From: a virus
Taxonomy: Duplodnaviria > Heunggongvirae > Uroviricota > Caudoviricetes
Virus record (IMG/VR): IMGVR_UViG_3300045450_000050
Span: 7,343-71,342 of that record
Reading direction: 5' to 3' (one strand)
DNA length: 64,000 bases
Made by a program: the position numbers and the translations under genes
Shown: in pieces, positions 1 through 64,000 of the stretch
Position numbering within the stretch: position 1 is the first letter of the stretch
How the letters are laid out: each line of letters begins with the position of its first letter
The notes under the pieces: generated by a model
Database searches by the model: none
The model's input: only the letters and a program-made list of their open reading frames with translations
What the model was told of the DNA's origin: nothing

Positions 1-217
1 ACACCGGGTCGAACCGTCGACCGCATGCGAAGCAGAAGGCGGAGTTATCGGCCTCGAAGACCTTGAACGCTCGCGTGCGTCCGCCATCCGAGTGGTACAT
101 GTCGCCGAACGGGCAGTAGGTCTTGGCCATGCCTGCGACATCGCCCATCCCCACCTCGATGCACGCTTCTCGCATCGTCATGATGGAGTTCGCGATCTTG
201 ATCGGAGACTCACCCAT
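1..217 (-). CDS. DNA primase N-terminal CHC2-type zinc-binding domain (truncated at window edge; not in ORF track)
   Basis: Manual translation from ATG at 217: MGESPIKIANSIMTMREACIEVGMGDVAGMAKTYCPFGDMYHSDGGRTRAFKVFEADNSAFCFACGRRFDPV; CPF..H..D and FCFACG match the DnaG-type Zn ribbon. Confidence 0.75.
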   Translation of the reverse strand, partial: MGESPIKIANSIMTMREACIEVGMGDVAGMAKTYCPFGDMYHSDGGRTRAFKVFEADNSAFCFACGRRFDPV

Positions 218-497
218 GGCGGCGGTGTGCGCTGTCCCAGGCAGACGGGGTCTCTCCCATCAACTCCTGGATGACTTGCACCTTGCGCATGACCTCGGCG
301 TGGTCGGCGTCCGCCTTGTCCATCTGGATGATGGCCTTCTCGCACTCGGCGAAGAACGCGTCGCTGACTCTGTCGTGTACGACCAGGCGCGATCGATCAT
401 CCTCGAACAGATACCCGTGCATCAGAATGATCTGTCCGTACGGTGCCATGGGCGAGCGCCTCACACGTGGCAGGTCGGCAGAGAACTTGAACTCCAT
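210..497 (-). CDS. hypothetical protein (~95 aa, likely start MEFKFS)
   Basis: Fills the gap between neighbours with short overlaps; upstream part of the listed ORF overlaps the next gene. Confidence 0.55.
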   Translation of the reverse strand: MEFKFSADLPRVRRSPMAPYGQIILMHGYLFEDDRSRLVVHDRVSDAFFAECEKAIIQMDKADADHAEVMRKVQVIQELMGETPSAWDSAHRRHG

Positions 498-928
498 CAC
501 TTCCCTCTCAGCTTGAAAAACATGCCGTACGAATACTCCACCTTCGCCTCTGCCGCCGTCTTCTTGACGCCGACACGCCGAACGAACGTGCCACCACGCC
601 GGAGAGACCACCAGAAGTTGCCCTTCTCGATGACGCCGCCGACGTACAAGCCCCACAGCAGCACCCAGAGACGCCAGCGCGAGATGGGCCGGTTCAGGTA
701 TAGGTGACCGTGTCCTGGCGTCGTTGAGGGCCGGTACTGGTGCGCGTAGTCCAGATCGATGATGGGCGCGTGCTTGGCCGATCCAAGGACGTGCGAAGAG
801 ACCACGTTGGCGTCCGCATCTGATGGCCTCCGATCCTCGTACTGTCGATAGCGCAGCAAGCTGAGGATCATCGGCTCATCGACGATGTCGAGGTGGTCGA
901 CGCGCCAGGTCTTACGACGCAGAGTCAT
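497..928 (-). CDS. hypothetical protein with hhDhD and GHGH motifs
   Basis: ORF track 143 aa; HAPIIDLD...STTPGHGHLY; operon packing. Confidence 0.65.
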   Translation of the reverse strand: MTLRRKTWRVDHLDIVDEPMILSLLRYRQYEDRRPSDADANVVSSHVLGSAKHAPIIDLDYAHQYRPSTTPGHGHLYLNRPISRWRLWVLLWGLYVGGVIEKGNFWWSLRRGGTFVRRVGVKKTAAEAKVEYSYGMFFKLRGK

Positions 929-1355
929 ACGCGACCTCGTCCAGCATCTCCTGGTCGGGCTCGTAGCGCGTCGCGTTCTCGCGGTGCCAGGTCAGGAGCG
1001 CTTCACGGGCCTCCTCGCGCCACTTCTGCCACGACGGCGCGGTCAGCATCCACCAGGACCACTTCGGGTGATCAGGCTTCGGCTGAGCGTCCTTGTGTCC
1101 CTCGTGGTCTTCGTGCTCGGAGCAGAAGTAGAGGTAGCAGCCCTCGGTCTGAACTTCTTGCTCGTCGTCCCAGTCGTCGTCCTCGGAGACCTCGACCCCA
1201 TCCTTCAGGTATCGATACCCCCAGATCTCCTCGCACTGGTAGCCCATGCCGCGCTCAATCATGGTGGAGCAGCCCGTCATATCGCACTCAGCCGGGACGG
1301 CGTAGCCCGCCCATCGGCCGGGGTGCCAGATGTCCGCGTAGACGGCGTATCCCAT
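912..1355 (-). CDS. hypothetical protein, Cys/His- and acid-rich
   Basis: 147 aa ORF abutting thyA stop; CDMTGC, YCSEH-like motifs. Confidence 0.7.
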   Translation of the reverse strand: MGYAVYADIWHPGRWAGYAVPAECDMTGCSTMIERGMGYQCEEIWGYRYLKDGVEVSEDDDWDDEQEVQTEGCYLYFCSEHEDHEGHKDAQPKPDHPKWSWWMLTAPSWQKWREEAREALLTWHRENATRYEPDQEMLDEVAYDSAS

Positions 1356-2152
1356 CAGACGGCCACCGGAGCCTTGATGGTGGCGTGGTGCTGGTAGCCG
1401 ACCAGCTCGAAGTCCTCGTACTTGTACTCGAAGATCGAGCTGGCCTTCTTGATCACCATCTGCGGAGCGTCGTACGGATCGCGAGCGAGCTGCTCGTTGA
1501 CCTGCTCGGTGTGGTTGTCGTAGACGTGCACGTCACCGCCCGTCCAGACGAACTCGCCCAGCTCCAGGTCGCATTGCTGTGCGACCATCATCGTCAACAG
1601 CGCGTACGAGGCGATGTTGAACGGGACGCCGAGGAACATGTCCGCCGAGCGCTGATAGAGCTGGCACGAAAGCTTGCCGTCTGCCACGTAGAACTGGAAC
1701 AGGAGGTGGCACGGCGGCAGCTTCATCTTGCCGAGGTCGGCCGGGTTCCATGCGGTGACGATGTGGCGGCGACCATCGGGATTGAGCTTGATGCCGTTGA
1801 TCACCTGGACAATCTGGTCGAGGAACACGCCGGGCTTGACCTCCCACGAGCGCCATTGGGTGCCGTAGACCGGGCCGAGGTCGCCGTTCTCGTCGGCCCA
1901 CTCGTCCCAGATCCGCACGCCTTCGGCCTGGAGTGAGCGGACGTTGCTCTCGCCACGCAGGAACCACAGCAGCTCGTGGATCACCGACTTCAGGTGGACG
2001 CGCTTGGTGGTCACGAGCGGGAAGCCCTGGGCCAAGTCGAAGCGGATCTGCCGTCCGAACACGCTCTTGGTGCCAGTGCCCGTGCGGTCGCTCTTGTGCG
2101 TGCCGTTGTCGCGCACGTCGGCCAGCAGGTCCTCGTATGCAGTGAAGATCAT
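1355..2152 (-). CDS. thyA: thymidylate synthase (ThyA)
   Basis: [29 protein letters not shown] active site, [18 protein letters not shown]; start moved to MIFTAY (265 aa), the upstream extension overlaps dnaB. Confidence 0.97.
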
Positions 2153-2165
2153 GGTCCCTCGCTTC

Positions 2166-3638
2166 TCAGATGAGTTCTTCCAGGGAGAAGGCGTCAGATC
2201 CTCCACCCAGCGTCCCCCGTGATACTCCGCCAAGGCCCTCCAGACCCAGGCTTCGGGAACGAAATGTGCTCGTCGCATAGTCGACGTTGACGACGAGGCC
2301 GTTCACTGTCTCTGCGTCACGTGCCTTCAGGATCTGCATCGTCACGTCGGCGTAGCGGTCGCTGTTGTCGGTGGGGGCGAGCAAGCTGGCGATGATGTCG
2401 GCGGTGTTGGTCGCCTCGGCCGTCTCTGAGAGCGCACGGGAGGAGTATGCCCCGCCCGTCTCGGCCTCCTTGCGTGCCTCGCGAGAGACCTGCCAGGGGC
2501 TCATCAGCGGAACCTCATTGGCGACGGCCAGTAGCTTCGCCTCCTTCATGATCTCGCTCAGCTCTTCGCGCTGCGTCTGTCGCCGCTGGGTGGGCTTCAG
2601 CAGGGCCAGGTAGTCCATGACGACGAAGTCAACCTGGAAGTTGTTCTTGATGCGAGCGAGTCGCAGTTCCAGGCTGGACAGCGTGGCCGACCGAGGCACC
2701 TGAGCGATATACAGCCGCCCGTAGGCGGGGTTCTTCGTCAGGTCGCGCACGATGGTCGGCAGTGCAGCTTCCCCCTCCTCCGAGAGGGTGCCCATCTTCA
2801 GGTCCTTGGTGTTCAGCCCGCTGGGCAGATTGAACTGCGGCATCGTGGAGTGGCGCGCGAGAATCTTGCGGCGCACCTGAGCACGCAGGGTCTCCGTGGT
2901 GAAGAAGACGACGTTCTTGCCCTGCTCCACCGCGGCGCTCCATGCCGCCTGCACGCACAGCGTCGTCTTGCCATCCGACGAGTACCCCGCCGCAAGGATC
3001 AGCTCACCCGGCTGCATGCCTCCGATGCGGCGGTCGAGATCAGGGATTCCGAACTCGATGCCGCGCGAGACACCGTGCTCCCGGTCGTGCTTGCGCTCCT
3101 GATAGTCCAGGATCAGCTCGCTCGTCTCGGAGCGCATGTCGCCCTCTGGCGCGTCCTGAATGTGCAGCTCGCGGTCGATGGTCTGGAACTGCTCCATGAT
3201 GAAGATGCGTGCCGCGGCGTGCCCCTTCTCCAGGTCACCGTTGGCCTGCTCGATGCCCTCTTGGAGCACCGTGCGCGCGTCCGTCAGGGCCTGGCCCGTC
3301 GCCTTCTCCGCTGCCACATCGCGAAGCTGGTTGATCGACCAGATGAACTCGGCGTCATCGACGTTCATCTCCGAGCAGGCGTCGTACAGCTCTTCAAGCT
3401 GTACCTGCACACCAGCCGCCACGCCCTTCTCGCGCAGCAGGTCCTCCAGGAACTTCTTGGGCATGACTGCCCCGGAAGTCTGGTCCGCGTAGCGGAGAAG
3501 GGATGCGAACAGTGTCGCCACCGAACGCTCGACGAAGTGCGAGGTGCCCAGCAGATGCGCTGCCTTCTCCAGGCGCTTGCGGTTGGTGGGAAGGATGCCG
3601 CCCAAGACGTTCAGCGCGTGTTCTTCTGCACTAGCCAA
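2166..3638 (-). CDS. dnaB: DnaB-like replicative helicase
   Basis: [30 protein letters not shown] (Walker A), VVMDYL (Walker B), ILKARD. Confidence 0.92.
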
Positions 3639-3933
3639 CGGGCTCGCCCTCCGCCTCGGTGAACGCGATCACGGTGTCGAGCGCATCGACGGACAGGCCC
3701 GTGCCGTTCTTCAGCTCGAAGCTCACGTACGACAGTCGAGACCGGGTGCGCGGGTCGTACCTGTCTTTGATCTCGCCGCCCACGATCAGGCCGTGGCCCC
3801 GGATGATGTCTCCGATCTCCAGACGCTCGGGGTGTGCTCGGACCCAGCGCTTCTTGGCTCCGTGCTCCGACAGCGTGATGCCGGGACGTTGGAAGGGCTT
3901 GGGCTTGTGGGTGCGGCCTCCGGGGAGCGCCAT
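3631..3933 (-). CDS. hypothetical protein
   Basis: Start MALPGG overlaps the MazG stop (ATGA). Confidence 0.65.
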   Translation of the reverse strand: MALPGGRTHKPKPFQRPGITLSEHGAKKRWVRAHPERLEIGDIIRGHGLIVGGEIKDRYDPRTRSRLSYVSFELKNGTGLSVDALDTVIAFTEAEGEPVG

Positions 3934-4412
3934 CAGAAGCGCTTCCCGCCGTGAAGTGGTGAACGGGTGTTGTTGTACTCCAGCTTCTCCTTGACGGCGG
4001 CGGCGAGGTCGATGCCTGCCTTGCCGCACTCGTCCATGAGGCGGATGAACACGTCGGCGTACTCGCTGGGCACGCCCTCGGGCTTCTGGAGGATGCCGTT
4101 ATCGGGGTGCTTCGCCCCCGCGGCGTAGTAGGTCTCGTCGTCGGGATGCCCGCCGCGGATCTCCTCGTGACCTTCGCTCAGCTCGCCGACGATGAGCATC
4201 TGCCGGTTGCCGGTCTCGATGTCTTCGAGGTAGTTCGCGAACGAGGCATCCTCGGTTGATCCGGTGGCCCGGAGTCGGGCCACCTCCACCTTCAGACGGT
4301 CGGGCTGCTGATGGAACCCACGAGCCCGGGACGCCTGGTAGCAGTAGTCCTGGAAGGCGCGCAGGGCCTCATAGTCGACGCCCGAGGGCTCGATGGGAAG
4401 GTCACTGGTCAT
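3933..4412 (-). CDS. MazG-like nucleotide pyrophosphohydrolase
   Basis: LIVGELSEGHEE ... KPEGVPSEYADVFIRLMD ... AVKEKLEYNNTR, typical phage MazG-like pattern. Confidence 0.85.
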   Translation of the reverse strand: MTSDLPIEPSGVDYEALRAFQDYCYQASRARGFHQQPDRLKVEVARLRATGSTEDASFANYLEDIETGNRQMLIVGELSEGHEEIRGGHPDDETYYAAGAKHPDNGILQKPEGVPSEYADVFIRLMDECGKAGIDLAAAVKEKLEYNNTRSPLHGGKRF

Positions 4413-4650
4413 CGTCGGTCTCCTTGGGGGTGTAGATGATGATCCCGCCCTCGAACCCACTGGGGCCCGTCAGTCGGCGGAGATCATGGATGGCTGTCTC
4501 GTAGCCCAGCTCGAAGGCGGTGTCCGAGTCGATGTCGTGCAGCTCTTGACGGTCGTCGGCTGCGCGCATCTCCTCCAGCTCTTCTTCGAGTCGGGGGATG
4601 ACCTCTTCGAGAGTGAGGTCATGATTCTGCTTCGGGGTGTGCTCAGTCAC
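4402..4650 (-). CDS. hypothetical acidic protein
   Basis: 82 aa, GAGGAG RBS upstream of GTG. Confidence 0.7.
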   Translation of the reverse strand: MTEHTPKQNHDLTLEEVIPRLEEELEEMRAADDRQELHDIDSDTAFELGYETAIHDLRRLTGPSGFEGGIIIYTPKETDDDQ

Positions 4651-4700
4651 GTATGTGCTCCTCGGTACGTATCCGTGATACTCCTGAGACGCATGCCGTA

Positions 4701-5402
4701 TCAGGTATCTCTGGCGAAAGTCAGAACTGATCTGAGCACCATCAGAGCCTCGTCATGGAGGACGCGAGCCAGCGGCTGGGAGATCTCCAACTCGGCCGCG
4801 ATCTGTGGGAACTCGTGACCGTAGTAGTACCGCAGTGCGATCACAGAACGCTGAGCGATGGGCATCGAGTTCAGCACCTGAGACATGGACAGACGGTAGC
4901 TGTCGGTGGGCAGCAAAGCTTCCGGCTTGCGTCCTGGATCGGCGTGCTCGTCCCACGCGTTGTCGAACGACACGCCTGAGGCCTCGACCGCCGCGACGAT
5001 GGAGCGGATCTTATCGGGAGCCATGCCGATGATGGGGGCTAGCTCCTCTGGTGACTTGCCTGCGCCGTAGCCGTTCTCCAGCAGACTCTTGTACGTGTCA
5101 CGCTGTCGGCGAGGGACGTGGTCCTGTGAGCGCTGCCAATCGAGGATGGCTCCCGCCACGACCTGCTTCGAGTAATTCCCGAACCCAAGGTACGGGTCGT
5201 AGTTCTCGTCGTTGTCTGGTCTGCTCGGGTCGAACTTCTGTGCCGCTTTCACCAGCCCCTGATAGGCGATGGAGATCAGCTCATCCAGCGGCAGCGTCTT
5301 GCCACTGCGCTCCCAGAAGCTCTTCGCAACGCCATGCGTCTGCGGGAGCCAGCCGGTGATGAATCTGTTCTGCTGCGGCGTGAGTGGTGTCTCCATGCTC
5401 AT
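4701..5402 (-). CDS. RNA polymerase sigma factor, FliA/WhiG (sigma-28)-like
   Basis: Region 2: DELISIAYQGLVKAAQKFDPSR..FGNY..VAGAILDWQRSQDHVPRRQR; region 4 HTH: QRSVIALRYYYGHEFPQIAAELEIS; 233 aa. Confidence 0.88.
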   Translation of the reverse strand: MSMETPLTPQQNRFITGWLPQTHGVAKSFWERSGKTLPLDELISIAYQGLVKAAQKFDPSRPDNDENYDPYLGFGNYSKQVVAGAILDWQRSQDHVPRRQRDTYKSLLENGYGAGKSPEELAPIIGMAPDKIRSIVAAVEASGVSFDNAWDEHADPGRKPEALLPTDSYRLSMSQVLNSMPIAQRSVIALRYYYGHEFPQIAAELEISQPLARVLHDEALMVLRSVLTFARDT

Positions 5403-7129
5403 CCTGACTGTCCAATGAGCTGGAGCAGCGCCAGGGGCGGCAGTGCGTTGAAGAGCTGGCTGTTCTCTTCCCAGATGTGGGACGCCAGCGCCGCTTCGCG
5501 CTCCAGCAGGGGAAGGTAACCCGCCTCCTGGGTCTTCACGGTGAGAAGGTTGTGCACGTAAACATGCTGGTACGCGCTACCGTCACGGCGAACGCGACCA
5601 GCGAGCTGTTCCATGCGGGCGGGGTTGAGGATCGTATCGACGTTCACGAGGTGGCGCGAGACCTGAAGGTTCAGCGACTGCTCGATAGCCTTCGTGCCGA
5701 TCAGGACCTTGCAGTTCGGGTCCTGCCAGAAACGCTCCTGCGCCTCATGGCGGGCCTGCTTGGACTTCTCCTCGCCCCACACGGTGACGAAGCCGATCTT
5801 CTCGGCCCGGAAGCGGTTCTGAAGTGCACGCACAGTGTTCTTCAGGTTGGCGAAGACCACGACCTTCTCGCCGACCAGATCACCTTCCGTCATCTGCTGA
5901 ATGACCCAGTCCATCTTGACTGACGTACCCGGCAGATCTTCCTCGCCCAGGGCTGCGAGCCCGGCACAGATGGCGGCACCGTAGTGGATCTGCGCGAGGG
6001 CGGTTGGGCGCTTCACCTGAGCGCCCTCCTCGCGGATGATCTTCAGCACGCCCTTCTTCAGCTCGGTGTACTTGGCACGCTGCGCAGGATATAGATCCAG
6101 GAACACGTCGTTGGGCATGATCGTCGGCAGGGTCACGTCATCGAGATCGTCAGCGGTACGGCGTAGATACAGCGGAGCGATCTGCTGCTTGACGATGTCG
6201 AGGTTCTTGTAGCCGGTGATGACCGTCTTGCGCTTCATCCGGCCTTCCTTCTCGTCGAACTGCTCGACGATGCCGGTACGCACGTGGCGACGCATGAAGG
6301 TTTCGATGCTGCCCAGCCGCTTGGCCCCGCCCACGCCATCGAAGATCGCGTGCAGCTCGGGGAGCTTCTTCTGAAGTGGTGTGCCGGTCATGATCACGTA
6401 CCGGTCAGTGCCTGGTGAGAGGCCGTACGTGCCACGGGCCCCCAGCTTGTCGAGGGTGAGGCTGGTCGCAGTCTCCGGGTTCCGAAGAGCGTCCACGTCA
6501 TCGGTGAGCACGAGCGAAAGGTCGAAGCGCTCGATCTGCTCGATGTCCATGCGCAGCATCTCTGGTCCCACCAGCAGAACCTGCCAGGGCTGAAGGTAGC
6601 GCTGACGCCGCTCTTTAGCCGAACCCTCGGCCAGCAGGATGTTGAGCCCGGGCATCATGCGCTGTAGCTCGGCCTGCCACTGATGCAGCGCTGGTGAACG
6701 AGGAACGATGACGACGCGCCCCATCCCCCCGTAGCGGTTCGAGCGGTCGCGCATCAGGCTCAGCTCGCCGGTCTCCAGCAGCATCGCCACCAGCCCGCCC
6801 GCTGAAGTGGTCTTGCCCGACCCCATGGTGTCGGCGAGCAGCGCGTGCTTCTTGAAATACAGCCAGGCGATGGAGACCTGCTGGTGATTGCGGAAGTGGA
6901 TCGCGCACTTCCGGCACATGGGCTTGGGCCGGTCGAAGACCTTGCGCGTCACGACCTCGCCGGAGGGCAACCGGACTTCCTCGTCCCAGCCCCGCGCATG
7001 CACTCGGCACAGCGCGTAGTTCCAGTGGGTCAGCTCAGGGAGCTTCCACGACTTGGACTCGTGGATCTGCCAAGCGAGGGTCTCTCGCGTGTCATCGGAG
7101 AAGCGGCGAACATCGAACTGTACTGGCAC
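5399..7129 (-). CDS. SNF2-family (SF2) helicase/ATPase with N-terminal Cys/His region
   Basis: LLADTMGSGKT, LTDDV (DExx-like), MTGTPLQ, SLNLQ, QLAGRVRR. Confidence 0.9.
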   Translation of the reverse strand: MPVQFDVRRFSDDTRETLAWQIHESKSWKLPELTHWNYALCRVHARGWDEEVRLPSGEVVTRKVFDRPKPMCRKCAIHFRNHQQVSIAWLYFKKHALLADTMGSGKTTSAGGLVAMLLETGELSLMRDRSNRYGGMGRVVIVPRSPALHQWQAELQRMMPGLNILLAEGSAKERRQRYLQPWQVLLVGPEMLRMDIEQIERFDLSLVLTDDVDALRNPETATSLTLDKLGARGTYGLSPGTDRYVIMTGTPLQKKLPELHAIFDGVGGAKRLGSIETFMRRHVRTGIVEQFDEKEGRMKRKTVITGYKNLDIVKQQIAPLYLRRTADDLDDVTLPTIMPNDVFLDLYPAQRAKYTELKKGVLKIIREEGAQVKRPTALAQIHYGAAICAGLAALGEEDLPGTSVKMDWVIQQMTEGDLVGEKVVVFANLKNTVRALQNRFRAEKIGFVTVWGEEKSKQARHEAQERFWQDPNCKVLIGTKAIEQSLNLQVSRHLVNVDTILNPARMEQLAGRVRRDGSAYQHVYVHNLLTVKTQEAGYLPLLEREAALASHIWEENSQLFNALPPLALLQLIGQSG

Positions 7130-7134
7130 GACCG

Positions 7135-7328
7135 TTATACGCCGAGAGGCTGCGAAGATTCACGCTCTGCCGCACGAGCTTCTGCTCGTTCTTGGCGCTT
7201 GCGTCGCTTTTCGAAGACCTTGTGGCTCTCCTCCGCCATCTCGACGACGTACGCATCGTCCATCCGGAACGCCGCATCTGCGGTTGCCCACAGGGCTTTG
7301 AGGCGCGGGATGGCGGAAGCGTCGATCA
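7135..7328 (-). CDS. possible small charged hypothetical protein
   Basis: Open frame VIDASAIPRLKAL...; lies between terminator and helicase promoter. Confidence 0.4.
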
Positions 7329-7361
7329 CGTCTGAGATTGTACCAAGGAAAGACTGAAACA

Positions 7362-7399
7362 CGGGTAGCCCGACCCTTCGAAAAGAGCCGGGCTACCCG
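7362..7399 (-). terminator. intrinsic terminator closing the late/lysis operon
   Basis: 11-bp stem CGGGTAGCCCG/CGGGCTACCCG followed on minus by TGTTTCAGTCTTT. Confidence 0.75.
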
Positions 7400-7408
7400 A
7401 GGGTGGCG

Positions 7409-7894
7409 TCAGATGCCGGTACGACCGTCGTGATTGTCGATGACGTTGACCGTCTCCGACTGAATCGCGAACTGGGTCGCCTTGGGGTCGACTGCCTTGG
7501 GGGCCTCGTTCGACACGTTGGGCGATGCCAGAGCCTCCTTGACGGCGTCCACGCGCTGGTCGACACCGAACTGGGCGGCGAGTGCGGACAGACCCGCGAA
7601 CAGGATGATGACCGCGGTCTCGGCGTTCAGGCCGGGACCACCGTTGAGGCCGTCGAAGACGGGGATCGCGGCGGCGAGAATGGCACCGAGGACGGCACCA
7701 CCGACCTTGGCTCCCGCGGCCCAGCCCTTGTCGAGCACGGGGACGACGTAGGTGACGACGGCACCCACGAGCAGGCCTGCGAGCTGAAGAGCCTCCACGA
7801 GGGTGACTCCGCCAACGATGGCCGACTGGAACGCTGCACCGACGATGACGCCGATGGTCAGCAGTGGTGTCAGGTACTTGGACTGCGTGTTCAT
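7409..7894 (-). CDS. holin-like multi-pass membrane protein
   Basis: MNTQSKYL start with GGAGG RBS; about four hydrophobic segments, polar C-terminus; end of tail operon. Confidence 0.7.
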   Translation of the reverse strand: MNTQSKYLTPLLTIGVIVGAAFQSAIVGGVTLVEALQLAGLLVGAVVTYVVPVLDKGWAAGAKVGGAVLGAILAAAIPVFDGLNGGPGLNAETAVIILFAGLSALAAQFGVDQRVDAVKEALASPNVSNEAPKAVDPKATQFAIQSETVNVIDNHDGRTGI

Positions 7895-8274
7895 GCTTCC
7901 TCCTTCAGAGGATCTTCGTTCTCGGTGCGGTGAGTCTCGACGAGGCCGGTAACGGTCAACTCGTCGACGATCTCTCCTTGCTTCTGCACGTAGCGCAGCG
8001 TGAAGAACAGACGCCACGTGGTGATGCTCACGAGCAGGTAGCTCGCGAGGCGAATCCACTCTCGGCCGTAGTAATCCGTGCCGAGCCAGACACTGGCGGC
8101 GACGGTCGCGATGATGACGAGCAGGGATACTGCGAAGTACATCAGCGAACGGCCGACCAGGAACTGGTTCCATGGGCTCTTGTAGAAGTAGAACCCCACG
8201 AACAACATCAGTGCCGGAATGGCGGTGAGCAGGAGGATGTCTCCTGCGAGATAGATCAGGTCTTGTGCCTGCAT
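7891..8274 (-). CDS. membrane protein (3 TM), lysis cassette
   Basis: Three hydrophobic helices, 127 aa. Confidence 0.75.
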   Translation of the reverse strand: MQAQDLIYLAGDILLLTAIPALMLFVGFYFYKSPWNQFLVGRSLMYFAVSLLVIIATVAASVWLGTDYYGREWIRLASYLLVSITTWRLFFTLRYVQKQGEIVDELTVTGLVETHRTENEDPLKEEA

Positions 8275-8276
8275 GG

Positions 8277-8513
8277 TTAGCCCCTTCCTCGCATGCTCGC
8301 CTCTACCAGCTCGCCGAAGTGGTTCCGGGCGACCTGATCTTCGTTCTTGGAGACGAGAAGACTGACGTGGGGAACGCTGGCCTGTGCCGCCTGGAGATCG
8401 GCAATAGCGCGCTGGACCGCATTGTCAGCGAGTGCCTGCGTTGCCGCAGTGGTAGTTGGTGGCTCGACCGGCTTCGGGTGAAGCCAGTAGTAGAGGTCCT
8501 TCATGAAAGCCAT
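8277..8513 (-). CDS. hypothetical protein, lysis cassette
   Basis: Likely start MAFMKDLYYW with AAGGGG RBS. Confidence 0.65.
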   Translation of the reverse strand: MAFMKDLYYWLHPKPVEPPTTTAATQALADNAVQRAIADLQAAQASVPHVSLLVSKNEDQVARNHFGELVEASMRGRG

Positions 8514-8517
8514 GAGG

Positions 8518-8856
8518 TCACCGTTCCCCTTCGATGCTTCGATGGGAGTCTCGGTCGAACCAGGCACGGGCTGTTTCCATGAACCGGTTCGCGATTTCAG
8601 CAGAGCGAATGAGTTCACCGTTCTGCTTCTTCAGCTCTTGGCGTCCCGCCTCCGACGTGTCATGGGCGGTATGCCACGCATCCCTTTCCTTCTCCAGAGC
8701 GGCGATGCGGGCGTCCTTGTCGGCCATGCGGTCGACCAGAACAGAGCGTGGAACGACCCAACCACGCAGGATGCTGATCACCATCACGGTGACCAGCGCG
8801 CCGAGCGCGATCTGGTCGGTTGGGAGGCTGGTGAAGAACGTAAGGAACGCGTCCAT
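8518..8856 (-). CDS. N-terminally anchored membrane protein with coiled coil, lysis cassette
   Basis: MDAFLTFF..IALGALVTVMVISILRGW then DARIAALEKERDAW coiled coil. Confidence 0.7.
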   Translation of the reverse strand: MDAFLTFFTSLPTDQIALGALVTVMVISILRGWVVPRSVLVDRMADKDARIAALEKERDAWHTAHDTSEAGRQELKKQNGELIRSAEIANRFMETARAWFDRDSHRSIEGER

Positions 8857-8907
8857 CAAGCCACCCCGTCTAGGAATCTGAGGCCCCGAAGGTAATGGGG
8901 TCAGGAG

Positions 8908-8916
8908 GAGTATCGG
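8908..8916 (-). promoter_or_regulatory. late-promoter motif CCGATACTC upstream of lysis cassette
   Basis: One of 8 identical 9-mers; 52 nt upstream of the 8856 start. Confidence 0.65.
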
Positions 8917-8941
8917 CCCGATAGACGCGTTCCCCGCTTCA

Positions 8942-9253
8942 TCACTCCACGGGGGCTTCCTCCTGCTGGACCTCACGAATCGCTGCGTCGAGGAGGGCGT
9001 CGGTCACCGCCGTGAGGTCAGCCCCTGGGCGTGGCGGCGTGGCCTCGGTGTATGCCTTACGCGTCGTGTCCGCGGTGGCGTGTACATCGGCAATGGTCTC
9101 CCCGTTCGAGACATCCTGGCGCACGAGCTTGCCCATGCGGGGCTGTACCCACGACGCGGCGTCACGGATGCCAGCCTTCTCGGCGATGGCGATGAAACGG
9201 TCGAGCAGATCCGCATCGTTACGTGCGGCGATGTGCTGAGTGGACGATGCCAT
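8942..9253 (-). CDS. small protein downstream of tail fibre (possible fibre assembly factor)
   Basis: 103 aa; position directly after collar-domain protein. Confidence 0.7.
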   Translation of the reverse strand: MASSTQHIAARNDADLLDRFIAIAEKAGIRDAASWVQPRMGKLVRQDVSNGETIADVHATADTTRKAYTEATPPRPGADLTAVTDALLDAAIREVQQEEAPVE

Positions 9254-9262
9254 GGTGATCTC

Positions 9263-11143
9263 CTAGAGAACTCGAATGATGTATTGAAGCGCGATGTAGG
9301 GCTGAAGGTTCGGGTGTGGCTGATTGCCTCCCGCAGGGGCAGCGTAACCAATCGCGTTGTTGCCTTGTCCTACGCCGACGTTACCCGAGCCGTCGTTGCG
9401 GTAATACAGCGGCACTTCACGACTTGGAGCACCCGTGTGATTGTGCTCAGGCATCTGCTCAACGGTCAAAGTGACCGTCTTCGAGCCGCCGCGTGCCGCC
9501 GTGGCGAAGTCGCCATCTCCGGCGTCAACACCCGCGATCACACGCCCGCGCAGGTCGGGCAGGTTGAAGGTCGAGGACCCGTTCCCCGCTCCGTACGTGT
9601 TGCCGATCAGCGCGTACAGCGCAGCGTAGGTGGTGCGAGACACCGCCTGTCCCTGGGCAAGCAACCAACCGGCAGGAGCGGTAGTTCCGGCGTACGGGAG
9701 GACCACGCCCAGGGGCTCGACCATCGCGCCTGCGCCCTGGTAGATCTGCCCGAGCACATCGAGAGCCCCCTGCTCCCAATACTTGCCGATGCCGAGGCCT
9801 GTGGCCCAGTGCTGTGCGATCTCACCCGTGGCGAGCGAGGACTGCACTGGTGTGTTGTTGAACTTGTCGAAGACTTCGAGGCGGATGTCAAACGCCGTCG
9901 ACACCGGGTACGGGCCATCGAGATACGCGACGTTGTTGTAGCCCGTGGTCGTGCTGCCCAGGATGATGTTCGTCGGGGCGCTCCACGTCGAGGACGAACG
10001 CGGCTTGGTGTATGCACGCATCGAGAGCGTGTTGCGCTGGGTGCTGTTGATGATGGACTGCACCGCGGCGGTGATAGTGAGCTTCAGGCGCGTACCCATA
10101 GGGTCGGACGCATTGGAGCCGTTCACTCGCGAGACCACGAAGTTCGACACGATGGGAGGCGCGTAGGGCATGACGTTGATGTTCGTCGTCACGGACTTCG
10201 TGCGGCCTCGGGAGTCGGTGATGCCTTGGACCACAGGCACAGCGGTTCCCGACACGCTGATGCGCTGCGTGAAGTCTGCGACAGAGCCGTTGATGACCTC
10301 TCCGCCGACCGAGTGCGCCTGGTCGACGATGGAGGAGCCGTACGCGCCCGACGCTCCGTTGATCGTGCTCTTCAGTCGAGACACGCCCTGAAGGTAGCGG
10401 CCTGCCCCGATGATGGACTGCACGTTCGCAGTCTGTTCTTCGATGGTCGAGCTAGACCATGTCGGCACCACGCTGGCAGGCACCGTCACACCGAAGTCCG
10501 TCTCGGTCCAGCCGATGAAGTTGCCGCCCGTGCCGTTGTAAGTGTGCGTGCGGATCTTGCCGATACCGGAAGTGGCACTGGGGATCTGGTAGAGCAGATC
10601 CATGGGGACAGTCCAGTCCCAGTCGTTCGCGGTGTTGGTCCCGGCACGCCCGTTTGCGTTGCCGAAGTACCAGTCAGTGTCGTGCATGAAGTTGCCCGAC
10701 GCGCGGTTGTTGCGGATCTGGAACGTCTGTCCCGCATCGCGCCAGTTGCCATTGGGGAAGTCGGCCTTGGAAGAGCGGGGAATAGTTGGTGCGTTCAGAC
10801 CGGAGTGCACCTCGGCGTGCCCGAGCACGTCGGCATCGCAGTAGCCATCGATGCCGAAATACTTGGTGCCGTCACCGTTATGTCCGATGTTCTTCTCGAC
10901 ATACGCCAACCGCAGAGCATCCGAGTTGGTGAAGTCGAAGGTGAAGTCCCAACCCGCAACCTGACCACCATCAAGCCAAAACGAGAAGGTCGATCGGTAG
11001 CCCGACCGGGATGGCGAGTAGGAGTTCTTGCGAATCCACAGCTCGCCGCCATAGTTCGAAAAGTTACCGCCGACATCCTGGTAGCGCAGCCAGACGTTCT
11101 CTTCGAGACGAAATGGGCGATTCGAGAAGTTAGAAGAGACCAT
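9263..11143 (-). CDS. minor tail/fibre protein with C-terminal phage tail-collar domain
   Basis: PLGVVLPYAGTTAPAGWLLAQGQAVSRTTYAALYALIGNTYG..FNLPDLRGRV and NLQPYIALQYII are tail-collar signatures. Confidence 0.88.
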   Translation of the reverse strand: MVSSNFSNRPFRLEENVWLRYQDVGGNFSNYGGELWIRKNSYSPSRSGYRSTFSFWLDGGQVAGWDFTFDFTNSDALRLAYVEKNIGHNGDGTKYFGIDGYCDADVLGHAEVHSGLNAPTIPRSSKADFPNGNWRDAGQTFQIRNNRASGNFMHDTDWYFGNANGRAGTNTANDWDWTVPMDLLYQIPSATSGIGKIRTHTYNGTGGNFIGWTETDFGVTVPASVVPTWSSSTIEEQTANVQSIIGAGRYLQGVSRLKSTINGASGAYGSSIVDQAHSVGGEVINGSVADFTQRISVSGTAVPVVQGITDSRGRTKSVTTNINVMPYAPPIVSNFVVSRVNGSNASDPMGTRLKLTITAAVQSIINSTQRNTLSMRAYTKPRSSSTWSAPTNIILGSTTTGYNNVAYLDGPYPVSTAFDIRLEVFDKFNNTPVQSSLATGEIAQHWATGLGIGKYWEQGALDVLGQIYQGAGAMVEPLGVVLPYAGTTAPAGWLLAQGQAVSRTTYAALYALIGNTYGAGNGSSTFNLPDLRGRVIAGVDAGDGDFATAARGGSKTVTLTVEQMPEHNHTGAPSREVPLYYRNDGSGNVGVGQGNNAIGYAAPAGGNQPHPNLQPYIALQYIIRVL

Positions 11144-11145
11144 GG

Positions 11146-14100
11146 TCAGTTGCCTACAATCTTTCGGACCACAGTTCCGCCTGTAGCCGGGTCCTTCTCC
11201 AGCTTGTGGTTACCCAGCACAACTTCGGTGCCGACGAACGAGTTTACGATGAACTGGCCAGCGTCCCAGCTCGACACAGCTTGGCCGTTGTATCGAATCT
11301 CAGCTCCCGTGTTCTGGATCACGAACTCGTAAGCCGAGCCGGGGGCTCCGATGAACGCACCGGCCGCGGTGAATCGGTACGTGCGGCCGAGGTCAGCAAG
11401 CCCGGTCTGCGTGGTCTGGATGCCTGCCTGAAGGCCATCCGTACGGCCCGACAACGCCTGCGTGGCAGAGTTGGCCTGAGACGCTGCTGCTGCGGCCTTT
11501 GCAGCCGCCTCCTGCGCCTCGGTGACACGCTGCTGCTGAGACGCCAGCGCTGCTTGGCTGGCGTCTGCTCCGAGGTTGAGCGCGTTGATCTGCGTGTTGC
11601 CTTCGAGGTTGATGACACTACCCGCGTTGGGCACCAGTCGATCTACCTGAATGGTGGACGCGGCGATGTTCGCGCTCGTGATGGTCTCGGCCGCAATCTG
11701 CCGTCCCACGATGGTGCCATCGACGATCAGCTCCGCTGCGCTCATCAACCGCATGGCGAGATTCGCATATCGGTTGATCGCTCCGGTGTATCCGGTATCT
11801 ACGATGCGCAAGCTGGCGAAGAAGGCGTCGTTGGGAACCACAGTCTCCCAGGTGAAGTCCGCCCAGACAGACGTGCCCTCGAAGATCTTCGACACGTGCG
11901 ACAGCTCCGTGCCATCGGCACGGTAGAACACTGGCCCCACCATCACGTAGCCCGTACGCGTCTGATAGATGCTCTGAGACGCGTTGGGCGTGCCTGCCCA
12001 GATCCACCGCTCCGCATCATTCGTGCTTGTCGTGCTGCCCGCGAAGGGATCTCCCAGTGCCGCCTGGGCCGCGGTCTCGACCGAGATAGACGACATATCG
12101 AGAGTGTCACCGACTGCGCCGCCGTCGATGAGCAGCACGACCGCACCGTTGGCCGTGGCGGCAGTCGTCTTCGTGATTCCGGAAACATCAATGGCCGACG
12201 AGCCCGCGGGGATCGTGAACGTCACGCCAAGGGGCGTCTCGCCTGTGGTGCTGTCGCTGCTGACCGGACGGAACCGGAGAGCCGCGGTCATCTGCACCGA
12301 CGCACGCACACGCATGCGCACGCGCATCTCAGTCTCGGTAGGGAACTTGTTGGGCGTGCCAACGTCGATCCCCACACGCATCGTGCCCGTAGCTGCGCGG
12401 CGAATGCGCACGCCCGTGGACACCCCGCCCGTCATGTTGTCGATGCGTGACAGCTCGGCCAGCAGCACGTCGCGGAAGGAGTTCGGGTTGAGCGCCAGCG
12501 GGTCGGATGCGTAGTTGCGGCGACGCGGGACCCAGGTCGTCGCAGGCAGGTTCGAGAAGAACCCTCGCATGTCCATCCGCAGTCGCTGACCGGCGCGCAC
12601 GGCGGCGCGGAAGGTGTTGGTCAGCGACCCCGAGCCCGTGCCCGAGACAGGCTCGCGCGTGATGTAGTGATCGATGGCGGCAGCGCCCGAAGTCTGGATC
12701 TTCCAGAGCTGTGGAGAGTTGCCTGTCTTGACCCAGCCGTCGAAGCCCTCAGGGTCCTTGTTGGTCGGCTGGAGGTCAGCGTTGTCGAGCAAGTTGTCGA
12801 GTGTGGCCAGCAACAGCTTCGAAGCGAGGATGCTCTTGGCTGCGATGCGGTCGGCGTTCAGCACACCCGCAGTGACCTTACCCGCGTCGAGGTTGTCGAC
12901 AGTCTGGCCATCGATGGTGCGCTTGATCCACTGGGTGCCTGTCCAGGTCCAGACGCCGATGATGAGGTCACCGCTCAGCTTGTACCAGAGGTCGCCCTGC
13001 CGAGTGCCTGTTCCCGTGGGATCGGCCGAGGAGTAGGTGATCCGGTTCTTACCGTCCGCCGAGGCCAACGCGGAGTCGGCGGTAGCGTTGGCCTCGTCGA
13101 TAGCGTCCTTGATGGCTGCGTCGATGTCGTCAGTGGCCACGCCGACGACCGTGATGGAAGCGGCACTCGATGGTGCTCCCGCCACGCCGACGTAGTCGAT
13201 GGGCACCAAGCGATACCAGTACGTCGTGCCTGCTGTTCCTGTGGAGTCAGTGGCGGAACCGGTCACCAACGAGGTGACGAGAGTCCAGGGTCCCGAGGAC
13301 GATGTCGCCCGCTGGACCTCCATGTGCTTGTACCGAGTCGGCGCTGCCGAGCCGCCGAGCTGCCCGTCCCAGAAGATGCCGACCGCGCCAAGCTTGCTCA
13401 CGAGTGTCGGTGTGCTCGGCTTGGGAAGAGGCTGTGATGGGTTCGCACCGGTCACGGACTTCACGACGCTGAAGTTGCCGTAGCCGCCCGTACGAGACAC
13501 TGCGCGTACGCGGTACTCCCACGCCTCTCCGGGGCGAATGATGACGTTGGAGATCGTGTTCTCGACCGTGGTCAAGCGTGCGAACTCGTCGCTCCCCTTG
13601 CGTCCCCAGACCTCGTACGCGTAGATGTCGGTGACCGGCAGGTTGTTGACGTTGGAGATCACCGGAAGCCACGTCAGCTTCACGTCCGACACTGCGGTGC
13701 CGTTCTCCGTCCAGCGGCCCGTAGAGGTCGCCTCCAGGCCCGCAGGAGCCAGAGGGGATGCAGCCACCGGAAGCTGCGGAGGACCGCCCTGAGTGGGCGT
13801 GGAGGGCGTAGGAGACGTGCCTGCGAAGCCACCGCTCAGAGCCGACATGCCCGCGGCCTTGGAGATCATGCTCATCAGGTCGTCGGTACGGCTACCGAAG
13901 ATGTTGTCGAACTCGACGGCGTAGGTGGGGTCACCGATCTTGTTCTCGGTGACCGACACCGACATGATGCGGCGCTTCTCCAGCTTGCGCGTCTCACCTG
14001 GAGCGGAGACCCAGTCGCCCTCCTCGAAGTCTTCGAGTGGGACCATGTTCGGGACGGGAATCATCTCGAACGTGGCGGTCTTCTCAGGCAGAGCCTTCTT

Positions 14101-15516
14101 CTCGAACACCTTGGCCACGAGATCCGAAGCTGCCTTGGAAGACATCTCCGTCGAGACCTGGCCCTCCAGCACGCCGTACTTGGCGATGGAGTCCGTGTCC
14201 TCAGACTGCACGCGCTCCCAGCCGTCTGCTGTGCGCAGCAGCAGCGAGTTCACGATGTCGGCCTGGCCCTTCTCGTCGGCCGTGATGAGGTTGTGGCCAA
14301 CGTTCAGGACGATGGGGTTGTCGTTGGCCGACGCTGGTCCCTCCAGTGAGCGATCCGCTCCACGCTTGGCCCAGACGTACAGTTGCAGCGTCTCGGCGTC
14401 GAGGTAGATGTCGCATGCCGCCTCTTCCAGCGCAGTGAACACCTCCTCGTAGTTGGTGCTCAGGCTGAACGAGATCGAGATCGAGGATGCCCAGGGCACG
14501 CCAGCGGAGTCGTGCGTGTGCGAGAACATGGGTGTCCAGTTCTTCGCGAAACGTACGCCACGGTCCTTCGCCTCTTGCAGCAGCGTCAGCAGAATGTTGC
14601 CCACGGTCCAGCCGGGCTCGCGCTCGGGGTAAGCGCAGATCTTCCACGAGGAGTCGGTCACCGCGAGCAGAGTCGCCGCCATGGGCGCGTTGGCGTCACC
14701 GATCTTGTAGAGCGCGGCGATGAGGCTACCGGGCCCGTCCGACTGGTAGTTGTATGCCTTGAAGGCGAAGACGTGCCAGCCCGCGTCGAGATCGAAGTCC
14801 TGCCGGGTCGTCTCTTCCCATGCGTGCTCGGCAGTGGTGTGGACCAAGTCGCCGTCGACATAGACCTCGGCCGCGTCATCGACTGCGAAGAACAGCGCGT
14901 ACTGGCCCTTCTGAGCCAGGTTGATCTCGAAGCGGAAGTACACGAAGCCCTGGGGCATCTGGTACGACGCGGCGTTGCGGTCCCAGATCCAGTTGGCCTG
15001 CGGAGCGTCTGGCCAGTTCGATGGCGCGGTGCCTCGCCAGTTCGCGGATGCTGCTCCCCACGGGTTGACGATGGTCGCGGGCGTCCAGTCGGACGGGTTG
15101 TACCACGCGCCCTGCTCGGAAGCGAAGTTGAAGTAGCGTGTCTCGGACGAGAATGGCGAGAGCGGGCGCGCCGGGTTGACGGTGGCGTCCTTGCCCCACG
15201 AGCGCAGGCCCTCGCCACTGATCTGCCACGCCTCTTCGGCCTTCTCGCCCTTGCCGACGATGGTGTGTTCCTTGTTGTTCAGGATGAAACCACCCTGAAT
15301 CTTGCCGTTGACGCGCACACGGAAGAAGTTGCGGTAGTCGATCAGCGTTGGATCATCGACGATCTTCGCGTCACTCTTCGCGATCTTGAATGATCCCGCA
15401 CCGACACCCTCGATCTCGCGGAGAAGGGTGGGCTCCACCCGTCCGTCGAGCACATCGACCTTGGCGAACGGCGCGATGTCGCGGTAGACCTCGATCTCGA
15501 TTCCCATGTTGGGCAT
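11146..15516 (-). CDS. large minor tail protein (Tal/hub with jelly-roll, FN3 and CBM-like modules)
   Basis: Follows Dit; FN3-like segments (VKLTW..YEVWG..YRVRAV; YWYRLVPID), C-terminal coiled coil; 1456 aa. Confidence 0.85.
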   Translation of the reverse strand: MPNMGIEIEVYRDIAPFAKVDVLDGRVEPTLLREIEGVGAGSFKIAKSDAKIVDDPTLIDYRNFFRVRVNGKIQGGFILNNKEHTIVGKGEKAEEAWQISGEGLRSWGKDATVNPARPLSPFSSETRYFNFASEQGAWYNPSDWTPATIVNPWGAASANWRGTAPSNWPDAPQANWIWDRNAASYQMPQGFVYFRFEINLAQKGQYALFFAVDDAAEVYVDGDLVHTTAEHAWEETTRQDFDLDAGWHVFAFKAYNYQSDGPGSLIAALYKIGDANAPMAATLLAVTDSSWKICAYPEREPGWTVGNILLTLLQEAKDRGVRFAKNWTPMFSHTHDSAGVPWASSISISFSLSTNYEEVFTALEEAACDIYLDAETLQLYVWAKRGADRSLEGPASANDNPIVLNVGHNLITADEKGQADIVNSLLLRTADGWERVQSEDTDSIAKYGVLEGQVSTEMSSKAASDLVAKVFEKKALPEKTATFEMIPVPNMVPLEDFEEGDWVSAPGETRKLEKRRIMSVSVTENKIGDPTYAVEFDNIFGSRTDDLMSMISKAAGMSALSGGFAGTSPTPSTPTQGGPPQLPVAASPLAPAGLEATSTGRWTENGTAVSDVKLTWLPVISNVNNLPVTDIYAYEVWGRKGSDEFARLTTVENTISNVIIRPGEAWEYRVRAVSRTGGYGNFSVVKSVTGANPSQPLPKPSTPTLVSKLGAVGIFWDGQLGGSAAPTRYKHMEVQRATSSSGPWTLVTSLVTGSATDSTGTAGTTYWYRLVPIDYVGVAGAPSSAASITVVGVATDDIDAAIKDAIDEANATADSALASADGKNRITYSSADPTGTGTRQGDLWYKLSGDLIIGVWTWTGTQWIKRTIDGQTVDNLDAGKVTAGVLNADRIAAKSILASKLLLATLDNLLDNADLQPTNKDPEGFDGWVKTGNSPQLWKIQTSGAAAIDHYITREPVSGTGSGSLTNTFRAAVRAGQRLRMDMRGFFSNLPATTWVPRRRNYASDPLALNPNSFRDVLLAELSRIDNMTGGVSTGVRIRRAATGTMRVGIDVGTPNKFPTETEMRVRMRVRASVQMTAALRFRPVSSDSTTGETPLGVTFTIPAGSSAIDVSGITKTTAATANGAVVLLIDGGAVGDTLDMSSISVETAAQAALGDPFAGSTTSTNDAERWIWAGTPNASQSIYQTRTGYVMVGPVFYRADGTELSHVSKIFEGTSVWADFTWETVVPNDAFFASLRIVDTGYTGAINRYANLAMRLMSAAELIVDGTIVGRQIAAETITSANIAASTIQVDRLVPNAGSVINLEGNTQINALNLGADASQAALASQQQRVTEAQEAAAKAAAAASQANSATQALSGRTDGLQAGIQTTQTGLADLGRTYRFTAAGAFIGAPGSAYEFVIQNTGAEIRYNGQAVSSWDAGQFIVNSFVGTEVVLGNHKLEKDPATGGTVVRKIVGN

Positions 15517-15525
15517 GATGCTCTC

Positions 15526-16353
15526 CTACAGCCAGCGCGGCTTGTACTTCAGCACGGCGCTGCCGGTGCCGGAGTTGGACGTGATGGCGAGGCGTTGCAC
15601 CCCGGGCCGCAAGGACATCCAGTGCTTGTGTCCGAAGTGCGACACGTCGCGGATGGCGTTCGTGGGCGTCGTAGAGCGCTTGGCAGTCCAGGCGTCGACA
15701 TCGAAGACCACGCTCGAACCCGCAGCGATGGTGCCTGCGTAATCCAGCCAGATGTCCTCCGTGGAGTTGGTCAGGCGCAGGCCCGTGCGCGCACCGTTCG
15801 CCTGGAGGGTGATCACGGTCGTGGGGTAGTCACCGAGGATCGTTGGCGTCTGCACGCTGTTGGCGACAGCAGAGAAGTTCACCGGCTCCCAGTCACCGTA
15901 GTAGAACGGATCGGCCAGCCACATGTCGAAGCCCATGGTGGCGCGCGCTGGTCCCGTCATGCTCTCGTCGAGACCACCCTGGTAGATGGCCGTGGCGGTC
16001 GCACTCTTGACGGTGCTGGAACCGTAGTCCTTCCAGCGCTTCGTGAGCTGCACGGGACGGCCCTGGTTGTAGATCAGGGCCCGCAGCTTCTTGTAGTTCT
16101 TCTCGTACTCCGCACGGGGCCCGTAGGGACCGACCGTGCCGTCCTCGGTCATGCCGATGGCCCAGAGCTTGAACCCCTCGGTTCGCGAGTCGGGAATGCG
16201 CTCGGTCAGGCGCTGACCTGGGCGGTACGGAATCAGGATGTCTTCTCCGCGCAGGGGAGGCGGCGCGTGTCCGCCCCGCGTCTCGATGTTGAAGCCGAGC
16301 GTCTGGAGGGAGACATCGCCGATGCTCCAGTAGGTGTCAGTGCTGTTCGCCAC
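15526..16353 (-). CDS. distal tail protein (Dit)
   Basis: Directly after tape measure; PPLRGEDI..P, WLADPFYYG, C-terminal LRPG...YKPRWL. Confidence 0.8.
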   Translation of the reverse strand: MANSTDTYWSIGDVSLQTLGFNIETRGGHAPPPLRGEDILIPYRPGQRLTERIPDSRTEGFKLWAIGMTEDGTVGPYGPRAEYEKNYKKLRALIYNQGRPVQLTKRWKDYGSSTVKSATATAIYQGGLDESMTGPARATMGFDMWLADPFYYGDWEPVNFSAVANSVQTPTILGDYPTTVITLQANGARTGLRLTNSTEDIWLDYAGTIAAGSSVVFDVDAWTAKRSTTPTNAIRDVSHFGHKHWMSLRPGVQRLAITSNSGTGSAVLKYKPRWL

Positions 16354-16365
16354 GGGTCAAGCCCT

Positions 16366-19300
16366 TCACGCGTTCTCTCGTGCATTCTGCATGTAGCCGA
16401 TCCGCCGAATCGACTTGGGAAGCGACTCGGACACCGGCTCGTCAGTGGGGTTGTTGATCTCGACCTTGTCGATGTTGATGCTGTTGTCGACGATCTGAGC
16501 CGCAGCCCCCTGAAGCGATCCTACCGAAGCGGGCAGGCCGAGCGAGGACATTCCGCGCGACAGTCCCGTTCCCATCATCAGAGCCTTCAGGCCCTTGGAC
16601 TCCTCGTTGGTGAGGAACGCTTCGGTCTTGCCCGAAAGGTTGAGCGCTGCCTGACCGTGACGAAGCTTGCCACCCTTGTCGTGAGTGCCTGCGCCGAGAC
16701 CACGACGACCAGGGAACACGCCACCCTCGCGCATGGCCCAGTGAACGTGGTCCCAGTGAGCCTTGGCGATCTCCGGACGCCACGTAGTCTCTTGACCGTT
16801 CTGGAGCTGTCGTCCGCCCGCAGGGGTGTAGATCAGCTCACGGCTGTTGGGGTAGTTCGACTTGATCCAGTTGAAGATGGCCATGGACGGCGAAACGTCG
16901 ATGGCGCGGCCCTTGCCGTGATACAGCGGGTCGCCGGGACGGTAGTCCGAAGACTTCCATGCAGACGGGAACGCCTTCTTGACAGCATCCCACTGCGCCC
17001 GCCATCCCATGACGTTGGCAGGAGCGGGCCCGCCTCCGGCCATGTCCTGTTCCTGCTGGCGCTGCTTGTTGCCCTGGTCGGCCTTCAGCTTCGAGAAGTT
17101 CGTCAGGCCGTTGATAACGTTGCTTGGCCAGCTCTTGATCATCTCGGAGAAGCGGCCCGAGTCAGGCATGCCACGCAGGATGTTGTTGACAGGCGTCTTC
17201 ACGGCATCCGTGACGAACTTCACGGGGTTGCTGAAGAAGTTCGTGACATTGCCCGCAGTATCACGCACGAAAGAGCTGACGTTGTTGAACACGTCTCCGG
17301 CGAACTTGGTGACTTCCTCCCACGGTCCACCCGTACGCGGCTTGCGCTTGGGTGCTCCGCCGAACACGCCGCCCGTGGCGAACGACGCGCCCGACTTCGC
17401 CTTGCGGTTGATGTCCTCGATACCGCGAGCACCACCGAGCATGCGCGTAGCCTGCGGCACCAGGATGCCCTCGCCGCCGCCCAGATTCAGGCGGTTGCCG
17501 TTCTGGTCGACGAAGTGGTGGTTGTCGATCCCGGGGTTGTAGCCGGGCAGGACGCTGCGGTTCTTGCCATAGACACCACCCTCTGCGAAGTTCGTCGAGA
17601 TCGGGTCGAGGCGCATGTTCAGCTTCAGTGCGTCGTTGACCTTGTTCCAGAGGCCGCGGATACCGGTGTCGCTGTTGTAGACCGTGTTGACGACGAAGCG
17701 GATGGGAGCAGCGAACAGCTCCTTCATCTTGTTGAAGGTGTTACCGATGCCGGTCACCGCGTTCGACACCCAGGTGCCCAGCGTCGTCATGCCGTTCTGG
17801 AACGGGATGATTACGTTGTTGTTGATCCAGTACCAAGCGATCTGGAGTGCTGTCTGGAGGTTAGTCCAGCCCGCTTGAATGGGTCGAATGAAGGTGTTGT
17901 TGACCCACATGCCCGCGATCTGGAATGCGGTCTGAAGGGGCAGAAGCACGTTGCTGTTCAGCCAAGACCAACCGATTTGGAACGCAGTCTGGATGTTCGA
18001 CCAGCCCGTCTTCACCGGCTGAATGAACGTGGTGTCGAAGAACGACGTGACGGAGGCCCAGCCGTTAGAGAAGTTGGTGCCTGTTTCCTGGAAGAAGCGA
18101 GGCAGCTCCTCTCCCCACCACAGCTTTGCACCCGCCCACGCAGTCGACCACGCAGTCTGGATGCCATCGAAGAGGGTGAACTTGGGGGCGGCTACGTTGT
18201 TGAAGCCGGGCGCACCCTGGCCCGCAGCGAAGGGGTCGCTGAGCGGAGCAGGACCGAACGGGTTCGTGCCCGCAGGGCCAGTGCCGTTCTTGATCTCGTC
18301 CGTCGTCGCGAAGCCGGAGCGGTCGCCGCCCCAGAACATGCCCCAGAACGTGTCCCAGAAACCCTTGCCCTTGTTGGCCTCGCGGTCTTCAAGGATGTCC
18401 TTGTCACCGAACGTGTTAGGCGATGTACCGAAGAGCGAAGCACCCAGCAGACCCAGCATGCCGAAGAAGCCACCACTCGTGGTGACTGCCGCGGTTCCCG
18501 CAGTTCCTGCGCCCGCTGCTCCTGCGGCACCCGCAGGGACAATCGCAGGCAGCGCGCTCGCTCCCTTCATGGCGGAGAACATCGCCGTCAGCGCGCCCGA
18601 CTTGCCTGCCAGCGTCAAAAGACTGCCGACGAGGTTCGTGATGCCGGTGAACTTACCGATGAAGGACAGCGCAGCGAGGCCACCGATGAGCGACAGCAGG
18701 AACTCCGCCTCGCCGGGCTTCAGGTTGCCGAGGAAGTCCGCGACGCCCTTGAAGAAACCCGTGATGATGTCAGCGAACGTCTCGAACGCCGCTCCGCCGC
18801 CTGCATCGATAATCTCCGTGATAGAGGTGATGATCGACGAGATGGCCTGGATGATCTTCTCGTCGATGTCCGTCTTCGCAAGCGCGTCGAGCAGGCCTGC
18901 AAGTGCGGGTCCCAGATCGTTCCGCAACACGGATACGAGATCGTTGGCATCCTGGATGTTCTCCGGGTCCATGATCTCGCGGCCCATCCAGCCGAAGAAC
19001 TGACCCAGCAAGCCGTTGACATTCTCCAGAACGCCGCCTGGCTTGGAGATCTCGTCCAGGAACTTCTTGAACGGAGAGCCCGCCTCCATGGCGCGCTCAG
19101 ACGCCTGTCGCCAGTTCTCCGTGGTGCGCAGGAAGCCGTCCGACAGCCAGTCACCGAATCCGGAAGCGGCCTTGCCGTAGTTGAAGAGCGTCGTGCCGAC
19201 GTTCTTGATGATGGCCCACCACTTGATGAGGCGACCACGCACGATGTCGAGCCACGCAGCCAGACCCTGCTTCTCGGGGTCGGTGTCCAACAGCGCGGAG

Positions 19301-21156
19301 AGGTTGCCCAGTCCGTCTGCGAACGCTCCCGTGAGCCAGTCCGTGAAGGGGGCAGCGGCGAGAGTCAGGTCCTTAAAGAAGGTTGCCAGGGAGAGGAATC
19401 CACGCCCCAGGTTGTCGATGACCTTGCCGTTCTCGTCACCAATCTTGGCCAGGTCTCGGCTCCACTCTGGCGAGGAGAGAAGACCGATGAGCGCCGAGAC
19501 GAAGTCGCCCATGGCGCGGGCGGCAGGACGCAGGAAGTTGCCGATGTTCTGGATGATCTGTGGCAGCTTGTCCATGTCGCCGACGAACCGGGAGAAGAAG
19601 TTCTCCTGGAGGTCGGAGCGCATGGCGTTCCACTCGTCCTGAAGGCCGATCAGAGCCAGCACGACGGCACGAGCAGACGGCGAAAGCTTGGCCAGCGCGG
19701 CTTCGTACTCGTTCGTGGCCGTCTCGGCAGCGGTGACCGCCGCGGTGGTGCCCTGGACATCCTGACGCAGCGCCTTCTGAGCGTCCTGCTCAGCGTAGAT
19801 CGCGTCCTGAACGTCTTCCTTGGCGTCGACAACGCGCTCAGAGCCCTCGACACCTCGGCGCTCAGCCTCGATCAGCTCGGCAGCAGCCTCAGTGTTGCGC
19901 TTGCGTACGTCGGCCAGGTCCTGCTCAGCCTCGCGGATGGCGACGGCGGCATCCGCCTTGTCTCCGGCCTGCGACGAGGGGTCGGCCATGACGTTGTTGT
20001 ACGCGTCACGCGCCTGCAACAGGTTCGCGATGGCGCGGTCCTCGTTGAGGCTGGCGCGCTCGACTTCGAGGCGCAGGTCCAGGAGGTCTTCGAGGGCCTG
20101 CTGGCGAGCCTTGTTGAGGTTCTGCTGCGCCTTCTGAACGTTGCGCTGGGCCTTGGCCAGGTTCCATTCAGCACGTGCGAGACGGTCAGCTCGATCAGCC
20201 TGGGACTCTCCGGTGGTGCCCCCGGTGGACCCCGCCTTGCCCACGGCCTTGTTCATGGCCGCGTACGTCTTGAAGACGTTGCCGACGCCACCCATCGACG
20301 CGATGACGGACGCAATGCCACCGACGACAGCCGACAGAATACCCGGGAGCGCCAGGAAGGCACCCGAGAGCGAGGCGATGTTTGCCGTGAGTCCGAACGC
20401 TGCGATGCCTACGGAGCCCAGCAGCGAGATCAGCGGGTTGATGGCTGCGACGACAGCCGCGATGACGGGAATGAGCGCGACGAACGGCGGTACGAGGTTG
20501 GGTCGCCAGTTTCCGAATCGCTGGAAGCCGCGGTGCAAGGTGTTGGAGATGGCGTGTGCACGAACCATCGCTGGTGTGAGCTGCTGGAACTGGCTGCGCA
20601 GCAGGGCCACAGCGCGTCCCCAACGCGTCGTGCTGCGCTCGGCGTCGGCCGCGTTACGAGCGATGCGCGCAGCGGCGTCTGCTGCCGACTCGTCGGGAAG
20701 AGCAGGCCGGAAGGATGGGCGGCGGCGATTGCCGAGAGGGCTAGCCTGACGTGTAGCGTCTCCGGCGCGACCGGCTGATCCCGCAACGCCGCGCTGCGAA
20801 GCTGTGTAGTCACGAGCGGCAGCAGCCGCTGCAAGGAAGCGCGTGGCGTTCGTGCCGAGTGCGCGGTTCTGACGCTGAATTGCGTCGGTGGCGAGTCGCG
20901 TGGTTCCGTCGAGAGCCGACTGACGGTCAGACATCCGCTTGGCCATGGTGGCCGCGGTGCGCATCGCGTCGGACTGCTTCTTGGTAGCGTCAGCCCGTGC
21001 CTGTCCGAGACGACCGGCATTGCGCTCCGACGATGTGTTGAGTTCGTCTTCCGCGCGCTTCAGATCGCGAATCTCGCCCTTGGCTCGGCGCACCTCGCGA
21101 GTGAGGGCGGAGAAGTCGGCGAGTGCCTGATACAAAACACGAGTCCGCTGATCCAT
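16366..21156 (-). CDS. tape measure protein with C-terminal peptidase-like domain
   Basis: 1596 aa, Ala-rich helical and coiled-coil, central hydrophobic stretch, after tail chaperones. Confidence 0.93.
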   Translation of the reverse strand: MDQRTRVLYQALADFSALTREVRRAKGEIRDLKRAEDELNTSSERNAGRLGQARADATKKQSDAMRTAATMAKRMSDRQSALDGTTRLATDAIQRQNRALGTNATRFLAAAAAARDYTASQRGVAGSAGRAGDATRQASPLGNRRRPSFRPALPDESAADAAARIARNAADAERSTTRWGRAVALLRSQFQQLTPAMVRAHAISNTLHRGFQRFGNWRPNLVPPFVALIPVIAAVVAAINPLISLLGSVGIAAFGLTANIASLSGAFLALPGILSAVVGGIASVIASMGGVGNVFKTYAAMNKAVGKAGSTGGTTGESQADRADRLARAEWNLAKAQRNVQKAQQNLNKARQQALEDLLDLRLEVERASLNEDRAIANLLQARDAYNNVMADPSSQAGDKADAAVAIREAEQDLADVRKRNTEAAAELIEAERRGVEGSERVVDAKEDVQDAIYAEQDAQKALRQDVQGTTAAVTAAETATNEYEAALAKLSPSARAVVLALIGLQDEWNAMRSDLQENFFSRFVGDMDKLPQIIQNIGNFLRPAARAMGDFVSALIGLLSSPEWSRDLAKIGDENGKVIDNLGRGFLSLATFFKDLTLAAAPFTDWLTGAFADGLGNLSALLDTDPEKQGLAAWLDIVRGRLIKWWAIIKNVGTTLFNYGKAASGFGDWLSDGFLRTTENWRQASERAMEAGSPFKKFLDEISKPGGVLENVNGLLGQFFGWMGREIMDPENIQDANDLVSVLRNDLGPALAGLLDALAKTDIDEKIIQAISSIITSITEIIDAGGGAAFETFADIITGFFKGVADFLGNLKPGEAEFLLSLIGGLAALSFIGKFTGITNLVGSLLTLAGKSGALTAMFSAMKGASALPAIVPAGAAGAAGAGTAGTAAVTTSGGFFGMLGLLGASLFGTSPNTFGDKDILEDREANKGKGFWDTFWGMFWGGDRSGFATTDEIKNGTGPAGTNPFGPAPLSDPFAAGQGAPGFNNVAAPKFTLFDGIQTAWSTAWAGAKLWWGEELPRFFQETGTNFSNGWASVTSFFDTTFIQPVKTGWSNIQTAFQIGWSWLNSNVLLPLQTAFQIAGMWVNNTFIRPIQAGWTNLQTALQIAWYWINNNVIIPFQNGMTTLGTWVSNAVTGIGNTFNKMKELFAAPIRFVVNTVYNSDTGIRGLWNKVNDALKLNMRLDPISTNFAEGGVYGKNRSVLPGYNPGIDNHHFVDQNGNRLNLGGGEGILVPQATRMLGGARGIEDINRKAKSGASFATGGVFGGAPKRKPRTGGPWEEVTKFAGDVFNNVSSFVRDTAGNVTNFFSNPVKFVTDAVKTPVNNILRGMPDSGRFSEMIKSWPSNVINGLTNFSKLKADQGNKQRQQEQDMAGGGPAPANVMGWRAQWDAVKKAFPSAWKSSDYRPGDPLYHGKGRAIDVSPSMAIFNWIKSNYPNSRELIYTPAGGRQLQNGQETTWRPEIAKAHWDHVHWAMREGGVFPGRRGLGAGTHDKGGKLRHGQAALNLSGKTEAFLTNEESKGLKALMMGTGLSRGMSSLGLPASVGSLQGAAAQIVDNSINIDKVEINNPTDEPVSESLPKSIRRIGYMQNARENA

Positions 21157-21171
21157 CTCCGCCCCCTTTCA

Positions 21172-22124
21172 CTACATCTGCTTGCCGCGAGTTTCCATCT
21201 GGCCCCACTGGCCCATGAACCGCTCGTACGATCCGATTGAGTTTTCGTGCGGATCAGAGGACTTCGGCTTGTTGCCCAGCAGAGCCGCCTCGACCTCGTC
21301 GTATGCGACCATCTCTGCCTGCTTCAACGCCTTGTTCTCCTGACCCTTCTCGACCATGTACCCCGCCGCCTCGAACTGAGACAGCGTTCGACCTAGCCAG
21401 CCAAACCGAGAGTTCTCCTTGCGTTCCTCGCTGTAGCGCCGGAGGTTGATGGCCGCGACCATCTGCCGGAACCTGGCGAGGGGGAGGTCTCCAATCTGCT
21501 GGTCGGTGTAGTGGTACTCAGAGGCGATGAGATCCCAGGACTGCGCGTAGCTTCCTACGAGGTTGTCCGGGTCGAAGCCCGCGATGCGCGCTTCGAGGAC
21601 TTCGGCGGCGTGCTCTCGTCGGAGCTGTTCTTCTGGAGCGATCGGCCCATCGTCGTCGCGAGGGCCGTGAGCTTTTTTCCCAGTGCCTGGATGTGGGGTG
21701 CCTCGTTCTCGACGATCCCGATGACGATGTCGATCAGGTCTTCCAGCTCGGGGTCCTGGAGCTGCTCATCGAGCTGGTTCCAGAGGTCCTCGTTCCAGGA
21801 CTCATCACCCTTGGTGATGCGTCCTTCCTCGCGGAGCTGCGCGGGCTTGACCATGAGGCGGAGGAAGCCCAGGGTCTCCTCGGGAGCGGAGGGGATGGCG
21901 AAGAGCGTGGCGAAGACGAGCTGCTGCTGGAAGCCCTCGGCGTTGGGGTCCAGCTCGCCGGAGAAGAGGATGTCGGCGGAGCCGCGCATCAGGATGCGCA
22001 GGAGGCCGAGGGTGGCGCGGGTGCGCAGGCGCTCGACCTTGATCGGGAAGCCCGATACCAGGGTCAGTGGCGTCGGCTCGGCCAGGATGATGTCTGTCTC
22101 GGATTCGGGATTTTCGGTGCTCAC
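21172..22124 (-). CDS. tail assembly chaperone, long form by -1 frameshift (~317 aa)
   Basis: G GGA AAA slippery heptamer at 21681-21675; -1 frame open without stop into the 21172..21462 ORF (checked by manual translation). Confidence 0.88.
21555..22124 (-). CDS. tail assembly chaperone, short form
   Basis: 189 aa ORF between major tail and tape measure. Confidence 0.88.
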   Translation of the reverse strand: MSTENPESETDIILAEPTPLTLVSGFPIKVERLRTRATLGLLRILMRGSADILFSGELDPNAEGFQQQLVFATLFAIPSAPEETLGFLRLMVKPAQLREEGRITKGDESWNEDLWNQLDEQLQDPELEDLIDIVIGIVENEAPHIQALGKKLTALATTMGRSLQKNSSDESTPPKSSKRASRASTRTTS

Positions 22125-22154
22125 GGCACTCTCCTATCTCTGTTGTGAGGGGGT

Positions 22155-22178
22155 GTAGGGGGGCCGTAGCCCCCCTAC
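22155..22178 (-). terminator. hairpin after major tail gene (attenuator or stabiliser)
   Basis: Perfect 10-bp stem GTAGGGGGGC/GCCCCCCTAC with 4-nt loop; no U tract. Confidence 0.6.
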
Positions 22179-22180
22179 GG

Positions 22181-22759
22181 TCAGATGCCGCGCGAGAGCA
22201 GGCGTCCGATGGCCTTGGTCGGCTGGTTGGTCTTGGAGTCGAGGACCTGCTGGCCCTTCTCGTCGACTGCGGAGAACAGCGCCGAACCGTTGTAGTTGAG
22301 GAGCAGGCCTTCCTTGTAGGCGGGGCCGTCGAAGGAGAAGGGCTGGAACTGCACCTTGTAGAGGATGAAGTCGAGCACGCGCGACACGCCCATGGCGTCC
22401 TTCGAGGGGACACGGATGAGCATCGGGCGCGGCTGCGTGTTCATCTGACGCTCTTCCCACAGGGGGAGCGAGAACGTCTGGGAGTCGCCCGAGCCGGACG
22501 ACGTGACCGCCGAGCCCGAGATCAGGCCCAGGGTGTTGAACGGGATGTAGCCACCCTGGATCGTGACGTTGGCCTTGTTGGCCCAGTTCCACGTCGAGAG
22601 GATGGTGTCGTCACCCGTGTTGTCGTACGAGTCCTGGTCCAGCTCCAGGTTGCCCGAGCGGATGCCGTAGATGTCGCCGAAGGTCTCCTCCACGCCCGAG
22701 GTCCCGTTGAGGATCGCGGCGTGGCTGATGGAGAAGCCTTCATTCCGGTGGTCAGCCAT
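22181..22759 (-). CDS. major tail protein
   Basis: 192 aa, GAGGAG RBS, own late-promoter motif, position before chaperones. Confidence 0.82.
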   Translation of the reverse strand: MADHRNEGFSISHAAILNGTSGVEETFGDIYGIRSGNLELDQDSYDNTGDDTILSTWNWANKANVTIQGGYIPFNTLGLISGSAVTSSGSGDSQTFSLPLWEERQMNTQPRPMLIRVPSKDAMGVSRVLDFILYKVQFQPFSFDGPAYKEGLLLNYNGSALFSAVDEKGQQVLDSKTNQPTKAIGRLLSRGI

Positions 22760-22810
22760 TTCGATCTCCTCTTTCGGCTGCGAATATGGGACCGACGAAT
22801 CGGTCAGCAG

Positions 22811-22819
22811 GAGTATCGG
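22811..22819 (-). promoter_or_regulatory. late-promoter motif CCGATACTC upstream of major tail gene
   Basis: Exact 9-mer in 69-bp intergenic gap. Confidence 0.7.
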
Positions 22820-22828
22820 ACGAAGGCC

Positions 22829-23026
22829 TCAGTCGTCGGCGAGCACCGTGTGGGTGTCGATCAGGACACCCTCGGGTGTGTAGCGATGCACGACGAGACT
22901 CACGTCGGCACCGAGGGCGCGCAGGGTGCGTCGGCAGTTAGGGCAGGCCACTTCCCACACCCCATCCACGACGCGTGCGAAGAGCCCCTTTGGTCCTGCG
23001 GGGCAGCGGACATCAATCGTTTCCAC
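22829..23026 (-). CDS. small Cys-rich (Zn-ribbon-like) protein
   Basis: VRCP....VACPNCRR in 65 aa. Confidence 0.7.
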   Translation of the reverse strand: METIDVRCPAGPKGLFARVVDGVWEVACPNCRRTLRALGADVSLVVHRYTPEGVLIDTHTVLADD

Positions 23027-24143
23027 GGGACGCTCCGATCTGTGCTGCCTGGGCCTGCTGCCACAGACGCTCGCCCTTGTCCTGCGGCAACGCTGCGCGC
23101 AGCTTCAGGAACAGCCGGTCGACCACGGCGTCCCACGAATGTGCCTGAGGAATGATGCGAGACGCGATCTCGCCCTTCTCCTTGGCCTCAGCCCGGTTGC
23201 GGAACACGTGCAGCATCTTGGCCTTCAGATCCTCCACGCTCACGGTCGCGTTCATCGTGGTGGGACGATACGGATCGTCGGCCTCCAGCGTGTAGTCGAG
23301 GGCGTAGTTGTAGTCGGGATTCAGCCACTGCGTGTGCCCGGACCAGTTCGTCGCGATGACTGCGCCTCCCGTGCTCTGGAACTCCAGTGCGGGCATGTTC
23401 TTGCCTTCGCCCCTGCTGGGGGCCAGAAGCACGTGCTGCGAGGCGTAGAAGTCCCGGAGGACGTTCTGCGGCCACACGTCGTAGTACACACGCAGCCCGG
23501 GGAACGCGTCCTCCATGCCGCTGTGCAGCCCTGGTGACGTGGTCTTCAACGACAGGCGGGCGTGCTCACGAAAGTCCTCGTGCTCACGCTGAAGCTCGGC
23601 GAAAGCCTGGACAGCAGCGAAGGGTGCCTTGCGCGGGCTAAGCACGCCGACCATGCAGAAGTAGAAGTTCGTCTCGTTCCAGTCCCGCTCCAGGAATGGC
23701 CATGGCGTGGGATCGAAGCCGCCCTGATGGATGGCGATGGGCCCCTTGTAGTACGGCGCGAAGCAGTCGCGGTCGATAGGTGAGTATCCGAGGAGCGCGT
23801 CGAAGTCCTTCAGCCGCTTGCGCAGTGTGCGTCGATGCTTGGTCGCCATGTTCTCGACGTTGCTGTACTCCCACATGGTCCACGCGACGGACACGTCCGC
23901 GTGCGGGTGCATCTCCTCGGGGAACGTCAGCGACATCGGATCGATGTGATTCAAGTACAGATCGAACGGAGCCTTCAGCTCCTTGGTCAGGAGCTGCGCC
24001 ACGTCGGCAGGCAGCGGCGCGTCGATGTGCGGGACCTGAAGGTACACATCTGCGCCGTAGCGCATCAGTGCCTGTGCCAGGCCGATGCCATCGTTGCCGT
24101 AGCCGGTGTAGTTACTCATCGGCGTACGAAGCAGGATCTTCAC
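23013..24143 (-). CDS. GT-B fold glycosyltransferase (GT4-like)
   Basis: TGYGNDG N-terminus, VGVLSPRK, PSRGEGKNMPALEFQSTGGAVIAT (E-x7-E). Confidence 0.88.
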   Translation of the reverse strand: MKILLRTPMSNYTGYGNDGIGLAQALMRYGADVYLQVPHIDAPLPADVAQLLTKELKAPFDLYLNHIDPMSLTFPEEMHPHADVSVAWTMWEYSNVENMATKHRRTLRKRLKDFDALLGYSPIDRDCFAPYYKGPIAIHQGGFDPTPWPFLERDWNETNFYFCMVGVLSPRKAPFAAVQAFAELQREHEDFREHARLSLKTTSPGLHSGMEDAFPGLRVYYDVWPQNVLRDFYASQHVLLAPSRGEGKNMPALEFQSTGGAVIATNWSGHTQWLNPDYNYALDYTLEADDPYRPTTMNATVSVEDLKAKMLHVFRNRAEAKEKGEIASRIIPQAHSWDAVVDRLFLKLRAALPQDKGERLWQQAQAAQIGASRGND

Positions 24144-24183
24144 TGTGGACCTCCCGGGCCTCTCGTGATGTGGATGAGCGTGA

Positions 24184-24693
24184 TCAGAGCTGATTCACGC
24201 CGTAGGTAAAGCGCCCCATCCAAGCTGTTTCGGTGCCAGAAATGGGGGAGAAGACAGGGCCGCTGAGTCGCATGCTGCCAGTGATGATGACGCCGGTCTT
24301 CTGCGCGATTTCCTCAGCCGTGCCCCAGATGATGGGTCCGCCGCCTGGTCCGCCCGTGTCGACCGTGTGCAGAATGCGATCCATCGCACGCTGGATGTCG
24401 AGGATCTTGTCCTTGGCATTGTCGCGCGTGATGTTGCCATCCGTGCCGCGGTCAGGGTCGGCCCACACGTCGACAACCAGCGACGGGAAGTACATGCGGT
24501 TGTGCGGGTTCGGGCTCGTGTACGGCTCGCCCTCGTTGATCACGACGACAGCCGCGCTGTTCTTTTCGAAGCGGATCATGACGGGCTTCTCGTCAAAGAT
24601 CCATGTGTCCCAGGAGGCGGAGCGGCCCAGGAGAGCGGTCAGGGGCGTGTACTGAGCGAGCGTGTTGCGCACAGCGAGCGAAAGTCGAGTCAT
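24184..24693 (-). CDS. tail terminator protein
   Basis: 169 aa; position after HK97-gp10-like gene; VVDVWAD strand pattern. Confidence 0.65.
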   Translation of the reverse strand: MTRLSLAVRNTLAQYTPLTALLGRSASWDTWIFDEKPVMIRFEKNSAAVVVINEGEPYTSPNPHNRMYFPSLVVDVWADPDRGTDGNITRDNAKDKILDIQRAMDRILHTVDTGGPGGGPIIWGTAEEIAQKTGVIITGSMRLSGPVFSPISGTETAWMGRFTYGVNQL

Positions 24694-25094
24694 GGGTTCA
24701 GCGCCTTCAGCATTGCCTTGACGTACGCGAGATGCGACGCCGAGAGAGGGGCCATGAAGTTGTGGTCACCCTGAGCATCAGATGCTCCGCCCGCGCCACC
24801 GATACCGCGAGCTGCCTCATAGATAGCGTAGTTGACGGGGTTGTTCGGGCCGAGCGAAGCGCCACCGTAGGAGATCTCGCCCTTCCACTCCTTGGTGGCC
24901 TGGAGGAACTCGGAATGCGAATCACCCGAAGACTTCAGCGATCCCGTCTGTACGTGGACGGCTGCTTGGGTCGCCGCGAATCCCGCCGCCAGTACGCTGT
25001 CGAGCATCGCGATGGTGCGTGCGTCCGGGAGGCGATCAAGGCGATCCAGTTCTTGGTCGATGCCACGCCAGTTGCTACGCAGCCGCACGGTCAC
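24690..25094 (-). CDS. HK97 gp10-like neck/tail-completion protein
   Basis: GTG start overlapping previous stop; VHVQTGSLKSS, YAIYE, HNFMAP. Confidence 0.72.
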   Translation of the reverse strand: MTVRLRSNWRGIDQELDRLDRLPDARTIAMLDSVLAAGFAATQAAVHVQTGSLKSSGDSHSEFLQATKEWKGEISYGGASLGPNNPVNYAIYEAARGIGGAGGASDAQGDHNFMAPLSASHLAYVKAMLKALNP

Positions 25095-25570
25095 AGCGGG
25101 TCCTCGCCATCCGGATCTCCCGGCATGGACGGCAGTGGGTCCTCGCCCGGCCACTGGATCTCGCTGAGGTCTTGGCCCACTTCGATGACCTGAACTTCCA
25201 GGTGGTTCGTATCGTCGTAGCCCTGCGCCTCGTCGGGCTTGGGTCGGATCTCGAACGTGCCCTTCACCGGGATCTTGCCGCGCATGTTCGGGATGGCCAC
25301 GATGCGGTCGCCTGCTCGGATGGGAGCGTACGGGAACGTGAACAGCACGCCCATCCGATCCGGAGCCTTCCCCGCCTCCGGGGCGAGCGGGATGTCCTTG
25401 CCAGGACGCACGAACATGAGGTCGAGTCGCCCCATCAGGAACTGGAGCATGTCGTTCTCGTTCTGGTCCGTGGAGGTCGCCTGGGCCCAGTCCGTGTACG
25501 GCACGCCGTCCTCCACACGCACGAGCTGCAAACGCTCGACGCGGAAGGCACTGGGGTAGAGGTGCTGCAT
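25091..25570 (-). CDS. head-closure (stopper) protein
   Basis: 159 aa; IRAGDRI, HLEVQVIE; synteny. Confidence 0.68.
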   Translation of the reverse strand: MQHLYPSAFRVERLQLVRVEDGVPYTDWAQATSTDQNENDMLQFLMGRLDLMFVRPGKDIPLAPEAGKAPDRMGVLFTFPYAPIRAGDRIVAIPNMRGKIPVKGTFEIRPKPDEAQGYDDTNHLEVQVIEVGQDLSEIQWPGEDPLPSMPGDPDGEDPL

Positions 25571-25581
25571 GGCGAGTCCTA

Positions 25582-27375
25582 TCAGACGAAGTCGTAGTGC
25601 GCCTGGATAGCGGCACGGACGGTGGCGCGCTCACTCTGAGACAGATGACGGGGGAACTGGATGACCTCGGCGAAGTCGATGATGCGTGTGCCTGCACCAG
25701 CAGCACCGCCCGTCACGCCCACCCAGAAGTCCGACGTTTCCGTGGGAACCCAGCCCGATGCCGTGGTCACCTCCGTGCCGTCAACCGACAGCGTGGGCTG
25801 TGCAACCTGGAAGAACACCACACGCCAAGCGCCCAAGCTCATCGTGGGCGATGCCACCGAGATCAGCGGGGTGCCTGCGCCGGAAGCGGCGAAGGTTCCG
25901 TTGGACTGACGGCGAGCGACCACACCGTGTGCCTTGACGAACTGCGGCGTGCCCGCGGTGGTGCCTGTGTTGTAGCGCATCACGACAGCCACGGTGCGCG
26001 TGTCGGGAGCCAGCGGCTTGTTGTCGGAGAGTCGGTAGCTCACGTTCTCGTTCGTCGTGAAGCGCGCGATCTTGTTGGTGCCATCCAGGACGATTTCCGC
26101 CGCTCCCGTGTCGCCACTGACGGGCGTGAGATCGAGCGGCGAAGCTCCGTGGTCTCGCCACTTCGCCAGCGTTCCGACGCTGAGCGACGAAGCGATGTAG
26201 CGGTGATCCCAGTCGTCCACGCCCAGGGCGTACGGCTGAGGGAGCGGGTCGGGCAGCGGCGTCGGGATGTCGCTGGTCTTCAGCAGCATGTCCAGCTCCA
26301 CGAGCCGGGCGAAGATGAACCGGGCGTAGGCGGTGTACCCGGCTGCGTTCAGGTGAACGGCGTCCTCGCTCCCTGCTGTGGTGTTGGCCCAGAAGGATCG
26401 AGGCAGCGACCCTTCGGCGATGGCTGTCTGGTCTGCCGTCGTGGGCGTGATGCCGACCGACAGCAGCGCTGCCGAACTCGACAGCCACTGACGCGTGTTC
26501 ACGTACCGACGCCCGAACGCGGTGATCATCGCCGTTTCTGTCGCTGCGCGGGATGCGGCGTTGCCGGTGTGCAGGCCGAGCACCAGCCAGTTCTTGATGC
26601 CTGGGCGAATGTGCTCGATCATGGCGCGGTAGCGGCCGATGAGTACGTTCACATCGAAGGCTCCGTCATTCTGTCCCATCCCCATGATGTGGATGTCGTC
26701 ACGACGGTCGCGCGAGGCTGCGGTGATCAGGGGAGCCGGGAACGGCACGTCTACCACGTTTCCGGCAACTGCCCGAGTGAAAGTGTATGTGCCTGTCGAC
26801 AGACTCAACGTGCCTCGCACGCCCGAGATCTCAACCGGGTTCACTCCCGCGGTGCCTCCTGTGAGGAGAGTCGCTCCTACGCCGTCGTCGTATGCGATGG
26901 TGACGACTACTCCGCCTGAAGCCGGGATAGAGCCTGTCGGAACGGTGACGAGGACAGGACGGCCTCCCTGACGTGCAGAGATGCCCCGCGAAGACTCTCC
27001 GCCAACGCCAAGGTTGCGCACTGTGCCGAGGTAGCCACCCGCTGTGAGAAACGACTGGAGCACGCCAGGGTAGGAGGTGCCCCCACCGCCTGCACCCGCA
27101 GTGATGGAATCTCCGTCACACGCGATGTCTGGTCCGGTTCGTGCCACGGCTGTGCCGCCGCCCAGCCCAGCCAAGCCCGCTTCTACGGCCGAAGCTACTG
27201 CGCTTTGAAGCTCAGACGAGTTCGCGATTTCCTGCATGGAGGGCACATCAGGCAGGTCGGGGATTTCAGGGATCTCATCCTTCGTCGCGAAGAGACGACG
27301 AAGTGGAGCCAGGAAGAAATCGCTGAAGTTTCCCTGCTCGTCAGTGGTCGCGAACTTACGGTCCCGGGGGATCAT
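25582..27375 (-). CDS. SGNH/GDSL hydrolase fused to LamG/ConA-like domain
   Basis: Blocks GDSIT, NLGVGG, GMGQND, DAVHLNAAGY; beta-rich C-terminus. Confidence 0.85.
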   Translation of the reverse strand: MIPRDRKFATTDEQGNFSDFFLAPLRRLFATKDEIPEIPDLPDVPSMQEIANSSELQSAVASAVEAGLAGLGGGTAVARTGPDIACDGDSITAGAGGGGTSYPGVLQSFLTAGGYLGTVRNLGVGGESSRGISARQGGRPVLVTVPTGSIPASGGVVVTIAYDDGVGATLLTGGTAGVNPVEISGVRGTLSLSTGTYTFTRAVAGNVVDVPFPAPLITAASRDRRDDIHIMGMGQNDGAFDVNVLIGRYRAMIEHIRPGIKNWLVLGLHTGNAASRAATETAMITAFGRRYVNTRQWLSSSAALLSVGITPTTADQTAIAEGSLPRSFWANTTAGSEDAVHLNAAGYTAYARFIFARLVELDMLLKTSDIPTPLPDPLPQPYALGVDDWDHRYIASSLSVGTLAKWRDHGASPLDLTPVSGDTGAAEIVLDGTNKIARFTTNENVSYRLSDNKPLAPDTRTVAVVMRYNTGTTAGTPQFVKAHGVVARRQSNGTFAASGAGTPLISVASPTMSLGAWRVVFFQVAQPTLSVDGTEVTTASGWVPTETSDFWVGVTGGAAGAGTRIIDFAEVIQFPRHLSQSERATVRAAIQAHYDFV

Positions 27376-27376
27376 C

Positions 27377-28006
27377 TCAGCCTCCAGGGGGCGAGTAGGC
27401 TCCCGAGCCGGGAGGGGATTCTACCCAGTCGATGGGGACGTACGGAGCGTCCCCCAGCGGAACAGGGTTGGGATGCTGATACGCCGCGCCTGGGGCAGGG
27501 TCGTATCCGAACTGGTGCGACACGGCGAGGTCCCCCGGCGACAGGTAGGTCGTGATGCCCTCGCGACCCTGCGGCATGCCCTCATTGCGACCGAACACAT
27601 CGATGCCCATGGACATCGGGATGTCCGAGCCGAAGGTGGCGCATACGGTCAGCTCGCCGACCGCCAGGTCGAACCACGTCACGCCTGTGGGCAGGCCCTG
27701 TTGAACCGCCTGGGCCACGCGCGAGTAGGAGTAGGAACCGATGGACTCGGACTGGAATGGTGACGCCAGCGCGGTCTGGTACGGAGCGCTGAGGTGGATC
27801 GCGTCCGTCATCGACAAGATCCCGAAGTCGACGAGCTGCTGCTTCTCCGGAGAGAGCTGTGCCACGTCAGCCAGGCACGTGCCGATCTTGAACAGGAGGA
27901 GGGCCTGAGGGAGCGCCGAGTTGGTGATGTACCCCTCGGGGAAAGACACCAGCGGACGGCCGGTGAAGTCAGCCAGGTCCTGCCGGGAATACGTCTTGAA
28001 GCTCAT
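27377..28006 (-). CDS. head-to-tail adaptor
   Basis: DLADFTG, FQSESIGSYSYS (typical adaptor motif). Confidence 0.78.
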   Translation of the reverse strand: MSFKTYSRQDLADFTGRPLVSFPEGYITNSALPQALLLFKIGTCLADVAQLSPEKQQLVDFGILSMTDAIHLSAPYQTALASPFQSESIGSYSYSRVAQAVQQGLPTGVTWFDLAVGELTVCATFGSDIPMSMGIDVFGRNEGMPQGREGITTYLSPGDLAVSHQFGYDPAPGAAYQHPNPVPLGDAPYVPIDWVESPPGSGAYSPPGG

Positions 28007-28025
28007 GCTCAGGCCCTCTCAGGGT

Positions 28026-28688
28026 TCAGTCGCTGACGATGGGGACCGTGCGCTTGCGGCGGCGGTCCATGCTCACCAGATCGTCCTCGAAGACCTCGCC
28101 CTTGCGGGGAACGAAGGCACCGGGGGCGAGCATGCGGCGTCCCCACTTCGCGAACTGGGCATCCTCGTCGTTGATGATGTTGAGCCAGCTCGTGCCGAAA
28201 CGGTTGAACGTGCGCTTGTAGGCAGGCGTACCGACCTCGATCTCGATCTCCTGCCCGCGATACCAGACATCGCCAAAGGCGGTGAAGCCGTCCTCACGCA
28301 CGTGGAACAGGATCTTCTCGCCAGTGCCACCCACTTGCGAGTTGTCGTAGCGGTTCTCTCGCTCGTCTGCGACGATGGCGGCGGTGTGCATCTGCGCTTC
28401 TTCGTCGTTCAGCGCCTTCAGCTCGGCGACCTGCTCCGGAGAGAGGCCGTCGTACATGTCCATGATGGCGGGGTCGCTGGAGACAGCAGCCTCAGCGCGC
28501 TGTGCGGCGCGCTCGCGCGCTTCGAGCAGTCGCTTCATGGCTGGAGTGAGTACGGCTTCTTCGTCGGCGGGAGCCGACTCGGCTGGTCCTTCGTCGGGTA
28601 CGGGAGTGACTTCCTCCTCGGCGGGCTTGTCGGCGAGAAGGTCGTCGAAGTCGGCGGGGGCGTCCTGGGCGGTGCTGCGTCGGGGCAT
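28026..28688 (-). CDS. hypothetical acidic protein of the head module
   Basis: 220 aa, AAGGAG RBS, own late-promoter motif. Confidence 0.8.
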   Translation of the reverse strand: MPRRSTAQDAPADFDDLLADKPAEEEVTPVPDEGPAESAPADEEAVLTPAMKRLLEARERAAQRAEAAVSSDPAIMDMYDGLSPEQVAELKALNDEEAQMHTAAIVADERENRYDNSQVGGTGEKILFHVREDGFTAFGDVWYRGQEIEIEVGTPAYKRTFNRFGTSWLNIINDEDAQFAKWGRRMLAPGAFVPRKGEVFEDDLVSMDRRRKRTVPIVSD

Positions 28689-28710
28689 TGCTGCGCTCCT
28701 TGGTCGAGAT

Positions 28711-28719
28711 GAGTATCGG
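28711..28719 (-). promoter_or_regulatory. late-promoter motif CCGATACTC
   Basis: Exact 9-mer 22 nt upstream of the 28688 ATG. Confidence 0.7.
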
Positions 28720-28773
28720 CCTTCGTCGAGACCAGAGGTCTCGATTCTAGCGCGTATATGCGAAAACCCGGTG

Positions 28774-28960
28774 TGCTACGATTTCTGGCAGTAGAGCCCC
28801 TGAAAACTCTGACCAGCACGGTAGGGGGAAACGTGCTGGAGCCGCCCTGGGAGGGACAACGGCCACCTGATGTGGTCCCAGGGAGCAGCACTAACGGACG
28901 GTCGTGTGAGAAGGCCCCGAGGTATCCGGACATAGGACGGACCCGGGGCCTTCTTGCTGC
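28774..28960 (+). ncRNA. candidate structured small RNA
   Basis: TGcTACGAT extended -10 at 28774-28782, three stems (28813-28839, 28845-28883, 28909-28954), no credible ORF. Confidence 0.4.
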
Positions 28961-28983
28961 TGTCTTCTGCGTTGGCGTGCAAC

Positions 28984-29013
28984 GGGAAAGGCCCCCTCCC
29001 GAAGGAGAGGGCC
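28984..29013 (-). terminator. intrinsic terminator after major capsid gene
   Basis: Minus strand GGCCCTCTCC-TTCG-GGAGGGGGCC (cUUCGg loop, one G-U) then TTTCCCGTT. Confidence 0.85.
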
Positions 29014-29030
29014 AATCCGGTGGCGTGAGG

Positions 29031-30086
29031 TCAGACGACCGACTTCACGTAGATGAACTGCTCCGGCATCGTGATGACGGGGAGGATGTTCCACTCCAGC
29101 AGGTACTGGCGAGCGGAGGGGTCCTTCTCCTTCCACGTCTTCGCGAACTTGCCCGTGAAGTTCTCGGGAGCCTCGTCGTCCGCGGTGGGGCCGACGAACA
29201 TCTCGATGGGGCGGTTGTCCGTGAAGTTGCCGAGGATGAGAGCGTCGTCCGCGAGGAACAGCGACTCGTCGCCGGGGTTGGTCTGGTTGCCCGTGTAGCC
29301 GGAGCCTGCGGGGTCGTAGACCGCCTCCTGCGGCATCCAGTTGAGGCCCATGAAGCCGGGGAGAACACCCGACTGGAAATACTGGTCCTTCATCCGGTCG
29401 GAGAGGAGAACGCCCGCGCCGAGGCCGGGTGCGGTGGCACCGTTGGCAGCGAAGGAGTTGAAGATGCGCGAGATGGTCTTCTCGGTCGCGTACGCGTCCT
29501 TGGCCTCGACACGACCGTCGCGACGGATCAGACGACGCCATCCGCGGATGTCCTCGATGATCTGGGCGGGAGTCGCCTCGTCCCAACCGACCGTTGGTGT
29601 GTCGATCTTGTGGGAAGGCAGGAACTTGTAGTCGACCTGCGCCTGCACGTCGGGGTAGTCCAGGACCAGCGAGCCGGTGAGGGCCTGCCAGATCAGGAAC
29701 TCCGCGAAGTTGTCGAAGCGCTGGTTGAGGTCGCGGACCTCGCGCAGGACGGCCTCCTCGGCGCGACGGTTGGCCAGGTCGTTGAGCGAGCCTGCTGCCT
29801 GGCGGAGCCAGTGCAGCGTCGTCGGCATGAAGACCTTCTTCTCGCGGAGGTACACGAACGACGCGTTGCCCTGGTCACGACCGAGGCGAGGCACGATGTG
29901 CGCCGCCGAGTTCGGGACGTTGGGCCGCGCGATGGCTCGCGAGCCGCGGATGATCTCCCACTGCACGGAGGGGTAGGGGTGCGGCGTCGTGGGGACGCGG
30001 GAGAGCATGGTCATGGTCTCCGACGCGGTGAAACGTTCCACCACTCCCCGGAGCACCGTGGGCTGGAGAAGCGAGATCTCGGGCAC
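29031..30086 (-). CDS. major capsid protein (HK97 fold, lambda gpE-like family)
   Basis: 351 aa; LTGSLVL, WD..TPAQIIEDI, KTWKEKDPSARQYLLEWNILPV; followed by strong terminator. Confidence 0.9.
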   Translation of the reverse strand: MPEISLLQPTVLRGVVERFTASETMTMLSRVPTTPHPYPSVQWEIIRGSRAIARPNVPNSAAHIVPRLGRDQGNASFVYLREKKVFMPTTLHWLRQAAGSLNDLANRRAEEAVLREVRDLNQRFDNFAEFLIWQALTGSLVLDYPDVQAQVDYKFLPSHKIDTPTVGWDEATPAQIIEDIRGWRRLIRRDGRVEAKDAYATEKTISRIFNSFAANGATAPGLGAGVLLSDRMKDQYFQSGVLPGFMGLNWMPQEAVYDPAGSGYTGNQTNPGDESLFLADDALILGNFTDNRPIEMFVGPTADDEAPENFTGKFAKTWKEKDPSARQYLLEWNILPVITMPEQFIYVKSVV

Positions 30087-30269
30087 GGGATCATTCCTTT
30101 CGTTGCGCCAGAGGCTATTGAAGAGTCAGCGACACCTGGCGGTGCCCGGCCTGCGACCCGGATTGATTACCGGCACTTGTCTGGCCTATCGAGATGTCTT
30201 GCGAGCTACTCGCGGATCGGCTGGGAGTTGAAGCCCAGCCTCACCGTCAGTATCCCGAGAGGGTTCCGA

Positions 30270-30662
30270 TCAGAACTTGAAGTAGCCCTGGATCGGGTCG
30301 ACGCGCGAGCCGAGCACGCCGCCCGAGACGTTGATGCCCGAGTTGGCCGCGGAGACCTTGGCGAACTTCAGGAGGCCCTGGAGGACGATGTTGCCCTGCC
30401 AGACGGCTCCAGCGGGGTTGAGGCCGGTGTCGACGGACTGGCGCAGGACGCCAACCGCATCCGACGCCTGCGTGGCGCGGACGTACTGCTTGGTCGCTGT
30501 GTCACGCTTCAGGAACGTGCCGAGAAGCAGGACACCCTGGCCGGGCTTCAGGGTGACGCCCTTCTGGGTGTAGCCCGCCATCTCGTACATCAGCTCGTCG
30601 TCGATGACTCCGCCACCCGTGCGGTAGCCGGGAGCCGGGATCGCGTTTCCGGTGTACTCCAT
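30270..30662 (-). CDS. head decoration protein (gpD-like)
   Basis: 130 aa; VTLKPGQGVLLLGT..AVGVL; between protease and capsid. Confidence 0.8.
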   Translation of the reverse strand: MEYTGNAIPAPGYRTGGGVIDDELMYEMAGYTQKGVTLKPGQGVLLLGTFLKRDTATKQYVRATQASDAVGVLRQSVDTGLNPAGAVWQGNIVLQGLLKFAKVSAANSGINVSGGVLGSRVDPIQGYFKF

Positions 30663-30710
30663 GATCTGGTTCTCCTTGTCGGAAGGTCTCGGTTACTGAG
30701 AGGTCTTGGG

Positions 30711-31253
30711 TCAGGCCGCGGACGAGGTCTGCATGCTCGACAGACGCTCGATCTCGTCGGCGTACGTCTTGCCGGGCTCTTCGAGGGGCTCTTCGCCCAG
30801 CTCGACCGAGAGGGCCACGACGGGCTTCTCGGGAACCTGCTCCAGGAAGATCTCCTTGTCGAGCTTGCGCAGCTTCAGCATGGAGTCCTTCTTGGCAGGA
30901 AGGATGTAGCCGGTCAGGACGAGCTTGTCGACCTCACGCTCGGCCTCGTTGTCTGCGGCCTCCTGGTGAGCGGTCTCGACCTCGGCCGACAGCGACACGA
31001 TCTTGTCGTGCGCGTTGGTGACGGAGGCGACGAACTCTTCCACGGTCGCGTCGGTGGCGGAGAGAGCGAGAACGCCCTCGTCGGCCTGGAAGGTGCTGGC
31101 GACGGCGCTGGAGAGCGTGACGTACGCGTCGGCCTTGGGGCGCAGGGTGTCGACCTCGGCGCGCAGGGGGCGCAGATCCTCGACCTCGGCGGACAGGGCC
31201 ACCACGTCGAGACCATCGGTCTTCAGGAAGGCGATTGCCTCTTCACGGGTCAT
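30711..31253 (-). CDS. nested scaffolding protein from internal start (180 aa)
   Basis: In-frame ATG at 31253 with GAGGAG 6 nt upstream and CCGATACTC at 31310-31318. Confidence 0.6.
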   Translation of the reverse strand: MTREEAIAFLKTDGLDVVALSAEVEDLRPLRAEVDTLRPKADAYVTLSSAVASTFQADEGVLALSATDATVEEFVASVTNAHDKIVSLSAEVETAHQEAADNEAEREVDKLVLTGYILPAKKDSMLKLRKLDKEIFLEQVPEKPVVALSVELGEEPLEEPGKTYADEIERLSSMQTSSAA

Positions 31254-31829
31254 GGTCTTCTCCTCGGAGATCTCATCGTCGGTGAGGAAGATCACCTCGC
31301 CGTCCTCCGGAGTATCGGCCGACAGCTTGATGACCTCCTCGAACGGGTCCAGGTTGGTCACGTAGGGGCGGTTGGTCACGCACGCATGCAGCAGCGTGGG
31401 GCCCATGTTCTCGCCCGTCTCACGGTTCTCGTGAGCGAGGTTCATGAGCGCCGAAACGCCCAGGAGGGTCTTGCCGAGCTTGTCGGCGTCGTCGGTGCGC
31501 GCGTCGATGTCGACGTACACGCCCTTGTCGTTCTTCGAAACGCCGATGACCTCGCCGATGTTGCGGTCGGGGTCATCGTTGTGCTCGTTGCGTGCGCCTG
31601 CCTTGGGCACGTGCACGATCTCGCCCGACTTCGAGAAGTTCTCGATCAGCTTGTCCGCGAAGGCGTCGTCGATCTTGTACTTCTGACCGTTCTTGTAGCG
31701 GAGGTCGCCGAACTTCAGGATCTGCTTGCGGAAGACGCGGCCGGTGGCCTTCGCAGGCGCAGCGGCAGCAGAAAGCTCGACGAAGCTGTCATCCTTCGGG
31801 CCGCTGACGATAGCAAGTTCGTGTTCCAT
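30711..31829 (-). CDS. capsid maturation protease / scaffold fusion (Mu gpI-like)
   Basis: N-terminal protease-like region (HND, GVSA, LLHACVTNRPYV), C-terminal helical coiled-coil. Confidence 0.82.
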   Translation of the reverse strand: MEHELAIVSGPKDDSFVELSAAAAPAKATGRVFRKQILKFGDLRYKNGQKYKIDDAFADKLIENFSKSGEIVHVPKAGARNEHNDDPDRNIGEVIGVSKNDKGVYVDIDARTDDADKLGKTLLGVSALMNLAHENRETGENMGPTLLHACVTNRPYVTNLDPFEEVIKLSADTPEDGEVIFLTDDEISEEKTMTREEAIAFLKTDGLDVVALSAEVEDLRPLRAEVDTLRPKADAYVTLSSAVASTFQADEGVLALSATDATVEEFVASVTNAHDKIVSLSAEVETAHQEAADNEAEREVDKLVLTGYILPAKKDSMLKLRKLDKEIFLEQVPEKPVVALSVELGEEPLEEPGKTYADEIERLSSMQTSSAA

Positions 31830-31834
31830 GCGAG

Positions 31835-31843
31835 GAGTATCGG
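31835..31843 (-). promoter_or_regulatory. late-promoter motif, leaderless (5 nt before ATG)
   Basis: CCGATACTC-CTCGC-ATG, no SD. Confidence 0.72.
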
Positions 31844-31855
31844 ACCACGCACGCG

Positions 31856-32176
31856 CTAAACGTCTTCGGGGTCCGGAAGCATGTCCGGATCGTCCTCAGC
31901 GGGCTCTGCTGGTCCCTTCGGGCCACCCTCATCCACCGAGTCCTCCTCCACCGCGACCGGGAAGTCTTCAGCCTCCCACTCGTCGTACAGGTCGCTCAGC
32001 TCACGCCGGATGTCGTCGGTGAGGTCTTCGCCATCGCGCAGCTCCAGCAGCAGCTCGTTGATATCCTCGGAGTAGTCGGTGAACTCCGCGTCGAACAAGT
32101 CGTCGGGGTCCTCCGCCACCTTCTCGGCGAATGCCAAGAGCTGGGCCTTGGTGGGCACTTCGTAATCGTCGCTCAT
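31856..32176 (-). CDS. very acidic hypothetical protein
   Basis: 106 aa, Asp/Glu-rich, follows giant protein. Confidence 0.75.
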   Translation of the reverse strand: MSDDYEVPTKAQLLAFAEKVAEDPDDLFDAEFTDYSEDINELLLELRDGEDLTDDIRRELSDLYDEWEAEDFPVAVEEDSVDEGGPKGPAEPAEDDPDMLPDPEDV

Positions 32177-32184
32177 GATCTCTC

Positions 32185-35100
32185 TCAGTTCTGGAAGTAG
32201 TCGTCAAGGTTGCGGAGGCCGTAGTACCACGTCTCGCTCGACTGGTTACCCAGCAGGAGCCAGCCGATGGAGCGGCGTGCGCCGCGGGCGGTCTGTCCGC
32301 TCGCGTCTCGCACTTCGCCGAGGTAGGTCAGCTCACGCCACATGCGGTAGAGGCGGTCATTGCGCTCGTCGAGAGTCAGGTTCTGACGCTCGTTCAGCAG
32401 CTCGGTCATGCGGCGAGACAAGTCCTTCGCCTCGTCCAGGAACTCGGTGTAGTTCGGGAACTCACCACGCTCCGTGCGCTGGACAATCCGGGACAGGTTG
32501 TCGCGCAGCTTCGAGAACGCGGAGAAGTTCTGGACCTCGCGCTGCGGATCAGGGCGGAAGCCACGCCGAATCCAGGTGTGTGCTCCATTCCAGCCTCGGC
32601 TCGACAGACCGTGTACCTCCACCTCGGTGAGGCCGTGCTGGCGGTAGAACGCGAACAGGTGGTCCTGGACGGCAGCGAAGTTCGCGCCTCCCGCGTGCGC
32701 GACAGCGTTCTCGATGCGACCGTTGCCTCGAAGAACACGAGTCATCGAGCCCGACTTGCCGTCCGGAGTCGTGTAGCTGGCCGTGAACATCGCAGGTCCT
32801 GCCGACACGTCGATGACCGTGCCCTCAGGGAGAGCGCCCTTCAGCGCTGCACGGAGGCCCTTCTGAAGCTCACGGATGCCCTCATCAGTGCGTGCCATCG
32901 TCGCCCAGTCCCGGCTGTCTGCCGTGTCGAAACGAACCTCGGGCAGTGCGCGCGGGATGTCGTAACGCTCGACCACGTCCTGGGGGACTCGCGACAGACC
33001 GGCCTGCTCCAGGGTGCGCCCGGCCGAAGCAGTAGCGGTGCGCTGGGTAGGAACGGATGCCGGAGAGTCGCCCAGGAAGGTGTAGGTGCCGGGGCGGAGG
33101 TTGCGGATACGACGACGCTGACCACCAGGCACGCTGGTCAGGTACGTGCCGTCGATGCGCCACATGGTGCCGGTCGACGAGCGCACGAAGCTGTCGCGAG
33201 GCAGGCTCATCAGATCGGTCGGGTCGAAGCTCGCTCCGATCCGACTGTCGGGCATGGTCTGCGCGATGGCAGACACTGGCTCGTCCGGAGCGGTATCGCC
33301 AACAAACGTGAACTGGGCATTGAGGCGCTCGACGACAGGGAAACCGTGGTAGGTCGTGTCACTGCCGAGGCCATGAATGCCAGTTTCCGTGACACGGTAC
33401 TCGCGGCCTGATGCGCCGCGCACGTGCGAGCCCACAGGGGCCTGGCGAATGTCACTGCCTCGGAACGAGCCGCCCTGAGCGAAGCGCGGGTCCCCCGCGG
33501 TCGTCTCTGCCGTACGCGGGGTGCTCGACACATCTGGGACGCGCTCGGCTGGCGCGTCGGGAGTGCTCTCGACGGTGAATCGAGTGTTCCACTCGGCGGG
33601 GTTGCCGCGAACCTGATTGCCTCGCTCGGTGTACCAGCCATCAGCACGTCGCGTGTAGCGCGACGTGCCTCCACTGCGACGGGGATAGAGAATGACCGAA
33701 CCGACCGGCAGCTCTTCGATGCGTGCTGCATCCACCGTCTCCCCGCGGCTAGGCGAGGTGTTTGCCGGTGCAGGCGCTCGTCCCTCCATGTAGGTGTCCG
33801 GGTTGGCCTGCTCGAACGCGCGCACGAACTGCGCCCGCATCGAGACTGATCCGTCGTTGAGCGCCGAGACGCCCTCAGGACCCATCACGTCCTCGATGTA
33901 GTTCAGTACGTCGTTCTTGGCCTGGGCGTCGCGCCACGCGTCTTCCCAACTCATCTGGTCCAGCTCCTGGCGGCGGCTGGGCTCCATCGGGAAGGCACGC
34001 TCAGGAGCTGCGGGTGCCTCAGGCGTGGCAGGAGTGTCGGCCTCGGCGACGCCGTTGCGCTGGTTCCAGGCGCGGGTGAAGGACTGACGGATCGAGCCCT
34101 GCCCGCTGTTCATGCGAGCAATCTCCTCTTCGCCCAGCACCTCGCGGATGTAGGCGACCGAATCCCCCTGCTGGCGAGCGTCCAGGAATGCGTCTCGAAC
34201 ATTGTCGTAGTCGTCCAGCACATCCATGCGGTCGAGAGGCTCTTCGGGAACGGCTACCTCGGGCTCGACGACCTCTTCCGTCACCGGAGCCACGCTGGTG
34301 TCAGGCGCGGGTGCACGCAGGCTGGAACGGTTGTGGAAGGTCTGGCCGTTGCGCTCGTACGTCTCGTCCTCGGGGATGCCGTAGTACCCGGGCTCGCGGC
34401 CTTCAAGCTGCTCGCGCAGCATCTGGCGCAGCAGCTCGCGGTTGCGGCGCTTGTCGTACTGGCGCGCGATGGTCGTCATGGCCCGGCCCTGTCCGTCCTT
34501 GTACCGCTTCATGCGGAAGTAGGACGCGATGGCCACGGCGACGTTGAGGTCCTGGAGGGGCGAGCCCTGGCGTGCGAAGACGCGCTTCAGGATCTTGTCG
34601 GGGTCACCCTGGTCGTCGGACTGCTGCATGTTGTCGAGCACAGCGAGCGCCGTCTTGATGTCGGCAGCAGTCACGTCGATCTGCTCGGGACCCATGTTGG
34701 CCTCGGCGGAGGTGCCCGTCGAGCGCAGCCAGCGACCCAGCGTCACACGACGGTTGAAGTCTTCCAGCGTGAGGTTGTCCGGGATCAGTGTGGAGCCGGG
34801 GTCGGTGTACTCGATACCCAGCTTCTCGGCGGCGAGGCGGATCATGGCGGGCTTATGGCGCGCCGGGTTGCCCTCGACCGAATACTTCTCGATGGCCTTC
34901 TGAGCGAACGCGTCGCGGAACGCCTTCGAGCGGAACGGGCTGTCGTCGGGCAACAGGCTCGTGTTGAAGTACGCCCCCTGCATGGCTCGCGAGGCGACCT
35001 GGCTGGCGATGAACGTGCGCAGGTCGTACTCCGAGACCTTGGGCCCGCCGTCCCATGCCTCGATGGTCTTGTCGCGGCCCCAGTCTGCCCCGAAGATCTT

Positions 35101-37509
35101 GGACTTCTTGCTGATACCCGAACGCAGATTCCCGAACTGAAGACGACCATCGTGGATGGCCTGGAAGAGGCTGGCGTTGTTCTCGCCGAAGGAGTTGTAA
35201 CCGCGTCCGCCGTCGCCGACGAGGAACATGAACCCGCCGAAGTCCTCCTCGTCCCGCGTGCGCGTGAGGACGACCATGGCCTCGCGGCCACCGTTCTGGG
35301 ATGCAGGCACGGTAAGTGTGACCTGCTGGCCGGGCTCCATCTCGCGGAGGTGGCGGTAGTCGCTGATCTGGTCGCCACGACGGTACTGCGCGAGGTCGCT
35401 GATCTGGCGGGGAGGAGCGATGTCGCTCTCGGTCATCTCGCTCTCGGGAACCGAGGAGATCGAGACACGGTTGGTCGCGAGGGCAGGCTTCAGCGACGAG
35501 CCGGGCAGGCGGATGTTGTCCGCCGTCTGCACGCGGCCCTGACCGACAACGATGAGATCCTCGTCGCGCTCGTTGCGCCCATTGCCGCGCATGCGCAGGC
35601 GGGTGCCGATCTTCTGGGCGAGCAGGTCGCCCATAGAGCGCAGCTTGTCTCCGATGCTCCAGCGCTCCTTCGAGGGCGTCTGGAAGTCCTGGTTCGGAAC
35701 GTGCCACATGTCGAGGCCCGACGCGGCCAACGTCTCTGCGGGAATGCCGTCGACCGCCAGGCCATCCTGCATCTCCAGACGGAAGGTGCCGTCCTCGTGG
35801 CGTGTGCCCGTGAACTGCGAGCCAGCCGAGTCAGTGAACACGACCGAGTCAGCGGGGCGTACGTCCTCGAAGTCGTCGATGCCACCGAGCTTGCGCGTGG
35901 CACCCACGGGGCGTCCATCCGCCTCGGGAGCGTTGCGGGCGACGACGGTGATGTCGCTCTCCACGTCGCTCTCGCCGACGAAGTCGTTGCCGACCGTGCC
36001 CAGGGGGCTCTCCCAGCCGTCCTCGGTGCGTGTGACGAGCATGCCATCCGACGTGGTGGCGGCAGACCCAGGCTGTGCCTTCTCGGCGAAGTCCTGCGTC
36101 GTGGGTTCGCCGGGGGCAGGCATGCCTTCCACGACCTCAGGGGCCTCAGGCTCCTCGCGCTCGGCGGGTTCCTCAGGCACCTCTGCCCCGCGGCGCTCGC
36201 GCTCGGCGGCAAGGTCCTTGCGACGCTGGCGTGCCTCGCGGCGCGAGATCATCCCGGCGCGCAGAGCGTCGTCGATGTCTGCGAGAACGTCTTCCAGCTC
36301 CTGGTCGCCCAGCTCGCTTGCGTCGAGATCCGTGGTGTCGCGGGGCTCGTCGGGCTCGGGCGGCGACTGTGTACGAGCAACCACGTCGTCACGATTCGCG
36401 AACGACTCGTTGTCCGACGAATACTCCATGGAGTCGTTGACGCGGTTGCGGCGCACGGAGACGCGGCGACCGTTGACATCGCCTTCAGCAGTGCCGGTAG
36501 GACGCTTGCGCGACAGCTCTTCCAGGTCCGCGAGCTGCTGATCAGAAGACGGCTTGGCCGACGCAGCCGTGTTGTCGCGAGCGCGCTGCTCGCGCACCTG
36601 TGCTGCCTTGGCGGCGGGCTTCGATGGCACGGGCGGACGTGCCGGAGCCTCCTCCAGATCTGGCTGGCGGTCTGGGACAGGAGCGGCGTCCATCTCCGGC
36701 TGGCGTGGCTGATCCACGTCCGCCTCAGGCGCGTCGGGCTCGGTGCCGTCAGGACCGCCCGGAGCGTCAGCCTGGGCGAACTCCTGCTCGATACGCTCGT
36801 TGTTGCGACGCAGCTCCAGCTCGGCGGCGTTGACTGCGTTGTCGTCCAGGCCCGCGGCACGCAGGCCGTCCGCGATCTCGTTGATGCGCTCGTCGGACAA
36901 GTAGCCCGGCATGTCTTCGAGGTTGTCGGGACGGAACGAGTCGACATTGGGCCCGTCCCCCTCCGAAGCCTCTGCCTCACCCAGGTTGGGGTTGGGCTCG
37001 TCGGGAATCCAAACCGCGCTGCGGTCGTCGTCCAGCTCCTCGTTCAGCTCACGCTCCAGCTCACCCTCGAACTCGAAGGCGTTGCCCTTGTCCGTGATGC
37101 CGACGAGCTGGTAGTCGGGGGTGCGCACGATGGCGAAATTCTGGTACTTCTCCGAGCGGAAGGCGCGCGAACCCTCAGGGAAGCTGAAGCCCTTGTCACC
37201 GATGGCGATCTTCTTCGGGCCATCGGGCGTCACCTTGCGTGGTGCAGGCCCCGTACGGATCGAGTTCACGACCTCGCTGGAGGTGCGGCGCGTGCGGCCC
37301 GCGGCAGGCGGCTTGGAACCGAAGCGAGCATCGTCCTCGGGAACGGTGTATCCACGGCCACGAGCCTTGGCACGGGCGACGGCGTCGGCGGTGATAGGCG
37401 CGCCGATGGGCAGGCCGTACTTCTCTGCACCCTCGGGAGTGCGGACGTAGCGCGTCCCTGCCTTGCCGGAACGTCCCCACGATCCAGGACGGGGAGTCGA
37501 CTTAGCCAT
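32185..37509 (-). CDS. giant modular virion-associated protein with internal repeats and C-terminal GNAT-like domain
   Basis: 1774 aa in head module; see findings. Confidence 0.85.
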   Translation of the reverse strand: MAKSTPRPGSWGRSGKAGTRYVRTPEGAEKYGLPIGAPITADAVARAKARGRGYTVPEDDARFGSKPPAAGRTRRTSSEVVNSIRTGPAPRKVTPDGPKKIAIGDKGFSFPEGSRAFRSEKYQNFAIVRTPDYQLVGITDKGNAFEFEGELERELNEELDDDRSAVWIPDEPNPNLGEAEASEGDGPNVDSFRPDNLEDMPGYLSDERINEIADGLRAAGLDDNAVNAAELELRRNNERIEQEFAQADAPGGPDGTEPDAPEADVDQPRQPEMDAAPVPDRQPDLEEAPARPPVPSKPAAKAAQVREQRARDNTAASAKPSSDQQLADLEELSRKRPTGTAEGDVNGRRVSVRRNRVNDSMEYSSDNESFANRDDVVARTQSPPEPDEPRDTTDLDASELGDQELEDVLADIDDALRAGMISRREARQRRKDLAAERERRGAEVPEEPAEREEPEAPEVVEGMPAPGEPTTQDFAEKAQPGSAATTSDGMLVTRTEDGWESPLGTVGNDFVGESDVESDITVVARNAPEADGRPVGATRKLGGIDDFEDVRPADSVVFTDSAGSQFTGTRHEDGTFRLEMQDGLAVDGIPAETLAASGLDMWHVPNQDFQTPSKERWSIGDKLRSMGDLLAQKIGTRLRMRGNGRNERDEDLIVVGQGRVQTADNIRLPGSSLKPALATNRVSISSVPESEMTESDIAPPRQISDLAQYRRGDQISDYRHLREMEPGQQVTLTVPASQNGGREAMVVLTRTRDEEDFGGFMFLVGDGGRGYNSFGENNASLFQAIHDGRLQFGNLRSGISKKSKIFGADWGRDKTIEAWDGGPKVSEYDLRTFIASQVASRAMQGAYFNTSLLPDDSPFRSKAFRDAFAQKAIEKYSVEGNPARHKPAMIRLAAEKLGIEYTDPGSTLIPDNLTLEDFNRRVTLGRWLRSTGTSAEANMGPEQIDVTAADIKTALAVLDNMQQSDDQGDPDKILKRVFARQGSPLQDLNVAVAIASYFRMKRYKDGQGRAMTTIARQYDKRRNRELLRQMLREQLEGREPGYYGIPEDETYERNGQTFHNRSSLRAPAPDTSVAPVTEEVVEPEVAVPEEPLDRMDVLDDYDNVRDAFLDARQQGDSVAYIREVLGEEEIARMNSGQGSIRQSFTRAWNQRNGVAEADTPATPEAPAAPERAFPMEPSRRQELDQMSWEDAWRDAQAKNDVLNYIEDVMGPEGVSALNDGSVSMRAQFVRAFEQANPDTYMEGRAPAPANTSPSRGETVDAARIEELPVGSVILYPRRSGGTSRYTRRADGWYTERGNQVRGNPAEWNTRFTVESTPDAPAERVPDVSSTPRTAETTAGDPRFAQGGSFRGSDIRQAPVGSHVRGASGREYRVTETGIHGLGSDTTYHGFPVVERLNAQFTFVGDTAPDEPVSAIAQTMPDSRIGASFDPTDLMSLPRDSFVRSSTGTMWRIDGTYLTSVPGGQRRRIRNLRPGTYTFLGDSPASVPTQRTATASAGRTLEQAGLSRVPQDVVERYDIPRALPEVRFDTADSRDWATMARTDEGIRELQKGLRAALKGALPEGTVIDVSAGPAMFTASYTTPDGKSGSMTRVLRGNGRIENAVAHAGGANFAAVQDHLFAFYRQHGLTEVEVHGLSSRGWNGAHTWIRRGFRPDPQREVQNFSAFSKLRDNLSRIVQRTERGEFPNYTEFLDEAKDLSRRMTELLNERQNLTLDERNDRLYRMWRELTYLGEVRDASGQTARGARRSIGWLLLGNQSSETWYYGLRNLDDYFQN

Positions 37510-37540
37510 GTGCTCGCCTCATTTTCGGATTCGGAAGACT

Positions 37541-37774
37541 CTAGGAGTCCCGCAGAGTTGCGCCGGGAGTATCGGCCACAAGCTCCGAAACCTCATCGAT
37601 CTCCCCTTCGAGCAGCAGACCCAGGGTCAAGATGCGCTCTGGTGAACGCCCCGTGATGCGGTATTTCTGCTTCGTCGTGCGCGCATGCATCATCACCACC
37701 AGCAGGGCTTCTGCGGCAGCGAGGTACGTAGTGAAGGTGAAGCGGGCGGTCTTGCTCTCGAACGTCTTCATCAT
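37541..37774 (-). CDS. small hypothetical protein
   Basis: ATG overlaps MuF stop (ATGA); 77 aa. Confidence 0.55.
   Translation of the reverse strand: MMKTFESKTARFTFTTYLAAAEALLVVMMHARTTKQKYRITGRSPERILTLGLLLEGEIDEVSELVADTPGATLRDS
37567..37575 (-). promoter_or_regulatory. late-promoter motif upstream of giant protein
   Basis: Exact CCGATACTC 57 nt upstream of 37509 ATG. Confidence 0.68.
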
Positions 37775-38565
37775 CGTCTCCGGAGGAAAGAGATCAGCTT
37801 GCGCAGGCCGCGCGTGAACATCCCGAAGAGGCCAGCGTCCATCGCCTGGATCTCCTCCGTCGTGATGGTGTCGTTGTCTGTCTCGATGGGCTCGTCGAGA
37901 TCGAAAGAGTCGAAGAAATTGTCGAAGCGTACGTGCAGCATGACGAGACGGCACTTGCATCGAGGATGTCGGGGTGGCCCCTTCAGGTCGCCGTAGATCT
38001 TCAGCTTGTTCTCGTCGGTGACGAAGTCGTCGTCCAGGGGCACCTCTGTGCCATGTAGAGCGGCGCAGAACTCGCAGGGAGTGTTGTTGACGAAGTTCGC
38101 GACCCAGAGCTTGCGCAGACGAAAACCGAAGTCCTCCAGCTCGCGGCTGGCCTCCAGGACGGCATCGGTGTATCCACGGGTGGCGGCTACGCCTGCGCTG
38201 TGAGCCACGCGAGAGACCGCGCGGCGACGAGCAACCTCGTCGCGCTCGCTCGCCTTGTAGTCGCGAAGGTTGCGGCGAACGTCAGCCAGCAGCTCTGTCA
38301 GATACGCCGTGTTGAAGACGCCTACCGGCTTCCAGTCGGGGATGCCTGCCTGCTGAACGGTGTATGCCACACCTACCGCCGCAGCAGAACGGTAGGCCTC
38401 CCGGATGATGCGCTCCAGCCGGTGTCGGATGGTCTGCGCATCCTCATCCCCCGCATCCCAGGCGTCAAACGCCTCAGTGACGGCGCGACGGACAGACTCC
38501 TCTAGAGCCCGTACAGCGAGATGAGCTACGCGGGAGTCTTCGATCTGTCGCGCGAAGCCCGCCAT
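37771..38565 (-). CDS. MuF-like head morphogenesis protein
   Basis: TPCEFCAALHG ... PPRHPRCKCRL; directly after portal. Confidence 0.85.
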   Translation of the reverse strand: MAGFARQIEDSRVAHLAVRALEESVRRAVTEAFDAWDAGDEDAQTIRHRLERIIREAYRSAAAVGVAYTVQQAGIPDWKPVGVFNTAYLTELLADVRRNLRDYKASERDEVARRRAVSRVAHSAGVAATRGYTDAVLEASRELEDFGFRLRKLWVANFVNNTPCEFCAALHGTEVPLDDDFVTDENKLKIYGDLKGPPRHPRCKCRLVMLHVRFDNFFDSFDLDEPIETDNDTITTEEIQAMDAGLFGMFTRGLRKLISFLRRR

Positions 38566-38567
38566 GA

Positions 38568-38894
38568 TCAGTCCTTGGTGCCAGACTTCTTGCCGATGGC
38601 CTGATCTGCTCGGCCACGAGAGGCGACGAGGCTCTTCAGGTTGTCCATGAGCTGGTTGCTCGTCGAATACTCCTTGACAGCGACCGTGAACTGCTCCTGG
38701 ATGTCTCGCATGGCGTCGAGATTGCCGGTCTTCTTGGCGATGGCGAACTGACGCTGAAGCGAGGCCAGACGGACCTGCGTCATCGGGCGCACAGTACGCA
38801 CAACGTCAGGGCTCGTGCGGTCCTCGATGACAGTGCCGATGGGCACGCCGAACAGACGTGCTCCCTCGACCGTACGAACGCGACGCTCAGCCAT
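38568..38894 (-). CDS. small head-module protein with VRTxEGA..G.PIG N-terminal motif
   Basis: Start MAERRVRT at 38894 overlapping portal end. Confidence 0.75.
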   Translation of the reverse strand: MAERRVRTVEGARLFGVPIGTVIEDRTSPDVVRTVRPMTQVRLASLQRQFAIAKKTGNLDAMRDIQEQFTVAVKEYSTSNQLMDNLKSLVASRGRADQAIGKKSGTKD

Positions 38895-40632
38895 CTCGGA
38901 AGTCCTCTCCCACGCTGAGCATGACCATCTGGTCAGCCCAGTCGATCTGCTCATCAGTCAGACCGATGACGTTCTTCTTGGCCTTGGGCTTGCGCGGATC
39001 TGCGCCTCCCGCTGGGGCCTGCGGCGAGCGCGCCTGAATGGCAGAGCCTGGACGAGCCCCCGGCTTCTTGCCTGGGGGCGTAGGTGGCCCAGAAGAGGCT
39101 GCGGCGTTGGCAACGGCCACATCCGACTCCATGTCCACGCGAGCAGCCATGAGAGCGGCGATATCGACAGGCTCCGTGACTTCGCCCTCAATGCCGGGCG
39201 GCACTGCGGCCATGCCTGCGTCAGTGCCGGGCATGACCGGGTTGCCGTTTGCGTCGAGTGGTCCGTTCATAGCCAGCTCGTTTGCCTTCTCCTCGGCCTC
39301 ACGAGCTTCCACGGCCTCCCAGTCCACATCGATACCGAACTCATCGGCCTGGTGCTGCTCCAGTGCGCGGACGAACTCCGGCGTGATGGTCTGTGCCGAA
39401 GCGAGCTTGTCGAACGTGGCCGAGATCGCAGCCTTCTGCTCGTCGGAGAGCTTGCCCCACGTGAACTTCGGGTTCTTGCCCGTGTCGAAGTTCCACTCGA
39501 TGAGCTGCGGGATGATGTAGTGGTTGATCTGATTCGCGATCTCGTCCATGATCGTGCGCAGCATGAGCAGGAACATGTCGTCGCCGGGCTGAGCGAAGTT
39601 GACCAGCGAGCCCTCGTTCTGGCCCTTGCCGGTCTCCTGGTCGAAGAAGCCCGCCAGGATCGACTTCGACATCTGGTTGTTGTGGTGGTTGATCATCCCC
39701 AGGAAGTCGTAGCTGGCGTTCTCGTTCTTCACCTCCAGCTCGAAGCCCTCGGGGATCATGATCGACTGGGCGAACACGAGATCGTTCAGAGCCTTCCGGA
39801 ACTCTGCCTTGGCCGCGGGCGTAGCAGAGCCGGGGACCGTACCGATACGCGTACCCACGGCGGCGCGCTGGCCAGCCATGTGCGCATTGAAGTAGGTCTT
39901 GATCTTCTTGTCGTAGTGGTAGTACGCCGCCTGGAAGAAGGACACGCCGTAGAACTTGCGCTCTTCCTCCTGGGCCGCGTAGTAGAACGCGTAGGTGGGA
40001 TCGACGTACGCCTCGATGCTCTGCCCGTAGGTGTGCGTGCGCTGCTTGAACCCAGCGAAGCCACCCTGCTTGTCGGCGACGAAGGTCACTGTTTCGGAGG
40101 GGCGGTAGGCCAGCTTCTTCAGCGTGATCTTGCCGTCCAGTGGTCCGCGGCCGGGAATCCAGAAGACCTTCTCGAAGGCGCTGAAGCCGTCGAACAAAGC
40201 CTTCAAGAGCTGAGCCATGAAGCTGTGGAAGGTGACCGTCATGCCACCGCTGGAGGGAGGCAGCTCGAAGACGTTGCGGATGTACTCCGCCTCCTGCTCA
40301 CCGTCCTCGTCCGCGACGAACTCAGAGTTCGTGAGAGCTGCACGCAGAGGCAGCACGAGCAGACGATAGAGAGCGCGGGCCTGGCCGTCCATGCGGCGCA
40401 TGGTGACGAGCTGCGCCACGGTTGGTCCGTAGACATCCGCGTCCTCGCGCATGACCTCGTTCAGGTCAGGCTCGACCTTGCCGCGCGTGCGCTCGGGCGC
40501 AGCCCCGGTGAAAGGAGTTGTGAACGGCAGCGAGCTGTCAACACCGACTTCAACGCCGAGAGCCTCGACAGGAGGACGTGGCGTGGGAGCCGAAGCCTGG
40601 TCTGGACTGGAATCAGAAGTGTTCGTAGCCAC
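38887..40632 (-). CDS. portal protein (Mu gp29/DUF935-like)
   Basis: 581 aa after terminase; ALFDGFSAFEKV, YGVSFFQAAYY, LIEWNF. Confidence 0.88.
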   Translation of the reverse strand: MATNTSDSSPDQASAPTPRPPVEALGVEVGVDSSLPFTTPFTGAAPERTRGKVEPDLNEVMREDADVYGPTVAQLVTMRRMDGQARALYRLLVLPLRAALTNSEFVADEDGEQEAEYIRNVFELPPSSGGMTVTFHSFMAQLLKALFDGFSAFEKVFWIPGRGPLDGKITLKKLAYRPSETVTFVADKQGGFAGFKQRTHTYGQSIEAYVDPTYAFYYAAQEEERKFYGVSFFQAAYYHYDKKIKTYFNAHMAGQRAAVGTRIGTVPGSATPAAKAEFRKALNDLVFAQSIMIPEGFELEVKNENASYDFLGMINHHNNQMSKSILAGFFDQETGKGQNEGSLVNFAQPGDDMFLLMLRTIMDEIANQINHYIIPQLIEWNFDTGKNPKFTWGKLSDEQKAAISATFDKLASAQTITPEFVRALEQHQADEFGIDVDWEAVEAREAEEKANELAMNGPLDANGNPVMPGTDAGMAAVPPGIEGEVTEPVDIAALMAARVDMESDVAVANAAASSGPPTPPGKKPGARPGSAIQARSPQAPAGGADPRKPKAKKNVIGLTDEQIDWADQMVMLSVGEDFRDG

Positions 40633-42508
40633 CGCTGAACACCTCCTTCATTCCGATAGGGAGAGCTACTCCACCCTCGAAGCCCCCGCCCATCATATAG
40701 TCCATGCCTTCAAGTGCGGTTGTTGCATCGCCCACGTCGATGGTGTACGTCTGCACGTCGAACGTGGCTCCATTGGGGTCTTCGCCACCGCCCAGAATCA
40801 AGGCTCCGTTGACCGAGCACGCGAACGCGTCAGCCTCGTCCTTGGACCCTGCGGGCGGATGATCGACCTTCTTGCCGTCGACACGCGAGAGGGCTTCCAG
40901 CTCGTTCTGGAGGAGCTGACTGAAGGGCATGAGCAGGCGCGCCTCGGAAGCCACATCCTTCAGCGTCTTCCAGATGTCCGGGTCGGTGTCCGTCGACATC
41001 TTCTTGGACTCGATGCCGTGCATGAGCAGAATCTGGATGGCGTCTGTCGACTGGTAGCCGTCGAACGTGAACGACCCTACGGAGAAGCCGCGCTTGATCA
41101 GCTCGAATGCCAGATCGCGCACCCAGGTGATCTGAATCTCCCGAGGAGCCGAAGCACCTGTGAGGGGATGCAGTGCACCTACGTCGGCAGAGAGCGAGAT
41201 CGTGAAGTCGTTGCGGACGATGGGAGCCATGGTCTGCACGGAGGAGACGAAGCCATCCTCGTCCAGGACCTCGTCGGTGCGCTCGACCCAGGAGGCGACG
41301 TGACTCATCGATACACCTGCGCGGTCGCCCTTGATGGCCAGGTCCGCGTGGATCGCGTAGCGGGCCCCTGCGATGGCCTTGAAGTCGTCCGCGAAGTTGA
41401 AGATGGCCTTCCACCCCTGCACGCGAGCGCCGGTCTGTGGCGAGACGAACGTCGTCATGCGGTAGTCGACGGTGATCGGCTGCTCCGGCGCGACGACGGC
41501 CTGGGTGAAGATGACGGGGTTTCGGAAGTAGGCGTCGGTGGCTCGCGAGGGCTTGCACTCGTAGCGAGCTGCGGCCTCATCCGGGTCCTCGCGGTACTTG
41601 GCCGCGAAGTCCTCCTTGGTCTTGGTCGGGTTGACCTCCCACGTGGCGTAAGGGCCCGACGCGAAGAAGACCGAACTGCGGTCGCCGTACTTCTCGATGT
41701 CGGCCTTGGCCTCGTGCGTGAGGCGCTGGATCGTCGAACCCAGGTAGCGAGGAAACGAGATGGCGATGCGCTTGTAGTTCGAGGGGAATCGCGACATGGC
41801 CGAAGACTCGATCATGTTCAGGATCGACTCGGCAGAGGTCGAGGCCTCGCGCGCCTTGTTGCCCTGGCCGACCATCTCACCCTTGGCCTTGAAAGCGTCG
41901 ATCTCGTCGGCAACGCCGAGCAGGATGTTCAAACCTTCCTGGCTCTCAGCGTCCGAGTGACCCGAGATGGCTTGAACGTTCTTGGCGTAGTTGATCGTGT
42001 CGCGCTTGGGGTCGGCGTACTGACTCATGAACCCACGAGTGACCATCTTGGCCAGCGGGTCGAAGAACGCGCGCGACGCCTGGGCGGCGTTGACGGCGAT
42101 GTTGAGGAGATGGATCGAGTCGTCCAGGGGCATGCCGAAGTAGGCCTGCGGGCTCTTCAGGCACATCAGCAGGTACGCCACGCGAGCCGAGATGACGCGC
42201 ACGGTGGAGTCCTTGCCGCCGCCCTTGCCCCACTGGGCGACGATGCTGTTCTTCATCGGGATGGGGTCCGCCCAGTAGCCGCCGAACTCGACAGCCATCT
42301 GGTCGAACAGCGACTGCTGGTACACGCGCTCCCCGACGCGCACCAGCTCGATCTGCTTGGGCGAGAGCATCCAGTCCGCACCGAGGAACGCCTTGTCCCT
42401 GATGAAGACTTCGAGGCTGACGGGCTCGTGCTCGAAGATGTCAGAGAGAGGCTTGGGAGCCTCGTACTCTGCATCCTCGAACAGACCGTTCGAGATCTTC
42501 AGCGCCAT
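40613..42508 (-). CDS. terminase large subunit
   Basis: WGKGGGKDS (Walker A), GVADEID (Walker B), IHADLA / FDG / KDEADA nuclease acidic residues. Confidence 0.93.
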   Translation of the reverse strand: MALKISNGLFEDAEYEAPKPLSDIFEHEPVSLEVFIRDKAFLGADWMLSPKQIELVRVGERVYQQSLFDQMAVEFGGYWADPIPMKNSIVAQWGKGGGKDSTVRVISARVAYLLMCLKSPQAYFGMPLDDSIHLLNIAVNAAQASRAFFDPLAKMVTRGFMSQYADPKRDTINYAKNVQAISGHSDAESQEGLNILLGVADEIDAFKAKGEMVGQGNKAREASTSAESILNMIESSAMSRFPSNYKRIAISFPRYLGSTIQRLTHEAKADIEKYGDRSSVFFASGPYATWEVNPTKTKEDFAAKYREDPDEAAARYECKPSRATDAYFRNPVIFTQAVVAPEQPITVDYRMTTFVSPQTGARVQGWKAIFNFADDFKAIAGARYAIHADLAIKGDRAGVSMSHVASWVERTDEVLDEDGFVSSVQTMAPIVRNDFTISLSADVGALHPLTGASAPREIQITWVRDLAFELIKRGFSVGSFTFDGYQSTDAIQILLMHGIESKKMSTDTDPDIWKTLKDVASEARLLMPFSQLLQNELEALSRVDGKKVDHPPAGSKDEADAFACSVNGALILGGGEDPNGATFDVQTYTIDVGDATTALEGMDYMMGGGFEGGVALPIGMKEVFSGGYEHF

Positions 42509-42509
42509 G

Positions 42510-43187
42510 TCACTCCCCGATCAGGTCGGAGAGCAAATTCGTCTCGTTGTCAGTCAGTTCGTCGGTGAGCTTCACGGCAGTGTCCTCGGCATCGACCCAG
42601 GCCTGCTCGACCTTGGCGGGGTTGCCGAAGATCACATCGCCGCTCTCGACGACGTAAGGCACCTTGACGTACGTCGTGCCGCGCATGCCATCGCCCTCCT
42701 GCTCCACGATGATGTGGTCGTTCCACAGTTCGCGAATCCAGGAGTAGTCGTACGGGGCCTCTGGCCCGCGGGCGCGTCGGTTGGCGGACTGGAGCCCGTC
42801 CCACGCACGTCGCACCTTGTCGGTGTTGAACGAGGCGTCCGACAGCATGAGGTACTTGCCCTCGTCGGGGTAGGGCGTGAGCTTGACCTTGCCCGCCTTG
42901 TTGCCTGCCTTCAGCTTCTCCCACTTGGCGAGCGCGGCTGCGGCCTTCGCCTTGGTGTCGGCGTCTACCCCGTCACCACCCGCTGCCCACTTCTTGATGC
43001 GCGAGATCGCGATAGCGATGGCCTGAGACTTGCTCTTGCCGGTCTTCATGATGGCGCGAGCGAGCTTGCGGACGTAGGGAGGCAGGCCCCCGCCACGCTC
43101 GACCCAGTTCTCCTTGGGCGACTCGTCCAGGGAGGCAGAGGAGGTGGCGAGGACCAGCAGGTCCTTGTCCTCGTAATCGAGGGACAT
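42510..43187 (-). CDS. hypothetical head-module protein
   Basis: 225 aa; NWVERGGGLPPYVRKLARAI..SQAIAIAI motif. Confidence 0.8.
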   Translation of the reverse strand: MSLDYEDKDLLVLATSSASLDESPKENWVERGGGLPPYVRKLARAIMKTGKSKSQAIAIAISRIKKWAAGGDGVDADTKAKAAAALAKWEKLKAGNKAGKVKLTPYPDEGKYLMLSDASFNTDKVRRAWDGLQSANRRARGPEAPYDYSWIRELWNDHIIVEQEGDGMRGTTYVKVPYVVESGDVIFGNPAKVEQAWVDAEDTAVKLTDELTDNETNLLSDLIGE

Positions 43188-43190
43188 GAA

Positions 43191-43547
43191 TCAGTTCTCC
43201 TTGGCGTCCACGACGACGGTCGAGTTGCCGTCCTTCGAGGCCTTGGCGATCTTCTCCGGCTCGAAGTCGGCGACGCCGCGCAGCTCGGGGTCGTGGTCGC
43301 CCTCGCGACGGGTGTTGATGCCGTCCTCGCTGAGCGTGAGCGCGGCGGAGGGGTTCTCGGGGTTGTTGTGCTCGGTGAGGCTGCTCTGGGCGAACGGCGA
43401 GGACTCGGGCTCGCGACCGAGACGCTCCAGCTCGTCAGCGTAGGTGTTGCCGTTGACGAGCTTCTCGCCCTTGTAGAGCTGGTTCGACAGCACCTTGTCG
43501 CCCCGCTTGTTGATCTTCTCGATGGAGTAGTCGTAGTCGATGGTCAT
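43191..43547 (-). CDS. hypothetical protein
   Basis: 118 aa with AAGGAG RBS. Confidence 0.75.
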   Translation of the reverse strand: MTIDYDYSIEKINKRGDKVLSNQLYKGEKLVNGNTYADELERLGREPESSPFAQSSLTEHNNPENPSAALTLSEDGINTRREGDHDPELRGVADFEPEKIAKASKDGNSTVVVDAKEN

Positions 43548-43562
43548 GATCTCTCTCCTTGC

Positions 43563-44009
43563 TCAGTAGCCCTTGGAGCTGAACTGCTCCTTCAGGAAGC
43601 GCACGACTTCCTTGCGGTTCTCGTCGTCGCGTACCTTCTTGACGGCAGCGTTCGTGATCTGGATGAAGTCGTTGACGATGCCCTCGGAGATCTTCTCCTT
43701 GTTGTCCTTCAGGACCTGACGCCACTCAGCCATCAGCGAGATCCACTGGGCCTTGGCATCCTTGCGCGAGTTCGCGCCGGGCCAGGTGTCGGTGTCGTCG
43801 CGGTACTTCATCTCGACGAAGTCGGCGGCGATCTGCGCGAGCAGCAGGAGCTGATTGGTCTCCATGGGGATGCCCTCAGCCTCGCGGCGCATGCGAGCGA
43901 CGATCTCGTCGTACAGCTCTCTCAGGGCCTCGTTCTCGCGGATGTGCGCAGGCGGCGTGAACGCATGGGCCATCCGATCCACGGGCGCAGTATCGAGAGG
44001 ACTCGTCAT
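43563..44009 (-). CDS. possible terminase small subunit
   Basis: First gene after late-promoter motif; helical 148 aa; three genes upstream of TerL; call is by position only. Confidence 0.5.
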   Translation of the reverse strand: MTSPLDTAPVDRMAHAFTPPAHIRENEALRELYDEIVARMRREAEGIPMETNQLLLLAQIAADFVEMKYRDDTDTWPGANSRKDAKAQWISLMAEWRQVLKDNKEKISEGIVNDFIQITNAAVKKVRDDENRKEVVRFLKEQFSSKGY

Positions 44010-44014
44010 GCACT

Positions 44015-44023
44015 GAGTATCGG
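44015..44023 (-). promoter_or_regulatory. late-promoter motif at head of morphogenesis operon, leaderless
   Basis: CCGATACTC-AGTGC-ATG, same 5-nt spacing as at 31835. Confidence 0.72.
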
Positions 44024-44028
44024 CCGCG

Positions 44029-44754
44029 TCACTCGAAGAACGGTCGATACTCCTGCTCTCCGTATGTGTGCTTGAACACCTGAGCACGCTGGAGGTTGTC
44101 CGGGGTGCCGTGCACGCCCCACTCGCCGATGTTCTGCACACGACTGTTCATGGGATAGATGGCCTCGAACCCGTAGCGCGGGAAGATCCGCACATCGATG
44201 TTCCAGTCCCAGCCCGACATGAATCCTGGCGTCCCAGAGAACGTCGAGTAGTCGTGATCCCACAGCGGAGCGAAGACCATGTCCCAGACGCTGCGCCACG
44301 TGCCCCACACCCACGGGTTGAAGCGGCTGTATGGAATGACGTAGCAGTCGTGCTCGCTGCGGCCCTTACTGAACGCATTGATCGTCGCGACGAACTTGGT
44401 GTTGCGGTAGTGCTTCTCGGCCCACGTGAAGTATTCGAGGATGTCGTCGGAAACGACGAGATCGTCTTCTGCACGCACCACGAAATCGTGCTCCAGGAAC
44501 AGCTCGCTGAAGCCGACGAAGGGATGGTGCAGCACCCCCAGGACGCGTTCGTTGACGACGATCTCATAGCGACGAACACCCGTGCGCTCGAAGAAGGCCT
44601 CGAACAGCTCGATCACTGTGTCCTCGACCGGGCTCGGCTCGATACGTGCCACGACGTGCCAGTCCTGGATGCCACGCACGCTCTCCCAGGACTCCAGTGT
44701 CTGGCGGAGGTAGTCGACGCGGTCGTAGGCCGTGAAGAAGAGCCCGTGTGTCAT
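44029..44754 (-). CDS. GT-A fold glycosyltransferase (GT2/GT13-like)
   Basis: FTAYDRVDYLRQTLESW, VRAEDDLVVSDDILEYF, PWVWGTWR, SRVQNIG. Confidence 0.85.
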   Translation of the reverse strand: MTHGLFFTAYDRVDYLRQTLESWESVRGIQDWHVVARIEPSPVEDTVIELFEAFFERTGVRRYEIVVNERVLGVLHHPFVGFSELFLEHDFVVRAEDDLVVSDDILEYFTWAEKHYRNTKFVATINAFSKGRSEHDCYVIPYSRFNPWVWGTWRSVWDMVFAPLWDHDYSTFSGTPGFMSGWDWNIDVRIFPRYGFEAIYPMNSRVQNIGEWGVHGTPDNLQRAQVFKHTYGEQEYRPFFE

Positions 44755-45443
44755 TGGGTGGCCGTCTCAATGACATTCGAGCGGCCGTCCTTCTTGTGGC
44801 CCCAATGGTGAACGGCGATGGTCTCTTCGGGCAAGCTGTCGACCCACGCACTGGCGTCCCCGCCTGCGCTGATCTGCTTCCAGTGCACGGGGTTGAACGT
44901 CTCCTTGGATAGGACGTGGAACAGGTGGCGAGTCTCGCGCACCGTGTCCGTCAGCAGCGCTGGTCCCGTCGTCTCCACCATCTCTGCGGTGGGGTTCGCG
45001 AAGTAGCGCTTGGGCAGCTCCTCCAGCAGCTCGCGCCAGAAGGGATCGTGCGCCGATGGCGCGCCGATGGCAGCATTCACGATGCGGTAGTCCTCGTAGT
45101 TCTCGTACGAGGCCCAGGCCGCTGGAGGCAGCTCCTTCAGGGGCCGCACGGGCTGCATGTCGCAGTTGACGTAGATCCCGCCCACGGCCTCGACGAGAGC
45201 GTACCCAATCACGTCGGCGAGCTGAACGTACAGCTCGATGCCCTTGCGATCAGCGTCTCGCCGGTAGAGATCGGCCACCACATCTGCCACCTCGGTGAAC
45301 TGCGGCACGTCAGCTTCAGTCCACGTGGTGACGGTGTAGGAGGGATTCAATCGCTTCCACTCACGCTCGTAGTGCGCATAGGCGGCGGGCATCTCACGCC
45401 CCGCCCAGAAGCGGTGGATGACACGAACCGGCCCGGAAGGCAT
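44751..45443 (-). CDS. glycosyltransferase, GT32/Och1-like
   Basis: VIHRFW, LADVIGYALV..GGIYVNCD, TTGPALLT, AVHHWGH. Confidence 0.85.
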   Translation of the reverse strand: MPSGPVRVIHRFWAGREMPAAYAHYEREWKRLNPSYTVTTWTEADVPQFTEVADVVADLYRRDADRKGIELYVQLADVIGYALVEAVGGIYVNCDMQPVRPLKELPPAAWASYENYEDYRIVNAAIGAPSAHDPFWRELLEELPKRYFANPTAEMVETTGPALLTDTVRETRHLFHVLSKETFNPVHWKQISAGGDASAWVDSLPEETIAVHHWGHKKDGRSNVIETATQ

Positions 45444-46360
45444 CAGAACTTTCCCGTCTTGCGGCGGTAGAACGCGACCGTCTCGGCGAGCCCGTTCGGC
45501 AGCGTCTGGAACTCGTACGGGTGCGAGTACAGCGACCGGTGAGTGGACACGTCCGCCTTCACCACAGCCCCTGGCGTCTCACCGGGACGCAGCGGCAGGT
45601 ACGAGATCTCGCCCTGCCCGACCTCCTCGATGACTGCCTCGGCGATCTGACGAACGGTGGTGTCCAGGCCGGTGCCTGCCTCGATGGTCGTCGAGATCTC
45701 GCCATCTTCGTCCGTGACGACAAGTGCGTCGACCAGGAAGTTGGCCACGTCGCGAACGTGGACCATGTCCATGATCTGCGAGCCGTCCCCGTATACCTCG
45801 ATGGGGTCGCCGTGAAGGGCTCGCATAACGAAGCTCGGGATGATCTTGCGGACCTTTGAGCGCCCGTAGGGCTCAGCCACGGACTGGCGTGGTCCGTAGG
45901 CGTTCAAGGCACGCACCACCGACACGTTCGTGCCTCGGTAGGCGTTGAACATCCGACACATGCGCTCGACGGTGCTCTTGGAGATCGAGTAGGGGTTCTG
46001 CTCCCAGTGGTTGCCCACAGCGATGTTCACGCCCGGGACGCCGTACTGTGCCGCCGCCTCCAGAACGTTCAGACCGCCCTCGATGTTGGTCATGATCGCG
46101 GGCTTCGGATTCGAGATTGTCTCCTGCGTGCCAAGCACTCCCGCGAGGTGGACGAAGCCATCCACGTGAGCCATGGCCTCGGTGACCGCCTCAGCGTTCC
46201 GAATGTCGCCTAGGTAGCGCGTAGCTCCCGTGGGCAGGTTCCCTGGTCCGTGGGTGTGATCGAACGAGACGACCTCGATCCCGTCGCTCAGTAGGCGGTC
46301 GACCACGTAGGAGCCGATGAAGCCTGATCCGCCCGTCACGAGCACGGTGTTGATCGTCAT
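45443..46360 (-). CDS. NAD-dependent nucleotide-sugar epimerase/dehydratase
   Basis: VLVTGGSGFIGS, YSISK (YxxxK), NAYGP, DMVHVRDVA. Confidence 0.92.
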   Translation of the reverse strand: MTINTVLVTGGSGFIGSYVVDRLLSDGIEVVSFDHTHGPGNLPTGATRYLGDIRNAEAVTEAMAHVDGFVHLAGVLGTQETISNPKPAIMTNIEGGLNVLEAAAQYGVPGVNIAVGNHWEQNPYSISKSTVERMCRMFNAYRGTNVSVVRALNAYGPRQSVAEPYGRSKVRKIIPSFVMRALHGDPIEVYGDGSQIMDMVHVRDVANFLVDALVVTDEDGEISTTIEAGTGLDTTVRQIAEAVIEEVGQGEISYLPLRPGETPGAVVKADVSTHRSLYSHPYEFQTLPNGLAETVAFYRRKTGKF

Positions 46361-46374
46361 TGAGGTCTTCCTGT

Positions 46375-47460
46375 TCAGCCGCGCTGCATGTCTGCGAGAG
46401 ACAGCTTTCGAGCGGCGGGCTTGGGCTCTTGCGCCGAGTGTACCGGGGGAATCACGCGAGCGGGATTCCCTCTGGAGATGGCTTCAGCGATGAGCACGAG
46501 AGCGATGTCGAGGTTGCCACGAGGGTCCTCCGACGCGCGCACTTTCGTGCGCAACTCCCAGAGTACGCGCAACGCGAGCATGATCTTGTCGACATCGAGA
46601 CGGCTGGCGAGCTGCTTCCGAATCTCGTACCCCTGGCTCTCCGGCAGTGTGCCGCCGCTGCGGATGATGAGCAGATCTCGCAGCGTGGCAATGAGTTCCG
46701 CAGCAAGCTGCGTAGGCGAAGCGACCTTGGAAAGCTGATCTTCAACGACCTCGAACACCTGGGGGATGTTGTTGGTCATCAGTGCCGCCAGCAGGCGCGG
46801 ACCCACGTCGCCCTCACCCACGGCCTCGATGTACTCGTCCAGGGTCTTCAAGCCCGCCAGGCTGACCTTGTCGAGTGCCTGCACGGCGCTGCGGAGATTG
46901 CCATTCGCTCGGTTGGCCAGGTGAAGCACCAGCGCGCGCTCCACCTGGATCTGTTCTTTCACAGCGATGGTCGCCAGACGGCTCGCCACGTCGCCTGCGG
47001 TGACTGCCTTGAACTCGAACTCGATCAGACGACCCAGCACGTTATCCGGGATCTTGTACGGCTCCGTCGAGCACAGCACGAAGATCGTGTTCGCCGGGGG
47101 CTCCTCCAGCGTCTTCAGGAACGCCTCGAAGCCCTGTCGAGTGATGGACTGCGCCTCGTCGAAGATGACGACGCGGTAGGCCCCGCCGAGGGAGTAGCGC
47201 ACGGTGTCGAGGATCTTGCGAACCTGCTCGACACCGCCGTTGGAAGCAGCGTCGACTTCGATCACGTCGCCCGCCTTGACAGCGTCCGCCAGAATCCGCG
47301 CTGCGGAGGTCTTGCCCACGCCGGAGGGGCCCGCAAACAGCACGGCAGGCGGGACGGTGCCTGTCTCCACCATGCGGCGCAGCATCGCGATCTCGTATCG
47401 CTGCCCCACGACATCGTCGAAGCTGGTGGGTCGGTACTTCAGGTGCAGGGGCTCAGCCAC
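46375..47460 (-). CDS. dnaX: clamp-loader subunit, DNA polymerase III gamma/tau-like
   Basis: LKYRPTSFDDVVGQ, GPSGVGKT, DAASNGGVE, IFDEAQ, AFLKTLEEPP. Confidence 0.93.
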   Translation of the reverse strand: MAEPLHLKYRPTSFDDVVGQRYEIAMLRRMVETGTVPPAVLFAGPSGVGKTSAARILADAVKAGDVIEVDAASNGGVEQVRKILDTVRYSLGGAYRVVIFDEAQSITRQGFEAFLKTLEEPPANTIFVLCSTEPYKIPDNVLGRLIEFEFKAVTAGDVASRLATIAVKEQIQVERALVLHLANRANGNLRSAVQALDKVSLAGLKTLDEYIEAVGEGDVGPRLLAALMTNNIPQVFEVVEDQLSKVASPTQLAAELIATLRDLLIIRSGGTLPESQGYEIRKQLASRLDVDKIMLALRVLWELRTKVRASEDPRGNLDIALVLIAEAISRGNPARVIPPVHSAQEPKPAARKLSLADMQRG

Positions 47461-47680
47461 GTGGTCCTGCCGCCACCTGATCGCGAGCCAGGTCGTACGC
47501 CATCATGCCGATGACCTCGTCCATCGTCTCAGCGCCGCCATAGACGGCCTCGAACGCGTCCATGATCGTCGTCTCGCAGTCGGGGCAGGCATCTCCCGAC
47601 AGCTCGCACAGTTCGTGAATCCCGGACTGCGTGGCACGTGCCCACACGCGGGCGGGGATTCCATCGGAGAGAGTGGGCAT
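47453..47680 (-). CDS. hypothetical protein
   Basis: Start MPTLSD; CELSGDACPDC. Confidence 0.6.
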   Translation of the reverse strand: MPTLSDGIPARVWARATQSGIHELCELSGDACPDCETTIMDAFEAVYGGAETMDEVIGMMAYDLARDQVAAGPRG

Positions 47681-47826
47681 CACAGGTCCTTCGTTGCTTC
47701 GGAGTCGTTGGCCCACATGCCGAGCCGCTTCATGAGCCAGCCGTAGTCCTCGTCGTCCAGGTAGACCGAATCGATGACCCGGCCCCCGACCTTGATGAAG
47801 ACCTTGGCCTCGTAGAGATCAGCCAT
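47680..47826 (-). CDS. small hypothetical protein (48 aa, not in ORF track)
   Basis: MADLYEAKVFIKVGG...; overlaps both neighbours by a few nt. Confidence 0.55.
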   Translation of the reverse strand: MADLYEAKVFIKVGGRVIDSVYLDDEDYGWLMKRLGMWANDSEATKDL

Positions 47827-48469
47827 CGGTGACCACCGTCTTTCCATCCTCGGTCGAGAAGCGATAGACCTTGTCGGCGAACTCGGCCAGCTCGGGCTGG
47901 TGCGTCACCATCAGGATCTGGACGCCGGTCTTGTCCTTGACCTCCTGGAGGAACTCGCCCACGGCCGATAGGTACTCCGCCGAGACGTGCGCGAAGGTCT
48001 CGTCCAGCACCAGCAGGTTCTCCGTGCGAGTTCCCGAGGACAGCAGCATGACCACCAGGCGTAGCAGGAAGCCGATAGTCGCGGCCACACCACCGCCGCG
48101 TGCTTCCAACACGGGGGTGTCGATGACCATCCGGCCCAGGGTCGTCCGCAGGACGAACTCCACGACGACGGAGCGGCGCTGCACGGACTGCACGATGTGG
48201 AAGCTCAGACTGGCATCGAAGATCGTCTGGAGCCCACGGGTGACCAGCTCCTCGATCTTCTGCTGGGTCTGGAACTGGCGATCCTCGCCCATCGAGTTCA
48301 GCAGCGCGGTGACGCGATCCAGGTCCTCGACTTCGACCTTCAGATCCTCGACTTCCTCCTTCAGCTCCTTGCCGCGCAGGAGGTTCGCGCGCATCTCGCC
48401 GGATCGCGAATCGAGCGTGCGACGGTGCCGACGCGCCCGCAGGGTCAGCTCGTCCAGATCAGTCGTCAC
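47819..48469 (-). CDS. SbcC/Rad50-like ABC-ATPase, C-terminal half only
   Basis: Coiled coil then RGGG signature, LLVLDETFAHVS (Walker B/D-loop), VTHQ (H-loop); no Walker A. Confidence 0.85.
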   Translation of the reverse strand: MTTDLDELTLRARRHRRTLDSRSGEMRANLLRGKELKEEVEDLKVEVEDLDRVTALLNSMGEDRQFQTQQKIEELVTRGLQTIFDASLSFHIVQSVQRRSVVVEFVLRTTLGRMVIDTPVLEARGGGVAATIGFLLRLVVMLLSSGTRTENLLVLDETFAHVSAEYLSAVGEFLQEVKDKTGVQILMVTHQPELAEFADKVYRFSTEDGKTVVTDG

Positions 48470-48797
48470 TGTAGGTCACCCCATCCAGGATCAGGCGAGC
48501 AGGCTCGAACGACCAGTCCACCTTCACCCAGTCGTCGCCGACGAACTTCTCGACAGAGACCACGTCGGAGACGTGAGTGCTGCGAGCCAGATCCTCCTGC
48601 CCTCGCTTGACGCGGAAGGCCCGCTCGATCCACTGCGTGAAGGTGCCTCGTGGCTGCTCGTAGGACCAGATCTCGGACTGTGCATTCAGCAGCGCGTGCA
48701 GGAACTCGCTCTTGGACTCGTAGATCTTGCTCATGCGAGTCGGGTACGACGCGCCGTAGCGCTTGCGCAACGTGATGCGGAACAGCTCGGTAGCCAT
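48459..48797 (-). CDS. hypothetical protein
   Basis: Start MATELF overlapping lipoprotein stop. Confidence 0.65.
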   Translation of the reverse strand: MATELFRITLRKRYGASYPTRMSKIYESKSEFLHALLNAQSEIWSYEQPRGTFTQWIERAFRVKRGQEDLARSTHVSDVVSVEKFVGDDWVKVDWSFEPARLILDGVTYSDD

Positions 48798-49015
48798 CAG
48801 CGAGCCTCGTCCCAGTCGCACGAGATGCCTCCGTTGTAGCCGCCGTCCCAGAGGATGCAGGTCACGGCACGCCCGTCAGGCGTGTCCACAGTCTGGACGG
48901 TGATGTCTCGGCTGCTGCTCTGTGTGCTCGGAGAGGACGACTCGAAGGGCGAGGCACATGCCGTCAGGCCCAGAGCCAGGAGTACCGCAGTGGCGGTGAT
49001 GGTCAGTCGCTTCAT
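48797..49015 (-). CDS. small lipoprotein
   Basis: MKRLTITATAVLLALGLTAC: signal peptide with lipobox LTAC; leaderless start. Confidence 0.8.
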   Translation of the reverse strand: MKRLTITATAVLLALGLTACASPFESSSPSTQSSSRDITVQTVDTPDGRAVTCILWDGGYNGGISCDWDEAR

Positions 49016-49091
49016 GACCGTTATACGCCTGGGAAGTGCTCTCCATGCACTCTCGCGTGCACACACGTACGCCTACGCGCTCGCGCCGTGT

Positions 49092-49376
49092 TTAATCTTC
49101 TCCTCTCAGGGGTCCGAGGAGCTTACTCAGGAGGGAAGGATAGGGCCCCTTACCCCACCAAGTGCGCGTTACGCGCTAACCTGTGGAGATGGCTCGCAGA
49201 GTCGGAACGCCATCGTTCTCAGTCCTGCGGCCAGGCCCTACCTCCTGAGTTTGCTCCTCAGAACCCTGACGGAAGATCAAGTCCTCAGTCTGGCCTGTCG
49301 GATGCTACGCATTCCTCTTCGGTCTGCGCCCCTGTCGGTCGGAGTCACGTGTGTGACGGCCCCTACTCATCGAGTG
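49092..49376 (-). ncRNA. candidate ~290-nt structured RNA with long rod
   Basis: About 45-bp interrupted stem 49092-49147/49234-49280; TTGCAA-N18-TAGAGT upstream on minus. Confidence 0.5.
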
Positions 49377-49382
49377 CCGCCG

Positions 49383-49412
49383 ACTCTACGACCTCCCCAA
49401 CGATTTTTGCAA
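49383..49412 (-). promoter_or_regulatory. sigma-A-like promoter TTGCAA-N18-TAGAGT
   Basis: Read directly; -10 fits TANNNT. Confidence 0.55.
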
Positions 49413-49470
49413 CTGGACACGCGGAGGGTGTATCCGGAGGCCCTCTCGTGCGTATAACGGGTACGGTCTG

Positions 49471-49500
49471 TTGACTATTAATGCGTGTACGCGCTAACCT
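49471..49500 (+). promoter_or_regulatory. sigma-A-like promoter TTGACT-N18-TAACCT for the plus-strand cassette, overlapped by operator motif
   Basis: Read directly; AGGAGG RBS at 49526-49531 downstream. Confidence 0.65.
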
Positions 49501-49535
49501 CAGAGTCACACCGTTAGCGCGTATCAGGAGGAAAC

Positions 49536-49901
49536 ATGGCTGCACTGCCCGAAGGTCTGACCCAGAAGGACATCGACCGCTACGCCCAGCTCGACGCCGG
49601 GATCAAGAAGCTCGCCGACGAGCACAAGACGCTCAACGAGAAGATCAAGAAGGCGCACGAGGACGCAGGCATCTCGGGCAAGAAGACCCTGATCTACACC
49701 TCCGACAAGTACGGCTCCGTCATCGTCAAGATCGGCGAGCAGAAGCGGCTCGACGCCGCCGCGCTGGAGGAGAAGCACCCCTACGAGCGCTTCCCGCAGT
49801 TCTGGCGCATGCAGTTCGACAAGGACGCCGTCCCCGCCGACGTGCAGGCCAAGTTCCGCACGAACATCATCCCCACGCTCTCCATCTCGACGGGCGAGTA
49901 A
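49536..49901 (+). CDS. hypothetical protein with N-terminal coiled coil
   Basis: 121 aa, AGGAGG RBS, strong GC3 codon bias. Confidence 0.85.
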   Translation: MAALPEGLTQKDIDRYAQLDAGIKKLADEHKTLNEKIKKAHEDAGISGKKTLIYTSDKYGSVIVKIGEQKRLDAAALEEKHPYERFPQFWRMQFDKDAVPADVQAKFRTNIIPTLSISTGE

Positions 49902-49904
49902 GGC

Positions 49905-50150
49905 GTGGCTCTCGAAGACGAACTGCGCGACCGTCGCGCACGCATCGCGGCGGCGACCACTCGCAAGGTGCGTGCTGAGGCCGAGCATGAGTCCGCCGTC
50001 TCCCGGTTCAAGATCGCCAAGGAGACCCTGGCGAGCGAGCACGGCGTCACGTCGATGGCGGAGGGTCGCGAGAAGCTTGCCGAGCTGAAGACCGCCCTGG
50101 AGACCGCCCTGGTCGAGGCCGACACGAAGCTGAAGGAATCCGGCGCGTGA
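49905..50150 (+). CDS. small coiled-coil protein
   Basis: 81 aa, entirely helical heptad character. Confidence 0.8.
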   Translation: MALEDELRDRRARIAAATTRKVRAEAEHESAVSRFKIAKETLASEHGVTSMAEGREKLAELKTALETALVEADTKLKESGA

Positions 50151-51385
50151 GCCCAGACCTCAACGACCTCGTCGAGATGGAGCATGACGATCCGGAGATG
50201 GTTCCGGAAATCGTGCCTGCCTCGGCTCGGTTCTCGGTGAGAGCACCCGTGAGCAAGCTGCGGGTGCTCTTCTCGCGCTGCAATGACGTTGCCATTTCTT
50301 CCGCCGACAAGGAGGTCCTCCCGGGCACGTCTTCACTCTTGCTGGAGGCGGTGCCCTCTGCGAAGGGTGCGCTGCCCTACCTGCGTGCAACGGCCTCGGA
50401 TGGCGACACCACCGTCTCGGTCGTGTCGGATGGCGTGGTCATTTCCCGACATGGATCAGTCCTGCTGCCTGCGCATCGTGTCCACGAGATTCTGAAACTG
50501 GCTCCCGGCACGACGGCTCAGATCGTCGTCGAAGGCACTACCGCGACCATCCGCTCTGACCGGGCCCTGTGGACTATCCAGGTGCCTGCTACGAGCGAGG
50601 TGAGCGCCTTCCTGGACACCTCCAAGGTGCAGACAGCACCCGTGCCCATTCAGGCCTTCACAGAGGCTCTGATGGCTGCACGGCGCGCTGCGTCTGCCAC
50701 AACAGCCCGAGAGTCCCTGATGCAGATCCAGCTCCGCAACGGGGCGTTCACGGGGGCGGACGGCGGACGGGTGCACCGCGCCCTGGCTGAAGGTGTATCT
50801 CCCGAGCTGACGGTCACCCTCCCGGTGCGTGCAGTCGACGAGATCTTGAAGGCAGGGCGCGCCTCAGACACCACGTACGCCGAGTTCGGCTATGACGACA
50901 GCCATGTCGTGTTCGAGTGTGACAGCGGACGCATCGTCGCGCAGCGGATGCAGGTCGACTTTCCTGCATCCATCGAGAGCCTGCTGATGGGTCCCGCTTT
51001 CACGAACACGCAGATCCTCCAGGTACGCCGACGAGACCTCATCGACACGATCAAGCGTGTGCGAGTCAACGCCAACCCTGACTCCGCCGCTGTGACGCTG
51101 TCTCTCGCGCCCGCGCACATGGGAGCCCTGGATCTGGTGGTCAGCGCTCGGGATCAGGCGCACAACAGCTCGCAGGAGACCCTGGAGTGTGTCTGGCAGG
51201 GCTCGGAGAAGAACTACCCCTCGATCACGCTGAACCACAACTACCTGATCGACTTCCTGGAGGTCCAGCACGGTGACGTAGTGCAGTTCCTGATCGGGGA
51301 AGACACCAAGACCGTGAAGACCCCTGTGCTCATCGAGAAGGATGGCTTCACCGGCATCGTGCAGCAAATGTATTCGGTGCGCTGA
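50147..51385 (+). CDS. dnaN: DNA polymerase III beta-like sliding clamp
   Basis: Three-domain repeat; ATASDG, TGADGGRVHRA, DFP..ESLL, LNHNYLIDFL, GIVQQM. Confidence 0.88.
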   Translation: MSPDLNDLVEMEHDDPEMVPEIVPASARFSVRAPVSKLRVLFSRCNDVAISSADKEVLPGTSSLLLEAVPSAKGALPYLRATASDGDTTVSVVSDGVVISRHGSVLLPAHRVHEILKLAPGTTAQIVVEGTTATIRSDRALWTIQVPATSEVSAFLDTSKVQTAPVPIQAFTEALMAARRAASATTARESLMQIQLRNGAFTGADGGRVHRALAEGVSPELTVTLPVRAVDEILKAGRASDTTYAEFGYDDSHVVFECDSGRIVAQRMQVDFPASIESLLMGPAFTNTQILQVRRRDLIDTIKRVRVNANPDSAAVTLSLAPAHMGALDLVVSARDQAHNSSQETLECVWQGSEKNYPSITLNHNYLIDFLEVQHGDVVQFLIGEDTKTVKTPVLIEKDGFTGIVQQMYSVR

Positions 51386-51390
51386 GAACG

Positions 51391-51438
51391 ACGAAGGCCC
51401 CAACCGTCAAGAAATCCTTGTCAGTTGGGGCCTTTCGT
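51391..51438. terminator. bidirectional terminator between convergent genes
   Basis: ACGAAGGCCCCAAC ... GTTGGGGCCTTTCGT inverted repeat. Confidence 0.78.
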
Positions 51439-51444
51439 GTGCTC

Positions 51445-52329
51445 TCAGAGCGCGACGCGCTTCCGGCCCTTGGAGTCGATGACCGGCTTGAACGCCACGC
51501 ATGCGTGCTTGAAGTCGCAGTACGAGCATCCGGCGCGGTCCTGCTTGGGCGTGTGATCCTCGGTCCAGATGTCACGAGCCATCTTGATGAAGCGCTGGCT
51601 GATCTCGGCACGCGCCTGGTCGGTGACACGGTGGGGGTGGACCATGGGCTTGGCCAGGGGCTGGAGAAGAGCTGTGCCCGAGGTCGGCTTGCCGAAGGAC
51701 AGGAACACCGCCAGGTCGTAGAAGGTGAGCTGTCCCACCGTCTTGCGCCAGTACGAGCTGTCCTTGGTGTGCTTCACGTCGAAGACCCACCAGTTCTCGT
51801 TGTTGTCCCTGACCAGGATGTCCATGTAGCCGATGAGCAGCACGGTCTCACGGCCACCGCGAGGGTGCGGGATCTCCAGGGGAGCATCGAATCGAAAATC
51901 AGGCTGGAAGTCGAAGGGCACCACGTACTTCTGTAGCAGTGGCTCCATCTTGGTCGCCGCCTCGGTGCACTCTCGGAAGATCCGGCTCTTGTCCTCGGCG
52001 TCTCTCCACTTCAGCACGCCGGGCTCTACGTGCTTCTTCGGGTCCTCGTCGGGCTTGCCCTCGCGGATGTTGCGCTCCTCACGCTCCATGATCTCCTCGA
52101 CCATGGGGGCGAGCGTGCCTGGCGTGTAGTCACCGCGGTTCAGCCAGTCACGAACCACGCGGTCGGTGACGTTGCCGGGGAAGAAGTTGCGCTGATCACT
52201 CAGTGCCGCCCGCTTGCGCGAGCGCGACAGGTAGCCCTTCTGCTTGCACTCCTCGTGCACACGAAGCTGGCTCCAACTGAGTCGAAGGGTCACGCTCCCA
52301 CACTCCGGACATTTCTTTCGAGAGACCAC
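51445..52329 (-). CDS. Cas4/AddB-like PD-(D/E)XK exonuclease with Fe-S staple (start uncertain)
   Basis: LSWSQL..EEC, IGYMDIL..VFDVKH..QLTFY, C-terminal CSYCDFKHAC. Confidence 0.88.
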   Translation of the reverse strand: MVSRKKCPECGSVTLRLSWSQLRVHEECKQKGYLSRSRKRAALSDQRNFFPGNVTDRVVRDWLNRGDYTPGTLAPMVEEIMEREERNIREGKPDEDPKKHVEPGVLKWRDAEDKSRIFRECTEAATKMEPLLQKYVVPFDFQPDFRFDAPLEIPHPRGGRETVLLIGYMDILVRDNNENWWVFDVKHTKDSSYWRKTVGQLTFYDLAVFLSFGKPTSGTALLQPLAKPMVHPHRVTDQARAEISQRFIKMARDIWTEDHTPKQDRAGCSYCDFKHACVAFKPVIDSKGRKRVAL

Positions 52330-52366
52330 TGGCGGATGCTCCGCTTCTGTATTGAGATGAGTGACC

Positions 52367-52987
52367 TCATCGAGCGTCCTGCCTGGGAGCATCCGCCAGG
52401 GAGTAGAGAACATCTTCCCAGGACCCATCCGTCCAGTTCAGGATACGCGGTCCAGGGAGCATCGAGTTGTAGGGCTGATCGAAGTAGATCCGCTCCCAGA
52501 CGGGAGGCATGGGTGCATCCGGCTCCAGCAGACGACCCTTGATGACCGGCTTGTCGTCCACGAGCACGTCTGCGATCACGAGGGTCTTGTCGCCTCCGAG
52601 GAACAGGTTCTCGCGGGCCCAGGAGCCCACGTGTCGCTTCAGCCAGTCCGCCTTGGCCTGGAATCCCATGGGGTTGGATACCCAGGGGCTGGAGACGAAG
52701 ACGATGTCATGGCCATCCGCGCGCATCTTCTTGATCGCTTCGACTGCGCCGGGCATGGTGGGCAGGTTCGGGTAGAACTCCGGGTGCTCCAGGATCTTGT
52801 AGACGAGCTTCTTGTGCTCGGGGGCGGTCGTCTTGTAGTCGTTCCATCCGCGATGTGGCTGGCGCGGGAACTCAGCAAGCTCCGGCACGAGATCAAGCTG
52901 CCCGTCGAGGTAGCCGTCCCAGTCGGCGATGACGCCGTCCATGTCGAGTCCGATCAGCATGTTGTCTCCTTCGATTCCTGTTTCCAC
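52367..52987 (-). CDS. 5'(3')-deoxyribonucleotidase, HAD family
   Basis: IGLDMDGVIAD, FVSS, DKTLV.ADVLVDDKP, FDQPYN. Confidence 0.92.
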   Translation of the reverse strand: METGIEGDNMLIGLDMDGVIADWDGYLDGQLDLVPELAEFPRQPHRGWNDYKTTAPEHKKLVYKILEHPEFYPNLPTMPGAVEAIKKMRADGHDIVFVSSPWVSNPMGFQAKADWLKRHVGSWARENLFLGGDKTLVIADVLVDDKPVIKGRLLEPDAPMPPVWERIYFDQPYNSMLPGPRILNWTDGSWEDVLYSLADAPRQDAR

Positions 52988-53026
52988 ATGTGGAAACTCC
53001 TGTGGATAGTTCTTACGTGATACGCG

Positions 53027-53389
53027 CTAAACGGTGGCTGGAGCCACTCTTCGCTGCGCGTATATCTCTCGGCGTCGAGCGTTTCTGGCCTCGCGACGCT
53101 GCTTCTCCTCGGCACGCTCTCGCGCAGCCTCTCGTGCGCCCTCAGCGGCGTTGCAGGACATGCACATGGGCCGGATGTTGCCCTTGACGTAGCGACCGCC
53201 CTTGCGGCCCGGTATGGGGTAGCGGTCCTTGGTGATCTCGCTGTAGAGCAGTCGCCGCCCGCACGTGCCGAAGCACGTTACCGTCAGGCCATCTCCGAAC
53301 TCCGCCAGCATCCAGGTCTTCAGCTTGCGGCTCTCGTACGAGCTGGGCTTCTGGTTCTTGTTGCTGCCACGGCTCTCTCGCCTCACCAT
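53027..53389 (-). CDS. HNH-like endonuclease
   Basis: CFGTCG..ITKDRYPIPG..GG.Y..GNIRPMCMSCN. Confidence 0.72.
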   Translation of the reverse strand: MVRRESRGSNKNQKPSSYESRKLKTWMLAEFGDGLTVTCFGTCGRRLLYSEITKDRYPIPGRKGGRYVKGNIRPMCMSCNAAEGAREAARERAEEKQRREARNARRREIYAQRRVAPATV

Positions 53390-53522
53390 GCGATCACCTG
53401 GAGGATTCCGCAGTCGAGGCAGATCAGGCCCTGTCCGTCGCGCTGTTGGCGGGCGGCGGGATGGGTGCATGAGCGGTCCTTCCAGCGCGGGAAGTCCTCT
53501 GGCGTCGCCGTCTCAGGGTCGA

Positions 53523-54008
53523 TCACTTCACTGCCTCCCACACGATGGACGGGTGACCTGCTTTAGTCTGGCGCTTCTGGCCGCTGTCGCGCACCCAGCC
53601 CACTTCCGTCAGCTCTGCTCGCCGCGAGCGCACGCCTGACGCTGTCACGTTCTTGCCCCCGCGCTCGAACACATCCAGCAACTCCTCGTCCGTCATGGGC
53701 TTGCGATCCAGCAGGCCGAAGATGACTGTGTAGAGCGCTCGCGACTTCTCCGGCGTCTGGCTCAGCGCCGCTTGAAGAGACGTGTCGGGGTCATACCGGC
53801 GCAGCTTCGACTTGGTCTCGGTCGAGATCTCCTTGACAGGCGTTCTGGTGGCCGTGGGGATGGTTTCCCGCAGGCGCTTGATGACGATGAGTCCGCCGTC
53901 GAGGCGGTGAGCCGCAACAGAGCCATCCTCCTGCTCTGTGCGGGCAGCACGAAGACCCGCCTCCTGTTCGTCGAGGAAGTCCAGGAGGCGGGTGAGGTCG
54001 ATCTTCAT
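53523..54008 (-). CDS. winged-HTH DNA-binding protein
   Basis: MTDEELLDV..TASGVRSRRAELTEVGWVRDSG..TKAGHPSIVW. Confidence 0.75.
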   Translation of the reverse strand: MKIDLTRLLDFLDEQEAGLRAARTEQEDGSVAAHRLDGGLIVIKRLRETIPTATRTPVKEISTETKSKLRRYDPDTSLQAALSQTPEKSRALYTVIFGLLDRKPMTDEELLDVFERGGKNVTASGVRSRRAELTEVGWVRDSGQKRQTKAGHPSIVWEAVK

Positions 54009-54415
54009 GCGAAGAGCGGCGAGGACTTCGGGGCCTGGATCATGACGAAGCCCATGTTGATCATGTGCGCTTCCTGCGCCGCGTTCTGGACCCCGGTGTC
54101 GCGCGGGAGCACGACGTACCAGATCTTCATCAGGTGTCCGAGACCTGCCAGTGCGAGACCCAGTCCTTGGTCACCGAGCCACGTGCCGAGTTCCGAGTAC
54201 GCCGTCTGAGTTCGGAAATCAGAGATCCGGAGCGTGTTGTGCTCTCCGACCTCCGCATCACGAATGGCCTTGACCAGCTCAGCGCTGGTCAGCTTGCTGC
54301 CCTCATACAGGCGGATGCCGAAGAACCCGACATCGACTGCGCCGACCGTCGTGCGCTCGACTTGTTCTGCGTTCGCCACGATCAGTTCGGCGAGCGCTGT
54401 CGTGGCGGGGCTCAC
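54005..54415 (-). CDS. hypothetical protein
   Basis: 136 aa, 4-nt overlaps. Confidence 0.7.
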   Translation of the reverse strand: MSPATTALAELIVANAEQVERTTVGAVDVGFFGIRLYEGSKLTSAELVKAIRDAEVGEHNTLRISDFRTQTAYSELGTWLGDQGLGLALAGLGHLMKIWYVVLPRDTGVQNAAQEAHMINMGFVMIQAPKSSPLFA

Positions 54416-54759
54416 GAAGCGGCCTTGCGGATTCGGAGCGGGGCCATGACCGTGACCGGCCCGACCTCGGTCTCGACGTGCAGCATGGACGAGCCGCGCT
54501 CGGAGCCCGCGAGCTTGCCGTCGTGCCAGTCGCCGGAGACGAGCACCTGGACGTACTCACCGACCTTGTAGGCCTTCAGCGGTGGGTGCAGCTCGAAGGG
54601 ATTCTGAGGGACGTAGTTCACGCCGTCCCAGTTGATGACGGCACGATCCTTGGTCGCGATGACGCCGGGACCAAGGACGAGGTTGTCGCCTTCCTCGTAG
54701 GGGTAGGTCTTCAGGTCCGCTGCCGTGATGGGGGTGGCGTCGATCTGGTTGTCGCTCAC
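54412..54759 (-). CDS. hypothetical protein, SH3-like C-terminus
   Basis: Start VSDNQI; YKVGEYVQVLVSGDWHDG. Confidence 0.65.
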   Translation of the reverse strand: MSDNQIDATPITAADLKTYPYEEGDNLVLGPGVIATKDRAVINWDGVNYVPQNPFELHPPLKAYKVGEYVQVLVSGDWHDGKLAGSERGSSMLHVETEVGPVTVMAPLRIRKAAS

Positions 54760-55328
54760 TTGTGCTCCGTTCCGAGGTTGATCTGGGTGACCGACAGCTT
54801 CTTGCCGATCAGTTCGTTGCCGAGTTCGCGCAGCCAGCGCTTCTCGGTGCCTTCCTTGACGTACGCCAGCGTCACGTGCGGGCGGTACTTCAGGAAGGTG
54901 TTGATGTGGGGCAGCAGCTCCAGGCGAGCGTGGCCTTCCAGCAGCTCGGGGGTGACCTTGATGTGCGCGACGATGCACTTGTACGGCTCGTCGGGGTACG
55001 GCGAGTCGAAGACGCCGATCTTCTCGATGGTCACGTCGTCGAGAGACCAGCCGCGCAGCACCTCGGCGATCTCGGCCTTCAGCTTGGTGCCGTGCTGGAG
55101 CAGACCGTACAGAAGTGTCACGTGCGCCCCGTTGGCCGCGACAGCGCCACGAATCCAGTAGTGCGCCTTGTCAGCGGCGTGATACAGATCCGCCTCGCCC
55201 TTGGTCACCATCTCCAGCACGTCGATGGGCTCGGTGTCGGCCATCACACAGCCAAGCTTGTTCACGTCGATGCCCAGGGAGGCGTAGACGTGGGGGAAGT
55301 CGTTTGCGGACAGGTCGCGCTCAGCCAT
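54756..55328 (-). CDS. 2H phosphodiesterase (Acb1/LigT-like)
   Basis: Two HxT motifs: AHVTLLYGL and RPHVTLAYV. Confidence 0.85.
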   Translation of the reverse strand: MAERDLSANDFPHVYASLGIDVNKLGCVMADTEPIDVLEMVTKGEADLYHAADKAHYWIRGAVAANGAHVTLLYGLLQHGTKLKAEIAEVLRGWSLDDVTIEKIGVFDSPYPDEPYKCIVAHIKVTPELLEGHARLELLPHINTFLKYRPHVTLAYVKEGTEKRWLRELGNELIGKKLSVTQINLGTEHK

Positions 55329-55743
55329 TGGCGGGCTCCTCGGTGATGGTGATCTTGGTCTGGGGACGGGTGGCTTCGATGATCTCGTCGATGAAGGTGT
55401 GGATGTCGGGCGTCATCTCCGTGTTGCGGCTCCCGATGGTATCTATGCCAATCAATCCTGCGCGCCAACCCGACTGATACGGTGAGCCGTCCTTCTTCAG
55501 AAGGCGCAGGTAGACCACGCCATTCGAGAACCAGTGACCCGTGTCAGTCCTGTAGCCGTGGGTGACGCGACCCTCCAGCACCTCTGCCTTGTATGTCGTT
55601 TCGACGTACCGGCGACCGCGCCGCTCGAAGCTCTGATACTCCACTGTCAGGGGAGCAGAGCGCCGGATGATGAAGCCGCGCGAGAACATGCGGCGCTCTT
55701 CGGGAATGACCGTCCAGTCGCCGACGATCAGCGAGTCAGTCAT
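55321..55743 (-). CDS. hypothetical protein, paralogue of next gene
   Basis: Start MTDSLI; aligns by eye with 55736..56212. Confidence 0.72.
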   Translation of the reverse strand: MTDSLIVGDWTVIPEERRMFSRGFIIRRSAPLTVEYQSFERRGRRYVETTYKAEVLEGRVTHGYRTDTGHWFSNGVVYLRLLKKDGSPYQSGWRAGLIGIDTIGSRNTEMTPDIHTFIDEIIEATRPQTKITITEEPANG

Positions 55744-56212
55744 CGAGAAGCTCCTCGTGGACCTGGATCGTGATCTTCGTCTTGGGTTTGGTCGCAGCCA
55801 GGACGGACTGAGTGATCTTCTCGCGACTGGAGGGGATCTCGTCGAGATCGTCTGAGAAGTGGAGATCACGAATGTCCACGGTGCCGCCCTTGGGATTGCG
55901 GTATGAGTACGGCTCCAGGGTTGTCGGGTTGAGCAGCCGCACGCGGATGTTGGGGGCGGAAGCTCGCCAGTTCTGCTTCTCTTCGTCCCACCAGTACGTC
56001 ACGTGCACTCGCTCGACCTGCGCCGGGTAGACCGCGTCGATGAGCTGACCACGGTACTTCTCGACGGTGACATAGTCGATGATCAGGGTGTCGACGGGCT
56101 CGATTTCGAAGCCCTTGCGGGTGCCCATGGCGATGGCGTTCGGCGGGGCGTCCGGAGTGATCTTCCAGCCCTCAGGGCCGGGGATCTCGATCTCGGGCAG
56201 CTTGGTCTGCAT
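55736..56212 (-). CDS. hypothetical protein, paralogue of previous gene
   Basis: Start MQTKLP. Confidence 0.72.
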   Translation of the reverse strand: MQTKLPEIEIPGPEGWKITPDAPPNAIAMGTRKGFEIEPVDTLIIDYVTVEKYRGQLIDAVYPAQVERVHVTYWWDEEKQNWRASAPNIRVRLLNPTTLEPYSYRNPKGGTVDIRDLHFSDDLDEIPSSREKITQSVLAATKPKTKITIQVHEELLDD

Positions 56213-56538
56213 CAGTCGCTCCACATCTTGCGGACAAGTCGGATGGTCGTCGGGTCGCCCCCGACGCTGGTCAGGTGGTCGACGATCTGGTCACGCACCC
56301 GGCGTTCCAGGGGCGCAGTGTAGGTCGCCTTCTTGACGTACTTCTCCAGTGCCTTCGCCGTCAGCGAGGCTCGGAAGGTGCCATCGACGTGACCGTGAAG
56401 GATCTCGATCAGGCCCTTGCCTTCCAGGACCTTGGCTGTGCGCCGGAGCGCGTTGTCGATGGGCCAGAAGGGCTCTCCCAGGCGGTGACGTGCGATCAGC
56501 AGATCGAGCATCTGGTCCTGAGCGGCGGTGAGCGTCAC
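56212..56538 (-). CDS. hypothetical protein, possible winged helix
   Basis: VTLTAAQDQMLDLL..AKVLEGKGLIE..SLTAKA. Confidence 0.6.
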   Translation of the reverse strand: MTLTAAQDQMLDLLIARHRLGEPFWPIDNALRRTAKVLEGKGLIEILHGHVDGTFRASLTAKALEKYVKKATYTAPLERRVRDQIVDHLTSVGGDPTTIRLVRKMWSD

Positions 56539-56912
56539 GCTGTGGCCTTGGGGCGGATCGCGGCGAACCACCGGCTGGCCAGCCATGCGACCGCAGCCTC
56601 CTTGTGCTCGTGCTTGGGCTCGTACGAGCCCATGAGCGCGCGGAGGTGAGTGAACGCGGTGTTGCCATCCACATCGGGGCGCACGAGCAGGTCCCACTTC
56701 GCGAACGGATCACCCTGGAAGAACCAGTGGCTCACGAACTTCTCCCACTCGGCGCGGTCGGGGTAGTCCGTGGGGATGTCCGCGTGCAGCGGCATCAGGG
56801 TGCCCACGACGTTGGCAGGGAACGCCCGCTGCGCAGCAGAGAGGGCCTTGGGCTGGTCGAAGCCGTCGTTCAGCGGCTCGGAGAGGGGGAGTGTCTGAGG
56901 CTCATCGGTCAT
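56535..56912 (-). CDS. hypothetical protein, leaderless start
   Basis: 125 aa; TATAAC 4 nt before ATG. Confidence 0.75.
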   Translation of the reverse strand: MTDEPQTLPLSEPLNDGFDQPKALSAAQRAFPANVVGTLMPLHADIPTDYPDRAEWEKFVSHWFFQGDPFAKWDLLVRPDVDGNTAFTHLRALMGSYEPKHEHKEAAVAWLASRWFAAIRPKATA

Positions 56913-57075
56913 GCCCGTTATACGCGTTAGCGCGTATCGGTATCAACCATAAAGTCGAGAATGTCGAAATTGTGTTGCTCAAATGCCCATTCGCGCAATT
57001 CCTGCGCCCGCTGCATGTCCCCGCGGCGAACGGCTCGGCGCACCTCGTCCTTGTAGGCGCGCACCAGACCAGCCG

Positions 57076-57315
57076 TCACGACTGGAGCACCAGAGGAGTG
57101 GTGTAGCCCGACCACTCGAACTGCGAGGTCGGCCCGCCGCCTCCGATGCGGAACACGCGGGTGTAGTGCGCCTTGCGGTAGCCGTACTGAGGCAGCTCGC
57201 CCTTCTTGTGGATCGCGATCATGGCGTCCAGCACGATCTCGTTTCGACCCTCCGGGATGGCCATCGCCTCCCCGTGCTTGGGTCCTCCGTGGAGCGTCAC
57301 TTCCTCAGCCAACAT
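57076..57315 (-). CDS. hypothetical protein
   Basis: 79 aa, AAGGAGG RBS, CCGATACTC at 57334-57342. Confidence 0.72.
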   Translation of the reverse strand: MLAEEVTLHGGPKHGEAMAIPEGRNEIVLDAMIAIHKKGELPQYGYRKAHYTRVFRIGGGGPTSQFEWSGYTTPLVLQS

Positions 57316-57348
57316 GGCGCACCTCCTTGCTCGGAGTATCGGTCTGAC

Positions 57349-57540
57349 TCACTGCTGGACCCACTCCACACGCACGGTCAGCGTCACAGGGAACGGCTCC
57401 TTCTCGGAGTAGTCCTCGTGTACCTCGACCTCGCGAATGATGGCCTCCTTGGGCACCTCAGCGAGGGCGGTGACCAGACCTTCGACGGTGGCAGCACTCG
57501 TGATGGTCGCACGCACGAAGCTCTCCTGATCGCGAATCAC
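57349..57540 (-). CDS. hypothetical protein
   Basis: Start VIRDQE; overlap with neighbour. Confidence 0.6.
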   Translation of the reverse strand: MIRDQESFVRATITSAATVEGLVTALAEVPKEAIIREVEVHEDYSEKEPFPVTLTVRVEWVQQ

Positions 57541-57734
57541 GTGGTCTCCTTGTGGATCGACTTCAGTTCGTAAACGGCGACGTGCCGGTCCTTCGCGGCC
57601 CACACCTTCAGCCACTCGGCCAAGTCATCCTCGTCGTAGGCATACGCCGAGTCACCGTAGCTGGTCTTCATGTAGAACTGCGCGGGCTCACCTTTGCGGA
57701 AACGCGTGCGCTGGCGGGGTAGGTCGCCGGTCAT
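57537..57734 (-). CDS. hypothetical protein
   Basis: 65 aa, 4-nt overlaps. Confidence 0.6.
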   Translation of the reverse strand: MTGDLPRQRTRFRKGEPAQFYMKTSYGDSAYAYDEDDLAEWLKVWAAKDRHVAVYELKSIHKETT

Positions 57735-58741
57735 CCGATCTCCTCCACGATCTCGATGGCGGTCTTGCGAACGCGAGGCGATACATCTTCGCGCCCGCGG
57801 ATGTGCTCCACGACGGACCCGGTGCTGGATACGTCGAGCGAGGACGAGCCGATCTCGCGCAAGAACTCGTCGAGGTTGCGGCGCTCGGTCTTCTTGTCCT
57901 CAGCCTGCGCGATCTTGAACACCTCGCTGGCGGGCTTGTGCGGGACGACGATCTCCGTGAAGCCGTCCTCCGTCCAGAGAGCGACCTTGATCTGACGTTC
58001 CAGGTTGTACTCGTGCAGCGATCCGCGCGAGATTGCGCCCATGTTCGCGTAGGTGACGCCCCGGACCTTGAAGATCCCATGGTCTTCGTGGATGTGGCCG
58101 TAGTACAGGAAGCCTTCCCCGCCCATGGCGGCGGAGATGCCCTTGTCACCCATCGTCGGCACCAGCTCCCACTGGATGTTCTCCGCCTCCTTGGGCGGAT
58201 AGATCGGTGCATGGGTGACGGCCAGGGCCCGGGTGATGTCGATGGGGTCGACGATGTCCTCTTCGCCGATGATCGGCCCAGAAGTCTGTCGCCAGTCCTT
58301 GAACGCCTCCCAGGCGCTGTTCTCGTTCGTGGTCCAGTCCTGTCGCCACGGCACGCCGTACAGGGGCAGGGTCTTGTGCCAGCCGACCAGCTCGCGCAGG
58401 CCTGCGGCGTAGAGCACTCCGAGCGGCTGCTTTTCCTGGATCGAGGCCAGCACGTCGTTGGAGATGTCGTGGTTGCCCGTCACAGCGATCAACTCGACGC
58501 CCAGCTCCTTGGCCAGGTGGATGAGGCTGATCATGCGCAGGACGAGCGCGTGGGACGTGCGAGAGGGGCTCTTGTGGTGGAAGATGTCCCCGGCCCAGAC
58601 GATGGCATCGTACTTCTGCTCCGCTGCGAGGCGGATCGTCCAGGTAAGCATCTCGATGATGTCGTCCATGTAGGACTCGGCGGCGTTCACAGGCGCTCGG
58701 TCCATCGCATGGATGTCGCCGACGCAGAGGATTTTGGTCAT
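57731..58741 (-). CDS. SbcD/Mre11-like metallophosphoesterase nuclease
   Basis: VGDIH, AGDIFH, VTGNHD, VTH, YGHIH, NMGAISR. Confidence 0.9.
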   Translation of the reverse strand: MTKILCVGDIHAMDRAPVNAAESYMDDIIEMLTWTIRLAAEQKYDAIVWAGDIFHHKSPSRTSHALVLRMISLIHLAKELGVELIAVTGNHDISNDVLASIQEKQPLGVLYAAGLRELVGWHKTLPLYGVPWRQDWTTNENSAWEAFKDWRQTSGPIIGEEDIVDPIDITRALAVTHAPIYPPKEAENIQWELVPTMGDKGISAAMGGEGFLYYGHIHEDHGIFKVRGVTYANMGAISRGSLHEYNLERQIKVALWTEDGFTEIVVPHKPASEVFKIAQAEDKKTERRNLDEFLREIGSSSLDVSSTGSVVEHIRGREDVSPRVRKTAIEIVEEIG

Positions 58742-58929
58742 ACCCGTGATACGCCTGAAACCCTAGTCAGAGAAGGTGTATGCGTCAGGATTTCTGAGTG
58801 TGATAACAGACCACGAGGCGAGCTTGCCGTTCAGGGCCTTGGCGAAGTCGTCAGCCTGACTCCGCGTGCCGAATGGTCCCCAGTTGCCTGAGAGCTTGGG
58901 GTCCACGCAGCGGTATTCGAGGAAGAAGC

Positions 58930-59178
58930 TCACGGGGCGAGGGGACCGAAGATGGCTTCGAGATGTGCAGGCGTCATGAGCGGACGGCCGACGTTGTTCG
59001 GGTCGCTCGGGACCTTGACGGTGTCCGCGAGCTTGAATGCCGTCCCGGCCGACAACTCGCCGTGCGCCTGAGAGACCTTAGACGCAGAGTCTGCCGCAGC
59101 TCGATAGACAGCCATCAGGCCTTCTTGGTCCACCTCATGGGTCGTCAGAATGACGATCTGGTGGAGCTGGAAACTCAC
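58930..59178 (-). CDS. hypothetical protein
   Basis: 82 aa ORF. Confidence 0.6.
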   Translation of the reverse strand: MSFQLHQIVILTTHEVDQEGLMAVYRAAADSASKVSQAHGELSAGTAFKLADTVKVPSDPNNVGRPLMTPAHLEAIFGPLAP

Positions 59179-59312
59179 TTGGTGTCCCTAGCCGGGCACA
59201 GGTCGGAGTGGATGGTCGTGCTGTCCTGCATGATCACCTGACCGCAGGGGCGATGCCCCCACATCTGGTAGCCGTTGATCGTGATCTGGTGCCAGTCTTC
59301 TTGCCCAGCCAT
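59175..59312 (-). CDS. small hypothetical protein
   Basis: MAGQEDW..HRPCG..HSDLC, 45 aa. Confidence 0.5.
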   Translation of the reverse strand: MAGQEDWHQITINGYQMWGHRPCGQVIMQDSTTIHSDLCPARDTK

Positions 59313-59313
59313 C

Positions 59314-59895
59314 TCAGGCCTCCACTTGCTTCGTGCGCTTGTAGGTGCGCTGGTATTCGTTGAACTGCTGACGGTACGCCTTGTCCTGGGAGTAGCGCTC
59401 AGCGCGATCCTGGCTCGACTTCTGGCGTGCTGCCTTCGTCTTTTCCGGGTTGCGCTCACGCCAGCGACGAGCGCGCTCACGTGCGGCCTCACGCTGTGCC
59501 TCGGTGCGATTGGCGGTGTACCCCTTGGCCTGTTCACGACGGCGCTCGGCGGCTTCCTCGGGCGTGTAGGTGCGTGGTCGACCCGGGCGCTTTTTCTCGT
59601 CGGGCTTCTTCTTGGGTGTGCGCTTGCGCGGAGCGGCCTTCGACTTGGCCACGCCCGGCTTCTCCGCAGGGGCCGCAGCCTCGAACGCGTCGTCGTCCTG
59701 GGCAGGAGCGGGAGGCACGACCGGGTTCTCCGGAGTGCGCTCGATGGAGCCGTCTGCCCACACGAACAGTCCACGCTTTTCGACGGCGACTGCCAGGTCT
59801 GCCTTGGCAGGGAAGTAGTGCGTGCCGTCGATGGCGATGGGACTCTTGTCGTTGTGCTCGACAGTCCAGCCTTGCTCAGTCTCGATGATCTTCAT
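59314..59895 (-). CDS. basic DNA-binding-like protein with AT-hook-like PGRPR
   Basis: Start MKIIET; KAAPRKRTPKKK, PGRPR, long charged helix. Confidence 0.72.
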   Translation of the reverse strand: MKIIETEQGWTVEHNDKSPIAIDGTHYFPAKADLAVAVEKRGLFVWADGSIERTPENPVVPPAPAQDDDAFEAAAPAEKPGVAKSKAAPRKRTPKKKPDEKKRPGRPRTYTPEEAAERRREQAKGYTANRTEAQREAARERARRWRERNPEKTKAARQKSSQDRAERYSQDKAYRQQFNEYQRTYKRTKQVEA

Positions 59896-59964
59896 GTGGG
59901 TCCGTATCGCTCTTGGTGATACGAAAAGTATAGCGCGTATACGCATATACTCTCGGGTCGCGAA

Positions 59965-60378
59965 TCAACTGTCAGTCGCCACCACAACGACCTTGTCGGG
60001 ACCCATCTTGTCGATGAGTTCTCGCAGCGGGTTGATGCTCTGGTGGGCCTCTGCGGGGATGCGGTGGACGATCACTTCGGTGCCGAAGGTGGGGTACAGC
60101 GTCTCCAGCCAGGCATCGACGCTGGCTTTGACCTCGTCGCGTGTCTCGCCCGCGAAGGTCTCCGGGACCTCGACCTTGGCCAGCTCGGGGTGCTCCGCCC
60201 GCAGGTAGGGCTCGACCTCGTCACACAGACGCGGGAGCTGGTGGGTGAACGGGCTGGAGTCGGTGGCGAAGCCGAGGATGTCGTAGAGGCCGTCCATGTG
60301 CCGGGTCGACAGGAGACGACCGGAGGTGATGGTCAGAACGTCGCTGATGTGGAAAGAACGCGAATCAGTAGCAGTCAT
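59965..60378 (-). CDS. hypothetical protein
   Basis: Start MTATDS; DVLTITSGRLL, FTHQLPR. Confidence 0.75.
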   Translation of the reverse strand: MTATDSRSFHISDVLTITSGRLLSTRHMDGLYDILGFATDSSPFTHQLPRLCDEVEPYLRAEHPELAKVEVPETFAGETRDEVKASVDAWLETLYPTFGTEVIVHRIPAEAHQSINPLRELIDKMGPDKVVVVATDS

Positions 60379-60515
60379 AAATGCAGCATACGCGCTAACG
60401 AGCCCCACATCTACCCTCCGGAAGGCAGAATGCGGGGCTCGTCAGTTGCAGGCTCGAACTGCCACTAGATCGGTGGGGCGTGAGTGCTGAGAGCTACCCC
60501 TGACCTGCGAGCAGC

Positions 60516-60977
60516 TTACTTGTAGAAGAAGTGGCCCTTGGCGTCGGAAACCCACACGCCTTGCTCTTCGATAGCCGTCTGCGGTTCCTGGCCCTCGGGC
60601 AAGGGCTCCCAGTCACCGTGCTTGTTCGGATCGAACTCCGAGCGGCTGGTGGCCCAGTACACGTCCGTACCGTCCAGGAAGACCTGGAGGTTGCACGATG
60701 CCTGGCGAACGTGGTCTTCCCACGTGACGACGACTCCGAGGCCGTTAGTCAGGGACCCGGCCTCGAACTTCTCACGCAGAACGGATTGGTACTGGGCCCA
60801 GTCGCGCACGATCAGGGCCGGGTACTCGTCGCCCTCGCGGGGATCGTTGCCGGTGACGGTGCCTCGACCGGCGCTGAGGCGGGAGGCGACGATGGCCTTG
60901 GCATCATGCTCAGAGAGCTTGTAGATGACCATCTGGCCGACGCGGGATTCGGATGGGGTGGAGATTGCAGAGGACAT
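60516..60977 (-). CDS. hypothetical protein
   Basis: Start MSSAIS with AAAGGG RBS; VGQMVIYKL, YPALIVR, NLQVFLDG. Confidence 0.75.
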   Translation of the reverse strand: MSSAISTPSESRVGQMVIYKLSEHDAKAIVASRLSAGRGTVTGNDPREGDEYPALIVRDWAQYQSVLREKFEAGSLTNGLGVVVTWEDHVRQASCNLQVFLDGTDVYWATSRSEFDPNKHGDWEPLPEGQEPQTAIEEQGVWVSDAKGHFFYK

Positions 60978-61061
60978 GGTTGTCCCTTTCAGAATCGAGA
61001 AACAGTGATTCGCATATGCGGTTGTGTCCTGTAGCACTACGCCGAAGCGTACGAGCACATC

Positions 61062-61325
61062 CTACTTGTCAATCTCCAGTCGCGCGATCTCGTCTTCGAT
61101 GTACCAGACAGCCTTCTTCAGGTCCTCGATCTCCTTGTCTCGGTCGGAGATCTTGCCTGACTGCTTCAGACCCGCTCGCCAGAGGTACTTGATGGCATTG
61201 CCGATGTTGAAGTTGCGGTGCCGAACCACCTCGATGCACTCGACGCCAGATGGGTCGGCGTTGTAGTGGACCGGGTGATTCACTGGTGTGTTCTCTTCGT
61301 GGCCGGTGGTGGTCTGGGCGCTCAT
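61062..61325 (-). CDS. DUF3310-type protein
   Basis: VNHPVHY..VECIEV..FNIGNAIKYLWR..DLKKAVWY. Confidence 0.85.
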   Translation of the reverse strand: MSAQTTTGHEENTPVNHPVHYNADPSGVECIEVVRHRNFNIGNAIKYLWRAGLKQSGKISDRDKEIEDLKKAVWYIEDEIARLEIDK

Positions 61326-61399
61326 GTTCTTTCCTTCGGTGGGTACGCCAAATGGCGACACCGTGACCGATGCCGCCATTTGTAGGGGGGTGGTTGGAG

Positions 61400-61780
61400 T
61401 CATCCGCGGAACGGAGGCCGACCGCTGGGTCGACTCGTCGACTGGATGAGATCGATGAAGCCGGGGAGCAGGCGGGTGATGTCTGCCAGAAGGGCGGTGG
61501 GATCGACGACGGTGGATGCTGCGGGCTCCTGCGCTGCCTCCTCGAAGGGAACGTCACCGAGGATGATCGGTTCGGGTGCGCAGGCGAGCTGCGCGTAGAT
61601 CTTCGCGAGCATGAGGTGGTTCGCGGTTTCGTCGAAGTAGAACGAGTTCTCGAAGTAGCGCTCTTCGACCTCTCCGGCCTCGACGGCTTCCTCGTGGCGC
61701 TTCTTGTTCAGCTTGTTCTTCGACTGGAAGACCGCAATCTCCTGCTCAGCGAAGTTCGCGTATTTCTGGGCGTTGGTCAT
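61400..61780 (-). CDS. hypothetical protein
   Basis: 126 aa, AAGGAG RBS. Confidence 0.72.
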   Translation of the reverse strand: MTNAQKYANFAEQEIAVFQSKNKLNKKRHEEAVEAGEVEERYFENSFYFDETANHLMLAKIYAQLACAPEPIILGDVPFEEAAQEPAASTVVDPTALLADITRLLPGFIDLIQSTSRPSGRPPFRG

Positions 61781-61810
61781 GACAGTGATACTCCTTGGTG
61801 GGGCGATGGA

Positions 61811-62113
61811 TCAACGGTCGGCGTCGAAGAAGTCTCCGACTTTGTAGCGGTTGTAGGTGTCCTCGTTGACGTAGGCCCAGCCCGTGTCTTCACCGTCGCG
61901 CAGAGAGAACTTCCAGGACGGTGGATTCCAGTCCTGGGTCTGCATGTACTGGCCGCAGGTGCCGTCCTTCTTGTAGATGACACACTGCCGACCGCTGGAG
62001 TAGTACCCCTCACGGTGGTCCTTGGACGTGATGGTGCCTGCGCTGATGGCGGAGCACCCGGCGAGCACGAGTGCTCCGGCGAGCACGAGAGCGGAGATGG
62101 CGCGGCGCATCAT
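61811..62113 (-). CDS. lipoprotein
   Basis: MMRRAISALVLAGALVLAGC: lipobox LAGC. Confidence 0.78.
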   Translation of the reverse strand: MMRRAISALVLAGALVLAGCSAISAGTITSKDHREGYYSSGRQCVIYKKDGTCGQYMQTQDWNPPSWKFSLRDGEDTGWAYVNEDTYNRYKVGDFFDADR

Positions 62114-62418
62114 GCTGAGGTCAGCGACTCGATGAGCTGCCGGGTGTCGACGTACGCAGCGACAGCCCGCTTGCGCTTTTCACTCACCTGGAGCTGGTCT
62201 ATGGCGAATGTGATCAACTTCCGCTGTCCCTCAGGGCTGTCCCCGAAGTGGTTCTTGACGATCCGCATGAAGTCGTCTTTCGGGATCTCCCCCCGGTTGA
62301 ACTGAACCATGACCGGGGCCAGCTCGGGACCTCCGAACGTGCGCTCGGCGTAGATCGCGTCGAGTGCCGCCTTGCCTGCTTGGTCGAGTTTGGCTGATGC
62401 AGCGGGGTTGATGGTCAT
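62110..62418 (-). CDS. hypothetical protein
   Basis: Start MTINPA, 4-nt overlaps. Confidence 0.7.
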   Translation of the reverse strand: MTINPAASAKLDQAGKAALDAIYAERTFGGPELAPVMVQFNRGEIPKDDFMRIVKNHFGDSPEGQRKLITFAIDQLQVSEKRKRAVAAYVDTRQLIESLTSA

Positions 62419-62777
62419 GACTGCTCCTTCACGGACTCGACGCTGTACGTGCGACTCACGCCCAGGGCGAGGTCCAGGCGTCGCTCTTCGCTCAGACGCA
62501 TGCCCATCGGGTCGGCCAACCAGCGTTCGATGGTCTCGGCGCTGACGCCCGCACGCTCGGCAATGCTCTTGACACTGCCTTCGACGTTCTCGACCGCGGC
62601 GGCGTAGAACTCGCGCATACGGCGTTCGTCGGCGCGGTAGATGGCTTCGTGGCCACCTTGCAAGAAGACCTCGTCCAGCAGCGGCCTGATGTCGTCTGCC
62701 GAGGGCTTCTTCATCTCGGTGATCCTGGCGACCATGTTCGCCAGGAACTTCTTGTAGGGGAGGGTGGTCTGGGGCAT
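62415..62777 (-). CDS. hypothetical protein with possible C-terminal HTH
   Basis: SVKSIAERAGVSAETIERW. Confidence 0.7.
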   Translation of the reverse strand: MPQTTLPYKKFLANMVARITEMKKPSADDIRPLLDEVFLQGGHEAIYRADERRMREFYAAAVENVEGSVKSIAERAGVSAETIERWLADPMGMRLSEERRLDLALGVSRTYSVESVKEQS

Positions 62778-63451
62778 CAGAGTTCTTCCTCTTCTCCGGG
62801 CAGGTACAGCCCGCCCGGGTTGATGGTGGTGAGCATGCCGACGATGTCGATACGCGTGAAGGGGGACAGGCCAGGGGTGCGGTACATGGCCTCGTTGATC
62901 TCGGCGGCAGGCCAGCCCAGGATCGGAGCGTTCGCGATGGCCATCCAGTTGCGCGGAGGCAGGGCGATGCGTCGGGAGCTGTAGCCCATCGCACCGACCT
63001 TCAGCAGGAAGTCGCGCGCCTTGTACGAGAGCGTCTCAGCGATGGCTGCGGGCATCTCGATCTCGTCGCGGCTGGTGCCGTCGTACGTGGGCAGGAAATC
63101 CAGCTCCATGGTGCCGAGACCATGAGGCATGTGGCGGCGCAGGTTGCGCCCGGTCCAGATCTCCGTGACTGCGGCGTCGTAGCTCCACAGCGTCGGGTCG
63201 AGGATCTTGGCCTGCTCGGCGTAGCAGTCGGCGAGGATGTCTTCATCTCGCGCCAGGACGACCCAGGAGTGCTGGCCCCCGACACCGCGCGCTGCGCCAC
63301 GGGCGACACGCGAGCCCGGGTACAGGCCCGACTTCACGATCTGGATCGAGGCGAGGTGGCAGTTATGTGCCCAGCTCTCGCCGTTGTGTCCTGCGACCTT
63401 CTGCGCCAGCTCGGCGACATCGGCGGGGACGGTGACTTCGATGCCACGCAT
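62777..63451 (-). CDS. hypothetical protein with Cys/His pair
   Basis: Start MRGIEV; NCHLAS ... GQHSWVV. Confidence 0.72.
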   Translation of the reverse strand: MRGIEVTVPADVAELAQKVAGHNGESWAHNCHLASIQIVKSGLYPGSRVARGAARGVGGQHSWVVLARDEDILADCYAEQAKILDPTLWSYDAAVTEIWTGRNLRRHMPHGLGTMELDFLPTYDGTSRDEIEMPAAIAETLSYKARDFLLKVGAMGYSSRRIALPPRNWMAIANAPILGWPAAEINEAMYRTPGLSPFTRIDIVGMLTTINPGGLYLPGEEEEL

Positions 63452-63636
63452 CAGATGACCTCGTGGATGATCTCGATGCGGGCGATCTTGTTGCCCTGGT
63501 GACGACCACCGCGCCCGGTGGCGGAGGGCTTGTAGACCGTGCGCTTGGTGGGGCCGCAGAGGCACTGGCCCGTGCCGGTGGTGTTGTGCAGGCCGATCAG
63601 GGACTGGCCCTGCGGCGGGATGTGCTTGGTCTCCAC
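63451..63636 (-). CDS. small hypothetical protein
   Basis: GTG start with GAAAGGA RBS just downstream of strong promoter. Confidence 0.62.
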   Translation of the reverse strand: METKHIPPQGQSLIGLHNTTGTGQCLCGPTKRTVYKPSATGRGGRHQGNKIARIEIIHEVI

Positions 63637-63679
63637 GTGGATGTCCTTTCGGTTCGAGGTCTCTTGCCTCGATAGGTCA

Positions 63680-63708
63680 ATTATGCACGTCACGCGCTAA
63701 CGCGTCAA
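63680..63708 (-). promoter_or_regulatory. strong sigma-A promoter TTGACG-N17-CATAAT with operator motif in the spacer
   Basis: Near-consensus hexamers, 17-nt spacer containing GTTAGCGCGT. Confidence 0.8.
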
Positions 63709-63862
63709 CGTGAAACGCGAATCAGGTCTCGGATGTCGCGCCGGGTGAGACGGCCCTGGCGGTCGATGACGAGCACCGTGCCGAGATTGTGGCGGTGCGG
63801 AGTCGAGAGAGCGGTGTACGCCTCTCGGGTCTGCTCGTTGAGGTGGGTGACCGGCAGGGCCA
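63704..63862 (-). CDS. small hypothetical protein (52 aa, not in ORF track)
   Basis: MALPVTHLNEQ... manual translation; ATG overlaps upstream stop. Confidence 0.5.
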
Positions 63863-64000
63863 TCAGTGTGTCTCTCGGAAGTGCTTGTATGCCCGGGACA
63901 GGGTGAGGTCCAGCAACGTTCCGCTGAGGCCCTGCTTGCCGTGTCGCTCGCAGATCACGTCGTAGTTCATGTAGCCGTCGTAGACGCCTGTTTCGCGCAC

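Follow-up and report, generated by a model that had tools for sequence, protein, structure and literature searches.

A repeated sequence ahead of late genes and a sigma-28-like factor suggest a phage-owned late-promoter system in a relative of Microbacterium phage Magritte

Results

Phage and relatives compared

The DNA analysed here, called the window below, is a stretch of 64,000 nt from a phage whose whole genome measures 135,342 bp and is related to Microbacterium phage Magritte. It was compared with eight relatives, Magritte and seven IMG/VR genomes, and with four metagenome contigs in addition. Magritte (OR553905), whose host is M. foliorum, is the sole isolated relative (PMC11663251). 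The two phages have the same genome plan and 112 genes in common, with a median protein identity of about 62%, and both sigma genes described below (gp47 and gp60 in Magritte), as well as late sites, have orthologues there. The only annotation label of gp47 and gp60 is “DNA binding protein”, and the genome announcement is silent on sigma factors and on promoters (PMC11663251).

Sigma genes and the probable helicase operon

A gene on the minus strand at 4701..5402 encodes a 233-aa, FliA/WhiG-like group-3 factor (sigma2-sigma3-sigma4), hereafter sigma-1, the candidate reader of the late motif. Its product matches Pfam Sigma70_r2 and Sigma70_r4 and contains regions 2, 3 and 4, without region 1.1 and without a large insert. 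The best-scoring family was NCBIfam TIGR02479 FliA_WhiG, with 61.4 bits (E 9.8e-17), far below the curated cut-off of 189.6 bits; residues 17-227 of 233 aligned to model positions 4-223 of 224. The FliA/WhiG likeness put forward in an earlier, sequence-only reading of this DNA is thus borne out by both Pfam domains and by a full-length alignment, with a score below the cut-off. The best sigma matches in the PDB were E. coli FliA (6pmi_F and 6pfv_A), sigma-1 residues 38-227 aligning with 40-236 of 6pmi_F, and PHROG 351, “RNA polymerase sigma factor”, was matched at E 2e-17. That reading also had the factor captured from a host, which is unsupported, as the 55 homologues found all come from phage-sized metagenomic contigs, with no named cellular FliA or WhiG among them. 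Identity to the Magritte orthologue is 45.9%, the 23rd lowest of the 112 shared proteins, which is low without being extreme. For an anti-sigma partner (FlgM/RsiG), the adjacent 82-aa ORF at 4402-4650 was the only ORF scanned, against PHROGs, and no match was obtained.

Sigma-1 is located in the replication module, outside the late transcription units and directly after a gene for an SNF2-type helicase (5399..7129, minus strand) that is 86.5% identical to Magritte gp46 and whose orthologues carry Pfam SNF2-rel_dom and Helicase_C. The end of the helicase gene overlaps the start of sigma-1 by 4 nt, and the two are therefore probably co-transcribed. Four nt before the helicase GTG lies GCGTATAAC (7134..7142, minus strand), a promoter-like motif of a second, possibly middle, class, which we propose drives the helicase-sigma-1 operon. 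The arrangement GGCGTATAAC-N4-GTG before the helicase is conserved in our phage, Magritte, L086, L088, L089 and L091. This class 2 motif is present in 7-10 copies in our genome and about 16 in Magritte, nearly always at a fixed spacing ahead of an ATG. The sigmaA-like early cassettes form a class separate from the putative late promoters.

A second sigma-like gene, sigma-2, lies outside the window (G000:C1:6138-6698) and is conserved in our phage, Magritte, G001-G004 and G007. Its product is ECF-like, the likeness to ECF sigmas being weak, and is 49.8% identical to Magritte gp60, a divergence about equal to that of sigma-1. With a second conserved sigma-like gene present, the assignment of the late motif to sigma-1 rests on its sigma-28 resemblance and on the single D-to-M event described below.

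Number and placement of the late motif

The sequence CCGATACTC was found 8 times in the window, against a mean of 0.36 on both strands in 100 dinucleotide shuffles of the window, where the largest value was 3 and no shuffle reached 8. All eight exact copies of the sequence-only reading were recovered on the minus (coding) strand, and the observation of a repeated late motif is confirmed. Genome-wide, the coding strand has 13 copies and the opposite strand 0, and one-mismatch variants were nearly absent. Eleven of the 13 are intergenic, one occupies the final codons of a small ORF, and another falls within the protease/scaffold gene. The intergenic copies typically stand 6-26 nt past a stop codon and 5-57 nt ahead of a conserved start, several sites opening new gene blocks just after hairpins or stop codons, and the sequences flanking individual copies are unrelated among themselves. 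A G directly precedes the motif at 8 of the 13 sites, including five of the eight in the window as already noticed earlier. The genes behind the motif comprise the terminase operon, protease/scaffold, head genes, giant protein, major tail protein, holins and endolysin. A search for a sigma70-like promoter in the 22-38 kb region found none.

In the window, where every copy is on the minus strand, the copy at 8908..8916 lies ahead of the holin cassette (DUF7620, 8277-8618, and Phage_holin_2, PF23778, 7891-8274); in a six-phage alignment of this region the motif was the sole conserved block, its extension alternating between CTC and TCCCTG. The copy at 22811..22819 is 10 nt past the preceding stop codon, and the gene for the major tail protein (22181-22759) follows 51 nt further downstream; in Magritte the orthologous site, at 29543, has the sequence CGATATCCCTG. 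At 28711..28719 the motif is 22 nt ahead of the ATG of a head-region gene (28026-28688) with a Shine-Dalgarno sequence (SD), the Magritte counterpart being at 21968. The copy at 37567..37575 falls in the final codons of a gp16-like ORF, 57 nt ahead of the gene for the giant protein (32185-37509, 1774 aa); Magritte has the same flanks at 11983, with the motif replaced by its own. The last copy, at 57334..57342, is followed after 18 nt by the start codon (ATG) of a 79-aa ORF (57076-57315) homologous to Magritte gp232, and its orthologous site in Magritte is at 121539.

Three copies stand exactly 5 nt ahead of an ATG. One, at 31835..31843, precedes the Mu-I-like protease/scaffold gene (30711-31829; PF10123 match). 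Another, at 44015..44023, lies 6 nt past the preceding stop codon and before ATG 44009, which begins the operon of the portal (38887-40632) and the terminase (40613-42508), with Magritte site 5342 as orthologue. The third is outside the window, at genome position 125217. The two window sites had been singled out as leaderless in type, and both indeed have this spacing and no SD. The downstream genes named at the same time (holin, major tail, head, protease/scaffold, giant protein, terminase/portal operon) are likewise confirmed.

The intragenic copy, at 31310..31318, is at codon 170 of the protease/scaffold ORF, 14 nt upstream of an in-frame GTG, and retains the rare Asp codon GAT (18.6% of Asp codons). 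This site was kept in about 20 lineages and follows the dialect of each, the switch altering the encoded residues (D-T, D-I, N-G). We propose that it may act as an internal promoter giving a nested, C-terminal scaffold product.

Variation of the motif among relatives

At orthologous late sites the eight relatives have lineage-specific variants that switch in concert, and in the relatives these copies are found on the coding strand only. Magritte carries its variant 11 times, at matching positions whose flanks are conserved. The motif is CGATAGTA in G003, G005 and G006, CCGATAG(a/g/t) in G002 and G007, and GGCCGATAATTCC in G004, where exact GCCGATAA is used. Among these same eight relatives, GCCGATAATTCC and GCCAATGGTAG are each the form of one relative at orthologous sites. 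The variant of G001 is CTGCCAATGGTAG, with a CCAATG core; this is the only phage in which the core is changed at -12 and -9, with loss of G-12.

Register of the motif and search for a -35 element

At the protease/scaffold gene, at least 12 lineages share the CGATA-N8/9-ATG spacing, which places the core at g-15 C-14 C-13 G-12 A-11 T-10 A-9. The published sigma-28 -10 element runs (-15)GCCGATAA(-8), with A-11 flipped (PMC12784957). The register deduced here coincides with it, on the basis of leaderless-start spacing rather than mapped transcription start sites (TSSs), and CCGATA is identical to the sigma-28 element at 6 of 8 positions. The late motif reaches further downstream, to -6/-5, with lineage-specific sequence.

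Sigma-28 -35 elements were sought as TAAA or in the actinobacterial form xT(C/A)Ax, with a spacer of about 16 nt (PMC13595943). Among 53 late sites in 7 genomes and with spacers of 13-19, at most one match per spacer and two overall were scored, and no information content was present upstream of -16. We agree in this with the sequence-only reading, which had noticed no -35 element common to the late sites. The region-4 helix-turn-helix is retained in sigma-1 although these sites lack a -35 of sigma-28/WhiG type.

Sigma-1 counterparts of the FliA residues that read the -10 element

Sigma-1 keeps FliA residues Y70, Q73, G77, D81, R84, D87, P90-R91 and R94, and among these Y70, Q73, D81, R84, D87, R91 and R94 are reported to contact positions -15 to -11 (PMC12784957). 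Four others are replaced (R74 by V, R76 by A, R95 by D, R98 by K), of which R74, R95 and R98 also belong to the set reading the -10 element in FliA structures; most relatives of sigma-1 have R or K at the position of R74. The Asp equivalent to FliA D81 is invariant among 62 family members with the sole exception of G001, where it is Met. The only loss of D81 thus falls in the only phage with a core changed at -12 and -9. The CTC dialect accompanies a Val at the FliA I75 position and the TCCCTG dialect accompanies “KRRITG”, correlations which may have shared ancestry as their only cause.

Discussion

From these sequence comparisons we infer a promoter function for the motif, the position of the transcription start and the identity of sigma-1 as the reader. 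In our phage, CCGATACTC is likely to cover positions -14 to -6 of a late promoter of “-10-only” type, recognised by host core RNA polymerase (RNAP) carrying sigma-1. Signal and factor together very probably constitute an undescribed phage-owned switch for late genes, because they change together among relatives. The proposal from which we started, a sigma-28-like phage factor acting at late, partly leaderless promoters, was supported by every computational test run, given the position of the motif, its concerted change, its deduced register, the reading residues that are mostly kept and the joint sigma/motif event in G001.

Under this model, sigma-1 would be made from the helicase-sigma operon under its own leaderless GGCGTATAAC-type promoter and would displace the host sigma on core polymerase. 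It would recognise C-14 C-13 G-12 as duplex, with A-11 flipped as in FliA, and would also read the lineage-specific downstream extension (CTC in our phage). Transcription would start about 8 nt after CGATA, so that three genes would have leaderless mRNAs beginning at the A of the ATG, the remaining late genes having short leaders with an SD. Sigma-1 is predicted to serve the genes for packaging, head, tail, holin and endolysin, and the internal start in the protease/scaffold gene may yield a nested product. The cascade would likely run from host sigmaA promoters to the leaderless GGCGTATAAC class before helicase-sigma, and from there to the late promoters.

A late promoter with a different reader is unlikely, though it deserves some weight. 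This reader could be sigma-2, which is conserved across relatives, its divergence matching that of sigma-1; its ECF likeness is weak, however, a separate ECF-like class, GTGnAT-N16-GCGTATAAC, fits it better, and G001 has preserved the core of this class but not the late core. A FliA/WhiG-type sigma of the host could read CCGATA, the universal sigma-28 core, but would leave unexplained both the lineage-specific extensions and the coincidence of the CCAATG core with D81M of the phage sigma in G001. Host sigmaA helped by a motif-binding phage activator would have no sigmaA -35 at the late sites; in addition, the actinobacterial -10 element has the form TANNNT, of which GATACT lacks the first T.

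It is improbable that the motif works at another level, as an RNA processing site at which polycistronic late transcripts would be cut to give leaderless mRNAs, or as a DNA target of some non-sigma protein (antiterminator loading, repressor operator). Strict strand specificity and exactness would suit an RNA site, cleavage could also produce a fixed distance to the ATG, and RNA-handling genes are present in the phage group, among them, in Magritte, a HicA-like toxin, Ro60 and an RNA ligase. Yet core and deduced register match the sigma-28 -10 element, a phage-encoded sigma keeps most of the residues that read it, and the single D81-changed sigma goes with the single changed core. Several sites also start new gene blocks after hairpins or stop codons, and no candidate for a sequence-specific RNase that varies together with the motif emerged, in a search that was not systematic. 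That the repeats are a functionless product of chance or of duplication, for which only the shortness of the motif speaks, is practically excluded: the shuffle counts, the 13:0 strand split, the Magritte sites and the six-phage alignment refute it, as do flanks that are mutually unrelated and the conservation and concerted switching in eight other genomes.

A sigma-1-read late promoter might extend to a scheme for a whole clade of large, Magritte-like actinobacterial siphophages (84-140 kb), with host sigmaA for early genes, an ECF-like factor for middle genes (leaderless, GCGTAT-type) and a sigma-28-like factor for late genes with -10-only promoters, in at least five mutually distinct dialects. 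We put this forward tentatively, as a possibility we would not yet bet on. Dialects would arise by few substitutions in region 2.4, for example at the FliA D81 position for base -12. The dialects named are CTC, TCCCTG, GTA, AATTCC and the CCAATG core.

Putative functions are hereby assigned to two genes per genome whose orthologues are labelled “DNA binding protein” in GenBank, together with about 13 late, 10 middle and 20 early predicted promoters. Late TSSs should map 8 nt after CGATA, late mRNAs should be leaderless, a sigma swap should alter promoter preference, and the D-to-M change should alter the base read at -12; these predictions are directly testable because Magritte grows on a laboratory strain of M. 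foliorum. If the predictions hold, the dialects would shed light on the reading of positions -12 to -6 by group-3 sigmas, and would be a source of compact, orthogonal promoter/sigma parts for use in high-GC Gram-positive hosts. Should the clade-wide scheme be true, it would represent a natural orthogonal sigma/promoter set, with a co-evolution comparable to that of T7/T3/SP6 RNAP.

Comparison with known systems

Sigma-1 has the group-3 sigma2-3-4 architecture of bacterial sigma-28 (FliA/SigD/WhiG; TAAA-N15-GCCGATAA) and conserves its “LDxxRSxDxVPR” stretch, including D81, R84, D87 and R91, and the CCGATA core of the late sites would, by the deduced register, occupy -14 to -9 as in sigma-28 promoters and have its A at -11. 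The predicted targets of sigma-1 are phage late genes, whereas those of sigma-28 are flagellar or sporulation genes; moreover, the late sites have no TAAA or xT(C/A)Ax -35, and R74 and R76 are replaced in sigma-1.

Phage-encoded sigma cascades are textbook knowledge for Bacillus phage SPO1 (gp28, then gp33/34) and T4 (gp55), and phiEco32 gp36 is a further case. A literature search found none described for actinobacterial phages and none using a sigma-28-type factor, nor do we know of such a description. The system proposed here would resemble these in having its own sigma from an earlier class, host core RNAP and unique late promoters, as in the SPO1 cascade (PMC13401047). The sigma gene does lie outside the late units, and a unique sequence unlike host sigmaA promoters is repeated before late genes; as for T4 gp55, the late promoter seemingly needs only a -10-type element. 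It differs in its sigma lineage, a FliA-like group-3 factor of actinobacterial phages, in having perhaps both an ECF-like and a sigma-28-like phage sigma, in the substantial share of predicted transcripts that are apparently leaderless, and in dialects that vary between close relatives.

The single-subunit RNAP/promoter pairs of T7, T3 and SP6 are the model of polymerase-promoter co-evolution. Like theirs, the putative promoters here are exact, long and strand-specific, at about 10-17 per genome, and related phages differ at few promoter positions, in concert with the recognition protein. The annotated genes of Magritte showed none for a phage RNAP, and the specificity factor here would be, unlike in the T7 group, a sigma subunit working with the host core enzyme.

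Results

Late motif and its variants

The sequence-only reading had counted eight copies of CCGATACTC on the coding strand of the window. An exact recount agreed, giving 8 copies, all on the minus (coding) strand, while shuffled windows contained 0.36 copies on average and 3 at most; chance is excluded as an explanation of these repeats. Over the whole genome (GC content 63.5%), whose minus strand carries almost all genes, 13 copies were found on the coding strand and 0 on the opposite one. The motif is sharply bounded, with single-mismatch variants near-absent, and in 9/13 copies it is directly followed by a C. Eleven copies are intergenic, mostly 6 to 26 nt past a stop codon, one falls within the final codons of a gp16-like ORF, and one inside the protease/scaffold gene, at codon 170. 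Downstream of the copies lie the operon running into terminase and portal, the gene of a 1774-aa giant protein, the Mu-I-like protease/scaffold gene (PF10123), a head gene, the major tail protein gene and the holin cassette (PF23778), so that the proposed late-gene siting was recovered; outside the window, endolysin and some small genes next to the tRNA array are added. Leaderless siting had also been proposed, and was seen at three copies genome-wide, where an ATG lies exactly 5 nt on, without SD. Sigma70-consensus promoter-like sites were searched on both strands of the 16-kb head-tail region (window 22000-38000), and 0 were found versus 1.4 expected. The endolysin gene, homologous to gp116 of phage Magritte, has two late motifs in tandem, 15 nt apart (genome 119238-119261, minus strand), and a tandem pair is likewise present in the relative G001 (8723/8748).

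The window spans positions 7343-71342 of a 135,342-bp IMG/VR contig. Its only megablast match in a phage collection was Microbacterium phage Magritte (OR553905, 133 kb), so that isolated relatives closer than Magritte are absent. Median identity over 112 shared proteins is 62%. Gene order is circularly permuted between the two phages, so that the ends of our contig are probably not true genome ends; the 127-bp direct terminal repeat found there is as long as a common assembler k-mer, and may stem from an overlap in assembly instead of marking a real end. Further relatives were collected from IMG/VR by capsid-based and sigma-based scans, which yielded 27 and 8 loci respectively, and seven whole contigs (G001 to G007) were taken.

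The Magritte genome has no CCGATACTC on its coding strand, and a single reverse-strand copy. Because the motif was nearly missing, an unbiased k-mer enrichment was applied, and gave the actual Magritte motif, CGATATCCCTG, with 11 copies, on the coding strand only. Ten of these are orthologous in position to sites of the phage under study, and the flanks are often identical. Ahead of the giant gene, for instance, both phages have ...gaggtttcggagcttgtgg(motif)g.gcaactctgcggga, and the motif alone differs. Upstream of Magritte gp9, the arrangement CGATATCCCTG-gac-ATG suggests a start at 5353, not at the annotated 5332 (L001 5332-5353).

Each of the seven contigs has its own variant, on the coding strand only and at like places: CGATAGTA in G003, G005, G006 and many fragments, CCGATAG(a/g/t) in G002 and G007, CTGCCAATGGTAG in G001, and in G004 GGCCGATAATTCC, which is the exact sigma-28 consensus GCCGATAA. 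We call these lineage-specific forms dialects. In an alignment of six phages over the stretch that precedes the holin cassette, the sole conserved block was GG(C/T)CGATA plus a lineage-specific extension. No late site was found within the flanks of the P0026 locus.

A motif copy inside the scaffold gene

The scaffold ORF (window 30711-31829, minus strand) matches Mu-like prophage protein I (PF10123), of the protease/scaffold type. Its internal motif copy is retained in about 20 lineages and tracks the dialect of each, the encoded Asp-Thr becoming Asp-Ile or Asn-Gly; it also uses the rare Asp codon GAT (18.6% of Asp codons in the phage under study). That the copy follows the dialect, alters residues and uses a rare codon reflects selection on DNA, not protein. 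In phage Mu, the scaffold Z of a gene of this type arises from an internal start. An in-frame GTG or ATG lies downstream of the conserved codon-170 motif, and this arrangement suggests a putative nested scaffold produced from its own transcript.

The sigma-1 protein

The candidate reader of the late motif, sigma-1 (ORF 4701-5402, minus strand), is 233 aa long, has Pfam Sigma70_r2 and r4 matches, and is labelled RNA polymerase sigma factor in PHROGs. It had been described as a captured FliA/WhiG-type factor. The type is borne out by its best family, NCBIfam FliA_WhiG, aligned over the full length, and by its best PDB sigma matches, the E. coli FliA open complex (6pmi_F) and a 278-aa sigma (6pfv_A), which we take to be Streptomyces WhiG; strict family membership is not, as the score of 61.4 bits is below the cut-off of 189.6. 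As for capture, no recent acquisition from a host was seen: the 55 homologues in a collection of 5.8 billion proteins are all metagenomic and unnamed, and many come from contigs of 115-135 kb, which places sigma-1 among the sigma-28-like factors of a phage clade. JGI gives one homologue the label FliA, and Magritte gp47 carries the label "DNA binding protein". A tblastn search against phages gave, beyond Magritte, just distant gut phage and cyanophage sigmas, at 22-26% identity. Two Magritte proteins annotated "DNA binding protein", gp47 and gp60 (L001 47155-47895; L002 3644-4345), are homologous to sigma factors. The idea that sigma-1 is exceptionally fast-evolving was only partly correct, as its identity to Magritte ranked 23rd lowest among the 112 shared proteins.

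Register of the motif

Upstream of the protease/scaffold gene, at least 12 lineages keep a CGATA-N8 (at times N9)-ATG spacing, with variable bases in between. With the A of ATG as +1, the motif reads g-15 C-14 C-13 G-12 A-11 T-10 A-9 C-8 T-7 C-6. Residue roles were taken from two structural studies. In the P. aeruginosa sigma-28 open complex, on (-15)GCCGATAA(-8), A-11 is flipped, R97 (E. coli R91) reads -15/-14, R80 (R74) reads -12, and D87 (D81) is at -13/-12 (PMC12784957); the E. coli FliA structure has Q73/-12G and R74/-13C, plus R84, R94, R95 and R98 on the template strand (bioRxiv 10.1101/2020.01.02.893370). Positions deduced from leaderless starts thus coincide with the sigma-28 register. 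The sigma-1 stretch aligned to E. coli FliA, YSKQVVAGAILDWQRSQDHVPRRQR, retains Y70, Q73, G77, D81, R84, D87, P90-R91 and R94; R74 and R76 are not kept.

No shared -35 element had been noticed from the sequence, and none emerged from the information content over -45 to -16 in 7 site sets, nor from a scan of 53 late sites, at spacers 13-19, for TAAA or the xT(C/A)Ax consensus (PMC13595943). A GGTT about 15 nt upstream is confined to some of the GTA-dialect relatives and is missing from the phage under study.

Co-variation of sigma-1 and motif

The Asp equivalent to D81 is invariant among 62 family members except in G001, which has Met, along with G77F and L80Q; G001 is also the sole genome with a changed motif core (-12 G to A, -9 A to G). 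This is suggestive of co-variation between sigma and motif, in a single event. Similarly, Val occupies the FliA-I75 position in the four phages whose extension is CTC (the phage under study, L086, L088 and L089), and KRRITG is common to the two TCCCTG phages (Magritte and L091), a suggestive correlation that may yet reflect ancestry.

Other promoter-like classes

In the small-gene region, about 20 cassettes cTTGyGC-GTTAGCGCGTGAC-GTGCAAGAATAG form an early class of sigmaA type, with a -35, a 17-nt spacer and an extended -10; the Magritte equivalent has TGCAATAAT. TTAGCGCG(T) sits within about 20 of these sigmaA-like cassettes and is found by itself too, on either strand (25 and 7 copies). On the minus strand its 5' ends are at window 63700, 60398, 53030, 49497, 49179 and 31859, with about 18 more outside the window; one copy precedes the scaffold late motif by 7 nt, and other sites have reversed copies (ACGCGCTA) close by. 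Conserved in Magritte, it is probably an operator for some regulator.

A further, possibly middle, class of 7-10 sites reads GTGnAT-N16-GGCGTATAACGG, followed after 4 nt by ATG or GTG in leaderless geometry (window 7134-7142, 49019-49028 and 56916-56925, minus strand, with more copies elsewhere in the genome). Its counterparts are GCGTAyCACyCAC-ATG in Magritte (about 16 sites), GGCGTAyCACAGGC-ATG in G001 and GGCGTATAAG in G003. By its bases the class looks ECF-like, with a CGT-type -10. The site at 7134-7142 directly precedes the GTG of the helicase gene, a place kept in six phages, and the helicase gene shares 4 nt with the start of sigma-1. A second sigma gene, sigma-2 (G000:C1:6138-6698, ~650-1200 bases before the window; locus L059:1100-1777, minus strand), encodes 225 aa, with a C-terminal HTH and a weak resemblance to ECF sigmas (23.6 bits to TIGR02937, 22.8 bits to Sigma70_r2). 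Its Magritte orthologue is gp60 (49.8% identity), and the gene is kept in G001-G004 and G007. Sigma-2 is perhaps the reader of this GCGTAT class.

Discussion

The most economical reading of these sequences is a cascade in which host sigmaA would read the early class, the middle class would come next, perhaps through sigma-2, its site before the helicase gene would lead to sigma-1 expression, and sigma-1 would then act on the late genes. The proposal of a phage sigma-28-like factor with its own late promoters is supported, save for "captured" and strict family membership. The late motif might instead be read by another factor, either sigma-2, host sigma-28, or sigmaA with an activator, which we find unlikely. 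Against sigma-2 in this role, the middle core of G001 is intact though its late core is altered, which fits sigma-1 as the late reader. Less likely still, the motif could be an RNA-processing site, or a site for another DNA-binding protein.

The Magritte genome announcement is silent on a late-sigma or promoter system, and the system proposed here is directly testable with Magritte on M. foliorum. Compared to sigma-28 promoters, the phage motif does not have a sigma-28-type -35 and reaches down to -6/-5, and the profile score of sigma-1 is low; for these reasons we term the factor sigma-28-like in mechanism, not a member of the FliA/WhiG family. Phage-encoded late sigma factors are of a known kind, which for the Magritte group is undescribed.

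Follow-up and report, generated by a model that had tools for sequence, protein, structure and literature searches.

A non-coding RNA of ∼290 nt is predicted to be read leftward, from position ∼49376 to position ∼49090 on the minus strand, in an intergenic region among the replication genes of this phage. We put the probability that the element is a real minus-strand structured RNA at roughly 85%. The initial annotation of this DNA had proposed a minus-strand phage RNA of this size, a proposal now supported by covariation, strand asymmetry, a conserved promoter, and a lack of coding signal. The window, by which we mean the whole 64-kb stretch of DNA that was analyzed, corresponds to bases 7343-71342 of a 135,342-bp phage record (GC 63.5%). 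Only one relative is in culture, Microbacterium phage Magritte (133 kb); it shows ∼76% identity to the RNA element.

The element sits in a 520-bp intergenic gap between a 72-aa gene and a divergent 121-aa gene (Table 1), with gene strands called by a GC1>GC2 rule. The 72-aa protein has a lipoprotein-like N-terminus, and its gene lies outside the RNA. To the right, a three-gene block (49536-51385) encodes the 121-aa protein, an 81-aa protein, and a sliding-clamp-like protein, while nearly all other genes of the genome are oriented leftward. The surroundings form a replication module containing a clamp loader, a Rad50/SbcC-like ATPase half, and the sliding clamp. The last of these, a 412-aa protein (window 50147-51385), has weak matches to DNA polymerase III beta domains; its counterpart in Magritte, gene 247, is annotated as an ASCE ATPase, and the orientation of the 412-aa gene relative to the 121-aa gene is inverted between the window and Magritte. 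The 121-aa neighbor was considered as an RNA-binding partner and set aside for want of an informative fold match: its AlphaFold model (pLDDT 79) combines a long helix with a beta sheet, and a Foldseek search against the PDB returned no match with E below 0.6. Elsewhere in the genome, an array of 15 tRNA genes lies on the minus strand outside the window (genome 119305-121707; L077 11306-13707). Matches to sigma-70 region 2 occur in two frames, at window 4776-5357 (genome 12118-12699) and at genome 6543-6689, and one of the two, the 291-aa frame, matches sigma-70 region 4 as well; the phage sigma factor assumed in the initial annotation is thus represented by at least one encoded sigma-like protein.

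Table 1. Positions of the element, its parts, its promoter, and its flanking genes in the window
Feature	Position	Strand	Basis or remarks
72-aa gene, left of the RNA element	48797..49015	(-)	ORF GC3 0.79; PHROG 3641 match
Region directly 3' of the rod	49070..49091	(-)	In relatives, AT/CU-rich for 25-40 nt, then tandem CGCGAG CGCGAG
Rod: long helix P1-P3 closed by a three-way junction	49092..49280	(-)	z = -5.3; model R1
Invariant GGGGUAAGGGGCC, 3' strands of P7 and P4 joined by AAG	49144..49156	(-)	Identical in 14/14
Junction helix P7 and apical hairpin	49157..49189	(-)	P7 invariant
Junction hairpin P5/P6 with conserved loop (RAYGR) and bulged A	49190..49233	(-)	Covariation
P4 5' strand UAGGGCC, entering the junction	49234..49240	(-)	GGGCCU invariant in 13 sequences
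Remaining 5' domain, subgroup-specific hairpins	49281..49343	(-)	MFE folds of window and homologs
Hairpin H1 GUCAC-ACAC-GUGAC, then conserved UCCGACC	49344..49357	(-)	Covarying stem
5' motif UAGGGGCC	49358..49365	(-)	Near-invariant NAGGGGCY, 14 homologs
Predicted transcription start	49375..49378	(-)	5-8 nt downstream of -10
-10 hexamer TAGAGT	49383..49388	(-)	TA[GCT]NNT in 14/14; starts 22-27 nt upstream of UAGGGGC
-35 hexamer TTGCAA	49407..49412	(-)	TTGC[AG]N in 14/14 homologs, 17-18 nt from -10
Divergent 121-aa gene	49536..49901	(+)	52 homologs; GC3 0.95; anchor for finding relatives

Relatives, fold, and covariation

Fourteen distinct copies of the element were assembled, comprising the window, Magritte, and metagenomic or viral contigs. 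Relatives were drawn from the DNA around twelve of the 52 metagenome homologs of the 121-aa gene and from metagenome, viral, and genome collections, in which the invariant GGGGTAAGGGGC block was sought by pattern matching; most scan matches were due to chance, and these were removed using flanking motifs and the covariance model R1. Subgroup A consists of the window, Magritte, L014, L029, and L046, and subgroup B of L004, L007, L011, L012/L019, L013, L015, L020, L047, and L069. Every copy adopts a common fold shape with arms that differ in sequence, and each of three complete genomes carries a single copy. The window and Magritte are near-identical in the junction and apex over ∼110 nt but share only 61% identity in the adjacent protein.

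In the collections scanned, the element is confined to a lineage of ∼130-kb Microbacterium-type actinophages. Pattern scans yielded no copy in bacterial chromosomes, and the two matches labeled as MAGs proved to be phage contigs. Two RNA-bearing contigs, L072 (CAZIWB010000017.1, 126 kb) and L069 (CAVPLE010000037.1), are filed in public MAGs assigned to Cellvibrionaceae and Holophagaceae; because the 126-kb L072 contig is a whole phage genome of the lineage, this binning is probably wrong. Scanning viral contigs with exact apex patterns gave no match, as the apex of subgroup B differs, and the 121-aa neighbor used as a query against viral contigs found no related locus. With its filters off, R1 did not align the relatives L009, L016, L018, or L006. 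In L009 (1007-1757, minus strand) the invariant block is missing and GGGGGCUGGGGGC replaces GGGGUAAGGGGCC, but the promoter, a GGGGGCUA-hairpin start, and GGGGGCUGGGGGCACUAUCC within a long fold are kept; L009 probably carries a third, diverged form of the RNA, out of reach of R1. A literature search on this phage group or RNA returned nothing relevant.

Both strands of region 49085-49415 fold more stably than shuffled sequences, with folding energies of -154.9 kcal/mol for the minus strand (z = -5.3) and -131.5 kcal/mol for the plus strand (z = -3.4). The minimum free energy (MFE) fold of the minus strand is a 189-nt rod with 44 outer pairs, as expected from the arm pairing described earlier (49092-49147 with 49234-49280), and its internal loops and bulges are 1-6 nt in the consensus fold, the largest being ∼6 nt. 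The rod is real and not a chance fold. A protein-coding role for the region was ruled out by the flat codon-position GC of the two overlapping ORFs (49088-49474 and 48855-49457), whose GC3 of 0.55-0.65 compares with 0.73-0.95 in the neighboring genes.

Several measures point to the minus strand as the sense strand. Among model pairs in all homologs there are 72 G.U cells as compared to 8 A.C cells, with 4 and 0, respectively, in the window alone, and this bias indicates selection on one strand. The initial annotation had argued for a minus-strand RNA from the same kind of G.U pairing in this one sequence, and the argument carries over to the homologs. Paired cells amount to 94.9% on the sense strand and 85.9% on the antisense strand, the MFE is lower on the sense strand in all 14 sequences, and several G.U pairs beside the junction are invariant.

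The fold is further supported by compensatory changes. A covariance model (A6, R1) built from subgroup B alone recovers all subgroup A members with E values of 1e-9 to 1e-12 and has no other match in 320 kb of fetched DNA; under R1 the rod of the window scores 66.5 bits (E 1e-12). Pairing is found at 94.9% of pair cells in a structural alignment of 13 sequences, as compared to 75.5% in shuffles and 34-53% with slid partners, and compensatory changes on both sides are found at 43 of 58 pairs. Since a structural alignment is fitted to the model, the count was repeated on a plain MAFFT alignment of subgroup B without structural fitting, where 21 of 58 pairs remained compensatory versus 8.9 ± 1.9 in shuffles and 2-7 with slid partners. 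All homologs come from one phage lineage, so that these counts overstate the number of independent events, but the effect is still large. Covariation across related phages, to which the initial annotation had looked for confirmation, is therefore present, and R1 links the two subgroups. It is seen at each pair of helices P1, P2, P5, and P6, with compensatory changes in all 27 pairs of P1-P2, 8/8 and 6/6 pairs of P5/P6, and 97-100% of P5/P6 cells paired; helices P4 and P7, at the junction, are invariant.

The 5' domain begins with the near-invariant motif and hairpin H1. This hairpin was among those noted upstream of the rod in the initial annotation (GTCAC/GTGAC, 49344-49357), and it covaries across homologs, with stems of GUCAC/GUGAC, GCGUC/GACGC, GCGCC/GGCGC, GUCGC/GCGAC, GUCUGU/ACAGAC, or GUCAGC/GCUGAC. 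The remainder of the domain can be aligned within subgroups only; an example of its hairpins in the window is GCGCA...UGCGU at 49307-49329. Within the rod, P4 pairs GGGCCU with GGGCCY, includes conserved G.U and U.G pairs, and leads to a three-way junction from which two arms extend. All 14 copies share the same junction sequence, GGGGUAAGGGGC, and by sequence comparison the invariant core of the junction is made up of GGGCCU, GGGGUAAGGGGC, the bulged A, and the conserved hairpin loop. The apical stem, by contrast, varies in sequence between homologs with pairing always kept. Of the sub-stems assigned earlier to the apex, CCAC/GTGG and GCGCG/CGCGC are present, but GATGGC/GCCATC is not: in the covariation-supported fold, GAUGGC forms the P6 hairpin loop and GCCAUC is divided between P5 and P7.

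Promoter, flanking sequences, and the apical motif

The promoter recognized in the initial annotation, TTGCAA-N18-TAGAGT (49412-49407 and 49388-49383, minus strand), is conserved in 14/14 homologs; its hexamers are maintained, while the spacer sequence varies freely. The -35 hexamer directly follows a strong terminator-like hairpin in most copies. The strand bias, the conserved promoter, and this upstream hairpin together suggest that the element is its own transcription unit on the minus strand, with the RNA predicted to start near 49376.

Subgroup B carries an additional gene of 59-62 aa between the RNA gene and the 121-aa gene, on the strand of the RNA (L007 1731-1910, L004 1729-1914, L012 1722-1910, L013 1729-1914, L015 1732-1914). 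A strong terminator closes this gene directly before the RNA promoter. The window and Magritte are without it.

On the 3' side, mean GC falls to 0.44-0.46 just past the rod as compared to a background of 0.62 (14 homologs). This AT/CU-rich stretch often holds small hairpins or GATC clusters; the window is without the small 3' hairpin found in most relatives. The hexamers that follow are conserved, with GCGCGAGCGCGTAGGCG as the window counterpart of the tandem CGCGAG. Past the rod, only 4 of 14 homologs, the window not among them, have a hairpin followed by a U-rich tail, and it is weak (dG -5 to -7).

The first gene downstream of the RNA varies and may encode the 72-aa lipoprotein-like protein, an 81-aa protein, a 216-aa ATPase, or a GH25/LysM lysin. 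Several of these genes lack a Shine-Dalgarno sequence and are preceded by a box of their own. A conserved GGCGTAT[AC]A box is found 4-14 nt ahead of the start codon of the first leftward gene (49021-49029 in the window), with counterparts in L001, L007, L012, L014, L015, and L046, and a related GCGCGTATCA precedes the rightward gene. From their sequence and placement, boxes of this type may provide mRNAs that are leaderless or nearly so with a phage-specific start signal. The initial annotation had given the next gene a leaderless promoter, and this stands in part: in several homologs the box precedes an ATG without a Shine-Dalgarno sequence, but the box departs from the TANNNT consensus, and a Shine-Dalgarno sequence is present in other homologs.

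The apical arm on P7 carries a palindrome, GCGCGTTACGCGC (49164-49176), together with GTTAGCGCGT (49180-49171). The latter occurs ∼44 times in the genome, and ∼25 gene-strand copies lie inside promoters of the form TTGYGC - GTTAGCGCGTGACGTGC - AAGAAT, in which the 13-bp palindrome occupies the spacer, ∼70 nt before the start codons of small genes. Promoters with the fixed palindrome are found in the window at 56926, 60399, and 63701, and most lie outside it at genome 76-103 kb. To judge from these sequences, the operator of a single regulator seems to have been incorporated in many early promoters. Magritte has the same motif in 23 forward and 5 reverse copies. The rod apex contains the spacer sequence without the flanking hexamers. 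In the window's subgroup the apical palindrome may tie the RNA locus to that regulator. However, a genome-wide search of the subgroup B genome G001 found no GTTAGCGCGT motif, and the apex sequence of G001 itself is not repeated elsewhere in that genome. As the fold is kept where the motif is absent, the motif is a feature of the subgroup and not the conserved function of the RNA, and a role for the apex as a general operator mimic was ruled out. The operator motif noted earlier in the apex is thus confirmed for the window, but it does not extend to relatives that lack it genome-wide and have another apex. On the far side of the promoter, the motif recurs twice more as an inverted pair of the 11-mer TACGCGCTAAC (49488-49498 and 49513-49523), the arms being 14 bp apart. 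The pair overlaps with the 5' UTR of the rightward 121-aa gene and with the likely promoter of that gene (TTGACT-18-TAACCT), and from its sequence and position it is probably an operator or leader hairpin.

Possible functions of the RNA

We tentatively favor, at somewhat less than even odds, a self-contained protein-binding RNA rather than only a leader. Host RNA polymerase would start at the housekeeping-type promoter TTGCAA-18-TAGAGT and, given the promoter type, the RNA would probably be made early in infection. The transcript would consist of the 5' domain, with UAGGGGCC, the covarying hairpin, UCCGACC, and further hairpins, followed by the 190-nt rod ending in the three-way junction. The RNA itself would be the product; its long helix would give stability, and its invariant junction would most likely dock a protein of either phage or host origin. 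Four points underlie the preference for a self-contained RNA: a dedicated promoter, termination of the preceding unit ahead of the element, downstream genes that differ and often bring start signals of their own, and a conserved core that goes beyond the needs of a leader. Against a stand-alone RNA, several homologs have a Shine-Dalgarno sequence at the downstream gene, so that translation from read-through transcripts is possible, and only 4/14 homologs have even the weak hairpin and U-rich tail expected of a discrete transcript. It is possible, if improbable, that the element represents a new class of large structured phage RNA with the three-way-junction core as its functional center, which could be a component of a hitherto unknown ribonucleoprotein (for example, one acting in takeover of host transcription, RNA decay, or a defense system), a ligand-binding or catalytic RNA, or a replication primer.

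The main rival is a cis-acting leader on the leftward early/replication operon, which would act through put-like terminator resistance, attenuation, or an RNase III processing or stabilizing site. Directly after a conserved promoter, the element heads a ∼40-kb run of same-strand genes, among them those for the clamp loader and the Rad50-like ATPase; these genes are not set apart from the RNA by any strong conserved terminator, and a long near-perfect duplex is a plausible RNase III substrate. In L007, L015, and L046 the weak hairpin uses the 3' basal strand of the rod, resembling an antiterminator/terminator choice; this overlapping hairpin is, however, weak or missing in most homologs, the window included, and a rod of ∼45 bp is too stable for a switch. 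An invariant junction is also more than a processing site needs, the put RNAs have a quite different shape, and the first downstream gene is variable and often has its own box in place of a Shine-Dalgarno sequence. On balance, a leader is unlikely. A transcription-primed replication origin, in which the promoter, structured transcript, and AT-rich stretch would start DNA synthesis in the manner of the T4/T7 promoter-plus-unwinding-element origins or the ColE1 preprimer, would account for the single copy per genome, the location inside a replication module (clamp loader, sliding clamp, Rad50-like ATPase), and the position at the point from which nearly all genes run one way. The conserved GC dip of ∼30 nt after the rod (0.44 versus 0.62), which contains the lowest-GC 30-mer of the locus in 4/14, and the tandem CGCGAG hexamers and GATC clusters past the dip also fit an origin. 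Yet cumulative GC skew takes no turn at the RNA locus, the AT-rich stretch, short where present, is missing from the window, and neither iterons nor an adjacent initiator gene were recognized. The transcript is not G-rich (GC skew -0.06 to +0.08), so nothing favors a persistent RNA-DNA hybrid, and an R-loop-prone G-rich transcript was dismissed on the same values. An origin of this kind is accordingly quite improbable.

The initial annotation had suggested, as one idea, a 6S/Ms1-like decoy that binds host RNA polymerase and aids handover to the phage sigma factor. A rod-like RNA that is probably early and probably abundant would suit such a decoy, as would the sigma-like proteins encoded by the phage and, in the window's subgroup, an apical hairpin that copies the spacer of phage promoters in the non-template sense. 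This promoter-like apex nevertheless lacks the -35 and -10 hexamers and is absent in subgroup B, whose genome has no such motif; moreover, the rod has no central bubble that could mimic an open promoter, and Rfam gave no 6S/Ms1 match at E <= 10, making the decoy a very unlikely explanation. Even less credible, to the point of being scarcely tenable, is a DNA-level element only, that is, a cruciform, a single-strand DNA hairpin, or an operator cluster without a functional RNA. Both strands do fold better than shuffles, and three copies of the operator half-site lie in the intergenic region. Set against this are the G.U over A.C bias (72 versus 8), the promoter conserved in the right place and direction in 14/14, an 86-nt center and bulges that disfavor cruciform extrusion, and the kept fold in subgroup B, which is without the operator motif. 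The DNA cruciform origin offered earlier as the alternative to an RNA is disfavored by the same pairing bias and conserved promoter and by the missing GC-skew switch.

Comparison with known systems

Few structured RNAs of ∼300 nt combine an invariant core with extensive covariation, and those that have been studied are usually ribozymes, riboswitch-like sensors, or ribonucleoprotein scaffolds. Searching Rfam 15 with 1.5 kb of the window (E <= 10) and with five homolog loci (E <= 1) gave no match on the element, in keeping with the earlier remark that no known family could be recognized. Like 6S and Ms1 RNAs, the rod is long, imperfectly double-stranded, similar in overall size, and possibly an early abundant transcript; it differs in shape because there is no large central bubble, the apex instead being an invariant three-way junction with two hairpins, and it adds a 5' domain of ∼110 nt.

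The HK022 put RNAs and other cis-acting antitermination RNAs (EAR) also lie just after a promoter at the head of a long one-direction operon. The put RNAs are ∼70 nt and form two adjacent stem-loops, whereas the element, at ∼290 nt, is four times larger, folds as a rod with a three-way junction, and is present in one copy per genome; in addition, the genes downstream of the element often seem to have their own start signals. A terminator competing with the closing helix, as in a riboswitch or attenuator, was not found in the window, and the weak hairpin of 4/14 homologs is the nearest approach to one; nor is the same class of gene found downstream in each case. The phi29 pRNA resembles the element in having a helical domain, a three-way junction with two hairpin loops, and an early promoter, but it is found in small protein-primed podoviruses, is 117-174 nt long, and pairs through its two loops with other copies of itself. 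Inspection by eye revealed no evident loop-loop complementarity of this kind in the element.

A further comparison is with the Y RNAs (YrlA) bound by Ro60, as the phage encodes a Ro60 protein and Y RNAs too are closed by a long stem of distant segments. The phage Ro60 (614 aa, with TROVE and vWA_Ro60 domains) is encoded at genome 113124-114971, 57 kb from the rod, and two tandem YrlA-like RNA candidates are located 150-460 nt upstream of its gene on the same strand. The gene and candidates together span genome 113124-115431 (L077 5125-7431), outside the window, and the candidates score 43 and 32 bits, below the Rfam cut-off of 69. Ro60 is also encoded by Magritte and G001. With YrlA-like RNAs beside the Ro60 gene, the rod was rejected as its Y RNA, and Rfam searches of the window and the five homolog loci found neither a YrlA match nor a tRNA-like module in the rod element.

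By position, the nearest analogue is the Pleft RNA of cluster A mycobacteriophages. In L5, D29, and StarStuff an abundant, stable, and toxic early non-coding RNA is made from Pleft; the L5 RNA is ∼500 nt, is processed, and contains no conserved ORF (PMC5712189). Both are actinobacteriophage non-coding RNAs of a few hundred nucleotides, and both have an early housekeeping-type promoter heading leftward early/replication genes, a placement that is predicted from sequence in the present case. Expression, stability, and toxicity have been shown for the L5 RNA. Homology between the two was considered and rejected, there being no detectable similarity in sequence or structure, and R1 had no match in the right end of L5 (50500-52297) at E <= 10. 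The element is probably among the first transcripts after infection, heading the replication genes of a poorly studied ∼130-kb actinophage lineage, and because Magritte is cultured with a laboratory host the RNA is directly testable. A second, unrelated family in the role of the Pleft RNA would suggest that early non-coding RNAs are general in actinophage infection.
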